The notes below the pieces were generated by a model. The model was not told the origin of the DNA. It made no database searches and worked only from the letters and a program-made list of their open reading frames with translations. Shown here piece after piece: positions 1 to 64,000 of a DNA stretch of 64,000 bases. Origin of the DNA: Thermoanaerobaculia bacterium (GTDB lineage: Bacteria > Acidobacteriota > Thermoanaerobaculia > UBA5066); NCBI GenBank assembly GCA_963816185.1, contig CAWFJJ010000005.1, positions 251,787 through 315,786 of the forward strand, given 5' to 3'. Every line of letters starts with the position of its first letter. Position 1 is the first letter of the stretch. Position numbers and translations under genes: made by a program.

Positions 1-80
1 ACGTGGAGCGGAGTCCGCTCCTGAAGAACGGTCATCGCCAACCTCCTGGAATTTCGGGTCCCGGGCCGCGGGGAAAGGCG

Positions 81-773
81 TCAGACGGCGGTCGCGGCGG
101 GAGGCGCGCGAGCTGGCGAGACCGGGCGGGGCGCGTGCGTTCGCGCCAGGCGAACGCGCGCAGGAGCTTCCGGGACCGGGCGCAGCGAGTCGAGAAGCGC
201 TGCGAGCTCTGGGTCGAGGCTCGGCTCCGACGCGAGGAAGGCGAGGTCGGACGGGCTGTCGACGTCTGCAAGCACGTCCAGAAGAGCCGCGTCGGGAGCG
301 TTACGAACGAGAGCCGAAAAAACGTCCGCCGTTCGCCACGTCACCTTGTCGAACAGCTCCGAGAGGTTCGTCCCCACCCGAGACCCGATCAGCCAGACGC
401 CGCCGTCCGGCGACGGGCCGAGAACGACGTCCCGCGTCTCGAGAGCGTGGAAAGCGGCGGAGAGCTGCGTCCCGGAGAGGCCGGGCACGTCTCCGGGGAC
501 GGCGACGATCTCGGCGTAGCCCGCGGCACGCGCGTCCTCGAACGCGTTCCTCAGTCGCTCGCCGAATCCAAGGCCGCGCTGCGGCAGAATCCGCGCCGCT
601 TCCGGCGCCGAGGCGGCGCTCGCGCAAATCAGGTCGACGCCGAGAGCTCGTGCCGCTGCGGCCACGCGCTGGATCGAGAACGCGAACAGCAGGCCGCCCC
701 CCGGCATGCTCTTCACGGCCCCCTCCTGGAGAGGTGATCTCGAGAACAGCAGGATGCAGCGGGACCCTCTCAC
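81..773 (-). CDS. DUF2064 / TIGR04282-like glycosyltransferase-fold protein
   Basis: Motifs QRGxxFGERL, 'VPGDVP', 'VVLGPSPDGGVWLIG' and 'LADVD' are typical of the DUF2064 (CofC-like) family. Confidence 0.8.
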   Translation of the reverse strand: MRGSRCILLFSRSPLQEGAVKSMPGGGLLFAFSIQRVAAAARALGVDLICASAASAPEAARILPQRGLGFGERLRNAFEDARAAGYAEIVAVPGDVPGLSGTQLSAAFHALETRDVVLGPSPDGGVWLIGSRVGTNLSELFDKVTWRTADVFSALVRNAPDAALLDVLADVDSPSDLAFLASEPSLDPELAALLDSLRPVPEAPARVRLARTHAPRPVSPARAPPAATAV

Positions 774-926
774 GTGCCTGACTTCTGAATGCTAATACGG
801 CCCGCCGACATTCCCCGGATCCGCTTCCGGAGAACGTTTTGTGGATTCTGAAACCTTTTCGGGCTGTTTGCGTCTTCTTACTTGAAGCGTGGCCCCCGGG
901 GGCGGAAAAAGGTGAACGAGGGGATC

Positions 927-1193
927 ATGGAATCGGCCGTAGAACTTCACGAGGCGAGAGTCCTGAGGGCAGGAATCGAAATGCGAGAGGCGGAATTGGC
1001 TTCCCTTCGCGGCGATGCTCCCTCGGCCGACGGCGCGCGGCGCGCCGAAGAGGTCACGAGAGAGATCGAGCGCCTCAAGGACGACTATCGCCGGGTCCTT
1101 GCGCGCCAGGCCGACGAGGACTATTGCCGCCGCCGCACGGAATGGCGCGCCCAGCAGGGCGGCCGCGGCCGGCGCACCAGCGCCTGCGCCTGA
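927..1193 (+). CDS. small coiled-coil hypothetical protein
   Basis: ATG at 927 after GAGGGG; 88 aa, charged and helical; genome-typical codon usage. Confidence 0.55.
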   Translation: MESAVELHEARVLRAGIEMREAELASLRGDAPSADGARRAEEVTREIERLKDDYRRVLARQADEDYCRRRTEWRAQQGGRGRRTSACA

Positions 1194-1197
1194 CGCG

Positions 1198-1656
1198 CTA
1201 CTTCCTCGAGATGTCGAAGCTGATCTTGATCGTCCTTGCGACCTTGTAGTCGTTCGTGACCATCTTCACGAACATCATGTTCGTGTCGTCGAGCTTGCCC
1301 TTGTCGAGCGTGGCCGTGCGGTCGTTCTCCCCGAAGGGCTTGCCGTCCCTGCCACCGGGAATGGTGACGACGTACTTGCACTTGTAATCCTTGTCACGGT
1401 CCCGGTTCGAGTAGTGAAACTCCACCACCATCGTGTGCGTGTCTTTCAGGTCCTTCTCGGCCTTGTGGAAGTCGTCCGAGTCCGGCCAGTGCCGGATGCG
1501 GAAGGAATCGATCGTGACGTCGCCGACCTTGATTCCGACCTTGATGTCCTTGTCGCCCGTGAAGGGATAGCTGCGCTCGAATTTTCCCGTCTGGGCGTAA
1601 CCCGGCGAGGGCAGTAGGAGCGCTGCGGCGAGAGCGGCGAGGCCGAACCGGTTCAT
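1198..1656 (-). CDS. secreted hypothetical protein
   Basis: Signal peptide MNRFGLAALAAALLL..GYA; GGAGG RBS; strong GC3 bias. Confidence 0.75.
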   Translation of the reverse strand: MNRFGLAALAAALLLPSPGYAQTGKFERSYPFTGDKDIKVGIKVGDVTIDSFRIRHWPDSDDFHKAEKDLKDTHTMVVEFHYSNRDRDKDYKCKYVVTIPGGRDGKPFGENDRTATLDKGKLDDTNMMFVKMVTNDYKVARTIKISFDISRK

Positions 1657-1680
1657 GAGGGACCTCCGTGGGCGCGGATC

Positions 1681-2592
1681 TTAGCGCCCGCCGCCGAGGG
1701 ATTCGTAGACCGTGAGGAGCGCCTGGGTGCCGTCCTCGGAGCGGCCTGAGGCCTCGAGCGCCGCCAGGAGCTGATGGACGAGAGCCGTGCCGGGGAGGGG
1801 GATCCCCCGTGCGCGGGCCGACTTCAGGACGATCGCGAGGTCCTTCTGCTGGTGCTTGACCGCGAAGGCGGGCTTGAAATCGCGGTCGATCATCTTCTTT
1901 CCGAGGACCTCGAGCGCCCAGGAGTTGGCGGCGCCCGAAGTGAGAGCTTCGTGGAGCTTCGCCAGAGGAAGGCCGCTCTTCGCGGCGAAGGCGAGTGCCT
2001 CCGAGACTCCCATGAGGTTGTTCGCCACAAGGATCTGGTTCGCCGCCTTGCCGAGCTGGCCGGCGCCCGAGGGTCCGAGCGCCGTCAGGCGGCGGCCCAT
2101 CGCCTCGAAAACGGGCCGCGCCTTCTCGAGCGCCGCGACGTCTCCGCCGACGAAGAACGTGAGAGTCCCCTCGATCGCGCCCTTTTGTCCGCCCGACACC
2201 GGCGCATCCAGGAAGGGGATGCCTTTTTCCAGGAGCCGCGCCGCGATCGCGCGCGCGGCCTCTGCGGCGATCGTCGAGCAGTCGACGGCGATCGCGCCCT
2301 TTCGCGCGCCTTGAGCGGTGCCGGACGTGCCGAGGTGGACGTCCTCGACCTCGGGCGCATCCGGGACGCACGAGACGATGACGTCGGCGCCCTCCGCGGC
2401 GGCGGCCGGTGTTTCCGCGGCACGCGCCTCGTGCCCCTCCGCCGAGAGAGCGCGCGCGAACGCTTCCGCTTTCCCGGGAGTCCGCGTCGCGACGGCGAGC
2501 GGGAAGCCGGCCTTCGCGAGGTTCCGGGCCATGCCCTGGCCCATCGTGCCGAGTCCGATGAAGGCGACGTGCAAACGAGAGGGTTCACTCAT
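1681..2592 (-). CDS. NAD(P)-dependent beta-hydroxyacid dehydrogenase (3-hydroxyisobutyrate dehydrogenase/tartronate semialdehyde reductase family)
   Basis: FIGLGTMG Rossmann motif, DAPVSGG, catalytic K in 'GQLGKAANQ', 'KDL'. Start placed at MSEPSR. Confidence 0.92.
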   Translation of the reverse strand: MSEPSRLHVAFIGLGTMGQGMARNLAKAGFPLAVATRTPGKAEAFARALSAEGHEARAAETPAAAAEGADVIVSCVPDAPEVEDVHLGTSGTAQGARKGAIAVDCSTIAAEAARAIAARLLEKGIPFLDAPVSGGQKGAIEGTLTFFVGGDVAALEKARPVFEAMGRRLTALGPSGAGQLGKAANQILVANNLMGVSEALAFAAKSGLPLAKLHEALTSGAANSWALEVLGKKMIDRDFKPAFAVKHQQKDLAIVLKSARARGIPLPGTALVHQLLAALEASGRSEDGTQALLTVYESLGGGR

Positions 2593-2628
2593 GGTGGAAA
2601 TGAGTTTAGTTCCTGCTACCATTTCCCC

Positions 2629-3213
2629 GTGAAGCCGGGAGTCGACGCGATACACGCGGCCGGGGCGGCTGCGGTCCTCGCGGTGGTGTCGCTCGCTCAC
2701 CTCCCCGTTGCCCGATTCCTGCACTACCTTTCATTCTCAGGCGACGTGGACGTGGGGCGCCTCTTGTGGTTCGCGCCTGCCGCGGTCCTCGGTGCGTTTC
2801 TGTTCGAGCGCATCGTCCGGGGTACGTTCTACGGCTGGCTCCGGAAGAAGCTCCCGGCCGGAATGGCCGCGCCCGTCGTCGCCGCGGTCGGCGCGGTGCC
2901 GGTCGCGGCGCTTCGACTGTGGCTGGCCCCGCGTTTCGAGGCTCCGCCGCTCCTCGCGATGGTGCACGCCTATCTCGTCGCGTTCGCTCTCGGGCTCGGC
3001 CTCGCGTGGCTCGCGCTCGGGACAGGCGCCACGTGGCCCGGCGGCGCCGCGCTCGCGGTGATCTGGCTCGTGAAAGGAACGGTCCCGGTCGCTTTTCACG
3101 GGCGTCCCGTCCCCGTTCTCGAGCTCCTGGCAGCGGCTCTGGGAGCCGTCGCCGTGGCGTTCGTCCTGAAGAAGCCGCTCGCCCCGCACCGCGACGCGCT
3201 GTGGGGCGCGTGA
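2629..3213 (+). CDS. hypothetical multi-pass membrane protein
   Basis: Hydrophobic C-terminal part of ORF 1774..3213; GTG start 6 nt after TACCAT. Confidence 0.65.
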   Translation: MKPGVDAIHAAGAAAVLAVVSLAHLPVARFLHYLSFSGDVDVGRLLWFAPAAVLGAFLFERIVRGTFYGWLRKKLPAGMAAPVVAAVGAVPVAALRLWLAPRFEAPPLLAMVHAYLVAFALGLGLAWLALGTGATWPGGAALAVIWLVKGTVPVAFHGRPVPVLELLAAALGAVAVAFVLKKPLAPHRDALWGA

Positions 3214-3230
3214 GAGTGGAGGTGTCCCCG

Positions 3231-3800
3231 ATGAGCGCGGTTCCCTCGCGTCTCAGACAGCTCGACCTCTTCCTCGAAGAGCCGCCGTCCCCCGCCGAGC
3301 TGGGTGCGGAGCAGGGGGCGCTCCAGGCTCGCTACGATTCCCTCGCGGGGGAGTGGAAGCTCCCGCGTGCCCGCGTCGTCCTCTCGACGCGCCGCGCGAC
3401 CGGAGGGGTCATCACGTACGGCCCGCCGCACGTGATCCGCGTGTCGAGCCACATGTCCTTGGAGGACCGCCTTCAGACGCTGCTGCACGAGACCGCCCAC
3501 GCCATCTGCTTCGCGCGCTGGGGCGTCGCGGAGGGCCACTCGCCGCGCTTCTGGTCCGTCGCGCGAAAGCTGGGCGTCGTCCGGAAGGTCGCCCCGGAGA
3601 CCGAGCGCCTGCGCCGTTTGCGCGAGGCGAACGCGCGTTACGCGTATCGCTGCCCGGGATGCACGGCGGAGTGGACGCGGCGCACTCCCTTCGGACGCGC
3701 GCGCCTCTGCGCTTCGTGTGAGCGCGCGGGCCGTCCGGCCCGCCTCATTCTCGTCCGGCGCCCGAAGCCGGCGCGCCGGCGGGCGGCGCCGAGACGCTGA
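3231..3800 (+). CDS. SprT-like zinc metalloprotease domain protein
   Basis: HETAH zincin motif, 'GHSPRF', and CPGC...CASC zinc ribbon; GGAGG RBS before ATG 3231. Confidence 0.85.
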   Translation: MSAVPSRLRQLDLFLEEPPSPAELGAEQGALQARYDSLAGEWKLPRARVVLSTRRATGGVITYGPPHVIRVSSHMSLEDRLQTLLHETAHAICFARWGVAEGHSPRFWSVARKLGVVRKVAPETERLRRLREANARYAYRCPGCTAEWTRRTPFGRARLCASCERAGRPARLILVRRPKPARRRAAPRR

Positions 3801-5595
3801 GCGGCGCGTCCAGCTTGAAGACGGGCACGAGGCCGACGGTCTCGTCGAAATAAGGCGTCCGACGATAGAAGAAGCGGCGGCGGGCCCGCGCGTCGCCGGC
3901 GAACTTCGGATCCTTCAGCTTCTCTTCCCACTCCGCCTTCAGCGCCGGATCCTTCGCGAGCATCGCCTTCGCGAGGGGATCGAGCACGCGCGTGTCCATG
4001 TACTCCTTCTCCTCGAGGCACGAGGAGAGCTCGCCCCACGCAAAGAGGGAGTCGGGGCTCTCGGGCTCGAGAAGGGCGATCGCGACGTTCGCGAGCTCCG
4101 TGTCGAGCGGCACGTAGAGCGAGCCGGCCGGGATGACGCGCGTCTCGACCGCGCGCGAGATCTTCGCCTCGACGCGGACGCGGCCCTGATACGAAGTCTT
4201 CGCGAAGACGACCGCGGAGGCGCGCGAGGTCCCGACCTCGAGCGTGCGCGCGGCCGGAAACACCTCGTACCGGATGCCGTGCGCCTTCAGCCTTTCCTCC
4301 ACGCTGGAGAAGCCCGCCGGAATCAGGTATGCCGCCGGGCGCGGGACGGTCACCGTCGCCTTCGCGTGCTCGAGGCTCGGGATGTGGATCGTCTTCTCCT
4401 TCGTACGGTCCCAGCGGACGACGGGCCGCCCCGTGACCTCCGAAACGGACTCCGTCCACGCGTACGTGGGGAAGTCGACGCTCTCCGGCCGCGCGGGATC
4501 TCCCTCGGCGGCCACGACGACGGGCGAGCCGGCCGGCTCCGTGCGCACGGCCGACCGCGCCTTCTCGCGCGCCGCGAGAAGCTCCTTCGCGCTTCGGCCC
4601 GTGCGCTCGAGGAGCGCGCGGAGAAAGACGAGGTTCGATCGGACGCGGTCCGAGAAGGGCTTGAGAGCGTGAGTCTCGACGAGGATCGACGGGACGTTGC
4701 GGATGGGGAAGTAGCCCGTGGAATACCGCGGGGAAAAGACGGACGAGTCGAGCCCCTTCATCGGATCCTTCGGGTCGCGGAATTCGACATACGCGCCGTT
4801 CGTAACGAAGCGTTCGCCTTCGACGTCGGACAGCGCCTTCGGGACCACGCCCTTCAGCCAGTCGCGGAGAGGACCCGGCGTGACGGGCTCGTTCGCGTAC
4901 GAGACCGTGAGCGTGGCCTGAAAATCGGCGCCGTCCGTGACGTGGTCGTCTACGAAGAGGTCCGGCTTCCATGCGTCCGCGAGCCCGAGGAGAGCTCGTG
5001 TCTCACGCGCATCGGCCTTCACGAAGTCACGGTTCAGGTCGAGGCCCCGCGCGTTCGACCGATAGCCCATCTCGTCGGGACCGTTCTGATTCGGGCGGTT
5101 GTACGGCGAGACGCGCGTGTACCCGTCGACGTTGTAGACGACGACCGTCACGAGCGTGACGCCGTCGAGAAGGTCGAGCCGGTTCGTGAGAGCGATGTCG
5201 CGCAGGAGAATCAGCGTCGCGTCCGTGCCGTCCACTTCGCCGGCGTGAATCGAGTTGAGGACGAGGACGACGGGCTCAGGGCTCTTGAAGCGCTCGGCCG
5301 GGTCGAAGATCTTCTCCTTCGAAGCGACGACGACCGGGATGCGACGTCCCTGCTCGGAGGGCCCGATGAACGAGACGTGGAGGTACGGCGACAGGCGCTC
5401 GAGCCGCGCCAGGAACGCGAGCACCTCGTCGTACGTCTCCGTTTTCCGGAAGCCCGTCAGCTCCGCCTGCGTGAGGAGGTCGGGCGGAACCCGGATGGGC
5501 GGATGCCCTGCGGCGAGGCCGCGCCCGGAGGCCAGCACGATCGGGAGGACGAGAAAGAGGATGGACGGCCTGAAGAGAGTCCCTCGAACGAACAT
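3745..5595 (-). CDS. M14 family zinc carboxypeptidase, secreted
   Basis: IHAGE, 'DLNRD', 'DDHVT' and 'ILVE' motifs; N-terminal signal peptide. Confidence 0.9.
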   Translation of the reverse strand: MFVRGTLFRPSILFLVLPIVLASGRGLAAGHPPIRVPPDLLTQAELTGFRKTETYDEVLAFLARLERLSPYLHVSFIGPSEQGRRIPVVVASKEKIFDPAERFKSPEPVVLVLNSIHAGEVDGTDATLILLRDIALTNRLDLLDGVTLVTVVVYNVDGYTRVSPYNRPNQNGPDEMGYRSNARGLDLNRDFVKADARETRALLGLADAWKPDLFVDDHVTDGADFQATLTVSYANEPVTPGPLRDWLKGVVPKALSDVEGERFVTNGAYVEFRDPKDPMKGLDSSVFSPRYSTGYFPIRNVPSILVETHALKPFSDRVRSNLVFLRALLERTGRSAKELLAAREKARSAVRTEPAGSPVVVAAEGDPARPESVDFPTYAWTESVSEVTGRPVVRWDRTKEKTIHIPSLEHAKATVTVPRPAAYLIPAGFSSVEERLKAHGIRYEVFPAARTLEVGTSRASAVVFAKTSYQGRVRVEAKISRAVETRVIPAGSLYVPLDTELANVAIALLEPESPDSLFAWGELSSCLEEKEYMDTRVLDPLAKAMLAKDPALKAEWEEKLKDPKFAGDARARRRFFYRRTPYFDETVGLVPVFKLDAPLSVSAPPAGAPASGAGRE

Positions 5596-5632
5596 GCGCA
5601 AGGTTAGCAGCGGGCTGGACTATCGTAGCGGC

Positions 5633-6016
5633 ATGAAGCGCGCGCTCGCGATCCTTTTCGCAGTCTTCACGGCGGCCCCGGCCCTTGCGGCCGGGCGGGC
5701 ATCCCTGAACGTCTACTTCCAAAGCAACCTGAAGGACACGGCCTATCAAAAGAAGACGTTCGAGAGGGTCGTGAAAACGTGGAAGGCGCCTGCGTCGTCG
5801 CAGATTCCGGAGGTCGGCAAGAAGACCGTCGTGCAGTCCGTCATCGCGAAGGACGGCAAGCTCGTCTCGGCGGTCGTCTCCATGACCTCGGGAAAGAAGG
5901 GCTGGGATGCCGCGGCTCTCGCCGCGGTGAAAACAGCCGCCCCATTCGATCCTCTTCCCGGGAACTTCGGAGCTTCGACGATCGAAGTCCATTTCCACGT
6001 CAGCGTGGTGCCGTAG
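5633..6016 (+). CDS. TonB C-terminal domain protein
   Basis: Signal peptide, then 'VIAKDGKL...SG...DAAALAAVKTAAPFDPLP', a TonB_C/TolA-like signature. Confidence 0.8.
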   Translation: MKRALAILFAVFTAAPALAAGRASLNVYFQSNLKDTAYQKKTFERVVKTWKAPASSQIPEVGKKTVVQSVIAKDGKLVSAVVSMTSGKKGWDAAALAAVKTAAPFDPLPGNFGASTIEVHFHVSVVP

Positions 6017-6062
6017 GCCAGAGACGAAGATAGCCTGCGAGTCACGCAGTTCGAGTGAGGAG

Positions 6063-7187
6063 TCACTTTTCCTTGTTCGAGAACTCGGGCCACCATTTCG
6101 CAAGGCGTCGCCGGATCGTGTTCAGAACCCGGTCAGCGCTCCCCGATCCGGCGGTTGCAGCCTCGGGAGCTACCTTTAGAGCGTAGTAGGAAACCGCTTC
6201 CGCATCGGTGCCGATTGTTTGCCGCAGGCGGATCGGGCCCGGAGTACGTGATCCTGATGAGTCGAGATCAAAGACATAGATCCAAGCGGGAATTCGGTTG
6301 CCGGCGGCCTTGTCGGCTGAATGTCGCAGCCTGAAAGTACCGTCGGAGAGGAGCTTCATCTCTGGCTTTCCGAGGTGTTTTTGCCAGCTGTCCCATACCG
6401 AGACCGGAAGCGCCAGCACGCAGCCTGCACAGGATTCATCGGCGCCGATCTGAAACTTCAACATCATCTGATAGAAGGTCCGCTTGAAGACGTTCGCGAT
6501 GTTCGGCCCCTCGATGCGCTCTGAGAGCCAGTGCGGGTTCTCGCGTAGCGCCTTGAAGAAGCTTCGGCGGTGAAGTCTTAAGGCGTCGCCGAGGTTCTTG
6601 ACCACGCTCCGGTAAGAGCCGTGAAAGTCCATGGTCTGGACCTCGAGGATTCCGTATCTGTTGAGGCTCAATCGACCATCATCGCTCTCTATGTGGATCA
6701 GGGTGATGTCGAATGAGAACTCGGGTGAACGCTCGGTTGCCGCGATCGAAATCTCGCCTCCAAGCTTGTCCTGAAAGTAGAGGACGCCCGCGGAACCCTT
6801 TTGGATGTCGCTAGCAAAGCGACTCTTGACCTTGGGATGCGCCAGCGTCGGCGCCGGCAGGATCGTGAGCGGTCTCGAAGCAGCCCGGCCAAACAGCCTT
6901 CGCGCGACCTGTTCGAGCAGCTTGTCGTCCAGCGCCCGATAGGGGCATACAAGCCAATCCTGGCGCGGGCCATTACTGGCGCTGCTGATCGTGCAGATCC
7001 CGAGCGAAGAAACCGGCTTTACACAGCTTTTTTCCTCGCCGGTGACGCGAGAAAGGAATGGGCACCGCGACGACTGCTGATCACTAAGCCCGCCGGACGC
7101 GATTGACTCAGATGGATAGACGCGGTGACCGAACCACTCGCTCACAAAGTTCCCGCGCGTTTGCTTCGGAGGCACCTTGTTACGCAT
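6063..7187 (-). CDS. NotI-family type II restriction endonuclease
   Basis: 'EWFGH', four Cys (CPF..C.K..GIC..VCPYR) matching the NotI iron-binding cluster, PD-(D/E)xK-like 'FDI...LEVQ'; lower GC; start overlaps the methyltransferase stop. Confidence 0.8.
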   Translation of the reverse strand: MRNKVPPKQTRGNFVSEWFGHRVYPSESIASGGLSDQQSSRCPFLSRVTGEEKSCVKPVSSLGICTISSASNGPRQDWLVCPYRALDDKLLEQVARRLFGRAASRPLTILPAPTLAHPKVKSRFASDIQKGSAGVLYFQDKLGGEISIAATERSPEFSFDITLIHIESDDGRLSLNRYGILEVQTMDFHGSYRSVVKNLGDALRLHRRSFFKALRENPHWLSERIEGPNIANVFKRTFYQMMLKFQIGADESCAGCVLALPVSVWDSWQKHLGKPEMKLLSDGTFRLRHSADKAAGNRIPAWIYVFDLDSSGSRTPGPIRLRQTIGTDAEAVSYYALKVAPEAATAGSGSADRVLNTIRRRLAKWWPEFSNKEK

Positions 7188-7274
7188 GAAGCGGCAAGAT
7201 CATGCTGCGAAGGCGTCTGGCGACGTTAGCCCGCGCCGCCTCTGCGTACTCGGGAACGAGCTCAAAGCCCAGAG
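7180..7274 (-). pseudogene. C-terminal remnant of site-specific DNA methyltransferase
   Basis: LGFELVPEYAEAARANV is the typical post-motif-I tail of beta-class N4/N6 MTases; abuts the IS left end. Confidence 0.75.
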
Positions 7275-7324
7275 TGAATCGCCCCGGCATTTCCGGAGGC
7301 TCCAACACTTGAGAGGATGGAGCC

Positions 7325-8556
<1,232 letters not shown>

Positions 8557-8586
8557 ACAGGTCTCCGGAGAACCCGGGGCGTTTCA

Positions 8587-8921
8587 ACCCCTCCGTTTTG
8601 TCGATACCACTCGTAGGGAGGGGGAGCATCGACGGAATGGCCCGTCTCCTTCCATCTTTCGAGGATCGACCAGTCGTGACTGAGGCTGTACGTCCGTTGT
8701 CCCCAATAAGGCGGGCTGGTGATCAGGAGGTCAACGCTGTTAGGCGGTAGCCGATCGAGAAGGTCGTAAGCGTCGCCGATCTCAATGAGTGGCGTCTTTG
8801 CCCCGTGTCCATATTCTCTGACGACAGACCTGAGTGCGAGAGCGGTTCTCGCGCTGTGAGGTCGCAGGATGGGGTACTGAGTCGGTTTCCCAGCACTCCG
8901 CGTGGATTTGTGGCTAGCCAT
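8587..8921 (-). pseudogene. N-terminal part of N4-cytosine/N6-adenine DNA methyltransferase, IS-truncated
   Basis: 'GDAYDLL...NSVDLLITSPPYWGQR' (SPPY catalytic motif IV); cut by the IS right end. Confidence 0.88.
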
Positions 8922-8997
8922 TTCGTCCTGGAACCGTCGCCGTCAGACAACTCGTTGAAGCAGCGTAGCACGCCCCGAAGCGAAGGAATGGCCTCCG

Positions 8998-10182
8998 TCA
9001 GATCACCCCGAACTCCTTCCCGACCGCGATGAACGCTTCGACGGCTTCGTCCAGGTCGGCCTCCGTGTGGACCGCGGAGATCTGGCAGCGCAGCCGCGCG
9101 TGACCTTTCGGGACGACGGGGAAGCCGAAGCCCGAGACGTACACGCCACGCTGGAAGAGCGCGTCCGACATCGCGAGCGCTTTCGCCGTGTCGCCGACGA
9201 TCACGGGAACGATCGGGTGGATGCCGTCCGGGATCCGGAATCCCGCGGCCGACATGCGCGCGCGGAACATCCGTGCGTTCTTCTGGACGCGATGGGCGGG
9301 CGAGGGGTCTTCCATCAGCATGCGGAACGCCTCCAGGGAGGACGCCGCGACGGCGGGCGGGAGCGCGTTCGAGAAGAGCGACGTGCGCGAGCGCTGCCGG
9401 AGGAGATCCACGATGGGCGCGGGCCCGGTCGTGAAGCCGCCCGCGGCCGAGCCCATCGCCTTCCCGAGCGTGGACGTGAAGAGCGAGACGCGCGACATGA
9501 CTCCCAGCTCCTCGGCCGAGCCGCGGCCGGTCTTCCCGAGGACTCCCGTCGCGTGGGAATCGTCCACGACGAGGGTCGCGTCGTACCGGTCGCAGAGGTC
9601 CGCGAGCTCGCGGAGCGACCCGATCTCGCCTTCCATCGAAAAGACGCCGTCCGTGATGAAGAGGCGACGGCGCGCGGCTTGCGCTTCCTGGAGGGCCTTC
9701 TCGAGCGCCGCGAGGTCGCCGTGCGGCGTGAGGAAACGCTTCGCCTTGCAGAGGCGAACGCCGTCGATGATCGAGGCGTGGTTGAGGGCGTCCGAGAGGA
9801 GCGCGTCCTCCTCGCCGAGGAGGGGCGCGAAGAGCCCCTCGTTCGCGTTCCAGCAGGACATGTAGAGGATCGCGTCCTCGGTCCCGAAAAAGCGCGAGAT
9901 CGTCTCCTCGAGCTCCTTGTGGAGAGCCTGCGTTCCGCAGATGAAACGCACCGAGCCGAGGCCGTTTCCCCACTTTTCGAGCGCGTCTTTCGCAGCCTTC
10001 ACGATGCGCGGGTGGTTCGCGAATCCGAGGTAGTTGTTCGAGGTGAGCATGAGGACGTCGCGGCCGTCCACGCGCACGCGCGCCCCCGTGGGTCCTTCGA
10101 GGACGCGCTCTTTTTTCCAGGTCTTCGCGTTCTTCAGCGCGGCGATCTCCGCGCGGCAGAAATCGGTGAGGCTTGTGCTCAT
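8998..10182 (-). CDS. kbl: glycine C-acetyltransferase (2-amino-3-ketobutyrate CoA ligase)
   Basis: SNNYLG, 'SVRFICGTQ', 'DALNHASIIDG', 'DDSHATG', 'STLGKAMG', 'RQRSR..LFSN'. Confidence 0.93.
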   Translation of the reverse strand: MSTSLTDFCRAEIAALKNAKTWKKERVLEGPTGARVRVDGRDVLMLTSNNYLGFANHPRIVKAAKDALEKWGNGLGSVRFICGTQALHKELEETISRFFGTEDAILYMSCWNANEGLFAPLLGEEDALLSDALNHASIIDGVRLCKAKRFLTPHGDLAALEKALQEAQAARRRLFITDGVFSMEGEIGSLRELADLCDRYDATLVVDDSHATGVLGKTGRGSAEELGVMSRVSLFTSTLGKAMGSAAGGFTTGPAPIVDLLRQRSRTSLFSNALPPAVAASSLEAFRMLMEDPSPAHRVQKNARMFRARMSAAGFRIPDGIHPIVPVIVGDTAKALAMSDALFQRGVYVSGFGFPVVPKGHARLRCQISAVHTEADLDEAVEAFIAVGKEFGVI

Positions 10183-10200
10183 GCCGGCGAGGTTATCCGA

Positions 10201-10234
10201 AAAATGAAGCGGCGGGCCGAATCGGGCCCGCCGC
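10201..10234 (-). terminator. rho-independent terminator
   Basis: Perfect 10-bp stem GCGGCGGGCC/GGCCCGCCGC (10209-10234) followed by TTCATTTT on the minus strand, just downstream of the 10260 stop. Confidence 0.7.
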
Positions 10235-10259
10235 GGGAAGGAGCGAGGCGCTCGGATCC

Positions 10260-11372
10260 TTATTTCTTCGTGATCTCGGTCGCGATGAACTGCGCCGCGG
10301 ACAGGCTCGCGCCCATCGCCGAGGCCATCACGAACGTGCCCTTCACGCGGACGGCCGACCCGACGACGATGCCGGCGTCGACCTTCGTGAGCCCGTTCAC
10401 GAGGACGTCGCGCGAGGAGATCTTCCAGTGGCCCAGCGGTGCGCCGGTCGCCGACGGGGTTGGCGGGATCGACTCGACGATGCCGTCGAACTCGGTCGCG
10501 CGCCCTCCCGGACCCGGAGGCGGAACGACCGGAGCCTTCGTGATGGACACGGCGACGAGGAACGAGGGCGCCATCGAGCCCGGCGGCGGGTTCTGGATGC
10601 GCGCGACGACATCGACGATGTCGCCGACCTTCGGATCGCCGACGATCTTCGTGTCGGAATCGATCTGCACCACGCGGCCCGCGATCGTCCACGCGGTCGG
10701 CGTGATCGTCTGGACGGGGCCACGGAACGCGAAGAGCACCGGCGGCGAGACTCCGAACGCGGCGACGCTCGTCGCGAGAAGGCCGCCGGAATCCACGACG
10801 GACACGATCGCGAACATGCCCGGCTGGAGGTCGCCGATCCCCTTGACGGCGCCGCTCGGGCCGCCTCCGGACCATTTCGTGCTCGGGTCCGTGGAAACCG
10901 TCTGGTCGAGCATCGTGAATTTCCCGTCCGCGACGTCCACGAATTGGATCGTGCCCGTGAGCTCGCCCGCGCGCGCCGGAAACACGACCACGCTCGTCGC
11001 CGCGAGCGGCGGCGGCGGAACAGAGGGCGGAAGCGCGGCCGGAACCGTCACCTGCGCGACGACGCGGTCGCCGACGAGAATGCCTGACCACGGGAGCGGG
11101 TTCGCGAACCGATCATCGCCCCCGGTGATCGTGGCGTTCGTAACGTCGATTCGAACGTCGCCCTCGATGAGGTCGAGGACGGGACCCGTGACTTTGGAAA
11201 CGACTCCCTCGACGGTGGAGGATCTCACCGCCGACGGCAACGATGCGCCGTCCTCAGCCGCCGCGAAAGGCGCGAGGCCGAAGAGAAGAAGGAGAGACAC
11301 GACGAGAGCGGAGGAAGTTCCGAGCAGAGTATGTCGTCTGGAGGTGCGCGCAAGAAGGGAACGAGTCGTCAT
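10260..11372 (-). CDS. DUF5666-repeat secreted protein
   Basis: Signal peptide plus about four OB-like repeats ('G.V..I.....I.G..V..D..T.....G..V.V') separated by Pro-rich linkers. Confidence 0.75.
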   Translation of the reverse strand: MTTRSLLARTSRRHTLLGTSSALVVSLLLLFGLAPFAAAEDGASLPSAVRSSTVEGVVSKVTGPVLDLIEGDVRIDVTNATITGGDDRFANPLPWSGILVGDRVVAQVTVPAALPPSVPPPPLAATSVVVFPARAGELTGTIQFVDVADGKFTMLDQTVSTDPSTKWSGGGPSGAVKGIGDLQPGMFAIVSVVDSGGLLATSVAAFGVSPPVLFAFRGPVQTITPTAWTIAGRVVQIDSDTKIVGDPKVGDIVDVVARIQNPPPGSMAPSFLVAVSITKAPVVPPPGPGGRATEFDGIVESIPPTPSATGAPLGHWKISSRDVLVNGLTKVDAGIVVGSAVRVKGTFVMASAMGASLSAAQFIATEITKK

Positions 11373-11506
11373 CGTGGCTCTCCTTCCGGTCGGGAGTGTC
11401 CAGGCCGGAAGCCATCCCACGCTCCTACGGCCGGCCTAACGGCGGCGTCGACCGGCCTTTCTCCTGGCGGGTCTCTTCTTGGACTTTCCCTTCGGGACGC
11501 GCTTCT

Positions 11507-12091
11507 TCATCGGGCGTCGGGCCGCCTTTTTCGCGGCCTTCTTTTGACGGGCTTCCGTTTCGCGGGACGCGCTTTTCTCGCGGCCTTCTTTTTCGCCGGC
11601 CGTCGCGCTTTCTCCTTCGTCTTCTTCTTCTTCGCTCCGCCGAGCGTGCGGGCCTGCTCGCGCCTCTTGCGGGCATGGAGCTTCTGTTTGACGAGCTCGT
11701 CGATCTGCGACGTCGGGACCCAGTCTTCGTCGGGGTGCAGATCCGAGGCCTGAAAAACGATGATTCGGTAGCCGTCCGGATCGAGAATCTCCGCCGAGCG
11801 GCCTGTGAACTCGTCGGTCGGCGGTCGCGTCACCGTGACGCCGCGCTCCTTGAGCTTTGCGATCGTCTCGTCGAGCGACCAGGTAGAAAAAACCGCGGCG
11901 ACCTGGTTGCGCGACGGCACTTCGCCGGGACGCAAGGGAGTGAGCTTGAGAAGCAAAGGACCAAGCGCGAATTCGACCCAGTCGTTCTCGAAGCCGCCCC
12001 CCTCAGGCAGTCCGAGGGTCTCACCATAGAAGCGGCGTGAACGCGGAAAATCGCTTGCGGAAACATGAATCCGCCTGAGGGCGAGGAACAT
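11507..12091 (-). CDS. VOC (glyoxalase/bleomycin-resistance) family protein with Lys/Arg-rich tail
   Basis: 'SRRFYGETLGL', 'LKERGV', 'DPDGYRI'; GGAGG 7 nt before ATG 12091. Confidence 0.85.
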   Translation of the reverse strand: MFLALRRIHVSASDFPRSRRFYGETLGLPEGGGFENDWVEFALGPLLLKLTPLRPGEVPSRNQVAAVFSTWSLDETIAKLKERGVTVTRPPTDEFTGRSAEILDPDGYRIIVFQASDLHPDEDWVPTSQIDELVKQKLHARKRREQARTLGGAKKKKTKEKARRPAKKKAARKARPAKRKPVKRRPRKRRPDAR

Positions 12092-12241
12092 CTTCAAACC
12101 TCCGAATCCGTCTCCCGGAAGAACGCCGGCCCCGAAAATCCCCTGGAACCTTGGGCGAGACTGTCCGCGTTCCTCCCGTTCCGGGGGAGCCGGCCAGAAC
12201 TGATTCCGGAGCTTGGATTCTAGAAGGAAGTGGTTGAGTTT

Positions 12242-12679
12242 TCAATCACTTTCGTGCTGATGACTCGTTCCTCCGCAAGGCTCGACCCAGACGGCGCCGG
12301 AGGGGCCGGACTCGCGCTTCCAGATCGGAACCCGGGCCTTGATCGCCTCGATTCCGGCTCGACAGGCCGCGAAGGCCTCCGCCCGATGAGGAGCCGAAGC
12401 CGCGACGACCACCGCGACGTCCCCTACCGCCAGTGCGCCAACCCTATGGCGGAAAAGCACTTGCGCGTCAGGGTGGCTACGGGCGAGGTCCTCCGCGATG
12501 CGGGCCATCTCTTTCTCGGCCATGGGGCCGTAGGCTTCGTAATCGAGCCGTTCCACCTTGTGGCCCTCGTTTTCGTCCCGCACGACACCCACGAAGAGCG
12601 CCAGCCCGCCGTCTTTATCCCGCCTGAGGACGTTCAACAGCGCGGCGGGATCGAGCGGGTCCGTCGAAAGGAAGCTCAC
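12242..12679 (-). CDS. moaE: molybdopterin synthase catalytic subunit
   Basis: 'FVGVVR', 'LDYEAY', 'HRVG', 'SAPHRAEAF', 'PIWKRE'. Confidence 0.95.
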   Translation of the reverse strand: MSFLSTDPLDPAALLNVLRRDKDGGLALFVGVVRDENEGHKVERLDYEAYGPMAEKEMARIAEDLARSHPDAQVLFRHRVGALAVGDVAVVVAASAPHRAEAFAACRAGIEAIKARVPIWKRESGPSGAVWVEPCGGTSHQHESD

Positions 12680-12714
12680 GAAAACATGATAAGACCCAAG
12701 GCGGGAAATCGAAT

Positions 12715-13482
12715 ATGACGACGCGCCGCCGCCGCGTCCTGGCCGTCTCCGCGCTCAAGGGCGGCGTGGGGAAGACGACGACCGCCGTGAACCTGGCGGC
12801 GGCGGCCGCTCGCGCCGGGCGCCGCACGCTCCTCGTGGATGCCGATCCCCAGGGCGGCGTCGGAATGTCCCTCGGACTCGCTCCCGAAGCGCGAGGCCTC
12901 GCGGCCTGGGTGACGAAGGACGCCTCCTTCGAGGATTCGGTGGTGCGTGCCTCTCGCGAAAATCTCGACGTCCTGCCTTCCGGCGAGCGGCTCCTCGAAG
13001 TCGAAGACGTGTTCCGGGAGAAAGGGAAGGAAAAGCGCAGAACCCGCCTCGAAAGGCGCTTCGAGACGCTCGGCGAGGAGGGGTACGAGGTCGTCATCCT
13101 CGACTGTCCGCCCGCGGCTTCGCTCCTCCTCGAGAACGTGTATCACGTCGCGGACGAGCTCATCCTGCCCGCGAAGCTCGACTTTCTCTCGCTCCCGGCG
13201 CTCGAGAAGACGCGTCTCTTCGTGAAGGAGGAGAACGTCTCACGCGAAAAGCCGCTCCGGATCGCGGGCGTCCTGCCGACGTTCTACGACCTGAGGACCG
13301 CCGTCTCGACGGAGCTCCTCGACACGTTGCGCGAGCGCTTCACGAAGATCCTCTCGCCGATCCGCATCAACGTCGCGCTCGCCGAGGCGCCCTCCGTCGG
13401 GAAGACGATCTTCGAGTTCGACGGGTCTTCGCGAGGCGCGGTCGATTACGCGCTCCTCGCGGAGGATCTGAAGCTGGCCTGA
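12715..13482 (+). CDS. ParA/Soj family ATPase (no adjacent parB)
   Basis: KGGVGKTT deviant Walker A, 'DADPQG', 'ILDCPP', 'LAEAPS.G'. Confidence 0.92.
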   Translation: MTTRRRRVLAVSALKGGVGKTTTAVNLAAAAARAGRRTLLVDADPQGGVGMSLGLAPEARGLAAWVTKDASFEDSVVRASRENLDVLPSGERLLEVEDVFREKGKEKRRTRLERRFETLGEEGYEVVILDCPPAASLLLENVYHVADELILPAKLDFLSLPALEKTRLFVKEENVSREKPLRIAGVLPTFYDLRTAVSTELLDTLRERFTKILSPIRINVALAEAPSVGKTIFEFDGSSRGAVDYALLAEDLKLA

Positions 13483-13497
13483 AGGGGACGGCATTCT

Positions 13498-15897
13498 TCA
13501 GACCGCCGGGGGGATCTTCACCCGGCGGACGATCGCCTGGAAGCGTGGCTCGGAGCGGAGCGGATCCCACGGCGAGAACACCCGGAGAAACACGAGGCGG
13601 CCCTCGCGCTCGTCGGCGGATTTTTCCAGCCAGCCGAGGGCTTTCTCCTTATGGCCAAGGCCGACCTCGACGAGCGCGAACGCCATCGCCGAGACGAATC
13701 GCTCTTTCGACATTGCCTCGAGCCGGTCGAGAGCGTTTTCCGCCTCTGCGCGCCGACCGGTCCGTCCGCAGACGTGGCCCCAGGCGGCGATCGGATCCGG
13801 CTGGCCCTCCTCGAGCTTCATGGCGCGCGTGAACTCCGACATGGCCTCGTCCGTGTGCCCGGCTCTGAGCTGAGAGAAGCCGAGGAAGATCCGCGTCAGC
13901 GCCGATGCGGGGTCCAGGTCGACCGCTTCCTTGAGTCGGGTCACCGCCTCCGCGTCGTCGCCGGCGAAATAGGAAGCCATCCCCACGTCCATGTTGATCC
14001 ATACGTTCAGGGGGTCGAGCTGCCGCGCGAGGCGGATCTCCCGGAGGGATTCGTCGAAGCGGCTCGACGCGCTGAGAAGGTTCGAATACCACTGGTGCGC
14101 GACCGCGTCGTTCGGATTGAGGGCGATCGCCGTGAGGAATCCCTCTTCCGCGCTTTTCCAGTCCCAGTCGAACTCGTATTTGGCGTCCGCGAGCGCGGCA
14201 CGTGCGCCGCTCAACGTCGGATCGAGCTCGATGGCGCGGAGAGCCGCCGCACGCTGCTTCGGGAGGATCTCGCCGGGCGGCTGCATTCCGTAGAACGCAC
14301 GCAGGTTGTACACGTCCGCGAGGCCCGCCCAGGCGAGGGCTTCTTTCGGGTCGCGCTCGAGGACCTTCTGGAACAGGGCGAGGCTCTTCTCGTAGCCCTC
14401 TTCGGTCCGCCTGTTCCAGTGGTAGCGCGCGCGCAGGTAGAGGTCCCAGGCCTCGGGATCGTGTGACGAGCGATTGGCGAGGCGCTGCTTGTCGGCCCCG
14501 GTCAGCGGGAGATTCAGCGAGCGCGAGATCCTCTCCGCGATCTCGGCGGGCAGGGCGGAGGTACTCGAGCTCGGGTTCGTGAGCCGATCCCCCCAGATGT
14601 GCGTGCCGTGTTGCACGTCGATGAGCTCCGCCTGCACCGAGATGGAGTCTCCGCGTCTTTGCACGCGGCCGGACAGGGCGGCCTGGACCCCGAGCTTCTG
14701 CCCGGCCTTGCGGGGATCTTTTTCCTCGAGGCTGAACACCGTCGTCCGCGCCATCACGCGCAGTCCGGGCACCCGGGACAGGATGTTGATGAGATCCTCC
14801 GTGATCCCCTCGGCGAGGTACTCGTCCTCGGTTTTCCCCGTGTCGTTGACGAAGGGAAGAACGGCGAGGGAATCGAACCGTCCGGAAGACCGGTGGAGAC
14901 GCGGCAGGACGAGCGCGGCGAGCGCGGCCGCTGCGACGAGGCATGCGGCGATGAGAGCCGTGCGGCTTCGGCCTTTCATCTCCGGGGGAGGGGTCACGAG
15001 GGTCGGCGCGACGGGCCCGCTCCGCGCGGCACCTGGCGCCGTCGCCGTGAGCTTCAGGGCGAAGGCGAGGTCCCGCGCCGTCTGGAACCTCTGTCCGGGA
15101 TCCTTCTCGAGGCAGCGCAGGATGAGCAGCCGGAGGTCCTCCGGGATGCCGGGCGCGAGGTCGGCGGGGTCGGTGGGATCCTTGCGCAGTGTCGCGACGA
15201 GAACCTCGGGTCCGGTCTCGCCGGCGAACGTCCTCTTGCCCGTCACCATCTCGTAGAGAACACAGCCGAACGAGAAGATGTCGCTTCGCGCGTCGGCGGG
15301 CCTCCGCCGGATCTGCTCCGGCGAGATGTAGCCCGCCGTTCCCACGAGGGTGCCGGTCTCGGTGATCGCAACCTCCTCGTTCGAGCCGCCAGACGAGGAT
15401 TCGCCCGGGTCCAACGTGGCGATCCCGAAATCGAGGATCTTCACGCGCCCGTCCGAAGTCAGAAAAATGTTGCTGGGCTTCAAATCGCGGTGAACGACGC
15501 CGTTCGCGTGCGCGGCCCCGAGCCCCTCGGCGACGCTGAGACCGATCTCGACGGCCTTCCGCCAGGGGAGCGGGCTGCGGAGCGGTCCCTGCCCCAGCCT
15601 CTCGCCGAGAGTCTGGCCCTCGAGAAGCTCGCTGACGGCGAAGCTGACGCCGCCCGCGGAACCCACGTCGTGGATGTCGAGGATGTTCGGGTGCGACAAG
15701 GCGGCCACGGCCCGCGTCTCGCGCTCGAACCGTGCACGTGCGGCCGTATCGAGCGCGAGAGTCTCGGAAAGAACCTTCACGGCGACCTCGCGGCCGAGCC
15801 GCGTGTCGCGTGCCCGGTAGACCTCGCCCATCCCGCCGGCGCCGATCGGCGCCAGGATTTCGTAGGCCCCGAGGCGCGTTCCCTCGCGGAGTGTCAC
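13498..15897 (-). CDS. Ser/Thr protein kinase with TM, TolB-like and TPR domains
   Basis: GAGGMGEV, VAVK, HRDLKPSN, DFG, SPEQ; 'SLAVLPFVN' TolB-N; TPR repeats. Confidence 0.95.
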   Translation of the reverse strand: MTLREGTRLGAYEILAPIGAGGMGEVYRARDTRLGREVAVKVLSETLALDTAARARFERETRAVAALSHPNILDIHDVGSAGGVSFAVSELLEGQTLGERLGQGPLRSPLPWRKAVEIGLSVAEGLGAAHANGVVHRDLKPSNIFLTSDGRVKILDFGIATLDPGESSSGGSNEEVAITETGTLVGTAGYISPEQIRRRPADARSDIFSFGCVLYEMVTGKRTFAGETGPEVLVATLRKDPTDPADLAPGIPEDLRLLILRCLEKDPGQRFQTARDLAFALKLTATAPGAARSGPVAPTLVTPPPEMKGRSRTALIAACLVAAAALAALVLPRLHRSSGRFDSLAVLPFVNDTGKTEDEYLAEGITEDLINILSRVPGLRVMARTTVFSLEEKDPRKAGQKLGVQAALSGRVQRRGDSISVQAELIDVQHGTHIWGDRLTNPSSSTSALPAEIAERISRSLNLPLTGADKQRLANRSSHDPEAWDLYLRARYHWNRRTEEGYEKSLALFQKVLERDPKEALAWAGLADVYNLRAFYGMQPPGEILPKQRAAALRAIELDPTLSGARAALADAKYEFDWDWKSAEEGFLTAIALNPNDAVAHQWYSNLLSASSRFDESLREIRLARQLDPLNVWINMDVGMASYFAGDDAEAVTRLKEAVDLDPASALTRIFLGFSQLRAGHTDEAMSEFTRAMKLEEGQPDPIAAWGHVCGRTGRRAEAENALDRLEAMSKERFVSAMAFALVEVGLGHKEKALGWLEKSADEREGRLVFLRVFSPWDPLRSEPRFQAIVRRVKIPPAV

Positions 15898-15931
15898 CGG
15901 TGGCTCCAGGGGATTCTATTCTCGAGTCTTC

Positions 15932-17203
15932 TCAGAACTCCTTTGTGAACGAGAAATACAAGGCGTTGCGGCCCGTGGAAGAAGCGCCGTCCTTGCGGGT
16001 CTCGAGGCCGAAATTGCGCGAGACGAAAAGCTCGATCGAGGAGTCCCACAAAAAGCCGCTCGTGAGTCCCACGGTGACACCGTCGAGCCAATCCGTGCGG
16101 TTCGTGAAGCCTCCCTGCGCATCGAACCGAACGCGGTCCGCCCGCGCCAGCGTGCCGCGCGCGGAGAGGAAGAGGAAGAACAGCGCTTCGAAGCGGTATT
16201 CCAGGTTCAGGATGCCGTAGCCGCGCGTCGCGATCTCGTCGAAGGCGGCCGCGGGAAGGATGGGCTGCGAGAGGCTTTCGAAATCACCCGCGTTGGATCC
16301 TCCCGAGAGACGCAGGGCGGAAAAGCGGTCCAGGCTCGAGCCGGCGCCGCCGTACGCCGAAAGGAGAAGGCGATGACGTTCGCTGTTTACGAACGGGACG
16401 GGAAGCGCCGCCAGCGCGTAGCCGCTGATCGCCGACCAGATCCGCGTCTCGTCGGCCGCATGGGGTCCGGTCGGGCCACCGCCCCAGTCCTGCCAGCCCG
16501 CGCGGTGCGCCCAGAGAGCGTCGAGCCCCCCGCCGAAACCCCGGTGGGGCAGTTCGAGGAGATTTCGCTCGAACGCGTCCGCTCGGACGCGGCCGTGGAC
16601 GCGGCCCTCGTATGCATCCGAGGGAAGGCGGAAAGAGTCGAGCGTGTCGGAGCCGCGCCGGAAGAAGAGGACGCCTGGCTCGTACGTCAGCGCGGCCTCG
16701 ACGGCGTTGTCCTGAAGGGAGGGAGCGATCGTGAAGCGCGTTCCGAGGCCGACGCCCGCCCGCACGACTGACCATTCCAGCTCCTCGGACGCGATCCGGC
16801 GCCCCTCGACGTACTCCGAGCGGGCCCACGGGAGCGTGGTGTTCTCGAACGTGAGGACGCTTTCGAGCCTTCCGGAAAGCCTCCGGTTCCAGCGGACGTC
16901 GTCGTAGATGCCCAGGAGCACCGCGCGGAAACGCTCCTCGCCGCCGTTCCTGTTTCGCCAGAGGAGAACCGCTCCTTGGGGAACGAGCGTCCGGCTCTCC
17001 GGGCCGTCGGGAATCCATTGGAGCGCGGCCCAGAGCTCGGTGACGCGAGTCCGGTCCCGCGCGGGAACGTCCACCGGCTTCCCGAAGAGGGTCCCCGTGA
17101 ACGCTTCACCGGCGAGGGCCGTTCGACCTTCCTGCGCGACCGCGGGCCGCGCCAGGCTGCAACAGCCGAGAAGGCAGAGCAGAAACGCCCGGCCGGCTCT
17201 CAT
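15932..17203 (-). CDS. putative outer-membrane beta-barrel protein
   Basis: Signal peptide, alternating beta-strand pattern, C-terminal 'LYFSFTKEF' beta-signal. Confidence 0.65.
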   Translation of the reverse strand: MRAGRAFLLCLLGCCSLARPAVAQEGRTALAGEAFTGTLFGKPVDVPARDRTRVTELWAALQWIPDGPESRTLVPQGAVLLWRNRNGGEERFRAVLLGIYDDVRWNRRLSGRLESVLTFENTTLPWARSEYVEGRRIASEELEWSVVRAGVGLGTRFTIAPSLQDNAVEAALTYEPGVLFFRRGSDTLDSFRLPSDAYEGRVHGRVRADAFERNLLELPHRGFGGGLDALWAHRAGWQDWGGGPTGPHAADETRIWSAISGYALAALPVPFVNSERHRLLLSAYGGAGSSLDRFSALRLSGGSNAGDFESLSQPILPAAAFDEIATRGYGILNLEYRFEALFFLFLSARGTLARADRVRFDAQGGFTNRTDWLDGVTVGLTSGFLWDSSIELFVSRNFGLETRKDGASSTGRNALYFSFTKEF

Positions 17204-17283
17204 CTGATGATCCTTCCGTCCCCTACGACGAGCTGTTCAGAAGATGGGAGCCGGGAACGAAGCTGTAAATGATGAGAATGAAT

Positions 17284-17838
17284 CTAAGGGTTCCGGGGGT
17301 CATAGCTTCTTCCTTCGGCCGACGAGGAAGCGGTGGAAGAAGGGACCGGCTCGAGACGCAGGACGACGAGCGGAGGATCCAGCTTGTAGGCGGCCCCGTC
17401 GCCGTGGTCGATGAGAAACCCGGCGCCGGAGAGCGCCACGCCTCCGATTACGGCGCCCGTTGCAGCCCCTTCGAAGGCCAGAAAGCCCGAGTCGCTCCTG
17501 TGGCCGATGGCGCCCCCGGCGACGACCCCGACGGGAATGCCGATCGTATCGAGCCAGACCAGGCCCGAGTCCTTCCGCGTTAACGCGACGCGTCTCGTCT
17601 CGTAGCCTTCCTTCTCGACGACGATCTCGAGGGCCTTTTCCTTTCTCTTCAGCCTCAGGACGCCGGGGGTCGTGATCTTCTGATCCCCCACCGAGGCGAT
17701 CGCGCCCGGCGGATCGGTCTCGACGCGCACATTCTGGTGGGTCCCATGGATCATGGTCGCGCAGCCGGAAAGGAACGGTGCAAGCGCGAGCAAGAGCGAG
17801 GTTCCGAGGGGTCGGAGGCCTGTGCAACGAGCGTTCAT
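17284..17838 (-). CDS. PEGA-domain lipoprotein
   Basis: Lipobox LSGC, 'ATMIHGTHQNVRVETDPPGA', 'TPG', 'KEGY'; glycine-zipper C-terminus. Confidence 0.8.
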   Translation of the reverse strand: MNARCTGLRPLGTSLLLALAPFLSGCATMIHGTHQNVRVETDPPGAIASVGDQKITTPGVLRLKRKEKALEIVVEKEGYETRRVALTRKDSGLVWLDTIGIPVGVVAGGAIGHRSDSGFLAFEGAATGAVIGGVALSGAGFLIDHGDGAAYKLDPPLVVLRLEPVPSSTASSSAEGRSYDPRNP

Positions 17839-17934
17839 GGCGCTTCTCCTTTTCTCTCGGGAGAACGTGGAGCCGCTCGTGCCCGGCAGTCTTCAAGGAT
17901 TTCCGGGGTTCTTCTGGTATTTTTCGTGAAACCC

Positions 17935-18612
17935 ATGCGCCTCGGGTTCGGGGATTGCGTCTTCGACTCGGACACGCGCGAGCTCACGCGCGGAGGCAAA
18001 GCCGTTCACGTTTCCCCGAAGGCCTTCCGCCTGCTCGATCTCCTGCTGAAGAGCCGGCCGCGGGCGCTCTCGAAGGCAGAGCTCAAGGACGCGATCTGGC
18101 CGAAGACGTTCGTTCTCGAGACGAATCTCGCGAACCTCGCGGCGGAGCTGCGCGCCGCTCTCGGCGAAAAGGGCCGGAACTCCCGCTTCGTCCGGACGGT
18201 CCACGGCTTCGGCTACGCGTTCTCGGGTGAAGCCCGGGGAGAGGGGGAATCGAAGCAGTCGAAAGGGGCGTCCTTCCGCCTGCTCGCCGGTGACGAGGAA
18301 TTCCTCCTCCGGGAAGGCAGGACGGTCGTCGGGCGCGACAGGTCTGCGGAGGTCTTCCTCGACGACTCGACGGTCTCGAGGCGGCATGCGCGGCTCGTCG
18401 TCGACGGACCGAACGTCACGATCGAGGATCTGGGCAGCAAGAACGGGACGTTCGTCTCCGGCCGCAAGGTGGAAGGTGTCGCGGCCCTGAAGGACGGAGA
18501 CGAGATCCAGGTCGGATCGGTCTTCGTGACGTTCCAGGCGGTGCCCGAAGCGCGATCGACTGCCACCGCGCGCCGCAGGTCGACGGCCTCGCGTCGGCTG
18601 AAGGCCTTGTAG
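17935..18612 (+). CDS. winged-helix (OmpR/CadC-type) DNA-binding plus FHA domain regulator
   Basis: 'RTVHGFGYAF' wHTH end; FHA motifs GR, SRRHA, 'DLGSKNGT'. Confidence 0.92.
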   Translation: MRLGFGDCVFDSDTRELTRGGKAVHVSPKAFRLLDLLLKSRPRALSKAELKDAIWPKTFVLETNLANLAAELRAALGEKGRNSRFVRTVHGFGYAFSGEARGEGESKQSKGASFRLLAGDEEFLLREGRTVVGRDRSAEVFLDDSTVSRRHARLVVDGPNVTIEDLGSKNGTFVSGRKVEGVAALKDGDEIQVGSVFVTFQAVPEARSTATARRRSTASRRLKAL

Positions 18613-18622
18613 AGGTAGAGCG

Positions 18623-18865
18623 CTAGCCGCCGGCGACGGGAGGCAGAAGCGCGACGGTGTCGCCCGGCGTGACGGGGTCGGTTTCCCGCGCCCACGCCTC
18701 ATTGACCGCGAGCTTCGCGCGCGTCCCGAAGCGCGCGATGGCGGGATGGGCGGCCTCGAGGGCGCGCCTCAGTGACGTGACCGTGGCCGGCTCGGGCACC
18801 TCGACCGCAATCGTGCGTCCGACCGCGTCCCTCAGCGAGGCAAAGAGGAGAACCTCGACTTTCAC
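18623..18865 (-). CDS. moaD: molybdopterin synthase sulfur carrier
   Basis: 'LFASLRD', 'AVNE', C-terminal PPVAGG. Confidence 0.93.
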   Translation of the reverse strand: MKVEVLLFASLRDAVGRTIAVEVPEPATVTSLRRALEAAHPAIARFGTRAKLAVNEAWARETDPVTPGDTVALLPPVAGG

Positions 18866-18918
18866 CTTGGCGATCTTACGTTGGGCCGCCGCGCCTAGAA
18901 TCGCGCGCCGGAGGACTC

Positions 18919-19704
18919 ATGGCGGACGGACGTCTCGCGGGAAAGAACGCGCTCGTGACGGGGGCGGGCCGGGGAATCGGGCGGGCCATCGCGCTCAGGC
19001 TCGCGGAAGAAGGCGCGCACGTGGCGGTGGGCGTGCGCAAGGAGAACGAAGGCGCGGCCGTCGTGGCCGAGATCCGGGAGGCAGGCGGGTCGGCCTCGAC
19101 CGTCCTCCTCGATGTCGTGGACGCCGCCTCCGTCGCCACGGGCGTCGAGCGGGCAGCGCGCCCGGACCGGCGCCTCGACATCCTCGTGAACAACGCGGGG
19201 GTCGGGGGGCCGACTCCGTTCGACGGCGACGAACGCTCGGACGGGGCCTGGCAGAGGATCCTGGACGTGAACCTCACGGGGACATGGCGCGTCTGCCGTG
19301 CGGTGCGGCCGTTCCTGCCCGACGGGGGGCGCATCGTGAACCTCTCGTCGGTGACGGGACGCTTCGGGGCCGCCGGCATGGCCGCGTACAGCACGTCCAA
19401 GCACGGCATCATCGGGCTCACGCGCACGCTCGCTCTGGAGCTCGCTCCGCGGAAGATCACGGTGAACGCCGTCTGTCCGGGCTGGGTCGACACGGACATG
19501 GGGCGTTCGGGAATCGCCCTGATGGGAAAGACGATGGGGAAGAGCGTGGACGAGGCGCTCGCTTTCGCTGCGAAGATGGCGCCCCTCGGCGAGGTCCTCT
19601 CGTCGCCCGAGATCGCGGGCCTCGTCGCCTATCTCGCGTCTCCAGAGGCGAAGAACGTGACCGGCCAGGCCATCGTGATAGACGGCGGCCAGGTGATGCC
19701 GTGA
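18919..19704 (+). CDS. SDR family oxidoreductase
   Basis: TGAGRGIG, NNAG, YSTSK. Confidence 0.93.
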   Translation: MADGRLAGKNALVTGAGRGIGRAIALRLAEEGAHVAVGVRKENEGAAVVAEIREAGGSASTVLLDVVDAASVATGVERAARPDRRLDILVNNAGVGGPTPFDGDERSDGAWQRILDVNLTGTWRVCRAVRPFLPDGGRIVNLSSVTGRFGAAGMAAYSTSKHGIIGLTRTLALELAPRKITVNAVCPGWVDTDMGRSGIALMGKTMGKSVDEALAFAAKMAPLGEVLSSPEIAGLVAYLASPEAKNVTGQAIVIDGGQVMP

Positions 19705-19735
19705 GCTCCGGAATACACGACGGCTGCCGGCGGAC

Positions 19736-20452
19736 TTGAGAAACATCAGAGCCGTTTTCTTCGACGCGGGGCAGACGCTTCTCGAAGCGGATCCGCCGGT
19801 CGAGGCGGTCTATCGCGAGGCGTTCGCGACGCACGGGGTCGAGGCGGACCTCGAGGCGGTGCACCGCGCCGTGCACGCGACCTGGCGGGAGGTCGATGCG
19901 CGGCGCGAACGCGGCGAGGAACGCTGGGGCGGGCTGGAGGGCGAGGCCGGCTTCTGGCGGCGCTTCGTCGAGGAGGTCTTCGGCCGCTCGGGAGGGACAG
20001 GGCTTCCGGAGCCTCTTCTCGAGGGCCTCATCGCGCACTTCCGCCAGGACAAGCACTGGAAGGTGTACCCCGAGACGCGCGAGGTCCTCTCGGCGCTTCG
20101 CAGCGCGGGGATGAATCTTCTCGTCGTCAGCAACTGGGACTCGACGCTTCCGGGCCTTCTCGAGCGGCTGGGCCTCCTGCCTTTCTTCGACGGCGTCGTC
20201 GTCTCCGCGGTTTTCGGGTCGTCGAAGCCTTCGCGTGCCATCTTCGACGAGGCCGTCCGGCTCGCGGGCGTCCCGCATGCGGAGGCGCTGCACGTGGGCG
20301 ATTCGCTCATCGACGACTACCGCGGCGCTCGCGCGGCGGGTCTTCACGCTCTGCTTCTCGACCGCGGAGGGCAACGCTGCCCTCCCGAGGTCGAGTCCAT
20401 CGCGTCCCTGGCCGAGCTGCCCGCCCGGTTGGGCGGACACTTCACGGCTTAG
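19736..20452 (+). CDS. HAD-IA family hydrolase (REG-2-like)
   Basis: FFDAGQTL, VSNWD, KP, HVGDS..DD. Confidence 0.9.
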   Translation: MRNIRAVFFDAGQTLLEADPPVEAVYREAFATHGVEADLEAVHRAVHATWREVDARRERGEERWGGLEGEAGFWRRFVEEVFGRSGGTGLPEPLLEGLIAHFRQDKHWKVYPETREVLSALRSAGMNLLVVSNWDSTLPGLLERLGLLPFFDGVVVSAVFGSSKPSRAIFDEAVRLAGVPHAEALHVGDSLIDDYRGARAAGLHALLLDRGGQRCPPEVESIASLAELPARLGGHFTA

Positions 20453-20464
20453 ACTCCCCGGGAC

Positions 20465-21982
20465 ATGTCGTCGCTCTTCCGGCGCAAGCCGCTCGATGCC
20501 CTGATCGCCGAAGGAGGCGACGAAGTCCACGGTCTCAAGAAGACCCTCAACTGGGTCGACCTGATGGCCCTCGGCATCGGCGCGATCATCGGAGCCGGCA
20601 TCTTCGCCACGCTCGGCAGCGCGACGTCCGGCGGCACGGGTGCCCCGCCCGCAGGCCCCGGCGTCACGGTCTCGATCTTCCTCACGGCCGTGGCCTGCGG
20701 CTTCTGCGCGCTGTGTTACGCGGAGTTCGCGAGCCTCGTGCCGGTCGCGGGCTCGGCCTACACGTACAGCTACGCGACGCTGGGTGAGCTCGTGGCGTGG
20801 ATCATCGGGTGGGACCTCATCATCGAGTACGCCGTCGGAAACATCGCCGTCGCGATCTCGTGGGCCGCGTACTTCCGCCAGCTCATGCTCGGCTTCGGGG
20901 TCCAGATCCCCGCGTGGATGGCGACGGACTACCGTTCGACGGTCCTCGCGGCAAAGTCCGCCGCCGAGTCCGGCGTGGCGAGCCTCGGCCCCGAATACGC
21001 GCTCGCCTACGAGGCGCACCTGCACCATCCCGTCCTCGCGGGAATCCCGGTCGTCTGCAATCTCCTGGCGGTCGTCATCACGGCTGCGATCACCTGGATC
21101 CTCGTCATCGGCGTCAAGGAGTCGGCGCGGTTCAACAACGTGATCGTCGTCCTGAAGCTCATGACGCTGCTGTTCTTCATCGTCGTGGGCGCGATGTGGG
21201 TCAAGCCCGCGAACTGGCATCCGTTCTTCCCCGGCGGCCTCCATGGCGTGTGGACCGGAGCCTCCCTCATCTTCTTCGCGTACATCGGCTTCGACGCGAT
21301 CTCGACCGCCGCCGAGGAATGTGAGAACCCCGGCCGCGACATGCCGCGTGGAATTCTCGGTTCGCTCGCGATCTGCACGATCCTCTACCTCGCGGCGGCC
21401 CTCGTTCTGACGGGCATGATCCCGTTCGCGAAGCTGGGGGGCGTCGCCGACCCGCTTGCGGCCGCTCTCACGTACGTCAACCAGGGGTGGGCCGCGGGCA
21501 TCCTCGCGTTCGGCGCCGTGGTCGCGATGACGTCCGTCCTCCTCGTCTTCCAGCTCGGGCAGCCGCGCATCCTCATGGCGATGTCGCGCGACGGGCTCTT
21601 GGGTCCGTGGTTCGGGAAGATCCACCCGACGTACCGGACGCCGTACGTCACGACGATCCTGACGGGCATCTTCGTCGCGTTCTTCGCGGCCGTCGCGAAC
21701 ATCGACGAAGTCGTTCAGCTCACGAACATCGGGACGCTCTTCGCGTTCGTGCTCGTGTGCATCGGGATCCTCATCCTGCGCGTCCGCGAGCCCGAGCGGC
21801 CGCGGAAGTTCCGCGTCCCGTTCTCGCCCGTGACGCCCGTTCTCGGAATCGCGATGTGCCTCGTCCTGATGGCGGGCCTGCCGATTCTCACATGGATCCG
21901 CTTCGGCGTCTGGCTCGTGATCGGCCTCGCGCTCTACTTCCTTTACGGCTCGCGCCGCAGCCGGCTCGCGGTGAAGACCTGA
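20465..21982 (+). CDS. APC-family amino acid permease
   Basis: 'GIGAIIGAGIF', 'GSAYTY', 'FFAYIGFD'; about 12-13 TM segments. Confidence 0.95.
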   Translation: MSSLFRRKPLDALIAEGGDEVHGLKKTLNWVDLMALGIGAIIGAGIFATLGSATSGGTGAPPAGPGVTVSIFLTAVACGFCALCYAEFASLVPVAGSAYTYSYATLGELVAWIIGWDLIIEYAVGNIAVAISWAAYFRQLMLGFGVQIPAWMATDYRSTVLAAKSAAESGVASLGPEYALAYEAHLHHPVLAGIPVVCNLLAVVITAAITWILVIGVKESARFNNVIVVLKLMTLLFFIVVGAMWVKPANWHPFFPGGLHGVWTGASLIFFAYIGFDAISTAAEECENPGRDMPRGILGSLAICTILYLAAALVLTGMIPFAKLGGVADPLAAALTYVNQGWAAGILAFGAVVAMTSVLLVFQLGQPRILMAMSRDGLLGPWFGKIHPTYRTPYVTTILTGIFVAFFAAVANIDEVVQLTNIGTLFAFVLVCIGILILRVREPERPRKFRVPFSPVTPVLGIAMCLVLMAGLPILTWIRFGVWLVIGLALYFLYGSRRSRLAVKT

Positions 21983-21994
21983 CCAGGAATCAGC

Positions 21995-23071
21995 TCAGCG
22001 GAAGGCGCCCAGGGCGCCCGTCCCCGCGTAGCCCGTCATCTCGACGTACGCGCGGCCGAGCGGCGTACGGGCGCCCGGCACGATCACGTCGCAAGCGCCT
22101 TCCCAGTACGTCACGCGGGTGGACTTTTCCGTCACGAGCTCCTGGTCGGCGAGAACCGGAACGATCTCGACGCTGAGCGAAGCACGCGGCACGCGCAGCG
22201 TCCACCGCGACGGATACGTCCCGCCGGAACCTGGGCTCTTCCAGTGCGCCGTCTCCTCGATTGAGAAGTCCTCCGAGGAGAGAGATTCAGCTCTTCCGTC
22301 CTTCGCCACGAGAGTCCCGGAAGAGAACGGCGAGGCGCTTCCGGCCTTTGCGCGCATCCGGTAAAGCATGAGATCGCGGCCGTCGAGAAGGTGCAGCCCG
22401 AACCAGTCCCAGCCCGCCGTGTCTCTTCCGATCGAGCCCGAGCCCCACTCGTGGTCGAACCATGAAAGGCCGGTCACGGCCTCGCTCTTCCCGCCGTTCG
22501 TCCACCAGCCCTCGGAGCGGAGGCGCGTGAAGCTCACGTAGCGGCTTACGGCGTCGCTTTCCGGTCCTTTGCGCGAAAGGCCACCCGCGCCGTGGACGAC
22601 CGGCGGTTTTTCGGGCGTCAGGATGAGCGAGATCTCCTCGCCGCCGTCCGAGGCGAAAAGCACGAGCCGGTTTCCCACTTCCTCGAGGCGCCAGTCCTCG
22701 TTCGCGACGCAGAGCCGGTCCTCGCGCGCGAAGGCCGCTCCGACGCCGGTGCGGTGGATTCGCTCGGCGAACCGGAACGCCCCCGCCATGACGTCAGTCC
22801 GCGCGAAATGCGCGAGAAAGAGGTCGCGTGCGGCGAAGGCGGACGTTCGCGCGCTCTTCGGCTCGTCGGCAATGCCCGTGCGAAAGAAGGTGAGCTGGTA
22901 GCCGAGCCGCTTTCCGGAGGGCGTGTCGAGCTGGCCCGTGACGTACCACCACTCCACGCGCGCGTCGTCGTGCGACCCGTGATCGCGGGGAAACGAGAGA
23001 TTTTGCTTCGGATCGAGACTCTTGAATCGGCCGGCGAGGAGGAAAAGCAGCGCGAGTGCGAGATTCTTCAT
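21995..23071 (-). CDS. AttH/CrtC-like lipocalin-fold secreted protein
   Basis: 'FPRDHGSH...EWWYVTG', 'WFDHEW', 'GWDWF', 'YWEG', 'YVEMTGY'. Confidence 0.9.
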   Translation of the reverse strand: MKNLALALLFLLAGRFKSLDPKQNLSFPRDHGSHDDARVEWWYVTGQLDTPSGKRLGYQLTFFRTGIADEPKSARTSAFAARDLFLAHFARTDVMAGAFRFAERIHRTGVGAAFAREDRLCVANEDWRLEEVGNRLVLFASDGGEEISLILTPEKPPVVHGAGGLSRKGPESDAVSRYVSFTRLRSEGWWTNGGKSEAVTGLSWFDHEWGSGSIGRDTAGWDWFGLHLLDGRDLMLYRMRAKAGSASPFSSGTLVAKDGRAESLSSEDFSIEETAHWKSPGSGGTYPSRWTLRVPRASLSVEIVPVLADQELVTEKSTRVTYWEGACDVIVPGARTPLGRAYVEMTGYAGTGALGAFR

Positions 23072-25863
23072 CACTCTTCCTTCAGCGCGGCCGCGACGTC
23101 CGTCGCAGCCGCAAGGCTGGCCGGCCGCGAGGCAGCCGCGAGCGTCGCGAGAAGGACGAGGGCGAGCGCCGCCGCGAGGAAGCCCCACGGCGTGTGCATC
23201 GCGATCGTCCAGCCGAATGACTGGCGGTTGATGACGTGGACGAGGACGAGCGACATCGCGCCTCCCGCGAGCGCCCCGAGGCCGGCCCCGAGACCGCCGA
23301 TCGCGGCCGCCTCGTAGCGGACGGCTCTCTTCACCCGGGCTGCCGAGGCCCCGAGGACGCGCAGAAGGCCGATCTCGCGCCGCCTTTCGAGGACGAGCGC
23401 GGTCAGCGTGTTGAAGACGCCGAGCACGGCCACGGCGAGCGCCACGACCTCGAGCGCGTACGTGACGGCGAACGTCCGATCGAAGATCCTGAGGACGATC
23501 TTTCGGAGCGTCGCGTTCGTCCGCACCCGGAGCGCGAACCGTCCGCGCAAGGCCGCCGCCACGCGGCGTGCCCCTTCCTCGGGCGAGACTCCGTCCTTCA
23601 GCGTCACGGCGACGGACGAAGCGCCGGTGAGCGGCCAGAGCCTCTGAAAATGTGCGCGGTCGAGCGTCACCGTGCCGCGATCGTTCGAGTAATCCGTGTA
23701 GACCGCGGCAACGCGCACCCGGACGGGCCCGCGGTCGGTCGGGAGCTCCACGAAATCGCCCGGCTTCACGTGGAATTTCTCGCCGAACGGCTCCGAGATC
23801 ATGGCCTCGTCCTTTCCGAGGGCGTCCGTGAAGACCTTCCTCGTGTCGCGCCCGTCCACGAGCGGCAGGTTCCCGTGCTTCGCGATGAACGCGAAGAGGC
23901 CCGATCCCACGGTGAACGGCACTCCATCTCGCGTGGCGGGGAAGGCGAGGAACGGGTCGACGTCGTCCACGCCCGGCACCGCGCGCACGAGGTCGATCGC
24001 TTCGTCCGGGATCCGGCCGAAGGACGGGCCGGACCTTCCGCTCGCCGGCGACAGGAAGAGATCCGAGGCGAGCGTCTGGCCGATCCACGTCGCGACCGTC
24101 GTGCGGAAGGAGCCGACCATGACGGCGACCGAAACCATCATCGCGAGAGCCATCGTGAGCGCGGCCACGGCCACCGATGTGCGCGAGAGGCTGCCGGTCA
24201 GGTTCGCGCGAGCGAGGCGCGCCTCGACGCCCAAGAGGCGCAGCGCAAACCGGTCGAGGCGCGTGGCCGCGAAAGTCACGGCCGCGGGAGCGAGCAGGGA
24301 GACGCCCGAAGCGATCAGGAAGACCGAGAGGAATCCGAAGAGAGGGAGGCCGTTGACGGGCCCGGACCGCGTCGCGACGAATGCGAGGACGAGCAGGGCC
24401 GTGCCCGCGAGAGCGAGAGGACGTGTCCTTCGACGGCGCACGGCCTCGACCGAGCCGTGACGCATCGTCGCGGCGGGCTCGACGCGCGCGGCCTCGAGGG
24501 CGGGGGCGAGAGCCGACAGGATGGACGAGACGACGCCGACGGAGAACGCGAGGAGCAGCACGCGAGGGTCGAGGTGGAGCACCGGATGCGCCGAGGGAAG
24601 GTAGAGCTCGGTCGCGGTGCCGCCCACGAGGAGGAGCGCGCCCTCCGCAAGCGCGACGCCGAGGGCCACGCCGGCCGCGCTTCCGAGGACGCCGAGCACG
24701 AGCCCCTCGGCGAGGAAGACGGCGAACACGGACCGCTTCGACGCCCCGAGCGCGCGGACGGTGCCGATGTCCGTGCGACGCCGCAAGACCGAGATGGACA
24801 GTGTGTTGTAGACGAAATACATCCCGACGAGGAGGGCGATCAGGCCGAGGGCGGAGAGGTTCACGCGAAACGCGCGGACCAGATGCTCGACGGTCTGCGT
24901 GCGCCGCTCCGGGCGCCCGGCCGTCGTGCCCGGGGGCAGCGACGCGCGGATCTCCTCCTCGAAACGCGCGCGGCCGTCTTCCGGAAGGCCGGGCGGCAGA
25001 ACGACGTCGATGCGGTCGAGGCGGCCGACCTTCCCGAATGCCTCCTGCGCGACCGCGAGGTCCATGAACACGATCGAGCCGGAGGCCGCACGCGCGGCGC
25101 CAAGGGGCCGAAGCACGGCGGCGACGCGGAACGTGCGCTCCACGCCGTTCGTGACGAGGTGCAGCGAACTCCCGGTGTGAAGAGAATTTCTTTCTGCGAA
25201 TACAGAGGTGACCAGGATCGAATTCTTTTCGAAGACGGATAAGAGGTTTGCTTCGGACCCGTTCGCGTCGTGTTTTGCGTCGGCTCCGGGTGAAGGCGTT
25301 TCGCTCGCTTCGCTCGCGTGCTTAGAAGGGGAAATTTCCTCGGGGCGCGCCGAACCAATGCCGCTTTGCCCGGCCGTCCCCGCGCGCTCCTGACCCTTAT
25401 TACCTTCTAAGAAAATCGTAGGCTGCGTTTCACGAGCCCCACTGTAGTTCGCGCGTTCCGGCGAACCGTCCTGCGAGGGAGCAAATCCGTATTCTCTTGC
25501 TGCCGCGTCCGCGAGCGGGTCGATGCCGAGCACCTCGACGACCTCGCCGTCCGCAGCGCCCGCCGCGGCCGTTTCGGTGATCGCGGGCGCGAGCGTCGCC
25601 CCCTCGCGACGGAGCCAGGCGAGGCGCTCCAGCGCGGCCTCGGGAATGCCCGGGCCGTCCGCGAGCACCGTGATCCCGGCCTTTCCGGCGACGAGGTCCA
25701 CGGTGTCGGAGAAAGACGAAAGGACCGAAGCGTTCGCGAGGCGGATCGCGGCGATCGTCGCGACGCCGACGGCGATGCCCGAGACCGTGAGGAGGAAGCG
25801 AAGCCGGTCCCTCGCGGCCGGCCGGAGGACGAGCGGGCCGATCAGCGAAAAGAAACCGATCAT
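23071..25863 (-). CDS. FtsX/MacB-type ABC transporter permease (AttF/G-like) with an in-frame low-complexity insertion
   Basis: Two FtsX halves ('RRTDIGTVRALGAS', 'ERRREIGLLRVLGAS'); atypical segment at ~25190-25490. Confidence 0.92.
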   Translation of the reverse strand: MIGFFSLIGPLVLRPAARDRLRFLLTVSGIAVGVATIAAIRLANASVLSSFSDTVDLVAGKAGITVLADGPGIPEAALERLAWLRREGATLAPAITETAAAGAADGEVVEVLGIDPLADAAAREYGFAPSQDGSPERANYSGARETQPTIFLEGNKGQERAGTAGQSGIGSARPEEISPSKHASEASETPSPGADAKHDANGSEANLLSVFEKNSILVTSVFAERNSLHTGSSLHLVTNGVERTFRVAAVLRPLGAARAASGSIVFMDLAVAQEAFGKVGRLDRIDVVLPPGLPEDGRARFEEEIRASLPPGTTAGRPERRTQTVEHLVRAFRVNLSALGLIALLVGMYFVYNTLSISVLRRRTDIGTVRALGASKRSVFAVFLAEGLVLGVLGSAAGVALGVALAEGALLLVGGTATELYLPSAHPVLHLDPRVLLLAFSVGVVSSILSALAPALEAARVEPAATMRHGSVEAVRRRRTRPLALAGTALLVLAFVATRSGPVNGLPLFGFLSVFLIASGVSLLAPAAVTFAATRLDRFALRLLGVEARLARANLTGSLSRTSVAVAALTMALAMMVSVAVMVGSFRTTVATWIGQTLASDLFLSPASGRSGPSFGRIPDEAIDLVRAVPGVDDVDPFLAFPATRDGVPFTVGSGLFAFIAKHGNLPLVDGRDTRKVFTDALGKDEAMISEPFGEKFHVKPGDFVELPTDRGPVRVRVAAVYTDYSNDRGTVTLDRAHFQRLWPLTGASSVAVTLKDGVSPEEGARRVAAALRGRFALRVRTNATLRKIVLRIFDRTFAVTYALEVVALAVAVLGVFNTLTALVLERRREIGLLRVLGASAARVKRAVRYEAAAIGGLGAGLGALAGGAMSLVLVHVINRQSFGWTIAMHTPWGFLAAALALVLLATLAAASRPASLAAATDVAAALKEE
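25228..25416. repeat. motif cluster A (TTC-N3-GAA family sites)
   Basis: ATTTTCTTAGAAGG on minus (25403-25416), GCTTAGAAGGGG on plus (25320-25331), degenerate GTCTTCGAAAAG on minus (~25225-25236). Confidence 0.6.
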
Positions 25864-26540
25864 GGCTCGAGCCGTCCGTCACGCAGGTGGAGGATGCGCG
25901 AGGCGCGCGCCGCGGCTTCGGCCGAGTGCGTCGCCATGACGACGGTGATGCCGCGCTCCGTCACGAGGGCCGAGACGAGGGCGAGCACCTGCTCGCCCGT
26001 CTTCGAGTCGAGATTGCCGGTCGGCTCGTCGGCGAGGAGGAGCGCGGGCCCGTTCGCGAGCGCACGCGCCACGGCGACGCGCTGCATCTGCCCGCCTGAA
26101 AGCTCGTACGGGTAAGAGCGCGCCTTGTCCGAGAGGCCGACGTCGGAAAGACCTCGCGCCGCGCGCGCATCCGCGTCGGCCGGGGAGACTCCGTCGAGGA
26201 GGAGCGGCAGCGCGACGTTCTCGAGGGCCGTCATCGTGGGCAGGAGGTTGAAGAACTGGAATACCGTGGCCGCGGTTTTCCGTCGGTACGCGTCGCGTTC
26301 GTCCTCGGACAGCGTCGCGAGATCCTTCCCGTCCACGAGGACGCGGCCCGCCGTCGGGCGATCGAGACCGCCGAGGAGATTCAGGAGCGTCGACTTGCCG
26401 CAGCCCGAAGGTCCGAGGAGAGCGGTGAAGGTGCCGGGCTCGAGCGCGAGAGAGACGCCGAGGAGCGCGTCGACCCCGGCGGCCCCGTTTCCGCCGCCGT
26501 ACGACTTCGTCACGGACTCGGCGATCACGCGGGCGCCCAT
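25860..26540 (-). CDS. ABC transporter ATP-binding protein (LolD/MacB-like)
   Basis: GPSGCGKST, LSGGQ, LLADEPTGNLD. Confidence 0.95.
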   Translation of the reverse strand: MGARVIAESVTKSYGGGNGAAGVDALLGVSLALEPGTFTALLGPSGCGKSTLLNLLGGLDRPTAGRVLVDGKDLATLSEDERDAYRRKTAATVFQFFNLLPTMTALENVALPLLLDGVSPADADARAARGLSDVGLSDKARSYPYELSGGQMQRVAVARALANGPALLLADEPTGNLDSKTGEQVLALVSALVTERGITVVMATHSAEAAARASRILHLRDGRLEP

Positions 26541-26584
26541 GAGCCTCATCCTACGTATGATGCCCGCGTCGGGATGGACGCCGC

Positions 26585-27394
26585 GTGCTGAAAAACCTCG
26601 CCGGCCTGTGGCGCCACCGCGCGCTCGCGTACGTCCTCGTCGCCCGCGAGCTGAAGGCCCGCTATCGCGGCAGCGTTCTGGGATTCTTCTGGTCGCTCCT
26701 GAACCCCCTCCTGATGCTCGCGGTCTACGCGATCGTCTTCGCCGTCATCTTCACGGGCCGCGGTCCCGAGACGTCGCCGTACGCGTTGTTCCTCTTCTCC
26801 GGTCTCCTGCCGTGGAACTGGCTCTCGTCGTCGCTGACGGACGCGGCGGCATCGCTGACGACGCACGGGGCGCTCCTCAAGAAGATCCTCTTCCCGGCCG
26901 AGGTGCTGCCGATCGTGGCGGTTCTCGCGCAAGGCCTCCACTTCGTCTTCGCCCTGCCTGTCCTTCTCGCCGGCCTCGTCCTCGGCGCTCTCGGCGTCTT
27001 CGGCCCGTCGATCCCCCTCGGATGGCCGCTCGTGCAGGCCCTCCCGCTCTTCGTTCTCGAAGGGATCTTCGTCGGAGGGGTCGGGCTGCTCCTCGCCGCT
27101 CTCACGGTCCATTTTCGCGACGTGAAGGATCTCCTCGCGACGGCGCTGTCGCTCTGGTTCTTCGCGACGCCCGTCCTGTACAGGCTCGACGACATCAAGC
27201 AGGAGCGCGTGCGCGCGCTCTTGCTCTTCAATCCGGCGGCACCCTTCTTCGATGGGTGGCACGACGCGCTTTTCTACGCACGGTGGATCGAGCCGTCCCG
27301 GTGGGGCCTCCTCCTCGCGATCGCGTGCGCGTCGTTTTTCCTCGGGTATGCGCTCTTCGACCGGCTGCGCGACTCGTATCCGGAGGCGGTGTGA
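26585..27394 (+). CDS. wzm: polysaccharide ABC exporter permease
   Basis: 'ELKARYRGSVLGFFWSLLNPL', 'LLKKILFP', 'FRDV', 'TPVLY', 'NP'. Confidence 0.9.
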   Translation: MLKNLAGLWRHRALAYVLVARELKARYRGSVLGFFWSLLNPLLMLAVYAIVFAVIFTGRGPETSPYALFLFSGLLPWNWLSSSLTDAAASLTTHGALLKKILFPAEVLPIVAVLAQGLHFVFALPVLLAGLVLGALGVFGPSIPLGWPLVQALPLFVLEGIFVGGVGLLLAALTVHFRDVKDLLATALSLWFFATPVLYRLDDIKQERVRALLLFNPAAPFFDGWHDALFYARWIEPSRWGLLLAIACASFFLGYALFDRLRDSYPEAV

Positions 27395-28920
27395 AGCCCG
27401 TCACGCCGGCCGTCACGGCCGAAAGCCTTTCGAAGAGCTATCGAAAATGGGGGCGCACGCGCGCGTTCGGGACGCTCAAGTCGGCGCTTCTCGGGCGCTC
27501 GCTGGCGGCGGCGCTCGCCCCTTCCGAGGTCGTGGCCGCGCTCTCGGACGTGTCTTTCACGGTCGCACGCGGCGAGACCTTCGGCGTCGTGGGGCCGAAC
27601 GGCTGCGGCAAGTCCACGCTCCTGAAGCTCGTCGCCGGCCTCTTCAAGCCCACCTCGGGGCGGATCGCCGTCGATGGGAAGGTCTCGGCGCTCATCGAGC
27701 TCGGCGCGGGCTTCCACCCGGAGATCTCGGGACGCGAGAACGTCGTCATCAACGGCGTCATGCTCGGGCTCTCGCGCAAGGAGATCGAGCGGAAGCTGCC
27801 CGAGATCATCGCGTTCTCGGGCCTCGAAGGCTTCATCGACGAGCCCGTGAAGACGTACTCGTCGGGCATGTACGTGCGCCTCGGCTTCGCGGTGGCCGTG
27901 CACGTGGACCCGGACATCCTCGTCGTGGACGAGGTCCTCGCCGTGGGCGACGAGGCCTTCGCGCACCGCTGTCTCGACACGATCGCGGAGTTCTCGCGGC
28001 GCGGCAAGACGATTTTCTTCGTCTCGCACTCGCTCGTCCTCGTCGAGGATCTGTGCGACCGCGTGCTTTACCTCGAGGGCGGCCGGATCAAGGCGCTCGG
28101 CGATCCCAGAGAGACGCTCGCGAAATACCGCATGAACGTCGCGGCGGGGGAGGGCGCACGTCTCTCGACGGAGCATCGGAAGGATCAGGAGATTCTGCTT
28201 CGGACAAGAGAAGAGAAGATTTTCTCAAAAGGGGAAGAGGGGGCGGCGGCGGGCGGCGAGACGGCGCTGCGCGCCGGGGAAACTGCTGCACGCGGGGATT
28301 CGGCGCATTTCTTAGAAGGGGCAAAAGGCTCAGGGGCTACCGGTGCCGGATCGGCTGTCGAGCGGGCTGACTCTCATACCCCCTTCAAAGAAAATCCACC
28401 CTTGCCCGAAGCGTCTCGAAAGCAGGAAACACAACAGAGCGTGGAGTCACCTCTGGAACAGAAGAATCCTCTTCGCCGATGGGGCAACCGGGACGTGTCG
28501 ATCACGGGCTGCCGCTTGCTCGACGCCTCCGGCGCCGAGCGCTACGCGTTTCGCTCGGGGGAGTCGCTGACGGTCGAGATCTCCGTGGCGCCGCGGGCCT
28601 CCACCGCCGATTTCGTCTTCGGGATCGGGATCTTCACGCTCGAGGACGTGTGTGTGCACGGCAGCAACACGGAGACCGACGGCTTCCTGCCGGAACGCCT
28701 CGACGGCCCGGCGACGGTGCGCGTGACGCTGCCGCGCCTCGACCTCGGGACCGGGACGTATCTCCTGGACGTGGCGGTCCACTCCCGCCGCGAGACGCCT
28801 TACGACTACTGGCGCGGCGCGTGCCGCTTCCAGGTGGATTCGCCCGATCGCGACGCGGGCCTCTATCGCCCGGAACGCCTCTGGACGTTCGCGGGCGCCG
28901 TCTCGGTGAGCGCGCGGTGA
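27391..28920 (+). CDS. wzt: polysaccharide ABC exporter ATPase with Wzt C-terminal domain
   Basis: GPNGCGKST, 'LGAGFHPE', YSSGM, 'DEVLAVGD'; C-terminal Ig-like domain after a long atypical linker. Confidence 0.92.
   Translation: MKPVTPAVTAESLSKSYRKWGRTRAFGTLKSALLGRSLAAALAPSEVVAALSDVSFTVARGETFGVVGPNGCGKSTLLKLVAGLFKPTSGRIAVDGKVSALIELGAGFHPEISGRENVVINGVMLGLSRKEIERKLPEIIAFSGLEGFIDEPVKTYSSGMYVRLGFAVAVHVDPDILVVDEVLAVGDEAFAHRCLDTIAEFSRRGKTIFFVSHSLVLVEDLCDRVLYLEGGRIKALGDPRETLAKYRMNVAAGEGARLSTEHRKDQEILLRTREEKIFSKGEEGAAAGGETALRAGETAARGDSAHFLEGAKGSGATGAGSAVERADSHTPFKENPPLPEASRKQETQQSVESPLEQKNPLRRWGNRDVSITGCRLLDASGAERYAFRSGESLTVEISVAPRASTADFVFGIGIFTLEDVCVHGSNTETDGFLPERLDGPATVRVTLPRLDLGTGTYLLDVAVHSRRETPYDYWRGACRFQVDSPDRDAGLYRPERLWTFAGAVSVSAR
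28219..28395. repeat. motif cluster B (TTC-N3-GAA family sites)
   Basis: ATTTTCTCAAAAGGGG (+, 28219), ATTTCTTAGAAGGGG (+, 28307), ATTTTCTTTGAAGGGG (-, 28380-28395). Confidence 0.7.
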
Positions 28921-30614
28921 TCCGTCCGGAACGCGTCGACCGGACGCTCCTTTCGCTTCTCCTCCTCGCGATCCTGCTGCTCGTCCTCGAGCCCGGCGTG
29001 GTCCCGCTCTTCGAGCCGGACGAAGGCCGGTACGCCGAGATTCCGCGCGAAATGCTCGCCTCTCACGACTTCCTGACTCCGCGCCTGAACGGCGTTCTTT
29101 ACTTCGAGAAACCGCCGCTCTACTACTGGACGGTCGCCGCGTCGATGGCGCTCCTCGGGCCGACGGAGCTCGCGGTGCGCCTCCCGGGGAAGCTCGCCGC
29201 GGTGTCGATGGTCCTCCTCGCGGTGGCATTCGCTCGGCGGCGTTGGGGAGCCCGTACGGGGCTTCTCGCCGGGTTGATCCTTTCGACGTCGATTCTCCTC
29301 GTCGCACTCGCGCGGATCGCGCTGATCGATCCGATGCTCTCGGCTGCGCTCACCGCGGCGACGTTCGCCTTCGTTTCGTTCGCGGAGAGTGACGCCGCGG
29401 GAGATGGCCGTCGCGGCCGGCGCGCTCTTTACGCCTTTTACGCCGCATGCGCGGCGGCCGTACTCCTCAAGGGTCTCGTCGGCATCGTCCTGCCGGGAGG
29501 CGCAATCGTCGTCTGGACGCTCGTCACGGGCCGGTGGGGGACGCTGGCCAGAATCTTTTCGGCAGGACCGATCCTTCTGTTCTGCGTCCTCGCGATTCCC
29601 TGGCACGTCGCGATGGCTCTCCGTCATCCCGACTTCCTCCAGTTCTACTTCGTGCACGAGCACTTCCAGCGTTTCACGACGATGGAGTCCCGGCGTCCGG
29701 GGCCCCCCGGCTACTTCATTCCCGTCCTCCTCGCGGGTTTCCTGCCGTGGACCGGCTTTTTCGGGCGATTTCGGGAGGTGTGGCCGGGCTTTTCACGCGG
29801 CCGGTGGCGTGGCCGCGGGACAGAAGCGTTCCTCTGGATCTGGGCCTTTCTCGTCTTCGCTTTCTTCTCAGTCTCGAAGTCGAAGCTCATCCCGTACGTC
29901 CTCCCGATATGGCCCGCGCTCTCGGTGCTCCTCGCTCTCGGCATCGAGCGAGCCCGTCAGCGCGGCGCGGAGTTCCGAGCGGACCGGCGCCTCTCTGCGG
30001 CGTTCTTCGGACTCCTCTTCGCCGCGGCGGCGGCATACGGCTGGGGCGCGGGATATCTCGAGCGCTTCGGGGGCGCGCGCACGGGCCTCTTCGCGCTCCT
30101 GGCCCTCCTCGGCGGATTCGTCCTCAACGTGTCGCCTCGACTCTTCCACCCGCGGCGGGGCGGTGATCCGGCGCTGGCCGTGGCCGCGCCGTGGCTCACG
30201 TTCGTGGCGGGGCTTCTCATCGTGCTTCCCGGCGTGGCCCGTGAGATCACGCCGTGGCCGATCGCGTCGCGGACCCTCGAGATTCTGGAGCCGGACGACC
30301 TTCTCCTGCAGAAGGGGCACTACCTCGAGGTGCTTCCGTTCTACGTCAGGCGCCTCACGCCGGTGGCTTCGCTCGGCTGGAGCGAGCTCGACTTCGGCCG
30401 TTCTCATCCCGGAACCGAAACGCTCTTTCCGTCCGACGAAGCGTTCGCGGCGGACTGGAACGGGAGCCGGCGAATGCTCGTCGTCGTGCACCGGGATCAG
30501 CTCGGCGCGTTCGGTCGGTCGCCGTTGTCGGCAACTCCCGCGACGTTCCTCGCCAGGGAAACTAGCGGAAAGCATCTGCTGCTCTCGAATCGGCGGATAG
30601 GATCGGATCCATGA
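28917..30614 (+). CDS. arnT: ArnT-like lipid A 4-amino-4-deoxy-L-arabinose transferase (GT83)
   Basis: 'PDEGRYAEIPREM', 'YFEKPPL', 'KG', 'EHFQRF', 'SKSKLIPY'; in an operon with arnC/A/D. Confidence 0.85.
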   Translation: MIRPERVDRTLLSLLLLAILLLVLEPGVVPLFEPDEGRYAEIPREMLASHDFLTPRLNGVLYFEKPPLYYWTVAASMALLGPTELAVRLPGKLAAVSMVLLAVAFARRRWGARTGLLAGLILSTSILLVALARIALIDPMLSAALTAATFAFVSFAESDAAGDGRRGRRALYAFYAACAAAVLLKGLVGIVLPGGAIVVWTLVTGRWGTLARIFSAGPILLFCVLAIPWHVAMALRHPDFLQFYFVHEHFQRFTTMESRRPGPPGYFIPVLLAGFLPWTGFFGRFREVWPGFSRGRWRGRGTEAFLWIWAFLVFAFFSVSKSKLIPYVLPIWPALSVLLALGIERARQRGAEFRADRRLSAAFFGLLFAAAAAYGWGAGYLERFGGARTGLFALLALLGGFVLNVSPRLFHPRRGGDPALAVAAPWLTFVAGLLIVLPGVAREITPWPIASRTLEILEPDDLLLQKGHYLEVLPFYVRRLTPVASLGWSELDFGRSHPGTETLFPSDEAFAADWNGSRRMLVVVHRDQLGAFGRSPLSATPATFLARETSGKHLLLSNRRIGSDP

Positions 30615-32611
30615 AGCGCACCGCCGTCCTTTTCGCCCCCCTGATGTTCTTCGCCGCCCTGGCCTCGACGGCATCGGCGGCAGGACCGCCGACCGCGAAG
30701 GGCGGCGGGAAGCCGGCCCGCCCGGCTCCGCTTTTCGTCGTCGGCTGGGACGGGGCCGACTGGAAGCTCCTCGATCCGCTCATGAAGCGCGGCCTCCTGC
30801 CGAACCTCTCGGCGCTCGTCGCGCGCGGGCGAACCTGGAACCTCGAAACTTTCAACCCGATGATCTCGCCGCTCATCTGGACGACGCTGGCGACGGGACG
30901 GTCGCCCGTCGACCACGGCGTCGCCGACTTCCAGGAGCTCGATCCGAAGACCCGTGCGCGTCTCCCGATCTCGGGCTGGTCGCGAAAGGTGCCCGCCATC
31001 TGGAACGTCGCGAGCGCGAAAGGGCTGAAGGTCGGCGTCGTGGGCTGGTGGGCGACGTGGCCCGCCGAGAAGGTCAACGGCTTCTTCGTCTCGGATCGCG
31101 CCTCGCCCGTCCTCTTTCCGGCCGAGGTCCTGAGCGGCTCTCCTGCGCTGACGTGGCCCGAGGGCCTCGCCGAGGGGGTCCGCCTCGTCGGGCGGCGCGA
31201 CGGGACGCCCGGCTTCGACGAAGTCTCGAAGGTGCTCCACGTGACGAAAGCGGAGTTCGACGCGGCGGTCGCGGCGAAGAGGGATCTCGGCAACCCGATC
31301 ACCGGCTACCAGAAGATCCTGGGCTCGACGCGGGTCTACGCGCGGACGGCGCTCGAGCTGTACGACCGCGAGAAGCCCGATCTCCTGATGGTCTATTTCG
31401 AGGGGACCGACGAGATCGGGCACCTCCTCGCTCGCTACTACCCGCCGAAGCTCCCGGCCATCTCCGAGGAAGATTTCCGGAAGTACCAGGACGGGGTCGC
31501 CGCTTACTTCCAGGAGGCCGACCGGATCCTGGGCGAGTTCCTGAAGCGGGCCGACAAGGCGGGAGCGAACCTCGTTCTCCTTTCGGATCACGGCTTCAAG
31601 TGGGCCGACCGGCCTGCTTTCTACTCGTCCATCCAGTTCGACACGGCGTACCTGTGGCACGAGTCGCCGGGGATCCTCGCTGCGGTCGGGCCGGGCTTCC
31701 CGGCGGCGGCGGCGCGCGGGAAGGCGGGAATCTTCGACGTGACGCCGACGCTCTGCCGACTCCTGGGTCTCCCGGGCGACCCCGCCTTCGAGGGCCGGCC
31801 CGTATCGGGGAGCCGGCTTCCCGCCGCGCCGGCGGCCGTTTCGTGGACGAAGACCTTCAAGGTCGAGCGGCTCGCGGCTCGCGCCTCGAGCGAGGCCGAC
31901 AGGAAGGCGAGCGAGGAGTTCACGAAGAAGCTGATCTCTCTCGGGTACCTCACGGGGGCCGAGGCGGCCGCCGTGGACGCGCGCCCGCCCGAGCGCGCCG
32001 GCGCGGAGACGGCGGGCACTTTCCAGAACATCGCGACGTTCCTCCGGTCCCGCGGCAAGGCCAAGGAAGCCCTTCCCTGGTACCGCAAGGCTCTCGAGGT
32101 CAACCCGAAGGCGCCGACGGCGCTTTACAACTACTCCGTCGACCTCCAGATCCTCAACCGGTGGGACGAGTCGGACGACGCCCTCATCAGCGCGGCTAAG
32201 AACGGCTATCACGATCCCGAGGCCGCGGTCTACCGTCGCGTGGCGTCCTATTCGCAGCGCGGCGAGAAGGACCCGAAATTGCGCCCGCAGCTCCGGAAGT
32301 TCCTGCGCAAGGTGGTGGACGCCTTTCCGGAGAACGTCAAGTATCGCGCCTCGCTGGGCAAGGCCCTCTTCGAGGCGAAGGACTGCGCCGGTTCGCAGAC
32401 GATCTTCCGGGACCTGGCGGCGCGGAACCCCCGCGACACGGATGCGTTGAACCTGATGGCGCTCTCTTCCTGGTGTCTCGGCGACCTTGCGGGAGCCCGC
32501 GATTACTTCACTCGCTCGCTCGCCGTGGACCCGAACCAGCCGGCGGTCCGCGGCGGGCTCGGCCAGCTCGCGCACGGGGACGGAGGCCGGTCGCCCGGTT
32601 CCCCCCGCTAG
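30611..32611 (+). CDS. alkaline phosphatase/nucleotide pyrophosphatase superfamily protein with TPRs
   Basis: 'VVGWDGADW', 'SPLIWTTLATG', 'SDHGF', 'LISLGYL'; C-terminal TPRs; signal peptide. Confidence 0.85.
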   Translation: MKRTAVLFAPLMFFAALASTASAAGPPTAKGGGKPARPAPLFVVGWDGADWKLLDPLMKRGLLPNLSALVARGRTWNLETFNPMISPLIWTTLATGRSPVDHGVADFQELDPKTRARLPISGWSRKVPAIWNVASAKGLKVGVVGWWATWPAEKVNGFFVSDRASPVLFPAEVLSGSPALTWPEGLAEGVRLVGRRDGTPGFDEVSKVLHVTKAEFDAAVAAKRDLGNPITGYQKILGSTRVYARTALELYDREKPDLLMVYFEGTDEIGHLLARYYPPKLPAISEEDFRKYQDGVAAYFQEADRILGEFLKRADKAGANLVLLSDHGFKWADRPAFYSSIQFDTAYLWHESPGILAAVGPGFPAAAARGKAGIFDVTPTLCRLLGLPGDPAFEGRPVSGSRLPAAPAAVSWTKTFKVERLAARASSEADRKASEEFTKKLISLGYLTGAEAAAVDARPPERAGAETAGTFQNIATFLRSRGKAKEALPWYRKALEVNPKAPTALYNYSVDLQILNRWDESDDALISAAKNGYHDPEAAVYRRVASYSQRGEKDPKLRPQLRKFLRKVVDAFPENVKYRASLGKALFEAKDCAGSQTIFRDLAARNPRDTDALNLMALSSWCLGDLAGARDYFTRSLAVDPNQPAVRGGLGQLAHGDGGRSPGSPR

Positions 32612-32621
32612 AATCGCGCCA

Positions 32622-33578
32622 GTGAACCGGAGCGATGAGCGGGCCGTGGTGCCGCGGAAGGTGTCCGTGGTGGTCCCCGTCTTCAACGAGGAGGCGAACC
32701 TGCCGCTCCTTCTGCCGCGCCTCCTTCCGGTGCTCGCTGGCCTCGGCCGCCCGTACGAGGTCGTCTTCGCGGACGACGGCTCGCGCGACCGTTCGCTCGA
32801 GATCCTCAAGAAGGCCACCGCGGAGAATCCCGGCGTCGTGAAGGTGGTCGAGCTCGTACGGAACGCGGGGCAGCACATGGCCATCCTCGCCGGCTTCACG
32901 GCGACAGACGGGGAATACGTCCTCACGCTCGACGCCGATCTCCAGAACCCGCCCGAGGAGATCCCCAAGCTCGTCCTCGCGATGGACGAAGGGCACGACG
33001 TCGTCGGGACGATCCGGCAGGGCCGGCGGGACTCGTTCTTCCGGCGTACCGCGTCGCGCCTCGTGAACCGCACGACGGCCCTGATCACCGGCATGCGCCT
33101 GAACGACTACGGATGCATGCTGCGGGGCTACCACCGCGACGTCGTGGACGTGATGGCGGCCTCGGACGAGGCCTCGACGTTCATTCCGGCGCTCGCCCAG
33201 CAATACGCCCGGCGGCCGATCGAAATTCCCGTGGCCCACGCGGAGCGCACGGCGGGCGAGTCGAAGTATTCTCTGTACAAGCTCGTGCGCCTCAACTTCG
33301 ACCTCATGACCGGCTTCTCCGTCGTGCCGCTGCAGCTCTTCACGCTCTTCGGGTTCGTCACCGCACTCTCGGGCTTCGGGTTCGGCGTCTTCCTGCTCGT
33401 GCGCCGGCTCGTCGGAGGCGCCGAGGCGGAGGGCGTCTTCACGCTCTTCGCGCTCGCCTTCGTCGTCATGGGGATCCTCATGGCCGGGATCGGGATCGTG
33501 GGCGAATACGTGGGCCGCATCTACCAGCAGGTGCGCGGGCGCCCGCGCTTTTTGATCCGGAAAGTTTGGGGGGCCTGA
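32622..33578 (+). CDS. arnC: ArnC-like undecaprenyl-phosphate glycosyltransferase (GT2)
   Basis: 'VVPVFNEE', DDGS, 'NAGQHMAILAGF', 'DADLQNPPEEI', 'DYGCMLR'; two C-terminal TM helices. Confidence 0.88.
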   Translation: MNRSDERAVVPRKVSVVVPVFNEEANLPLLLPRLLPVLAGLGRPYEVVFADDGSRDRSLEILKKATAENPGVVKVVELVRNAGQHMAILAGFTATDGEYVLTLDADLQNPPEEIPKLVLAMDEGHDVVGTIRQGRRDSFFRRTASRLVNRTTALITGMRLNDYGCMLRGYHRDVVDVMAASDEASTFIPALAQQYARRPIEIPVAHAERTAGESKYSLYKLVRLNFDLMTGFSVVPLQLFTLFGFVTALSGFGFGVFLLVRRLVGGAEAEGVFTLFALAFVVMGILMAGIGIVGEYVGRIYQQVRGRPRFLIRKVWGA

Positions 33579-33606
33579 TGGGTGGAATCGTTCGAGGGGA
33601 AGGTTG

Positions 33607-34521
33607 ATGGGCGGAATCATCGTCTGTGCGTATAGCGACGTCGGGTACAAATGTTTGAAGACGCTTTTCGACGCCGGCGAGAGCGTGCGCGTCGTCTACA
33701 CGCACGACGACGTGCCGGGTGAAGAGCGCTGGTTCGACTCCGTGGCCGAGCTGGCGCGTACGAATGGCATCGAGCCGCGGCGCGTGGCCAACCTGGACGA
33801 CCCTCTCGACGAAAAGAGCATCCGCGGCGTATCGCCCGATTTTCTCTTCTCCTTCTACTTCCGGGCGATGATCCCGGGACGCATCCTGGCGCTCGCGCGG
33901 CGCGGAGCGCTCAACATGCACGGGTCGCTCCTGCCCGCGTTCCGGGGCCGCTCGCCGGTGAACTGGGCCATTCTCAAGGGGGCTACGGAGACGGGCGCCT
34001 CGCTTCATTACATGACCGAGAAGCCGGACGCCGGCGACCTCGTGGACCAGGAGCGCGTCCCGATCGGACCCGAGGACGACGCGCTGACGGTTTCGCGCCG
34101 GGTGGCGGACGCGGCCGCGCTGGTTCTCGCGAGGTCACTCCCTCATCTCAAGGTGGGCGATGCCCCGCGCATCCCGCTCGACCTCTCGAAGGGATCCTAT
34201 TTCGGCGGCCGCAAGCCCGAGGACGGCCTCATCGACTGGACGCATTCCGCGAAGGAGGTCCACGACCTCGTGCGCGCCGTTACGAAGCCGTGGCCCGGCG
34301 CCTTCACGGACGTCTTCGGGAAGAAGGTCACGATCTGGAAAACGCGCTTGTCGCCGCACGGCGGACACGACGTCTTCCCGGGAAAGGTCGAGCTGACGGA
34401 GCGCTCCGTAATCGTCTTCGCGGGAGACGACCACACGGTCGAGATTGTGGCGGCCCGGCCCGAGGGCGGACCGGATCTCGACGCCGCTGGATTCCACTCC
34501 TGGCTCTTGAGCAGCGTCTGA
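33607..34521 (+). CDS. UDP-L-Ara4N formyltransferase (stand-alone ArnA N-terminal domain)
   Basis: 'FSFYFR', 'NMHGSLLP.FRGRSPVNWA', 'DAGD', 'RAVT.PWPGAF'. Confidence 0.9.
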   Translation: MGGIIVCAYSDVGYKCLKTLFDAGESVRVVYTHDDVPGEERWFDSVAELARTNGIEPRRVANLDDPLDEKSIRGVSPDFLFSFYFRAMIPGRILALARRGALNMHGSLLPAFRGRSPVNWAILKGATETGASLHYMTEKPDAGDLVDQERVPIGPEDDALTVSRRVADAAALVLARSLPHLKVGDAPRIPLDLSKGSYFGGRKPEDGLIDWTHSAKEVHDLVRAVTKPWPGAFTDVFGKKVTIWKTRLSPHGGHDVFPGKVELTERSVIVFAGDDHTVEIVAARPEGGPDLDAAGFHSWLLSSV

Positions 34522-34575
34522 CTCGCGAAGCCTCGCGTAGACTGCTTTGAGACGAAGATCTCGAAAGGGAGGCGC

Positions 34576-35607
34576 ATGCGAGTCCTGATCCTCGGGGTCA
34601 ACGGGTTCATCGGGAACGCCCTCACGCGCCGCATCCTCACGACGACGGACTGGGAGGTGTTCGGCCTCGACGTCGGGAGCGAGCGCATCGAGGAGTTCCT
34701 GCCCGACAAGCGCTTCCGCTTCCTCGAGGGCGACATCGCGATCAACCGCGAGTGGATCGAATATCACGTCAAGAAGGCCGACGTCGTGCTGCCGCTCGTC
34801 GCGATCGCGACTCCCGCGGCCTACGTGAAAAACCCGCTCGCCGTCTTCGAGCTGGACTTCGAGGAGAACCTCCGGATCATCAAGATGGCGGGCAAGTACG
34901 AAAAGCGCGTCGTCTTCCCGTCCACGTCCGAGGTCTACGGGATGTGCCCGGATAAGGAGTTCGACGAGGACCGCTCGCCGCTCGTCTACGGCCCGATCGC
35001 GAAGCCCCGCTGGATCTACTCGGCTTCCAAGCAGCTTCTCGACCGCGTCATCGCGGCGATGGGCACCGCGCAGGGGCTGAAGTACACGCTCTTCCGGCCG
35101 TTCAACTGGTACGGACCGCACCTCGACAACGTGGACGCGCCGAAGGAAGGCTCGAGCCGCGTCCTCACGCAGTTCCTGCACAACATCCTGTACGGCGTGC
35201 CGATCAAGCTCGTGGACGGGGGCGCGCAGCGCCGGTGCTTCACGTACATCGAGGACGGCATCGACGGCCTCATGACGATCCTCGAGAACCCCAGGGGAAA
35301 GGCCGACAGCCAGATCTTCAATCTCGGCAACCCCCAGGCCGACCTCTCGATCATCGAGCTCGCGCACGCCCTGATCGAGGCCGTCGCGGCGTACCCGAAG
35401 TTCGCGGTGGCCGCGAAGAGGACGAAGATCGTGAAGGTCTCGTCCAGGCAGTATTACGGCGAGGGCTATCAGGACATCACGACGCGCGTACCGTCGGTCG
35501 CAAAAGCGAAGAAGCTCCTCGGGTGGACGCCGAAGACGGACTTTCCGACGGGCCTCAAGAAGACGCTCGACTTCTATCTCAAAGGCCGCAAGCCTCCCGT
35601 CGTTTGA
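34576..35607 (+). CDS. UDP-glucuronic acid oxidase/decarboxylase (stand-alone ArnA C-terminal domain)
   Basis: 'LILGVNGFIG', 'PLVAIATP', 'FPSTSEVYG', 'RWIYSASKQLLDR', 'RPFNW'. Confidence 0.93.
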   Translation: MRVLILGVNGFIGNALTRRILTTTDWEVFGLDVGSERIEEFLPDKRFRFLEGDIAINREWIEYHVKKADVVLPLVAIATPAAYVKNPLAVFELDFEENLRIIKMAGKYEKRVVFPSTSEVYGMCPDKEFDEDRSPLVYGPIAKPRWIYSASKQLLDRVIAAMGTAQGLKYTLFRPFNWYGPHLDNVDAPKEGSSRVLTQFLHNILYGVPIKLVDGGAQRRCFTYIEDGIDGLMTILENPRGKADSQIFNLGNPQADLSIIELAHALIEAVAAYPKFAVAAKRTKIVKVSSRQYYGEGYQDITTRVPSVAKAKKLLGWTPKTDFPTGLKKTLDFYLKGRKPPVV

Positions 35608-36650
35608 AGAAGCTCGCCCTCAAGGTCGATGTCGACACGTACCGCGGAACGCTCGAGGGCGTGCCGAGGCTCGTCGACCTCTTCCAAAGGCACGGCGTCA
35701 AGGCGACGTTCTTCTTCTCGCTCGGTCCCGACACGAGCGGCAAGGCGATCAAGAGGGTCTTCCGGAAGGGGTTCATCCGGAAGGTCCTCTCGGCGAACCC
35801 GGCGGCGTCCTACGGCTTTCGCACGATGCTCTACGGGACGCTCCTCCCTTCGCCCGACATCGGCCGGCGGAGGGAGACCGTCGCGCGAATGCGCGAAGCC
35901 GCGGCGGCCGGGCACGCCGTCGGCATCCACGCGTGGGACCACGTCGACTGGCACGATCGCCTGCCGAAGATGACGAGGGACGTGATCGAGGAGATCGTCG
36001 CGAACGAGCACGGGCGCTTCGCCGAGATCTTCGGAGAGAGGGCGCGGTTTCAGGCGGCCCCGGGCTGGACCGCGACACCCCTTTCCGTCGAGGTGCAGGA
36101 GGCGCACGGCCTCGTCGCGACATCGGACACGCGCGGGGGCGGGCCGTTCTTTCCGATTCGGGCGGACGGAACGGTCTCGAAAGTCCTGGAGATTCCCTCG
36201 ACGCTGCCCACGCTGGATGAGCTGCTGGCGGTGCCTTTACCCGGGGCCGGGACGCAGATCGAAAGGGCCTGTGAATTTCTTAGAAGGGGAATGAGGGAAG
36301 GAGCGGCGGGCGGAGGCGGAGCGGAGGCTGCGGCGGCGGAGCACGGGCCGGCCGCGCGTCGAGCCGCCATCGAAGTGCATTCGATCCACACGGAAATCGA
36401 GGGCGGGGCCGCTTTTTTCGCGCCGTTCGCCGACTTGCTCGCGGCGTGGGAAAGCGACGGCGTTTCCTTTCTTACCTTCGAAGAAGTTTGCAGAACGTTG
36501 CTTCCTGCTTCTGCGCCTGCACGAAGCGAGAGGGAAAGCGCATCGCCACCCGCACGAAGCGCTCGGGAGCAAATCTCGATTCCCGTCAAACGTCTCGGCT
36601 GGACGAGGCTCCCTGGGCGCGCGACGCCGGTCGCGACCGGAGTGGGATGA
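35604..36650 (+). CDS. arnD: 4-deoxy-4-formamido-L-arabinose-phosphoundecaprenol deformylase
   Basis: 'LKVDVDT.RGT.EGVP.L', 'FFFSLGPD', 'HAWDH', 'APGW', 'SDTRG', 'TLPTLDE', 'IHTEIEG'; contains short in-frame insertions. Confidence 0.88.
   Translation: MKKLALKVDVDTYRGTLEGVPRLVDLFQRHGVKATFFFSLGPDTSGKAIKRVFRKGFIRKVLSANPAASYGFRTMLYGTLLPSPDIGRRRETVARMREAAAAGHAVGIHAWDHVDWHDRLPKMTRDVIEEIVANEHGRFAEIFGERARFQAAPGWTATPLSVEVQEAHGLVATSDTRGGGPFFPIRADGTVSKVLEIPSTLPTLDELLAVPLPGAGTQIERACEFLRRGMREGAAGGGGAEAAAAEHGPAARRAAIEVHSIHTEIEGGAAFFAPFADLLAAWESDGVSFLTFEEVCRTLLPASAPARSERESASPPARSAREQISIPVKRLGWTRLPGRATPVATGVG
36275..36487. repeat. motif cluster C (TTC-N3-GAA family sites)
   Basis: ATTTCTTAGAAGGGG (+, 36275) and ACTTCTTCGAAGGTAAG (-, core 36477-36485). 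Confidence 0.65.
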
Positions 36651-36657
36651 TCGGCGC

Positions 36658-37116
36658 ATGAAGAGCCTGCAGGAGACTTACGCGCCCGAAAACCGCTGCT
36701 TCGGGTGCGGCCCCGCGAACGAGAAGGGGCTGCGCATCCGGAGCTTCCTCGAGGGAGACGAGTTTGTCGCGACCTGGAAGGCGGAGCCTCATCACCTCGC
36801 TTTCGAAGGCATCGTGAATGGGGGCATCATCGGGGCCCTTCTCGATTGCCACAGCAACTGGGCCGCGACGTATCACCTCATGAAGGAAGCCGGCGCTGCC
36901 TCGCCGCCGTTCACGGTCACGGCGGACTTCCACGTGCGCTTGAAGAGGCCCACGCCCATCGAGGAGCCCCTCCATCTGAAGGCGCGCGTCGTGGAATCCT
37001 CCGGCGACCGTGCGGTCGTGGACGCCGAGCTCGAGGCGGGCGGGAAAGTGACGGCGACGTGCCGCGGCACGTTCGTGGCCGTGCGCGAGGGTCATCCGGC
37101 GTTCAAGCGCTGGTAG
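36658..37116 (+). CDS. PaaI family thioesterase
   Basis: 'CFGCG..N..GL', 'GIVNGGIIGALLDCH'; hotdog fold. Confidence 0.88.
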   Translation: MKSLQETYAPENRCFGCGPANEKGLRIRSFLEGDEFVATWKAEPHHLAFEGIVNGGIIGALLDCHSNWAATYHLMKEAGAASPPFTVTADFHVRLKRPTPIEEPLHLKARVVESSGDRAVVDAELEAGGKVTATCRGTFVAVREGHPAFKRW

Positions 37117-37130
37117 AGGGTCTCCGCCCG

Positions 37131-39416
37131 TCAGGGTGCGAGGTTCACGACGACGCGCGCGGAGCCCGCCGGAACGGGCATGCCGATGAGATTGAGGTCG
37201 GCGACGAGGAGCGTTACGGGGCGCCCGTTCACGGAGGCTGCGGCGCGCGGCGTGAAGCTGCGGTCCACGTGGAGGACCGCGGCGCGCGTCCCGGAGGTCT
37301 CGATCACGAGGCGGTCGGGCCCGTTCTCGAGGACACGGGCCGCAGCCGAGGGATCACGCTCTCGGGAGGCGAGCGCCACAGCCTCCTTCCCGTAGACGAC
37401 GACGTCTGTTCTCGGATCGAAGTCCTCGCGTTCGAAAACCGCGACGGTTTCGCTGATCGAGCCCGCCGGCACGACCCGACTCAAGCGCCTCACGCCCGGC
37501 AGGGGCGCGGTGATCTTCCAGAGCGTCACGGGCACGCCCACGGACGCCTCGACGAGGACGGGCGCGAGGCCGGGAGTGTCCGATGGCACGTCCGACGCGA
37601 TCACGGACGTCACGGCCGCCGCGCGAAGCCACTTCACGCGTCCCCCCCAGCTTCTCTGGCGAAGGACGTCGGAGGCGTACCGCGTGAGGATCGTGTAGCT
37701 GCCGTCGGGATCGGGGTCCCATGCGTACGCGAGGCCGTGGGGCGCGCCGGAAAGCGCCCATCCCTGCCGTACCTGCGCCGAGGCGAGATCGAGAAGGCTG
37801 TCGCTCTCGATGCGCCCTGAGGCTCCGCGGCGCACGGCGTCGAGATCCTTCGATGCACGCTCGAAGACGCGCCCCCCGAGGGCGGCGGCACGTTCGACGA
37901 GAGGCGAAGGCTTCTCGTAAAGGGAGGAGGGAGCGCGCGGAATCGTGAGCGGTGCGCCCGCGAGGAGCGAAAGCGCGGTCGCGCCGAGCAGGATGAGGCC
38001 GCCGCGCGCATCGGCCGCCCCGCGCAGGAGGAGGAGCGCGACGAGGATGAGTCCCGCGCCGGCGAGCGCCGCCTGACCCGGCAGCCGGTGCACGATCGGG
38101 GCGAGAACGACGTGCGGGTCCGATTTCCACGCCGGGTCCCAGCCCGAAAGAAGCAGCCGCTCGACCCGGGCGGGCGCGAGACGCCCCGCGATCGCGAGAA
38201 GCGCCATGAGACCGCCGAGCGCGAGGAGAACGCCCGCCGCGCGCCGCCGGAAGCGCGGCAAGACTCCTTCGATGAGGAGCCGGTCCGCGCCGCGCGCGGC
38301 AAGCACGGCGACCGCGAGCGTGCAGGGAAGGAGCGCCTTGACGGGATACCGCAGCACGTGGGCGGCGGGGACGGCTTCGTACAGGGCGCGCATGCCCGGA
38401 AGCCACGGCGCGACGGATGCCGCGAGCGCGAGGGCGGCGACGCCGATCCAGAAGCGTCCTTCGCTCCGACGCGCGGAGACGACGAAGGCGGCGGCGAGCG
38501 CGAGCGGAACGACTCCGAAGGAGAGGGAGGCGTGGTAGGGCGGGTTTCCCTGCGTCACGGCGAATCCCCAGAACGCTCCCGAGACGATGCGCGTGGGATC
38601 GCCGAAGAGGAGCGGAAAGGGCGTCTCGAGAAGACGCAGCGGGTGAAAGCCGACCGCCGCGAACTCGTTCCACGAGAACCCTCGAGAGCGGCGCGCCGCG
38701 AAGGTCGACACGCGCACGACCTCGAAGAGCCACGGCGAGACGAGGAGGGCCGCGCCGAGTCCTCCGCCGAAAAGCGCGAGAAGGCCGCGCCGGCGTTCCT
38801 CGGCCGGCCCGCGGAGCGCCAGGGCGAAAGCGAGGAGGAGCGCGAGGGCCCCGAGCGCCGGCTCCCCTCCGAGGACGAGAAGCGCCGAGGAGACGAGCGC
38901 GAGTCCGGCCGCGCGGAGGAGGCCCGGACGTCCCGCCGCCTTCCGTGCCCTCGCGACGGCGAAAAGAAGCCACGGCATCCACGCGATCGTCGTCGTCGCG
39001 TTCAGGAATGCCGCCGACGACAGGACGTAACCCGAGAGACCGAACGCGAACGCACCGGTCAGGGCTGCCTCTGGCGAACGGACCTCCGTGCGCACGAAGA
39101 GGAACGCTCCGAGCAAAGAGAGCCCGAGGTGGAGAAGGAGTTGGAGGCCCAGAAAGCGCGGGCTTGTCGGAAAGGGATACGCGAGGAGGAGATTCGGATT
39201 GCCCCGGAACGCCTGCCCGAAGGACGCGTAGGGATCGAGGCGCGCCCCGTCGAGGCGGGCGGCGAGCGCGCGGGCGGGCCGCTGCGTCGTCCCGATGTCG
39301 CGGTAGGCGGGCGTCGTCCGGCCCGAGAGAAGATCCGCGTGCGAAAAGACCGCGCCGGCGACGAGGAGCGCCGCGGCGAGGGCGGCCGGACCGAAAAGCG
39401 CGCGCCCGCCGCTCAC
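37131..39416 (-). CDS. YfhO-like GT-C membrane protein
   Basis: 'YRD', 'DPYASFGQAF.GNPN', 'LGGEP', 'RYPVK'; many TM segments; C-terminal 'VPAG..RVV' domain. Confidence 0.75.
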   Translation of the reverse strand: MSGGRALFGPAALAAALLVAGAVFSHADLLSGRTTPAYRDIGTTQRPARALAARLDGARLDPYASFGQAFRGNPNLLLAYPFPTSPRFLGLQLLLHLGLSLLGAFLFVRTEVRSPEAALTGAFAFGLSGYVLSSAAFLNATTTIAWMPWLLFAVARARKAAGRPGLLRAAGLALVSSALLVLGGEPALGALALLLAFALALRGPAEERRRGLLALFGGGLGAALLVSPWLFEVVRVSTFAARRSRGFSWNEFAAVGFHPLRLLETPFPLLFGDPTRIVSGAFWGFAVTQGNPPYHASLSFGVVPLALAAAFVVSARRSEGRFWIGVAALALAASVAPWLPGMRALYEAVPAAHVLRYPVKALLPCTLAVAVLAARGADRLLIEGVLPRFRRRAAGVLLALGGLMALLAIAGRLAPARVERLLLSGWDPAWKSDPHVVLAPIVHRLPGQAALAGAGLILVALLLLRGAADARGGLILLGATALSLLAGAPLTIPRAPSSLYEKPSPLVERAAALGGRVFERASKDLDAVRRGASGRIESDSLLDLASAQVRQGWALSGAPHGLAYAWDPDPDGSYTILTRYASDVLRQRSWGGRVKWLRAAAVTSVIASDVPSDTPGLAPVLVEASVGVPVTLWKITAPLPGVRRLSRVVPAGSISETVAVFEREDFDPRTDVVVYGKEAVALASRERDPSAAARVLENGPDRLVIETSGTRAAVLHVDRSFTPRAAASVNGRPVTLLVADLNLIGMPVPAGSARVVVNLAP

Positions 39417-40156
39417 CGGAAGATCGGGTCGCTCCGCCATCCCCACTTGACGGCCTTGAACCGGGCCATGACGCCGAGGATCGAGAGGCCGTAGATGCAC
39501 GAGCTCCAGAAGTCGATCTGCGAGGCCTCGTCGAAGTAGCGCGTCACGATCGGGACCTCGCGGATGCGCATGTTCTTCCAGATGCCCGCCGCGATGATCT
39601 CCGTGTCGAAGACGAAGCCGTCCGAGAAGGCCTCGAGGTTCACGCTCTCGAGGTACCGGCGCGAATAGGCGCGGAGGCCCGAATGGTACTCGGTGAGGTA
39701 GAGGTAGAACGTGGCGTTTTCGACGGCGGTCAGAAAGATGTTCGCGAGGTATTTCCACTTCGGCATCCCGCCTTCCAGCGGGCGCCCCCCGAGCATCCGG
39801 CTGCCGAACATCGCGTCTTCCTCGCCGCGCGCGATCGGGCCGATCAGATCGGGGAGGACGGAGGCGTCGTACTGGTGATCGGGGTGCACCATGATGCAGA
39901 TGTCCGCGCCGCGTTGGAGCGCCGTCGCGTAGCACGTTTTCTGGTTCGCTCCGTAGCCTCGGTTCCGGGCGTGGGTCACGACGTGAAGGCCCGGGATCGC
40001 GCGCGCGGCCTCGACGGTACCGTCCCTCGAGGCGTCGTCCACGAGGATGACGTCGTCGACCCAGTCCTTCGGGATCTCGTTCCACGCAAGATGCAGCGTC
40101 TTCTCGGCGTTGTAGGCGGGCATCACGACGGCCACCCGCTTTCCCTGAATCGGCAT
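39413..40156 (-). CDS. GT2 glycosyltransferase (polyprenol-phosphate sugar synthase-like)
   Basis: 'VVMPAYNAE', 'VDDAS', 'NRGYG', 'HPDHQY', 'GSR'. Confidence 0.92.
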   Translation of the reverse strand: MPIQGKRVAVVMPAYNAEKTLHLAWNEIPKDWVDDVILVDDASRDGTVEAARAIPGLHVVTHARNRGYGANQKTCYATALQRGADICIMVHPDHQYDASVLPDLIGPIARGEEDAMFGSRMLGGRPLEGGMPKWKYLANIFLTAVENATFYLYLTEYHSGLRAYSRRYLESVNLEAFSDGFVFDTEIIAAGIWKNMRIREVPIVTRYFDEASQIDFWSSCIYGLSILGVMARFKAVKWGWRSDPIFR

Positions 40157-40168
40157 CTCCTCGGGATT

Positions 40169-42088
40169 CTAGGGTGCCGCCGCCTCGAGCACGCGAAAGA
40201 CACGGAAACGCGGCTGGAAGCTTCCGTCGGCGCGCCGCGTGCCGGTCTTCGAGTCTAGGACCCTCTCGAGGAACGGCGCCGGGCGCGCCGCATCCGACTC
40301 GTGCACCCGCCGCGCGAACATCCTCTCGGTCGGCGTGGGCAGCCGGCCGGCCGCGGCCGCGTAGGCGGGAAGCAGCCGCGTGAGGTCGGTCGTGACGAGA
40401 TACCGGCACTTTGCGGCCGAGAGGATCGCGAGAGCTTCCGCGTCGTCCGTCGCCGTGAAGAGCCGGCACTGCCTGCGCCAGCCGTAGACGAATGGATCGG
40501 CCGCGGACGGGCGCTCGGCGATCGCCGTCACGAAGTGCCCGGCGGACCACGGCGGCATGACGCCCGGGATAGCGCCAGGGGCCGGCGGCGGCACGACCGA
40601 CGGATCCACCGGAGGCGGATCGAGCGCGCGAAGCCGCGCGAAGAGGTCGAGGACGTCATATCCCGGCCCATCTGCAAAGGTCATCGCCCGCGCGAGATAG
40701 GGGGCGCCCGGGACGACGACGAGGCACACGGCGAGAACCATCGGAAGGACGGTGCTCGCACGCCGAGGGAGCCGGCGAGGTGCGAGCCGCGCGAGGAGCT
40801 CGGCGAGCGCGAGCGCCGCGAAGATCGCCAGGTAATAGACGTTGCGCTGCTGAAAGAGGGTCATCGCGAACACGGCCGCCGCGAAGAAGGCGAGGAGGAG
40901 GCGCGTCGCGACCCGAGGCCGGAGCGGTCGCCGGAGCGCGGGTCCGAGCCACAGGAGCGCCGCGATCGGCACGAGAACGAAGCCGGGAGAGACCTCGCGG
41001 ACCGCGCGCTCGAATGTGCTCCACCCGCGCACCAGAGGCTGACATTCGGCGACGAGGCGCAGGAACTCGGGCGGATAGGAAAGGAAGCCTCCATCCGCGA
41101 AGTCGTCGACCCGCGCGCCCGCCCCGCCCTTGAAGACGTACGCGCCGCCATGAAAGACCGCCTCGAGAACACGCCGCGCGTTCGGCAGAGCGATTCCGAG
41201 GCCGAGAGCGGTGAGGAGCCCCCACAGCGCCCGCCGCCGGGCCGTTGACGCGCGCCAGGCCGCCGCCGCGAGAAGCGGCACCGTGGCGCCCGTGAGGAGC
41301 AAGGGCTGGAACCATCCGAAGGAGACGAACGAGAAGGGCACGGGATCCGCCGGAAGGGTTAGCGCTGCTCCGAGGGCGACGAGAGCCGTCGCCACGAGGC
41401 CCGATACCGCGGCGGCCTCGCCGAGAGCAATCGCGGCCCACAGGAACGCGAGGCCGGCCACGAACACGGCCCCCTGCCACGTGAGGACCGCCAGGGCGAT
41501 CGCGGCTCCAAAGGGGAGGGCGCGCGCGAACCGCGCGTCGCCGCGTGCCGTCGCGGCCCACGCGCCGGCCGCGAGAACCAGGAGCAGGTTCAAAGCCTCG
41601 GCCACGTGATGATCGAAATGACCGAAGCCGCCCCAGAGCACCGCTGCGGGGAGCGCGACATAGGCCGCGGTCGCGATCCGGGCGCGCCGCCGGCCGAACG
41701 CCCGCCGCGCCACGGCGAAGAGGGGCAGGATCTGGAGCGCGCCGAGGAGCGCGGGAAGAGTCGCCGCGACTTTCAGGACTTCCTCCGTCGTGGCGCGGCG
41801 ACCGAAAAGAGCGCGCGCGACGCCGCCCGCGACGAGGTCGAAGGCCGGAGGCCAGATGAAGACGCCGCCGTCCGGATGATTCAGGTACGGATCGCGATAC
41901 GGGACGCGAGGGAAGTTCCGCGCGACCGAGACGGTCCGCCGGAGGTGCCCGTAGCAGTCAGGCGAAAGGAGGCGCCAGCCGCGCGCCGTTGCTGCCGGGA
42001 ACGGAGCGAGCCGCAGCGCGAGAGACGCGAGGAACATGCACCACACGAACCGCCCGTCCCGCGAGAGGCCTCCGGAGCGCGCGCTCAC
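40169..42088 (-). CDS. STT3/AglB-like oligosaccharyltransferase
   Basis: 'PDCYGHLRR', 'DPYLNHPDG..FIWPP.FD', 'GHFDHHVAE', 'VAECQPL', 'PWSAGH' at the WWDYG position, 'RPSAADPF', 'EALAIL....RYLV'. Confidence 0.75.
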   Translation of the reverse strand: MSARSGGLSRDGRFVWCMFLASLALRLAPFPAATARGWRLLSPDCYGHLRRTVSVARNFPRVPYRDPYLNHPDGGVFIWPPAFDLVAGGVARALFGRRATTEEVLKVAATLPALLGALQILPLFAVARRAFGRRRARIATAAYVALPAAVLWGGFGHFDHHVAEALNLLLVLAAGAWAATARGDARFARALPFGAAIALAVLTWQGAVFVAGLAFLWAAIALGEAAAVSGLVATALVALGAALTLPADPVPFSFVSFGWFQPLLLTGATVPLLAAAAWRASTARRRALWGLLTALGLGIALPNARRVLEAVFHGGAYVFKGGAGARVDDFADGGFLSYPPEFLRLVAECQPLVRGWSTFERAVREVSPGFVLVPIAALLWLGPALRRPLRPRVATRLLLAFFAAAVFAMTLFQQRNVYYLAIFAALALAELLARLAPRRLPRRASTVLPMVLAVCLVVVPGAPYLARAMTFADGPGYDVLDLFARLRALDPPPVDPSVVPPPAPGAIPGVMPPWSAGHFVTAIAERPSAADPFVYGWRRQCRLFTATDDAEALAILSAAKCRYLVTTDLTRLLPAYAAAAGRLPTPTERMFARRVHESDAARPAPFLERVLDSKTGTRRADGSFQPRFRVFRVLEAAAP

Positions 42089-42136
42089 CCCGAAGAGCGT
42101 AACAGGCGTCCGTCTCCCTCCCCCTACAATCGCCGG

Positions 42137-43867
42137 ATGGTCGAGAGTCGCCCGGTGAGGTTCTGGGCCGCCGTCCTCTTTCTCGCCGCGGCGGGCTCGG
42201 CGCTCGTCTTCGACCACTCGCGCCTCGACAGTCCCACGATGGACGAGCCGTTCCACACGCTGGCCGCGGCGGAATACGCGATCGCAGGCACGTATTACGC
42301 AAACCTCGAGCACCCGCCGCTCGTGAAGCTCCTGTCGGGCTTCGCGATCCGGGCGGCCGGGGGGCGCGCGCCGAAGATGGAGGTCCCGTTCTCCATGGCT
42401 TCGGCCGAGCAGCCACGGCCTTTCAGCTTCAACTCGCCTCTGCGCCCGGAGAAGCTGTTCGCCGTCGCGCGGGCGCCGGTGACGGCGCTCTTCTTCCTTC
42501 TCGTCGTCGTCGCCGGCTGGGCCGTGCGGTCGTGGGCCGGCGATCTCGCCGGAATTCTCGCGGCTGCGCTGGTCGCCTTCGAGCCGAACCTCCTCGCGCA
42601 CGCGGGCGTTGTGCACACCGATCTCGCGGCTGCTCTCGGTTTCTTCGGAACGCTGGTCCTCGCCCTGCGCGCCCTCGAACGCCGATCGCTCGGCCGCTGG
42701 GCGGCCACGGGGGCCGCGCTCGGCGCGAGCCTCGCCGCGAAGTTCTCGTGCGTCCTCCTCGTCCCGATGGTCGCGCTCCTCGCGCTGACCGGGCTCTTCC
42801 GGGAGCGTCGCGCGGCCGCCCGCGAGGGCCGCCGTCCCGACCTGCTCGAGCTCAAGGGACTTCTTCTCGCGGGCGCGGCCTCCCTCGTGATGCTCCTCGG
42901 AAGCTACGCGATCGCCATGCGGCACATGAGCGGCGACGAAGCGGTCAAGGCGGTCCGTATTTTTCTCGCCTCGCGGCAGGCTCCGGAGGCAACCATCGAT
43001 CGGATGGTTGCGATCTCGCGGCTGTCCAAGGAGGCCGGCCACTATGCCGCGGGCCTCGCGGGGATCGCCGTCCAGAACCGGACGGGCGGCGGTGTGAACG
43101 ACTTGCGCGGGAAACTCTCCGTGGACGGATTCTGGGACTACTTCTTCGTCGCCTTCGCGGTGAAGAGCACGCTCGCCACGCTCGCGGTTCTGGGACTCGC
43201 ATGCATCGCGGGCGTCGCGCGAAGGGTCCGGCCCGATCTCGTCTTTCTCACCCTCGTCCTCCCGCCCGTTTATCTCTTCCTGACCGGCATGGCGACGTCG
43301 TACAACATCGGGATCCGCCACATGCTGCCGGTTTACCCGCTGCTCCTCTCGGCGGCCGTCCTCGTTCTCTTCCGGTCTCTCCCGATGCGTGCGGCCGCGG
43401 CGGTCGTCGCGACTTTGACCATCGTGCAGCTCGTCGAGACCCTGCGGGTCCATCCCCACGAGCTCTCGTTCTTCAATGCGGCCGCCGGCGGGCCCGCGAA
43501 CGGCGCGGCGTGGCTGAACGATTCGAATCTCGATTGGGGTCAGGACCTCGAGCGGCTCGCGCGGCAGCTCGAGGCGCGCGGAGAGGAAGCGAAGACGACA
43601 ATCGCGTATTTCGGCGGCGCGGACGTGACGTACTACGCCCCGAAAGCGACCGTGTTCATCCCCACCAAGACGCCGTTTCGCCCGGGTCTCTGGGCGGTCT
43701 CGTCATTCCTGATGTGCTGCGGGCCCGAGGCGATGGCTTTTCATGGTGATCCGGCCGCTGCGTACGGCTTCCAGCAGCTTCGCCGCGAGATTTCCACTCG
43801 CGGAACGCCCGTGGGACGCGTGGGATACTCGATCGTCCTGTACGACCTGAGAGAGAAGAGCCCATGA
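42137..43867 (+). CDS. GT39/PMT-like (GT-C) glycosyltransferase
   Basis: 'TMDEPFH', 'NLEHPPLVK', 'HTD', 'AKFS', 'IGIRH.LP', '[10 protein letters not shown]'. Confidence 0.85.
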
Positions 43868-45267
43868 AGCTGTCGATCGTGATGCCGGCGTTCAACGAGC
43901 GCCGGACGATTCGCGAAATCCTCGCGCGCGTCCAGGCCGTAAAACTCGGAGACCTCGATCGCGAGATCGTGATCGTGGACGACGGCTCGCAGGACGGCAC
44001 GCGGGACATCCTCCGCGAGCTCGACGGCAAGGACGGAGTCCGCGTCCTCCTGCAGCCGCACAACATGGGGAAGGGAGCCGCAGTCTGGGCCGGCATGCGC
44101 GCCTCGACGGGCGATCTCGTCGTCATCCAGGACGCCGACCTCGAGTACGACCCGGAGGAATACCCGGTTCTGCTCGGGCCCATTCTCGCGGGGAAGGCCG
44201 ACATCGTGTACGGATCCCGCTTTCTCGGCAGCCCCCACGGACACCGCGTCCTCTATTTCTGGCACACCGTGGGCAACCGACTGCTCACGCTCATGTCGAA
44301 CGTCTTCACGGACCTGAACCTGTCCGACATGGAGACCTGCTACAAGCTCATGACGCGAGGTGTCGCGGATCGGCTGGATCTCAAGTCACAACGCTTCGGC
44401 ATCGAACCCGAGATCACGTGCAAGGTGTCGCGCATGCGCGCCCGGATTTACGAAGTCCCCATCTCGTACAGCGGGCGCACGTACGAGGAAGGCAAGAAGA
44501 TCGGCGCCAAGGACGCCTTCCAGGCGGTCTGGACGATCCTGAAGTACTTCCGGTGGGAGGCGCCCGACAGCGACGTCGGGGCGATCACGCTCCGGCGGAT
44601 GGGTGAGCTCTCGGTCTACAACCGCTGGCTTCACGACCGGGTCGAGTCCTGGCTCGGGTCGCGCATCCTCGAGGTCGGCTCGGGTGTCGGGAACCAGACG
44701 CGTTTTTTCGCGGACCGGGAGCGCATCATCGCGTCGGACATCGAGCCGCACTACGTGCGGGAACTCCGCACGCGGTTCGAGAAGCAGGGAAACATCCGCG
44801 TCGCCTCGTTCCGGTTTCCGCTGACCCGGGAAGACCGTGCCGACCTCGAGCAGGAGCGGATCGACTCGATCGTCTGCATGAACGTGCTCGAGCACATCGA
44901 GGATGACGCGGGAACGCTCGCAGACTTCTGCCGCGTCCTCCAGCCCGGAGGGCACCTCGCCCTCCTCGTGCCCGCGCTGCCCGCCCTCTACGGCTCGCTC
45001 GACGAGAATCTGCGCCACTACCGCCGGTACGACAAGGGGGCGCTCGCGACCCTCGTGGGGCGCGCGGGCTTCGCGGTGGAATCGGTGAGGTACCTGAACC
45101 GGCCCGGCGTCCTCGGCTGGTGGCTGAACTCGCGCGTTCTCAAGCGCCGCGTCCTTCCGAAACGCCAGCTGGGCGCCTTCAAATGGATCATGCCGCTGCT
45201 CAAGACAGAGGAGAAGACGGAGCCGTCGTTCGGGATGTCGCTCCTGGTCCTGGCGCGGAAGCCCTGA
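43864..45267 (+). CDS. GT2 glycosyltransferase fused to class I SAM methyltransferase
   Basis: N-terminal 'DDGS', 'QDADLEYDP', 'DMETCYK'; C-terminal 'LEVGSGVG', 'NVLEHI', 'HYRRY'. Confidence 0.9.
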
Positions 45268-45272
45268 ACGGC

Positions 45273-47504
45273 GTGAAGAAGGAGGCTCCAGGCCTGGCAC
45301 CGGTGCTCGCCGTCGTCTTCGGCGCCGCTGCGCTCCGTTTCGCGCCTTTCTTGGCCGGGGGCACCCTGTATCGGCGCGACGCCGGCTTCTTCTTCACCCC
45401 CTGGAGGCTCGTTCTTGCGAGATTCCTGCGGTCGGGCGAGGCGCCCTTCTGGAACGAATGGATGTCGGCGGGGCGAGCATTCGCGGCCGACCCGAATGCC
45501 GCCGTGTTCTGGCCTCTGTCGCCGCTTCTCGTCGTCTTGTCGCCGACCGCCCTCGCGTTCGCGAACGTTTTTCTCGCCCTCCTGGTCTTCTTCGTCGCGA
45601 TGAGGCGCCTCGGGCTCAACGCGGTCGCCTCAGGAGCGGGGACGGTCGTGCTTCTTTTTTCCGGTGTCTTCCAATCGCTGCCCGTGTACGCGACGACCTG
45701 CGCAGCCGCTCTTCCGCTCTCTCTCGCGCTCGTCGAGGCTCCGCGCCTGGCCTCGGGCGAATCGATCGTTCGACGCCGCGCCGGAGCGCTCGCGGCGCTG
45801 GCCTTCGGCCTGTCGGCGCTCGGCGGCGAGCCCGCCGTGACGCTCATGGGCGCGGCGGCCTTCATCGCCGTTGCGATCGGTGCGGGAGGATCGCGGCCTC
45901 GCGCGGCCGCCGTCGCGCTCTTCACGCTCGTTCTGGGTGTGGGGCTCGCGGCGATCCAGATTCTCCCGGCAGCCCTCGAGGTGGCGCGGTCCGCCCGAGG
46001 CGCCGGCATGAAACCAGAACATGGCGCTCTCTTCTGGTCTGTGCGCCCCGCGCGCGTCCTTACACTCCTCGAACCCCGGCTCACGGGAGATCCGGCCGGC
46101 GACGCGGCGTCGTTCTGGGGATCCGCCACGTTCGACGCGGGGAGCCCGTATTTCGAGGATCTTGCGCTCGGCCTCGTTCCTCTCCTGCTGGCGGCGGCCG
46201 CGTGGCGCGACCGCCGCGGGCGCGCCGCGCTGCTTCTCGCGCTCGCGGGAACCGTCCTGTCCTTCGGCCGGTTCCTCCCCGGGTATTCGTTCCTGGCGGC
46301 GGCCCTTCCGGTCATCCGGTACCCCGAGAAGTGGTGGCTGCTCGTGACCTTCGCGGTCGCGGCCGCGGCCGCGGTCGGGGTGGAGGCGGTCTTCTTCGAT
46401 GAAGCCGAGGTTCGGGCGCGGGCGCGAAGGATTTTGCTGAGGACTGCGGTCGGAATGGCTCTCGTCTGCGGCGCCTTTCTCGCTTTGGCGATCGGCGCTG
46501 AAGATTTTCTTAGAAAGGGTTTATGGGCGCTGGGGCTCGGCGCGGGCGAGGCTTCGACTGCAGCCATCGCTCTCTCTCTTCGATCTCCACTCATTCTAGG
46601 AACTCTTAGTCTTGCTTTCATCGCAGCATTCACGTGGTTCGTCGCGCGCAACCGGCCGCCCGCCGCCCCAGTCACCTTCGGAGAAAAACTGCGCAGCCCG
46701 CTGCTCCTCGCCGGCATTCTCAGCGCACTGTTCTTCGCCGACGCCGCCCGGCGCGTCGCGGGGACGTGCCCCGCAGGGCCGTCCGACCTCTACCGCCGCG
46801 TGACGCCTGCCGTGGCGCTCGTCGTGAAGGAGGCCGGGCACGGGCGTTTCTACGATGATGGCGCGGACGATGCTGCGACTGCGGCGCGACGGACGCGTGA
46901 GGCGGGCGGCCTCGACCCGCTCCGTCCAGACACGGGCGTGGCCTTCGGGATCCGGTACGCGGGGGAGAACGACGTGGACCGTATGACGGCGCCCGCCTCT
47001 GTGTTCTTCGCGCGTGAGATCGAGGGCCTCGCCTGGGGGGAGGAGAAGGTCGAACGCTTGCGCCGGCTCGGGGTGGCGGTCGTCCGGACGCCCGCGGCGC
47101 CGCCCGATCCGGCCGGTGTCGTCGAGGCCGGGCGCTTCGGCGGGGATCGGATCGTGCGCATCGAGGGGGTCCGCGAGGAGCTCGCGCTCCTCCCGACGGG
47201 AAGCGGACGCGTGACGGTGAAGACACGCGGCGCGAACCTCATACGTCTCGGGGTCCACGTCGCGCTGCCCGCCGCGGTCCTTTCCATCTCGCGGACGTTC
47301 GATCCGAGCTGGCGTGCCCTCCTCGACGGGAAAGAGCTCGCGCTCCGTCCCGCGGATGGATTCCTGACGGTCGCGGACGTGCCGACGGGAGACCACGAGA
47401 TCGTGCTTCGGTACGAGAATCCGGCCTTCGGAGCCGGGGCGACGCTGTCGCTTGCGTCCCTCCTGGCCGTCGCTCTTCTCGGCCGGCGGCCGAGGCGTTC
47501 ATGA
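45273..47504 (+). CDS. YfhO-like GT-C membrane protein
   Basis: 'YRRD', 'PFWN....G.AFAADPN', 'GGEP', 'RYPEK', 'PSWRA..DG', 'VP.G.HEI.LRY'. Confidence 0.8.
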   Translation: MKKEAPGLAPVLAVVFGAAALRFAPFLAGGTLYRRDAGFFFTPWRLVLARFLRSGEAPFWNEWMSAGRAFAADPNAAVFWPLSPLLVVLSPTALAFANVFLALLVFFVAMRRLGLNAVASGAGTVVLLFSGVFQSLPVYATTCAAALPLSLALVEAPRLASGESIVRRRAGALAALAFGLSALGGEPAVTLMGAAAFIAVAIGAGGSRPRAAAVALFTLVLGVGLAAIQILPAALEVARSARGAGMKPEHGALFWSVRPARVLTLLEPRLTGDPAGDAASFWGSATFDAGSPYFEDLALGLVPLLLAAAAWRDRRGRAALLLALAGTVLSFGRFLPGYSFLAAALPVIRYPEKWWLLVTFAVAAAAAVGVEAVFFDEAEVRARARRILLRTAVGMALVCGAFLALAIGAEDFLRKGLWALGLGAGEASTAAIALSLRSPLILGTLSLAFIAAFTWFVARNRPPAAPVTFGEKLRSPLLLAGILSALFFADAARRVAGTCPAGPSDLYRRVTPAVALVVKEAGHGRFYDDGADDAATAARRTREAGGLDPLRPDTGVAFGIRYAGENDVDRMTAPASVFFAREIEGLAWGEEKVERLRRLGVAVVRTPAAPPDPAGVVEAGRFGGDRIVRIEGVREELALLPTGSGRVTVKTRGANLIRLGVHVALPAAVLSISRTFDPSWRALLDGKELALRPADGFLTVADVPTGDHEIVLRYENPAFGAGATLSLASLLAVALLGRRPRRS
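46504..46687. repeat. motif cluster D (TTC-N3-GAA family sites)
   Basis: ATTTTCTTAGAAAGGG (46504), TTCTAGGAA (46594-46602), TTTTCTCCGAAGG on minus (46675-46687). Confidence 0.65.
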
Positions 47505-49606
47505 AAGACCGACTCCACGTTCACCTGCCGCTCTTCGGGGCGATCCTCCTCGCACTCCTGCCGTTCCGCGAGTTCCTGGGCTCCGGCGTCCCGGTGGGCC
47601 GCGACCTGCTTTTCTACTTCTTTCCATTGAAGGCCCACCTCGTCGAGGCGGTGACGCGCGGAGAGATGCCGTGGTTGGACCGTTATCGATGGGGCGGGTC
47701 GCCGCTGCTCGGTGCGCCTTCGGCGGCGCCTTTCGATCCGGCAAACGTTCTTTTCCTGGTCCTGCCCCTGGGTGCGGCGATGAAGGCATGGATCCTCCTC
47801 CACCTCGGTTTGGCCCTCGCGGGATTTGCCGCGTTTGCGCGGCGCCTCGGGCTTGACCGCGCGCCGGCGGCCGTCGCCGGCCTCGTTTTCGCGCTCGGCG
47901 GGACGACCGTGTCGCTCGCGGCGTTTCCGCCCACGCTGTCGGCCCTTTCGATCCTGCCATGGTTTGCGGCATTCGTCTTCGACCTGGTGAGGGCACCGGG
48001 ACGGCGGCCGACGGCGGCCGTCGCCGCGACGGCTGCCCTGATTCTGCTGGCGACGGCGCCCGAATTCGTGTTCTTCGCGTCTTGCGTCGCCGTCGCGGTC
48101 TTCATCTCTGCGCGCCGCAAAGACGGTACGTGGCTGCAGGAGGTACGCCCGCTGGCTCTCCTCGCTGCGAGCGCCCTTCTGGCCGCAGGACTCGGCGCCA
48201 TCTCGCTCGTGCCGGGGGCCGCCACGGCCGTGCGCAGTATCCGGTCGCCTGGGGGCGGCATGGGCCCCAGGACCGCGGCGGTGAAACCGCTCGTCCTGCC
48301 GCGACTTCCCGATCTTCTCGTCGACGGGGCCGTCGCGGACTGGACGGTCGTGGCAACCGCCCCGGGCGTTCCGGACTATCCGTATCTTCCCTCGTTGACG
48401 CCGGGCCGCGTCGCGTGGGCGCTCGTCCTCATCGGTGTCCTCCGAAAAGGTCCCGGACGGATCGCGGCCGCCGGTCTCGCGCTCCTCGGAATCCTCCTTG
48501 CGCTGGGCGACGCGACGCCGGTCCTCGGCCTCGCCGTGCGCACTTTCCCGCCGCTCGGTTGGATCCGCTATCCGGAAAGGCACATGGTCCTCGCGGGCTT
48601 CGGCTTCGCCTGGCTCGCCGCGCTCGGGCTCTCCCGGCTCGCCCTGACCATCTCGCCGCGCGCTCTGAGGATCGTCCTGCCGCTCCTCGCCCTCGCCGTG
48701 TTCCTCGACCGGGAAGAAATGGCTCGTCGCCTCTCGCCGGTCGAGGACGCGGCCGTGCTGGCGCAGCGACCAAGCCTCCTCGCCGCGCTGCCGGAGGTCG
48801 CCGAGGATGCGCCGCCGCCGCGTCTCTTCTTCAACGATGCGTACCGGCCGATTCCGATTTACGACACGCGCGACATCGGGGCCGCGAGCCGGGTCGGGCG
48901 CGAGACTCTTCTTCCCGCTTACGCGTCGCTCTTCGGGTTCTGCTATCAGTTCGAGGTCGACTACGACCTGTCGCTCTCGGCCGAGGCGTTCGAATGGACG
49001 CGGCTTCTGACGCGGGCGGTTCCGGAGAGGCCCTCTCTTGCTCTGCGGTTCATCCGGGGGGCCGGCGTGTCGGCGATCGTCAAGACCGAACGCGGAGCGG
49101 ACGGACGCTACCGGCCGCATCTCGTTCGAATCGGGAACGCGCTCCCCCCGTACCGGTTCGCGACGCACGTCGTCGCGTCCGCCGATGCGCGCTCGGTCTT
49201 CGCACAGCTTCTCGAGGACGGCTTTTCCGCCGACACGGCGTACGTCGACACCGCGCTGCCGGGCGTTCCCGCGTCTCCCGCTCCGGGCCGGATCCTCTCG
49301 GAGGCAGACCGCCCCTCGGGGCTTTTCCTCGACGTCGAGGTCGACGGCCCGGCTCCGGGTTTCCTCATGCTCTACCGACTGCGGGAGGCCGCCGAGGAAG
49401 CGACGCTCGACGGCCGTCCGGTCCCGGTTTCGCAAGTGGCGTTCGGGTTCGCGGGCCTTCCGGTGGCGCCGGGGCGCCATGCTTTGAGATTGCGGCCCGA
49501 TACCCGTTGGGTGAAGATCGGCACGTTGATCTCTGCCCTCACGGCGCTTACGCTCGCCGCCATCCTGCTCGTCCCGCGGCGCCGCGCCACGTCCGGGAGC
49601 GCATGA
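47501..49606 (+). CDS. YfhO-like GT-C membrane protein
   Basis: 'GRDLLFYFFP', 'MPWLD....G.PLL', 'RYPER', 'V.PGRH.L.L'. Confidence 0.78.
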   Translation: MKDRLHVHLPLFGAILLALLPFREFLGSGVPVGRDLLFYFFPLKAHLVEAVTRGEMPWLDRYRWGGSPLLGAPSAAPFDPANVLFLVLPLGAAMKAWILLHLGLALAGFAAFARRLGLDRAPAAVAGLVFALGGTTVSLAAFPPTLSALSILPWFAAFVFDLVRAPGRRPTAAVAATAALILLATAPEFVFFASCVAVAVFISARRKDGTWLQEVRPLALLAASALLAAGLGAISLVPGAATAVRSIRSPGGGMGPRTAAVKPLVLPRLPDLLVDGAVADWTVVATAPGVPDYPYLPSLTPGRVAWALVLIGVLRKGPGRIAAAGLALLGILLALGDATPVLGLAVRTFPPLGWIRYPERHMVLAGFGFAWLAALGLSRLALTISPRALRIVLPLLALAVFLDREEMARRLSPVEDAAVLAQRPSLLAALPEVAEDAPPPRLFFNDAYRPIPIYDTRDIGAASRVGRETLLPAYASLFGFCYQFEVDYDLSLSAEAFEWTRLLTRAVPERPSLALRFIRGAGVSAIVKTERGADGRYRPHLVRIGNALPPYRFATHVVASADARSVFAQLLEDGFSADTAYVDTALPGVPASPAPGRILSEADRPSGLFLDVEVDGPAPGFLMLYRLREAAEEATLDGRPVPVSQVAFGFAGLPVAPGRHALRLRPDTRWVKIGTLISALTALTLAAILLVPRRRATSGSA

Positions 49607-51033
49607 ACTTGACGCCAGCCGCTCGCCGCCGCATCGCCCTGTACGGAGGGGCGGCCGTTTTTGCTGTCGTCGCTCTCTGGGCGATTCCGACGTTCCTGTC
49701 GAGGCGGGTACCTGCCGTGCCGCTCCGGCGGACGGACCTCGAAGCGGACGCGGCGATGGAAACCGAGGCCGTGAAGCTCCTCAGGGAGTACGTGCGCATC
49801 GACACGTCGAACCCCCCCGGGCGGACGCGTCCGGCGATCGATTTTCTCGCCCGGACCCTCGGCTGCGAGGGGATTCCCGTCACGGTCACCGGCAGCGACC
49901 CCGAGCGCCCGATCCTCGTGGCGCGCCTCAAGGGTCGTACGTCCGAGGGAGCGCTTGCGCTTTACAACCACGCGGACGTCGTTCCGGTCGACGATCCCGC
50001 GAAGTGGAGGAAGCCGCCGTTCGCGGCCGAGCGCGGCGATGGCGTCGAGCGCGACCACCTCTATGGGCGCGGAACGCTCGACATGAAAGGACAGACGATC
50101 GCGAACGTCCTCGCGCTCGCGTCCCTTGCCCGCGCGGGCGTCGTTCCGCTGCGCGACATCGTGTTCGTCGCGGAATCCGGGGAGGAGACCTTCGACGAGA
50201 GCCTCGGCATGGGGTGGCTTCAGGACCATCGCCCTGACCTCCTCGCCGGCGTGACGGACGTATTCAACGAAGGGGGCGTCAACGAGGTCAAGGCCCAGCA
50301 AGTCGAGCGCTTCGGGATCGAGGTCATGCAGAAGGCGATCCTTTCGGTGGACGTTCTCTCGAAAATTCGGAAGCCGCTCGAGGACCTCGGCGAGTTCCTC
50401 AAGGTCCAGGACGGGGAGACGCCGATCCGCGTGGTGCCCGCCGTGCGAGAGTTCCTGCGCTTCATCGCACCATCGCGCTCCGACGTCTGGGGCCGCCGCA
50501 TGCTGGGCGACGCCGAAAAGCTCGGCCCCGGGACGGAATTCTGGCAATTCGTTCCCGAGGTGTACCGCTCGCTTCTCAAGGACAGTATTTACGTGGGCGC
50601 GATCCAGAAGGACGCGGGAGGCTTCTCCATGCGCGTGGTGAGAACCCTCCTGCCCGGAAGCCCGGTCGCTGCCGCCCGCGCCCAGCTCGACGGCTGGCTT
50701 CTGAAGCGAAAGCTCGGACAGCGCGTCATCATGGTGACTGCGGACTGCGTTCCGAGCCCTTCCGAGGGGCGCGCCTATCGGGCCGCGGCCGATGTCTTCA
50801 GCCTGGACCCGGATCGCGCCCCGGTCGGTCCTTACATTCTGAGCGGCCAGTACACGTCGTCGGCGGGCGTTCGCGCGCGCGGCCTCCGGGCGTACGGCGT
50901 GTCGCCTTTCGCCGTGAGCATCTACGACGCGATGACGATTCATCACGAGAACGAGCGCATTTCCCTGCCGTACTTCGTCGACGGGATCGAGCGGATGAGG
51001 CGGATCCTCTTCGAGTTCGCGACCGCGCCTTGA
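49603..51033 (+). CDS. M20/M25/M40 family metallopeptidase
   Basis: 'HADVV', 'GRGTLDMKG', 'GEE', 'NEGG', 'IHHENE'. Confidence 0.9.
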   Translation: MNLTPAARRRIALYGGAAVFAVVALWAIPTFLSRRVPAVPLRRTDLEADAAMETEAVKLLREYVRIDTSNPPGRTRPAIDFLARTLGCEGIPVTVTGSDPERPILVARLKGRTSEGALALYNHADVVPVDDPAKWRKPPFAAERGDGVERDHLYGRGTLDMKGQTIANVLALASLARAGVVPLRDIVFVAESGEETFDESLGMGWLQDHRPDLLAGVTDVFNEGGVNEVKAQQVERFGIEVMQKAILSVDVLSKIRKPLEDLGEFLKVQDGETPIRVVPAVREFLRFIAPSRSDVWGRRMLGDAEKLGPGTEFWQFVPEVYRSLLKDSIYVGAIQKDAGGFSMRVVRTLLPGSPVAAARAQLDGWLLKRKLGQRVIMVTADCVPSPSEGRAYRAAADVFSLDPDRAPVGPYILSGQYTSSAGVRARGLRAYGVSPFAVSIYDAMTIHHENERISLPYFVDGIERMRRILFEFATAP

Positions 51034-51137
51034 GAGGGCTGGCTGTTACACTTCGGAGCCCGGGTCCGCTGGCACGTTCCTCGCGTTCTCGAGACACCCC
51101 GTGCCGAGCCGGCCGGGTATCCCGTTCAGGAGTACCG

Positions 51138-51689
51138 ATGAAAGACTCGTTCGTTTTCTTCGCGGGCCTCGTGCTCGTGGCGCTTCCGGCAGCCGCGCAG
51201 GTCCGGGTGGAGACGACGCAGGTCGGACCCACGCCCGGCGCCGCAGCGTCGACCTCGCAGCCCAAACCGCCGCCTTGTCCGGGTATGGCCGGCCTCGAGA
51301 TCGGCCAGACCCGCACGTTCTCGTTCGAGCGTATGGCGCTTCACGAGCCGGCGAAAAAGACGGTCACGCGCGACCTCAAGGTCGTGCACACGCCTGCGAG
51401 CGGGTGGTGTACGGTTGACGTGACTTATTCCTCCGACGCTCTCGACGCGAAAGTCGTCGCGCTTCACTACCTGCTCGACCCACCCTCGAACCTCCATGAA
51501 GGCATTCTCCAGCGGTACGGCAAGGAAACGCCCGTCGCGTCCGAACCGGGCATGACATCGTGGGACGTTCCTCACTGCGGCGTCCGATTGCGTTACCGCA
51601 TGAGGATGTCGGACAAGCAACGCCCCGTTGAGGAGATGTGGGTGGAGCCCCTGACGCCGCCGAAAAACGCCACGGCCAGAAAGCGCTGA
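51138..51689 (+). CDS. secreted hypothetical protein
   Basis: AGGAG RBS; signal peptide MKDSFVFFAGLVLVALPAAA. Confidence 0.65.
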   Translation: MKDSFVFFAGLVLVALPAAAQVRVETTQVGPTPGAAASTSQPKPPPCPGMAGLEIGQTRTFSFERMALHEPAKKTVTRDLKVVHTPASGWCTVDVTYSSDALDAKVVALHYLLDPPSNLHEGILQRYGKETPVASEPGMTSWDVPHCGVRLRYRMRMSDKQRPVEEMWVEPLTPPKNATARKR

Positions 51690-51706
51690 CCGATCTCCGC
51701 AGCACG

Positions 51707-52600
51707 ATGAGGCGCGCGATCCCGGTGCTCTTCGTCGCAGCCTCGCTGGCGGCTTCTCCTTCGCCCGCGCCTCCTCCGTCTCCGGGGTTGACGGTCACGG
51801 CCTCGTCCTCGAAGCCCCGGCAGGGCGGTATCGTCTCGATCACGGTCCGGAGCGATCGCCCGCTGCCCGAGCTCGTGCTTGTCGACGGCGACGCCCGCTT
51901 TCCGCTCGAGCGCGAGGCGGGCGGCACCGCTTTCCACGGCCTTTACGGGCTGGACCTCGAGACCTTGACCGGCGAGCGCCGCGTCTCTTTCGAAGCCCCC
52001 GACGGCGAGACATCTCTTGCCTGGTCCTTTCGCGTGGTCTCGGGTCGATTTCGGACCCAGCGCCTCTCGGTCGACCCGCGCTACGTGGAAGTGCCGGAAG
52101 AGGAGCTCCCGCGCGTAAGGGCCGAGGAAGCCCGGGTCGCGGAGGCGTACCGTCGAGGCTCGGCCGCCCGCCTCTGGACTTCGTTCGCGCGGCCTCTCAA
52201 GGCGCGCTCGACCGGCAATTTCGGCGCGCGACGCGTCTACAACGGGACGACGAAGGGCCATCACGCGGGGCTCGACCTCGCGGCCGCGGAAGGGACGGCG
52301 GTTGCCGCCGCCGGAGACGGACGCGTCGTTCTCGCGGAGAATCTCTATTTGAGCGGCGGCACCGTGCTCCTCGATCATGGAGCCGGTCTTTTCACGCAGT
52401 ATTTCCATCTCTCGCGCATCGACGTGAAGGAGGGAGATCCCGTCGTGAAGGGGGAGCGCCTCGGATCGTCGGGGCACACGGGCCGCGTCACGGGCCCTCA
52501 CCTGCACTGGGGCGCGAGGCTCCGCGGGGCGCGCGTGAACCCCGAGGATCTTCTCGCGCTTCCTGCATGGCCCCTTCCCCTCGCAACCGCGACCCCTTGA
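51707..52600 (+). CDS. M23 family metallopeptidase
   Basis: HAGLD, 'YFHLS', 'TGRVTGPHLHW'. Confidence 0.92.
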   Translation: MRRAIPVLFVAASLAASPSPAPPPSPGLTVTASSSKPRQGGIVSITVRSDRPLPELVLVDGDARFPLEREAGGTAFHGLYGLDLETLTGERRVSFEAPDGETSLAWSFRVVSGRFRTQRLSVDPRYVEVPEEELPRVRAEEARVAEAYRRGSAARLWTSFARPLKARSTGNFGARRVYNGTTKGHHAGLDLAAAEGTAVAAAGDGRVVLAENLYLSGGTVLLDHGAGLFTQYFHLSRIDVKEGDPVVKGERLGSSGHTGRVTGPHLHWGARLRGARVNPEDLLALPAWPLPLATATP

Positions 52601-52614
52601 ACTAGACTTTCCGA

Positions 52615-53025
52615 ATGAGCGTCTCGATCACCGGAAAGCTGACCTCGCCGACGTCCACGCAGCTCACCCATGGCCCCTCAGGAGCGATTCTCGAGACCAC
52701 GGCGCCGAAGGACAACGGCGGCGATGGAAGTCGTTTCTCGCCCACGGACCTCTGTGCCGCCTCGCTGGCCTCGTGCGCCGCGACGACCCTGAGCCTCTAC
52801 GCGACTCGCAGCGGAATTCCGCTGACCGGCGTCACGTTCGAGATCGAGAAGCACATGACGGCAGAGCCCCCGCGGCGCATCGCGAGGCTCGTGGCGCGCT
52901 TCCGCGTCTCGTCCCCGTGCGGCGAAGAGGATTTCAAGAAGCTCGTCAACGCCGGCAAGACCTGCCCCGTGAAGCGCTCGCTGCACCCCGACGTCCTCGT
53001 CGAGGAGGTCTGGGAGCGGGGTTGA
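52615..53025 (+). CDS. OsmC family protein
   Basis: 'APKDNGG.G..FSPTDL..ASLASC', 'CPV.RSL'. Confidence 0.9.
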   Translation: MSVSITGKLTSPTSTQLTHGPSGAILETTAPKDNGGDGSRFSPTDLCAASLASCAATTLSLYATRSGIPLTGVTFEIEKHMTAEPPRRIARLVARFRVSSPCGEEDFKKLVNAGKTCPVKRSLHPDVLVEEVWERG

Positions 53026-53074
53026 AGGGCGCGGGACGACGCGGCCCAGCACCAGGTTCTCGATCTCGAGTGAG

Positions 53075-54049
53075 TCAGCCGACCTGGGGAAAAGAGCCGG
53101 TCTCGCTCAGCGGAAACCGCTCGGCCTCTATTTCGTAGCCGGCCGCCGCCCACGCGTCGAGCCCGCCTTCGAGAGGGCGCACCAGCGTGAACCCGCGGTC
53201 CATGAGGAGGCGCGCCACACGGGCCGCCGACGCCTCGTTCGGTCACGTGCAGTAGAGGACGATCTCCCGGTCGGTCGGCAGGTGGGAGATCTTCTCGTCC
53301 AGCTCGAGGACGTCGGAGACGATCGCCCCGGGGATGCGCCGCGGGTCGCGCGCTCGCGCGCTGTCTGAGCGCACGTCGACGATCAGGGGGGCCTTGCCCT
53401 CGTCCATGAGGCGGCGCAGGTCGGCGGCGCGGATGCGCGCCATGCGAAGGACCTTGTAGAAACGCCGCCGCTGCGTCCACTTGACGGCGATGTACAGAAG
53501 GAGCGCGCCCCCGAGGAGAACGAGAGCGCCGCTGCCGAGATCCATGAGGAAGGAAAGCGCCCGCTCGACCGTGCCGTGGAAGAGGACGCCGAGCGAAAGA
53601 GCGCTTCCCGTCCAGAGCAACGTGCCTCCCGCCGTGAAAAGCAGGAACCGGGAAAGAGGTGCTCTCGCGGCTCCCGCGAGAGGAGGTGCGACGGTGGAAT
53701 ACCCGGGTACGAACTTCGCGAAGAGGAGGGACGTCAAACCGTACGTATCGAACAGGCCCTCGGTCTGGCGCACGCAGGAATCGGGGGACAGGGACACCTT
53801 GCAGAGCGTCTTGAGGATCTTCTGTCCGTAGCGCCGGCCGAGGAGGTACCAGACCGTGTCGGCCGCGACCGTCGCGATCACGGCGGCGGCGAGGAGCTTT
53901 CCGAACGGCAGCCGTCCGTCCGCCGCGAGCGCGCCCGCCACGAGGAGCGTCGGCACTGCCGGAACCGGGACTCCGAGCTGCTGGAAAAGGACGTTCAGGA
54001 AGACGAACCCGACGCCGTGCTCGAGAAGGAGGGACGTGAGCTCGTTCAC
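53075..54049 (-). CDS. DedA (VTT) plus rhodanese domain protein, probable selenoprotein (UGA at 53243-53245)
   Basis: DedA motifs ('LGVPVPA', 'AKFVPG'); the rhodanese domain reads IVLYCT-[TGA]-PNEASAARVARLLMDRGFTLVRPLEGGLDAWAAAGY in frame to a stop at 53075. Confidence 0.85.
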
Positions 54050-54050
54050 G

Positions 54051-54611
54051 TCAGCTCACGCCGGTCGACGAGGACGAGACGGACGCGGGATCGACGCCGA
54101 GGCGCGCGAGCGCGCGCTCCCAGAGCCCGTCGACCTCGTGCGTGAAGACGAGCGCGGGGTCCCAGGGCAGGACGAGCCAGGTCCCTTCCTCCATCTCGCT
54201 CTCGAGCTGATCCGCCGCCCAGCCTGAATAGCCGAGGATGAGGAGGCCGGCCGTGCGGGAAGCCGGCGGCGCGGCAAAGAGCTTCGGAAGGACCTCCGCG
54301 GCGACCGAAACGTGCAGGCCGGGCGCCATCTCGACGGACTCGATGCCCGGCATTTCGTCGCCGAAGAGGGCGACGAGGCCGTTCGTGAAGATGGGTCCGC
54401 CGACGCGGAGCGGAGTTTCCGGATGGACCACGGTGTCGAGTGGCGGGGCGAGAAGCGAGACGGCGGGCTCGCCGAGGAGGCGGTTCACGACCCAGCCCAG
54501 CGCTCCCTCGCGCGTGTGGTGGCCCATGACGACGACCGTCTTCTGGAAGTTCGGATCGAGCATCACGGGCGCGGCGAGGAGCAGGTAGGGCGTCTTCAAG
54601 GACTCGACCAC
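54051..54611 (-). CDS. YqgE/AlgH family protein
   Basis: 'DPNF.KTVV', 'GALGWVVNR', 'GGP', 'GYSGW...QLE.E..EG.W'. Confidence 0.92.
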   Translation of the reverse strand: MVESLKTPYLLLAAPVMLDPNFQKTVVVMGHHTREGALGWVVNRLLGEPAVSLLAPPLDTVVHPETPLRVGGPIFTNGLVALFGDEMPGIESVEMAPGLHVSVAAEVLPKLFAAPPASRTAGLLILGYSGWAADQLESEMEEGTWLVLPWDPALVFTHEVDGLWERALARLGVDPASVSSSSTGVS

Positions 54612-54654
54612 GCCGGAAGACTAGCGCGGCCCGTCGCCCCGCCCAAGCGCCGCG

Positions 54655-55545
54655 TCAGGTCGAAAACGCCCGCCAGGCCGCGCGCGCGACCCGTGCGATC
54701 GCCTCGTCGCGGGCGCTGGCGTCCTTGCCGCCGCGCACGAAGACGACGACGGCGATGTGCGACCCGTCCGGGAGCGTGACGATCCCTGCGTCGTTCGCGC
54801 ACGACTTGGTGGTACCCGTCTTGTCGCGGATCGCCGTGCCCTTCGGAAGTCCAGCCCTCAGCCGCCGTTCGCCGGTCGCGCAGCGGCGCATCGCGTCGAG
54901 AATGCGGTCTGTCGCCTCGCGAGGGAGGAGCTCGGCCCTGTAGAGCCGCACGAGGAACGCGGCCATCACGTCGGGACTCGCTCCGTTCTGCGCGCCCCTC
55001 TCGAACGCGGCGCGGTCCTCCTTCGCCGCGGCAGCCATGCCTTTCTCGTCGAGGGAGATTTGAATGCCGGAGACGTTCCGGTCCACGAGCGCCTTCTCGA
55101 CGGCCGCAGGCCCGCCGACGAGGCGGATGAGGAGGTCCGCGGCCGTGTTGTCGCTGTCGACGAGCATCACGTCCAGCATCCGCTCGACTCCCACGCGCAT
55201 TCCCGGCGTCCAGTGGTCGTCGATCGGGCCCCACGAGCGGCGGTCGGACGGCTTGACCTCGACCTCCTGGCCGAGTGTCAGCCGCCCTTTCGCGACGGCG
55301 TCGAGGACGGCGACGGCGACGGGCACCTTGAACACGCTCGCCATCTGGAAGCGCTCGCCGCCTCGGAACGCCATTCGTCTGCCGGATTCGACGTGAACCG
55401 CTGCGACGCCCACGACCGCCCCGCCCGCTTCACGGCCGGCGGCATCGACGGCGGTCGCAAAGGCCGCAGAAGCGGAGTCGGGTGGATCGGGAACAGGCCA
55501 AGAAACCGCGAGGGCGGCGAGAGCCAACGAGAAGAGGACGTTCAA
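54655..55545 (-). CDS. class A serine beta-lactamase
   Basis: SVFK (SxxK), SDN, omega-loop Glu in 'ISLDE', KTG; signal peptide; TTG start 7 nt after GGAGG. Confidence 0.88.
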   Translation of the reverse strand: MNVLFSLALAALAVSWPVPDPPDSASAAFATAVDAAGREAGGAVVGVAAVHVESGRRMAFRGGERFQMASVFKVPVAVAVLDAVAKGRLTLGQEVEVKPSDRRSWGPIDDHWTPGMRVGVERMLDVMLVDSDNTAADLLIRLVGGPAAVEKALVDRNVSGIQISLDEKGMAAAAKEDRAAFERGAQNGASPDVMAAFLVRLYRAELLPREATDRILDAMRRCATGERRLRAGLPKGTAIRDKTGTTKSCANDAGIVTLPDGSHIAVVVFVRGGKDASARDEAIARVARAAWRAFST

Positions 55546-55746
55546 CGGGACACCTCCGAAGAAGATTCTCTCTCCTCCGCCCAGGAGCTTCGTGCCTGAT
55601 AGGTGGCTCCGAACCGGAGAAGCTGGCCAGAAGGCCAGGTAGAGCCCTCCCAATGGACAGATTCAACGATATCTGTCCCGCCTGTCCACTTCTTGACATG
55701 TTGGGCAGTAGGCGGAAGTCCATTTAATTTCTATGGTTTGCGTTGT

Positions 55747-58700
55747 ATGCAGGTTCGCGAATCGCGTCCTCGCCCGAGCCTCCGACTCGTGATCTGCGAC
55801 CGCGGCTCCAGGTTAGGATCGTCTCCTCGGCTGCCTTTCGCGAGCTCTTTCGTTTCACTGTGTCTTCTCTTCTTGTTGCCCGGATCGGCGACCGCCCTCG
55901 ACTTCTTCGTCACTCCTGCGGGGACGACGAGCACGGCGCCGGGGACGGGAACGATCACGAATCCGTGGGCGCTGGCCACGGCCCTGGCGCAGCCGGCGGC
56001 GGTGCACGCCGGAGACACGATCTGGCTGCGCGGCGGGACGTACACAGGGAACTTCACGAGCTACCTGACGGGCACGCCGAGCCTGCCGATCGTGGTGCGG
56101 CAGTATCCGGGGGAGCGGGCGACGCTGAACGGGAACGTGAACGCGAGCCTGTCAGGAAGCGGCGCCCCGGTCCTGACGGTGCTCAGGAGTGGAGGGTACA
56201 CGTGGTACTGGGGATTCGAAGTGACGAATTCGAGCCCCGTGCGGACGGACACGAATCCGTGTACGCATTGCCGCGGGGACGGCATCGACGTATTCGCGAC
56301 AGGGACGAAGATCATCAACTGCGTCGTCCACGACACGGGACAGGGGATCGGCTTCTGGTCCGCAGCGGGGAACTCGGAGGTGTACGGGAACCTCGTCTAT
56401 TACAACGGCTACTGGGGACCCGACGGCGGGCACGGACACGGCATCGATACGCAGAACGACGAGGACGGCTCGACGCTGATCAGGCACAACATCATCTTCG
56501 ACGGGCTCGACGGGAACCTCTCCTGGGCTGCGCCGACCCAGGACGAGGTGACCATTCTTCCGAACGCTTATGAGCCGGGGCGGGCGACGATCGTCGTCTA
56601 CAACCGGGATGCGAGCGCAGCGGAGGCGGTGGACCTGACCGGGGTGGTGAGTCCGGGCGCGGCCTACGAGATCCGCAACGCGCAGAACTTCTACGGGCCT
56701 CCAATCGTCTCGGGCACGTACGCGGGAGGATTGGTGACGCTGCCGATGATCGGCCTGACCCCGGCCACGCCTGTCGGCTATAGGGTCCCATCCTCCACCG
56801 GGCCTGCCTTTGCGGCATTCGTCGTGATGACGGTTCCGGGTTCCCCGATCCCGACCCTGACCTACACGCCCACGCCGACGGCCACGCCTGCACCTACACC
56901 CACGCCCACGAGGAGGCCGACTCCGACATGGCCGTCGCCGACGACGCCGGCGCCAACGCCCACGAGGACGCCGACTCCGACACCCATGCCGACCAGTATT
57001 CCAGGCGCTGCGCCGCCATCCGCCGCGATCCTCGAACCCCCACGCGGTCGGACCGCTCTAGGCGTACCGGGTCCGGTTGTTTTTCCTCTGGTCGTGTCTG
57101 CCGATCGGCGTTATCTCCAGGATCAGAACGGCCAGCCGTTTCCGATCCTGGGCCGCGCCTCGTGGAGCATCATCTCGTTGACGCAGGCCGATTACAAGAC
57201 CTACCTCGATGACACGGCGGCGAAAGGCTTCAACGCCATCGAACTCCCCGTCATCAACCGCGACCGATAGGAAACTGTCACGCCCTTTCGCCGGCAACGG
57301 TGCCGCCCCCTTCACGAAGGACCTCTCCGGCTCGGCTGGACGGGCTCGATGACGACGGCCCCGGACTTCACCTGGCCGAACGAGACGTACTGGACACAAA
57401 TTGACGGCCTCCTCACCTACGCGGTCACGAAGGGCATCGTCTGTTTCGTCTTCCCGTCCTATGTCGGCTACCAGGGCGATCCCAGTGAAGGCTGGATGGC
57501 GGACATGGTGAGCAACGGGACGACGAAGATGACGACCTACGGAGCGTGGATCGCCGCCAGGTACAAGTCGTACCCGAACATCGTCTGGATGCTCGGGGGA
57601 GACTACGGAACGAGCCCGAATACCTTCAGTGCGTCGCAGCTGGCCGTCGAGCAGGCGCTGCTCTCGGGTTTGAAGAGCGTCGCCGGCCAGCAGAGCACCA
57701 ACTTCTCAGCCGAATGGGCCGGTGATTCGATCTACACGACACAGACCGACGCCACGCTGAAGGCGGCGGGAACGCTTCAGGGGGCCTACACATGGCGGTT
57801 ACGTTTCGCAGTGGTGCCGCAACGCCTATTCGGCCACCCCGGCGATGCCCGCGTTCCTCCTCGAAGGGCCCTATGACGAGGAAGGGCCGGATGGCACGAA
57901 CGTCAATCCTGGCGCCACGCAGCCGGTGCGCCGCTTCCAGTGGTGGGGCGTTCTTTCCAGCACGGGCGGCTATATCACGGGCAACGGCTACGTCTGGATG
58001 TTCATCCCTGGCGTCTGGACCAATCACCTGAACACGCAGGGCACGCAGGACATGGGGCGACTCAACGCGTTTCTTCGTTCGATCGCCTGGCAGAGCCTCG
58101 TCCCTTCCGGCCTCGGTGGCATGAAGACGCTCATCACCTCGGGCGGCTCGAGCGTCACGGCGTCGGACTACGTTGCGGCGGCGGCAAACCCGGCAGGCAC
58201 GCTGCTCGTCGCCTACGTCCCGCCCGCCCACACGGGCACGATCACGGTGGACATGACCGCGATGAGCGGCGCGGCGCGGGCAAACTGGTACAACCCGACG
58301 AACGCCGCCTATACGCTGATCAGTTCGAGTATTGCCAACACCGGCACCCACACCTTTACACCGCCCAGCGACAATGGCTCGGGGTATGACGACTGGGCAC
58401 TGGTTCTGGACGTGGCGACTGCGAGTCCCACTCCCACGCCGACTCCCACATGGACGCCGACGGCGACTCCGCCTCTGACTGCCACGCCGACAGCGACCCC
58501 GACGCGTACGCCCACTGCCACGCCGCCGGCGACGCCCACGCCGACACGGACACCAACGCCGACGTCGACGCTGACTCCCACAGCGACCCCGACGCGTACG
58601 CCCACTGCCACATCGCCAACCACTCCCACGCCGACGCCGACGAGAACGCCTACGGCTGCTCTGACCGCCACGCCGACATCCACGCCGACGCGGACGCCGA

Positions 58701-59410
58701 CGCCCACCCCGACGCGAACGTTTACGGGGACGCCGGTAGCCACGGCTACGCCGACATCCACGCCGACGCGGACGCCGACGCCCACCCCGACGCGAACGTT
58801 TACGGGGACGCCGGTAGCCACGGCTACGCCGACATCCACGCCGACGCGGACGCCGACGCCCACCCCGACGCGAACGTTCACGGGGACGCCGGTGGCCACG
58901 CCTACGCCGACATCCACGCCGACGCGGACGCCGACGCCCACCCCGACGCGAACTTTCACGGGGACGCCGGTGGCCACGCCTACGCCGACCCGAACACCGA
59001 CCTCGACACCGACGCCCACCGCTGGCTCAAGTAGCTCGGGCTTCAACACGCTGCTTCCCTGCCGCCTCGTGGACACTCGCAATCCGGGGGGACCGCTCGG
59101 CGGCCCGGCTCTGCAGGCGAACGCCACGCGTCTCTTCACCGTGACGTCCGCCTGCGGCATTCCGACTTCGGCCGCGTCCGTTTCGGCCAACGTAACGGTC
59201 GTCGGTCCCTTGGCCCAGGGTCAGTTGCGGATCTACCCGGGCAACACCGGGATGCCGCAGACGTCAGCCATCAGCTTCCGGGCGGGACGCACGCGGGCCA
59301 ACAACGCGATGGTGAGTCTGGCGACGGACGGCACCGGAACAATCGCCGTGAGGAACGATTCCGCCGGAACCGTTCACTTCGTCCTCGACGTCAATGGTTA
59401 CTTCAGATAG
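55747..59410 (+). pseudogene. large modular secreted protein (shortened beta-helix, PT linker, DUF4038-like hydrolase, PT linker, conserved C-terminal domain), interrupted by indels
   Basis: ORFs 55603..57270, 57349..57876 and 57845..59410 continue one coherent protein; breaks at ~57265-57345 and ~57795. Either a real pseudogene or assembly indels. Confidence 0.7.
58670..58990 (+). repeat. 78-bp tandem repeat x4 ([27 protein letters not shown]) in a Pro/Thr linker
   Basis: ACATC anchor at 58676, 58754, 58832 and 58910. Confidence 0.9.
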
Positions 59411-60843
59411 CGACCCGGGTTCGGGTACGATGAGCGGCGTAGCCATGTCCATTCTTCGCCGTGTTCTCTCCAGCGAGGGGATTAGGCCCGCTCGGCTTTT
59501 CAGGGCCGTCCTCTCCCTCGTGGCCGCTCTGGCGCTCATCGAAGCGACGGAGGTCTCCGCTGCCGAGTTCTACGCCTCTCCGACGGGGACGACGAGCACG
59601 GCGCCGGGGACGGGAACGATCACGACTCCGTGGGCGCTGGCCACGGCGCTGGCGCAGCCGGCGGCGGTGCACGCTGGCGACACGATCTGGCTGCGTGGGG
59701 GGACGTACACGGGACTGTTCACGAGCCACCTGATGGGGACGTCGAGCCTGCCGATCGTGGTGCGGCAGTATCCGGGGGAGAGGGCGCGGCTGGACGGGAA
59801 CGTGAACCCCTTGGTTCTCGGGACAAACAGCTATGTTCTTTGGGTGAGTGGTGGGTACACGTGGTACTGGGGGTTCGAGGTGATGGACTCGAATCCGAAC
59901 CGGTATAACCCGACGTCGGGGTCGAATCCGGTGGACGCGCGTGACGGGGGCGTTGGAGTGTTTGCACCGGGGATCAAGATCATCAATCTCGTCATTCACG
60001 ACGCGGGCGAAGGCCTGGATCCGTGGTCGCCCGCCGTGGACGCGGAGTGTTACGGGAACCTCATCTACTACAACGGGTGGAGTGCGCCGGACCGCGGGCA
60101 CGGGCACGGCATGTACGCGCAGAACCTCGGCTATGGCGGCTCGAAGCTCATCAAGAACAACATTCTTTTCGACCAGTTCGGCTACAACCTGCACGCCTAC
60201 GGATCGGGGACATCGGGATTCATCAACTCGCGGGTGGAAGGGAACGTGTGGTGGCGCGGGACAGGGCTGGTGGGCGGGGAGAGCGGATTCGACATCGGGG
60301 GGACGTCGGTCACCGGGAACATCGCATGGGCTGCGCAGCTGACGATGGGGTATTCGACGACGAAGTGCGCGAACGTGGCGGTGAGCGGGAACTACCTGGC
60401 GAACCTGGGGGGCGTGGTTTTTTCGCCGGGGAGCACGGGTTGCCGGGCCGGAGAAACCATCACGACGAACACGTTCGTGGGGGACCTGAACGGCTTCGCA
60501 CAGAGCGACTATCCGAACAACACGTACTACGCGAAAACCAGCCCGCCGACGCAGGACAAGGTGACCATCCTGCCGAATACGTATGAGCCGGGACGGGCGG
60601 CGATCGTCGTCAACAACTGGGACGGGAGCGCAACGCAGGCGGTGGACCTGACCGGGGTGGTGAGTCCGGGCGCAGCCTACGAGATCCGCAACGCGCAGAA
60701 TTTCTACGGGCCTCCAATCGTCTCGGGCACGTACGCCGGAGGATCGGTGACGCTGCCGATGACAGGGCTGACCCCGGCCACCCCGGTCGGCTATGCCGCT
60801 CCTCCCTCGACCGGACCCGCATTCGGCACCTTCGTCGTCCTGA
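59040..60843 (+). repeat. 1804-bp direct repeat, copy 1
   Basis: Matches 61345..63148 (offset 2305); ORF translations on both strands are identical across the region. Confidence 0.92.
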
Positions 60844-61715
60844 CGATGGCGGGCTCCCCGACACCGACCCCGACCGTCATGCCCACTTCCACACCGACCC
60901 CGACGTATTCACCGACGATAGCTCCGACGGTCACGCCGACGCCGACGCGTACGCCCACCGCGACGCCGACGCTTACTCCTACTCCCACTCCAACCAAGAC
61001 GCCCACGATGGCTCCGACGGCTACGCCGACGCCGACCCGTACTCCCACTGCGACTCCGACCCGTACGCCCACTGCCCCGCCGCCGGCGACTCCCACGCCG
61101 ACACCGACGAGAACTCCTACGGCTGCGCTGACGGCTACGCCGACACCGACCCCCACCCGTACTGCGGCTGGGACGCCTCCAGCGACTCCCACGCCGACAC
61201 CGACGAGAACGCCTACGGCTGCTCTGACCGCTACGCCAACTCGGACTCCGACCCGTACGCCCACTGCCCCGCCGCCGGCGACTCCCACGCCGACACCGAC
61301 GAGAACGCCGACCTCGACCCCGACACCCGCCTTCCGAAGCTCTCGCTTCAACACGCTGCTTCCCTGCCGCCTCGTGGACACTCGCAATCCGGGGGGACCG
61401 CTCGGCGGCCCGGCTCTGCAGGCGAACGCCACGCGTCTCTTCACCGTGACGTCCGCCTGCGGCATTCCGACTTCGGCCGCGTCCGTTTCGGCCAACGTAA
61501 CGGTCGTCGGTCCCTTGGCCCAGGGTCAGTTGCGGATCTACCCGGGCAACACCGGGATGCCGCAGACGTCAGCCATCAGCTTCCGGGCGGGACGCACGCG
61601 GGCCAACAACGCGATGGTGAGTCTGGCGACGGACGGCACCGGAACAATCGCCGTGAGGAACGATTCCGCCGGAACCGTTCACTTCGTCCTCGACGTCAAT
61701 GGTTACTTCAGATAG
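59445..61715 (+). CDS. secreted right-handed beta-helix protein with PT linker and conserved C-terminal domain
   Basis: Signal peptide, '[11 protein letters not shown]', parallel beta-helix repeats, PT linker, 'PCRLVDTR...DVNGYFR'. Confidence 0.85.
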
Positions 61716-63148
61716 CGACCCGGGTTCGGGTACGATGAGCGGCGTAGCCATGTCCATTCTTCGCCGTGTTCTCTCCAGCGAGGGGATTAGGCCCGCTCGG
61801 CTTTTCAGGGCCGTCCTCTCCCTCGTGGCCGCTCTGGCGCTCATCGAAGCGACGGAGGTCTCCGCTGCCGAGTTCTACGCCTCTCCGACGGGGACGACGA
61901 GCACGGCGCCGGGGACGGGAACGATCACGACTCCGTGGGCGCTGGCCACGGCGCTGGCGCAGCCGGCGGCGGTGCACGCTGGCGACACGATCTGGCTGCG
62001 TGGGGGGACGTACACGGGACTGTTCACGAGCCACCTGATGGGGACGTCGAGCCTGCCGATCGTGGTGCGGCAGTATCCGGGGGAGAGGGCGCGGCTGGAC
62101 GGGAACGTGAACCCCTTGGTTCTCGGGACAAACAGCTATGTTCTTTGGGTGAGTGGTGGGTACACGTGGTACTGGGGGTTCGAGGTGATGGACTCGAATC
62201 CGAACCGGTATAACCCGACGTCGGGGTCGAATCCGGTGGACGCGCGTGACGGGGGCGTTGGAGTGTTTGCACCGGGGATCAAGATCATCAATCTCGTCAT
62301 TCACGACGCGGGCGAAGGCCTGGATCCGTGGTCGCCCGCCGTGGACGCGGAGTGTTACGGGAACCTCATCTACTACAACGGGTGGAGTGCGCCGGACCGC
62401 GGGCACGGGCACGGCATGTACGCGCAGAACCTCGGCTATGGCGGCTCGAAGCTCATCAAGAACAACATTCTTTTCGACCAGTTCGGCTACAACCTGCACG
62501 CCTACGGATCGGGGACATCGGGATTCATCAACTCGCGGGTGGAAGGGAACGTGTGGTGGCGCGGGACAGGGCTGGTGGGCGGGGAGAGCGGATTCGACAT
62601 CGGGGGGACGTCGGTCACCGGGAACATCGCATGGGCTGCGCAGCTGACGATGGGGTATTCGACGACGAAGTGCGCGAACGTGGCGGTGAGCGGGAACTAC
62701 CTGGCGAACCTGGGGGGCGTGGTTTTTTCGCCGGGGAGCACGGGTTGCCGGGCCGGAGAAACCATCACGACGAACACGTTCGTGGGGGACCTGAACGGCT
62801 TCGCACAGAGCGACTATCCGAACAACACGTACTACGCGAAAACCAGCCCGCCGACGCAGGACAAGGTGACCATCCTGCCGAATACGTATGAGCCGGGACG
62901 GGCGGCGATCGTCGTCAACAACTGGGACGGGAGCGCAACGCAGGCGGTGGACCTGACCGGGGTGGTGAGTCCGGGCGCAGCCTACGAGATCCGCAACGCG
63001 CAGAATTTCTACGGGCCTCCAATCGTCTCGGGCACGTACGCCGGAGGATCGGTGACGCTGCCGATGACAGGGCTGACCCCGGCCACCCCGGTCGGCTATG
63101 CCGCTCCTCCCTCGACCGGACCCGCATTCGGCACCTTCGTCGTCCTGA
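61345..63148 (+). repeat. 1804-bp direct repeat, copy 2
   Basis: Matches 59040..60843. Confidence 0.92.
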
Positions 63149-63807
63149 GCGCGTCGCTCGGGCCGCCTCCGCCGCCAACCGCCTCGTTCACGTACAGTCC
63201 CGCCACGCCGACCGCGAATACGCCGGTGACCTTCACGGACACGTCGACCGGAAACCCGACCTCGTGGCAGTGGATCTTCGGCGACGGCGGCACTTCGACC
63301 CAGCGCAATCCGACGCATACGTATGCCGGATCGGGGACCTATACGATCACTTTGACCGCAGTGAATTCGGCGGGATCGAACCAGACGTCGCGCTCCCTGC
63401 GAGTCACCTTGCGGTCGATCCCGCCTACGCCGTCCGGCTTCTACACGCTGAGTCCCTGCCGTGTGATCGACACGCGCAACGCCAACGGGCCGAGAGGGGG
63501 ACCTGCTCTGGCTGCCAGTTCCGTGCGGATCTTCCCGGTGGCCGGGTCGTGCGGCGTTCCGGCCGACGCGAGGACGGTATCGGTGAATCTCACCGTCACG
63601 AACGCGGCGGCGCCGGGAGATCTTCGCGTGTATCCGACCGACATCGGCATACCGGAGACGTGGACGATCAGCTTCCGGGCCGGACAGACGCGTGGCGACA
63701 ACGCGATGTCGACACTTGCCACGGACGGCACCGGGACGATCGGCGTGAAAAACGACGCGACGGGCACCGTCCACGTCATCGTCGACGTCAACGGCTACTT
63801 CAAGTAG
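61750..63807 (+). CDS. secreted beta-helix protein with PKD domain and conserved C-terminal domain
   Basis: Same beta-helix as the previous gene; PKD 'FTDTSTGNPTSWQWIFGDG...NPTHTY..G.YT.TL'; 'PCRVIDTR...DVNGYFK'. Confidence 0.87.
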   Translation: MSILRRVLSSEGIRPARLFRAVLSLVAALALIEATEVSAAEFYASPTGTTSTAPGTGTITTPWALATALAQPAAVHAGDTIWLRGGTYTGLFTSHLMGTSSLPIVVRQYPGERARLDGNVNPLVLGTNSYVLWVSGGYTWYWGFEVMDSNPNRYNPTSGSNPVDARDGGVGVFAPGIKIINLVIHDAGEGLDPWSPAVDAECYGNLIYYNGWSAPDRGHGHGMYAQNLGYGGSKLIKNNILFDQFGYNLHAYGSGTSGFINSRVEGNVWWRGTGLVGGESGFDIGGTSVTGNIAWAAQLTMGYSTTKCANVAVSGNYLANLGGVVFSPGSTGCRAGETITTNTFVGDLNGFAQSDYPNNTYYAKTSPPTQDKVTILPNTYEPGRAAIVVNNWDGSATQAVDLTGVVSPGAAYEIRNAQNFYGPPIVSGTYAGGSVTLPMTGLTPATPVGYAAPPSTGPAFGTFVVLSASLGPPPPPTASFTYSPATPTANTPVTFTDTSTGNPTSWQWIFGDGGTSTQRNPTHTYAGSGTYTITLTAVNSAGSNQTSRSLRVTLRSIPPTPSGFYTLSPCRVIDTRNANGPRGGPALAASSVRIFPVAGSCGVPADARTVSVNLTVTNAAAPGDLRVYPTDIGIPETWTISFRAGQTRGDNAMSTLATDGTGTIGVKNDATGTVHVIVDVNGYFK

Positions 63808-63901
63808 CCGCTCCCGCAGCTTGCCGTAGGAGCCGTCGCCGGCGAAGCGGCCCGCTGTCCCCGTCAGAGCTCGACCGCCTCCGATTCGATAAGATCGCGC
63901 T

Positions 63902-64000
63902 GTGAGGACGCGGGCTTTGAGGATCGGGGCGATAGTCGCCTTTCTGAGTACGACTCCTCGCCTGGCGGCGATTGACTTCTACGCGTCGCCGACGGGGACG
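63902..64000 (+). CDS. start of a fourth beta-helix paralog (runs off the window)
   Basis: Open frame ending '...[13 protein letters not shown]', the same mature N-terminus as the three upstream paralogs. Confidence 0.65.
   Translation, partial: MRTRALRIGAIVAFLSTTPRLAAIDFYASPTGT

Follow-up and report, generated by a model that had tools for sequence, protein, structure and literature searches.

Inward-facing pairs of a 28-bp AT-rich arm, dispersed in and between genes throughout a Thermoanaerobaculia genus

A motif shared by four unrelated genes

Why do four unrelated genes of a GC-rich acidobacterium, encoding an FtsX/MacB-type permease, a Wzt protein, a polysaccharide deacetylase and a YfhO-like membrane protein, carry the same short AT-rich sequence? 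The genes lie in the window analysed here, a 64,000-nucleotide stretch of contig CAWFJJ010000005.1 (assembly GCA_963816185.1), for which a first-pass annotation had named an exact 10-mer, TTTCTTAGAA, at each of them. String matching recovered all four copies, at 25405-25414 on the minus strand (previously placed one base off, at 25404-25413) and at 28308-28317, 36276-36285 and 46506-46515 on the plus strand, against none in 100 dinucleotide shuffles. At up to three mismatches, the 16-mer of the motif has six sites in the window versus 0.10 expected, and the 12-mer TTTCTTMGAAGG has 19 sites at up to two mismatches (6.2 expected; shuffle maximum 14). Nine of these 19 fall within the four loci, and the other 10, with one or two mismatches, are dispersed and about as numerous as expected by chance. 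Of the variant copies that had been described, every locus indeed holds an opposite-strand partner, but the sites proposed near 25232 and 46598 fail at two mismatches. Convergent units of two inward-facing arms are present at all four loci, where GC content in 200-bp windows drops to 0.58-0.62, compared with about 0.66-0.75 in the surroundings.

In the permease gene, which is encoded on the minus strand and has FtsX and MacB_PCD domains, the unit spans 25318-25414 (97 bp), with a left arm at 25318-25329 (plus strand, two mismatches) and a right arm at 25403-25414 (minus strand, exact 12-mer). Among its orthologues, the entire patch is absent in G003 and reduced to stubs in G004 and G014, while G011, G038 and G039 have arm pairs that are read in other frames. 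The Wzt unit (28308-28393) is 86 bp long, which is the modal length, and occupies the linker that joins the ABC_tran domain to Wzt_C. Its arms lie at 28308-28319 (plus strand, exact) and 28382-28393 (minus strand, one mismatch), and in the latter an in-frame TAA is changed to AAA. Upstream of it, an in-frame 36-bp stretch (28216-28251, plus strand) contains an extra forward arm at 28221-28232 with two mismatches; this stretch is present in this genome and aligns with a gap in the closest relative. The unit is found at the same place in 17 of the 20 aligned orthologues (25 loci, minus L012, L014, L015, L022 and L025, whose matches were split or truncated), with identities of 0.77 and 0.83 in the arms versus 0.52 in the interior.

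The deacetylase unit, in a gene with a Polysacc_deac_1 domain for which the earlier name arnD is a label, extends over 36276-36486 (211 bp), from a left arm at 36276-36287 (plus strand, exact, read FLRR) to a right arm at 36475-36486 (minus strand, one mismatch, read TFEE). A stretch resembling the left arm occurs in all seven genomes compared, the variable core position giving AGA in three and CGA in four, with the greatest degeneracy in G004; the right arm lies over the conserved peptide TFEE(I/L/V)CR, and the interior is glycine/alanine-rich and variable in length. The fourth unit (46506-46686, 181 bp; arms at 46506-46517, plus strand, one mismatch, read FLRK, and 46675-46686, minus strand, one mismatch, read TFGEK) lies in a gene whose YfhO assignment is weak, its domain match of 19.4 bits being below the cut-off of 28.5. 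Relative to orthologues, the in-frame, low-complexity extra residues noted earlier were found in the permease, Wzt and deacetylase genes.

A genome-wide arm with the motif at its core

The 5.09-Mb genome contains 239 exact copies of the 10-mer, and the 12-mer occurs 149, 265 and 429 times at zero, one and two mismatches, versus 2, 23 and 240 times in the reversed genome. With a weight matrix at 18 bits or more, 746 arms were detected, against 86 in the reversed-genome control. These shuffles and controls rule out chance or base composition as the source of the motif, and its enrichment, which had been proposed as a check, extends over the whole genome. The arm is about 28 bp long and comprises a purine-rich flank, TTTCTT[A/C]GAAGG and KGAARRGG, the 10-mer being its core; within a single arm only the 9-bp TTCTTAGAA is palindromic. 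Exact 12-mers are balanced between strands (73 versus 76). Genome-wide, the AT dip is restricted to the arm and its flanks; the AT shift described at the four loci is real but is the arm itself, not a mutagenised patch. Of the strongest AT-rich islands, 74% lack an arm, and no evidence was found for the suggested hotspot of cutting or mutagenesis.

Arms are organized as inward-facing pairs

Neighbouring arms within 1 kb of each other are convergent ('+-') in 233 cases, and only two divergent ('-+') neighbours are closer than 200 bp. By cluster, there are 166 '+-' pairs, 43 '+--' or '++-' groups, a single '-+' and, at the arm threshold used, 208 single arms. The outer length of the pairs ranges from about 50 to 300 bp, with a mode at 84-88 bp (38 of 247 pairs). 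The preferred spacing anticipated by the first-pass annotation therefore exists, but what it called phased clusters are not arrays: they are inverted pairs whose arms strictly face inward. A spacing periodicity of about 9.3 bp was also detected; it is probably driven by peaks at 85 and 103 bp, and we do not trust it as helical phasing, since a single kinase paralogue family accounts for the 103-bp peak. The motif is, in summary, the core of a roughly 28-bp arm of several hundred inward-facing pairs, genome- and genus-wide.

Between the arms, the modal interior measures about 40-60 bp and interiors are GC-rich (72.7% GC). They share little: 212 of 246 have no match elsewhere in the genome, and the matching ones that were inspected, among the remaining 34, belong to the kinase paralogue family or hold a second repeat nested within the unit, five copies of which gave only sub-threshold hairpin look-alikes in Rfam. 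The size of the interiors bears on whether a single master recombinase could flip them as small invertible segments, with the arms as inverted repeats. One inverted-repeat family common to many loci, sometimes within genes, would fit such invertons, but an interior of about 40-60 bp would be very short for recombinase synapsis. Among the joints listed from public runs, none changed strand at a patch, and the units gave no sign of a cut, joint, excision or inversion; these runs, short Logan contigs whose word shares do not exceed 0.39 and of which no listed piece spans a patch, are too thin to weigh either way on inversion, excision, transcription or assembly. We regard this explanation as extremely improbable.

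It is also very unlikely that the arms pair in RNA or single-stranded DNA, with selection on the stem as an RNase III site, terminator or cruciform. The minimum-energy fold does pair both cores in 124 of 140 units, although trivially so, because the arms are inverted copies, and the interiors do not differ in folding energy from random DNA of matched GC content (p=0.60). Against such a stem, variable positions show no covariation between arms: flank positions have an identity of 0.342 within pairs versus 0.341 between pairs, observed minus expected identity is 0.009 (permutation p=0.085, pairs of outer length 100-106 left out), and at core position 7 the odds ratio between the two arms is 1.14 (p=0.67). 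Further against a hairpin, arms within genes have no orientation bias (81 sense, 88 antisense), units are not enriched between convergent genes (16 convergent versus 18 divergent contexts), and Rfam gave no match anywhere in the 25-47 kb part of the window. Since the arms vary independently, each matches the consensus and not its partner. This independence fits two sites, each read by a putative sequence-specific protein, which is close to the dimeric binder suggested earlier.

Arms within genes are read in every frame

Gene context was assigned with a six-frame classifier, checked against the genes of the window, in place of a gene finder, and two clusters at contig edges were left out. Among the 443 scorable clusters, 108 (about 24%) lie within coding sequence and are in frame and open, versus 41% for random positions; in-frame copies thus exist as claimed, but location inside genes is not the rule. 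Each of the six reading frames is used, by 20-38 arms per frame, which rules out a protein-level motif. In two frames an A would create a stop, and there the core has C or T in 28 of 30 arms and in 26 of 32, respectively; in frames without this risk it is mostly A. The disfavoured codons of the arms are nonetheless kept: the genome uses GAG, GAA and TTA at 48.4, 12.6 and 0.29 per 1000 codons, and yet across the 17 species with the Wzt unit GAA is retained in 17 and TTA in 10. The six frames, the stop-avoiding variants and this retention bear out the earlier proposal that the motif is read in different frames and conserved at the DNA level.

The kinase paralogue family gives a view of how an arm may arise. 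Both of its arms are superimposed on the conserved N-lobe, the left one without altering the length compared with motif-free genera, and in one case the interior of the unit is native kinase sequence.

The units may alternatively be host architectural or regulatory sites, at which pairs bind or loop a chromosome-organizing or global regulatory protein and are kept by host selection, as the first-pass annotation had mainly proposed. Independent arms that each fit the consensus, strict pair geometry, retention of orthologous arms despite codon bias and the arm made in place over kinase coding sequence all favour this explanation. On the other hand, copy number differs by about tenfold among members of the genus (21 to 210) and falls to 1-16 in the sister genus, clusters are over-dispersed along contigs (variance/mean ratio of 2.5 per 50 kb), promoter-side or terminator-side contexts are not preferred, single species lose or truncate units without replacement, and spacing is broad (50-300 bp), its sole periodicity being the doubtful 9.3-bp signal. 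On balance, we consider host sites unlikely.

The family abounds in one genus, is rare in the sister genus and shows turnover

The motif was detected in each of the 24 genomes searched from the genus (g1), with 21-177 exact 12-mers there and up to 210 in G006; this abundance in separate assemblies indicates that it is not an assembly artefact. In the sister genus (g10), six of seven genomes carry 1-16 copies, with a single copy in G079. It was absent from the 26 genomes of eight other genera of the family and found in only one of 63 genomes of two other families.

Gains and losses can be seen among relatives. In one gain, a genome-specific arm together with about 50 bp is inserted within an existing unit. 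Conversely, one relative, G036, has an empty site, and no clear target duplication was identified in this one empty versus filled comparison, the boundaries of which are uncertain. The empty site and several deletions of the permease patch show turnover of units.

The units could also be an old, decayed but otherwise ordinary MITE family, with terminal inverted repeats once mobilized in trans by an insertion sequence since lost, and the empty site speaks for this. MITEs such as Correia or ERIC have terminal inverted repeats and lengths of 50-300 bp and are mostly intergenic and occasionally intragenic, as described in part in PMC10969869. The units resemble them in their inverted ends, small size and modal length, and both MITEs and Rickettsia palindromic elements are known to have copies in frame within genes, according to the same source. 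MITE copies, however, share internal sequence, whereas here no more than 34 of 246 have a match elsewhere in the genome and one consists of native kinase sequence. Conservation is much stronger in the arms than in the interiors, which are randomized, a pattern that neutral decay would not give. The absence of an identifiable target duplication in the single comparison may also count against decay of a MITE family, and no parent insertion sequence was found in this genome: only nine convergent pairs in the genome are 400-6000 bp apart, and the five largest, once annotated, have no transposase between their arms but LeuRS, pseudouridine synthase, Lgt, LspA, an ABC ATPase, a peptidase S51 and a ferredoxin/MBL protein. 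An autonomous insertion sequence with arm ends was consequently rejected for these five. We find a decayed MITE family improbable.

Two other candidate sources were also discarded. The aligned ends of IS110-family copies do not abut the motif, and the single reverse-transcriptase locus has only two matches, each at two mismatches, with at least as many in 20 of 200 shuffles.

Comparison with known repeat systems

The annotation knew of no described system with these features. Analogues do exist in REP/REPIN sequences, Rickettsia palindromic elements, MITEs and uptake sequences, but no known repeat family explains the motif, and none fits fully. REP, BIME and REPIN sequences consist of a short motif in hundreds of copies, lineage-specific and vertically inherited over long times; the typical REPIN is an inverted doublet of about 100 bp, and the RAYT gene is usually flanked by its REPs. 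Every REP is an imperfect palindrome by itself, and pairing maintains the hairpin that the doublet forms. The present family is similar in its inverted doublets (166 '+-' versus 1 '-+' clusters) and its hundreds of copies. However, a search for the Y1 transposase/RAYT (PF01797) gave no match in this genome, which is 94.9% complete, and matched 6 of 14 control genomes, and a classic REPIN was rejected on this ground. In addition, a single arm forms no hairpin of its own beyond the 9-bp palindrome, arms do not covary, interiors are unrelated, and 24% of clusters (108/443) lie in genes, whereas REPs are extragenic.

DNA uptake sequences of Neisseria and Pasteurellaceae are lineage-specific, over-represented on both strands and present in genes in permissive frames; they arise in place by substitution and are spread fairly evenly over the genome, without obligatory pair geometry. 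A comparable molecular drive, in which arm-carrying fragments are preferentially taken up and recombined, would account for an over-represented, lineage-specific and strand-equal arm, for coding copies in all frames with frame-dependent variants, for conserved orthologous positions and for a possible origin in place by substitution, as in the kinase case. The genome also has ComEC and DprA genes, which is weak support given that each matches 10-11 of 14 control genomes and that both are widespread among bacteria. Such a drive would leave unexplained the almost invariable inward-facing arrangement of pairs at about 85 bp, and the arms differ from uptake sequences in their much lower, over-dispersed density (about one per 7 kb) and in that some were gained as insertions. 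Uptake-driven accumulation is, in our judgement, quite unlikely.

Rickettsia palindromic elements are small palindromic repeats that sit in frame in unrelated genes and are read through as extra peptide, each element giving a conserved peptide in one frame, according to PMC10969869, which cites Ogata et al. 2000. The arms likewise lie in frame within unrelated genes. In contrast, only the arms of about 28 bp are conserved here, six frames are used, interiors differ, and the host is a free-living GC-rich acidobacterium.

A tentative paired-site reading

The explanation we tentatively favour, at somewhat less than even confidence, is a REPIN-like interspersed system of paired sites, the arms of which would be recognized by a putative lineage-specific protein. 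Each arm would be a recognition site for this one sequence-specific DNA-binding or DNA-processing protein, and two inward-facing sites would make a competent unit. The head-to-head pair may then be the functional or evolutionary unit, formed around arbitrary GC-rich DNA, even native coding sequence, and the family would have proliferated within one genus, with arms held at orthologous places against genomic GC and codon pressure. New arms may appear as arm-sized patches of about 25-75 bp, either beside existing units or overwriting similar sequence, with apparently no transposition of whole units. Copies within genes would be insertions or overlays, located in loops and linkers, that are read through and tolerated.

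We infer the protein, the patch-copying mode and the selfish or host-useful nature of the system. Patch copying is suggested by three cases, namely the 28216-28251 stretch, the arm with about 50 bp inside a unit and the kinase arms, and all three could have other histories, such as deletions in relatives or gene conversion. A host function could just as well account for the long persistence of arms at orthologous coding sites. A bolder version of the paired-site reading, which we hold to be rather unlikely, is a previously undescribed process that writes or maintains sites, whereby 28-bp AT-rich arms, recognized by a lineage-specific protein, would be put in place or renewed as arm-sized patches, two facing each other on either side of any host DNA, even of native coding sequence, without a transposase, shared cargo or base-pairing constraint, and held for the lifetime of the genus against GC and codon pressure.

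If the paired-site reading is true, an uncultured genus of soil Acidobacteriota would carry hundreds of paired recognition sites akin to long-lived genomic replicators, without the defining enzyme of REPINs or the common body characteristic of MITEs. In each genome, about a hundred proteins would contain read-through arm peptides in loops and linkers, providing a natural experiment on the tolerance of proteins to insertions and on a DNA-level signal that overrides codon usage. The reading also points to a putative sequence-specific DNA-binding or DNA-processing protein, which phyletic profiling should reveal because it is expected in the two sister genera and absent from their eight neighbours. 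In practice, the arms would mark spots mishandled by gene callers and aligners.

Outside the compared genomes, narrow searches of the literature gave no link between the exact 10-mer and any bacterial repeat among the matches listed, and no repeat or inverted repeat in print under the class name. Among the matches listed from a scan of genome contigs, the records with repeated matches were Thermoanaerobaculia or Acidobacteriota MAGs, and single matches in AT-rich taxa were taken as chance. Viral contigs contained at least 120 stretches with a match; each one listed had a single match, and these we likewise read as chance.

Inward-facing motif pairs in four genes

The exact 10-mer TTTCTTAGAA occurs four times in the window, at 25405-25414(-), 28308(+), 36276(+) and 46506(+), and never in 100 shuffles. 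At up to two mismatches, TTTCTTMGAAGG has 19 sites in the window against 6.2 expected, and four loci hold nine of the 19. At each of them, a forward copy of the motif, or arm, precedes a reverse arm, and the two form an inward-facing unit: 25318+/25403- (97 bp) in an FtsX + MacB_PCD gene, 28308+/28382- (86 bp) in an ABC_tran + Wzt_C gene, 36276+/36475- (211 bp) in a Polysacc_deac_1 gene and 46506+/46675- (181 bp) in a YfhO-like gene. An extra forward arm, at 28221+, matches TTTCTTMGAAGG with at most two mismatches ahead of the Wzt unit. The first-pass annotation had named these four unrelated genes; Pfam supports the first three identities, while the match to YfhO is sub-threshold. The AT shift that it had described is borne out, with GC falling to about 0.58-0.62 at each of the four loci, and the open reading frames are continuous across all four patches. 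Among the public-run pieces listed, contigs from three runs begin or end beside the Wzt patch (28056, 28450 and 28471), and none spans it (window 28450-28471 and neighbouring positions). These ends may perhaps be just assembly breaks at repeats.

Abundance, consensus and distribution

The genome under study, G000 (5.09 Mb in 30 contigs, about 67% GC), in which the window is C5:251787-315786, contains 239 copies of exact TTTCTTAGAA. At 0, 1 and 2 mismatches, the 12-mer has 149, 265 and 429 matches, compared with 2, 23 and 240 in the reversed genome, and a weight matrix at ≥18 bits returns 746 arms against 86 in the control. The information content of the arm is restricted to about -5 to +20 relative to the core, and its consensus is a purine-rich flank, TTTCTT[A/C]GAAGG and then KGAARRGG. 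Clusters are over-dispersed along contigs (variance/mean 2.5). Among contigs over 200 kb, C24 and C28 carry about one cluster every 7 kb, C25 and C5 about one every 17-19 kb, and C29 about one every 31 kb. Across the whole genome, just 307 of the 1172 AT-richest 40-bp islands (GC ≤ 40%) have an arm no more than 30 bp away, and most such islands are therefore of other origin.

All 24 genomes drawn from the genus contain the exact 12-mer, in 21-177 copies each, and another genome reaches 210. The sister genus carries it in six of seven genomes (1-16 copies), and two other families in one of 63; none of 26 genomes from eight other genera of the same family has it.

Arms as independent sites

Inward-facing ('+-') neighbours number 233, and only 2 outward-facing neighbours are less than 200 bp apart. 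Clusters include 166 inward-facing pairs, 208 single arms, 43 triplets with one arm doubled ('+--' or '++-') and a single '-+' pair. The outer length varies broadly, with a mode at 84-88 bp (38 of 247 pairs), and a spike at 103 bp derives from one paralogue family. The interiors, that is, the DNA between the two arms, have a GC content of 72.7%, and 212 of 246 have no match anywhere else in the genome. Decayed MITEs were considered as a rival explanation for these pairs.

Structural hairpins were another. Interiors do not fold better than GC-matched random DNA, covariation between paired arms is absent at every position, and the A/C variant of the core is independent between the two arms of a pair; the stem is therefore not the selected feature. 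Arm likeness is 0.342 within pairs and 0.341 between different pairs, so the pairs do not stem from inverted duplication. Each arm thus conforms to the consensus by itself. Invertons were weighed as a further rival.

Accommodation within genes

Gene context was called with a purpose-built codon classifier covering all six frames, which was checked against genes in the window. The same open frame lies on either side of 108 of 443 scorable clusters. With an earlier version of the classifier, 72 of 293 clusters fell within the same open frame, whereas random positions gave 41%; genes thus hold fewer units than chance would place there, though units are by no means absent from them. Intergenic units show no preference between convergent (16) and divergent (18) contexts. 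Intragenic arms occupy all six frames, with 20-38 arms per frame. Two frames would read a central A as part of TAG or TAA; there the core has C/T in 26 of 32 arms in one frame and 28 of 30 in the other, and in the remaining four, A predominates at that position. Such frame-dependent core variants are the hallmark of a DNA-level signal that translation accommodates.

Gain, loss and retention at orthologous sites

Orthologue sampling was small. Of 20 aligned Wzt orthologues, 17 share the position of the unit in the linker, and the other three have lost both the left arm and the interior. Identity is 0.77/0.83 in the arms versus 0.52 in the interior. GAA is retained in 17 of 17 orthologues and TTA in 10 of 17, even though genome-wide GAG is four times commoner than GAA, and TTA occurs at 0.29 per 1000 codons. 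The FtsX loop ranges from a state without insert (G003, a relative) through stubs to pairs read in differing frames. In the deacetylase, a left-arm-like stretch is present in all seven genomes compared, and the right arm coincides with a conserved peptide. Across a 20-kb block syntenic with four relatives, units are orthologous; the relative G036 has one empty site, and in G000 alone an existing unit has gained an internal arm along with about 50 bp.

In a family of kinase paralogues, the two arms fall on the conserved N-lobe, the left one with no length change, and thus arms can be overwritten onto native sequence as well as inserted. The same N-lobe positions consist of ordinary GC-rich codons in four motif-free genera, and sister-genus kinases already have both arms. 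This Ser/Thr protein kinase family is large and partly arrayed in tandem, with about 27 N-lobe matches in G000 (C24:602-645 kb, C5:136.9 kb, C23, C4, C28 and others; relatives at L181-L200) and 38-78 in each of five genomes that represent five neighbouring genera. One subfamily has both arms plus a serine-rich CT-tract insertion past the second.

Uptake-signal drive, as an origin of the arms, would account for their in-place creation but leaves the pair geometry unexplained. Long retention against codon bias, together with in-place creation, leans towards function or drive, and host architectural sites were a further alternative considered here. A selfish or symbiotic replicator is suggested by the tenfold variation in copy number, the over-dispersion, the lack of preference for any gene context and the gains seen in single species. 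The observations are consistent with two sites, each recognised on its own, that work head to head as a pair, and with expansion of the family in a single lineage. Transposon terminal repeats and REPIN doublets present the same paired look to their enzyme, as do paired operator sites to a bivalent binder. We tentatively propose, at somewhat less than even confidence, a REPIN-like paired-site system read by a putative lineage-specific protein, in which arm-sized patches would be the vehicle of spread.

Candidate machinery

No Y1/RAYT gene was found in the G000 genome, Rfam searches returned nothing, and neither a cognate protein nor a cut site or intermediate was found. Nine long-range convergent pairs were detected, and the five that were annotated contain no transposase. 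A reverse transcriptase was rejected as the source, being a single locus in the genome without an arm, and so was an IS110-family insertion sequence, whose copies do not abut the motif. At least six equally scoring copies of the latter occur in G000, and the four aligned are near-identical (L175-L178; C2:4734-8177, C24:336353-339796, C24:732584-736027 and C25:391743-395186). At its right end, the element continues into a short sequence, AAGCTCAGCGGCGAGCG..., which also flanks other copies on the left and is possibly a repeated target sequence in its own right.

A second interspersed repeat

A second repeat of about 135 nt, for which there is no Rfam family, occurs at 48 loci in G000 outside the window (for example, L155 at C24:151850-152300, and L156, L157, L158 and L159). 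A short GC hairpin is followed by a long one, whose lower stem varies between copies with compensating changes. A half-arm (GATTTCTYAT) adjoins one end of the repeat, and an inward-facing motif arm lies within 200 bp at 32 of the 48 loci. One copy has inserted within a motif unit in this genome only, and a duplication of about 46 bp flanks it.
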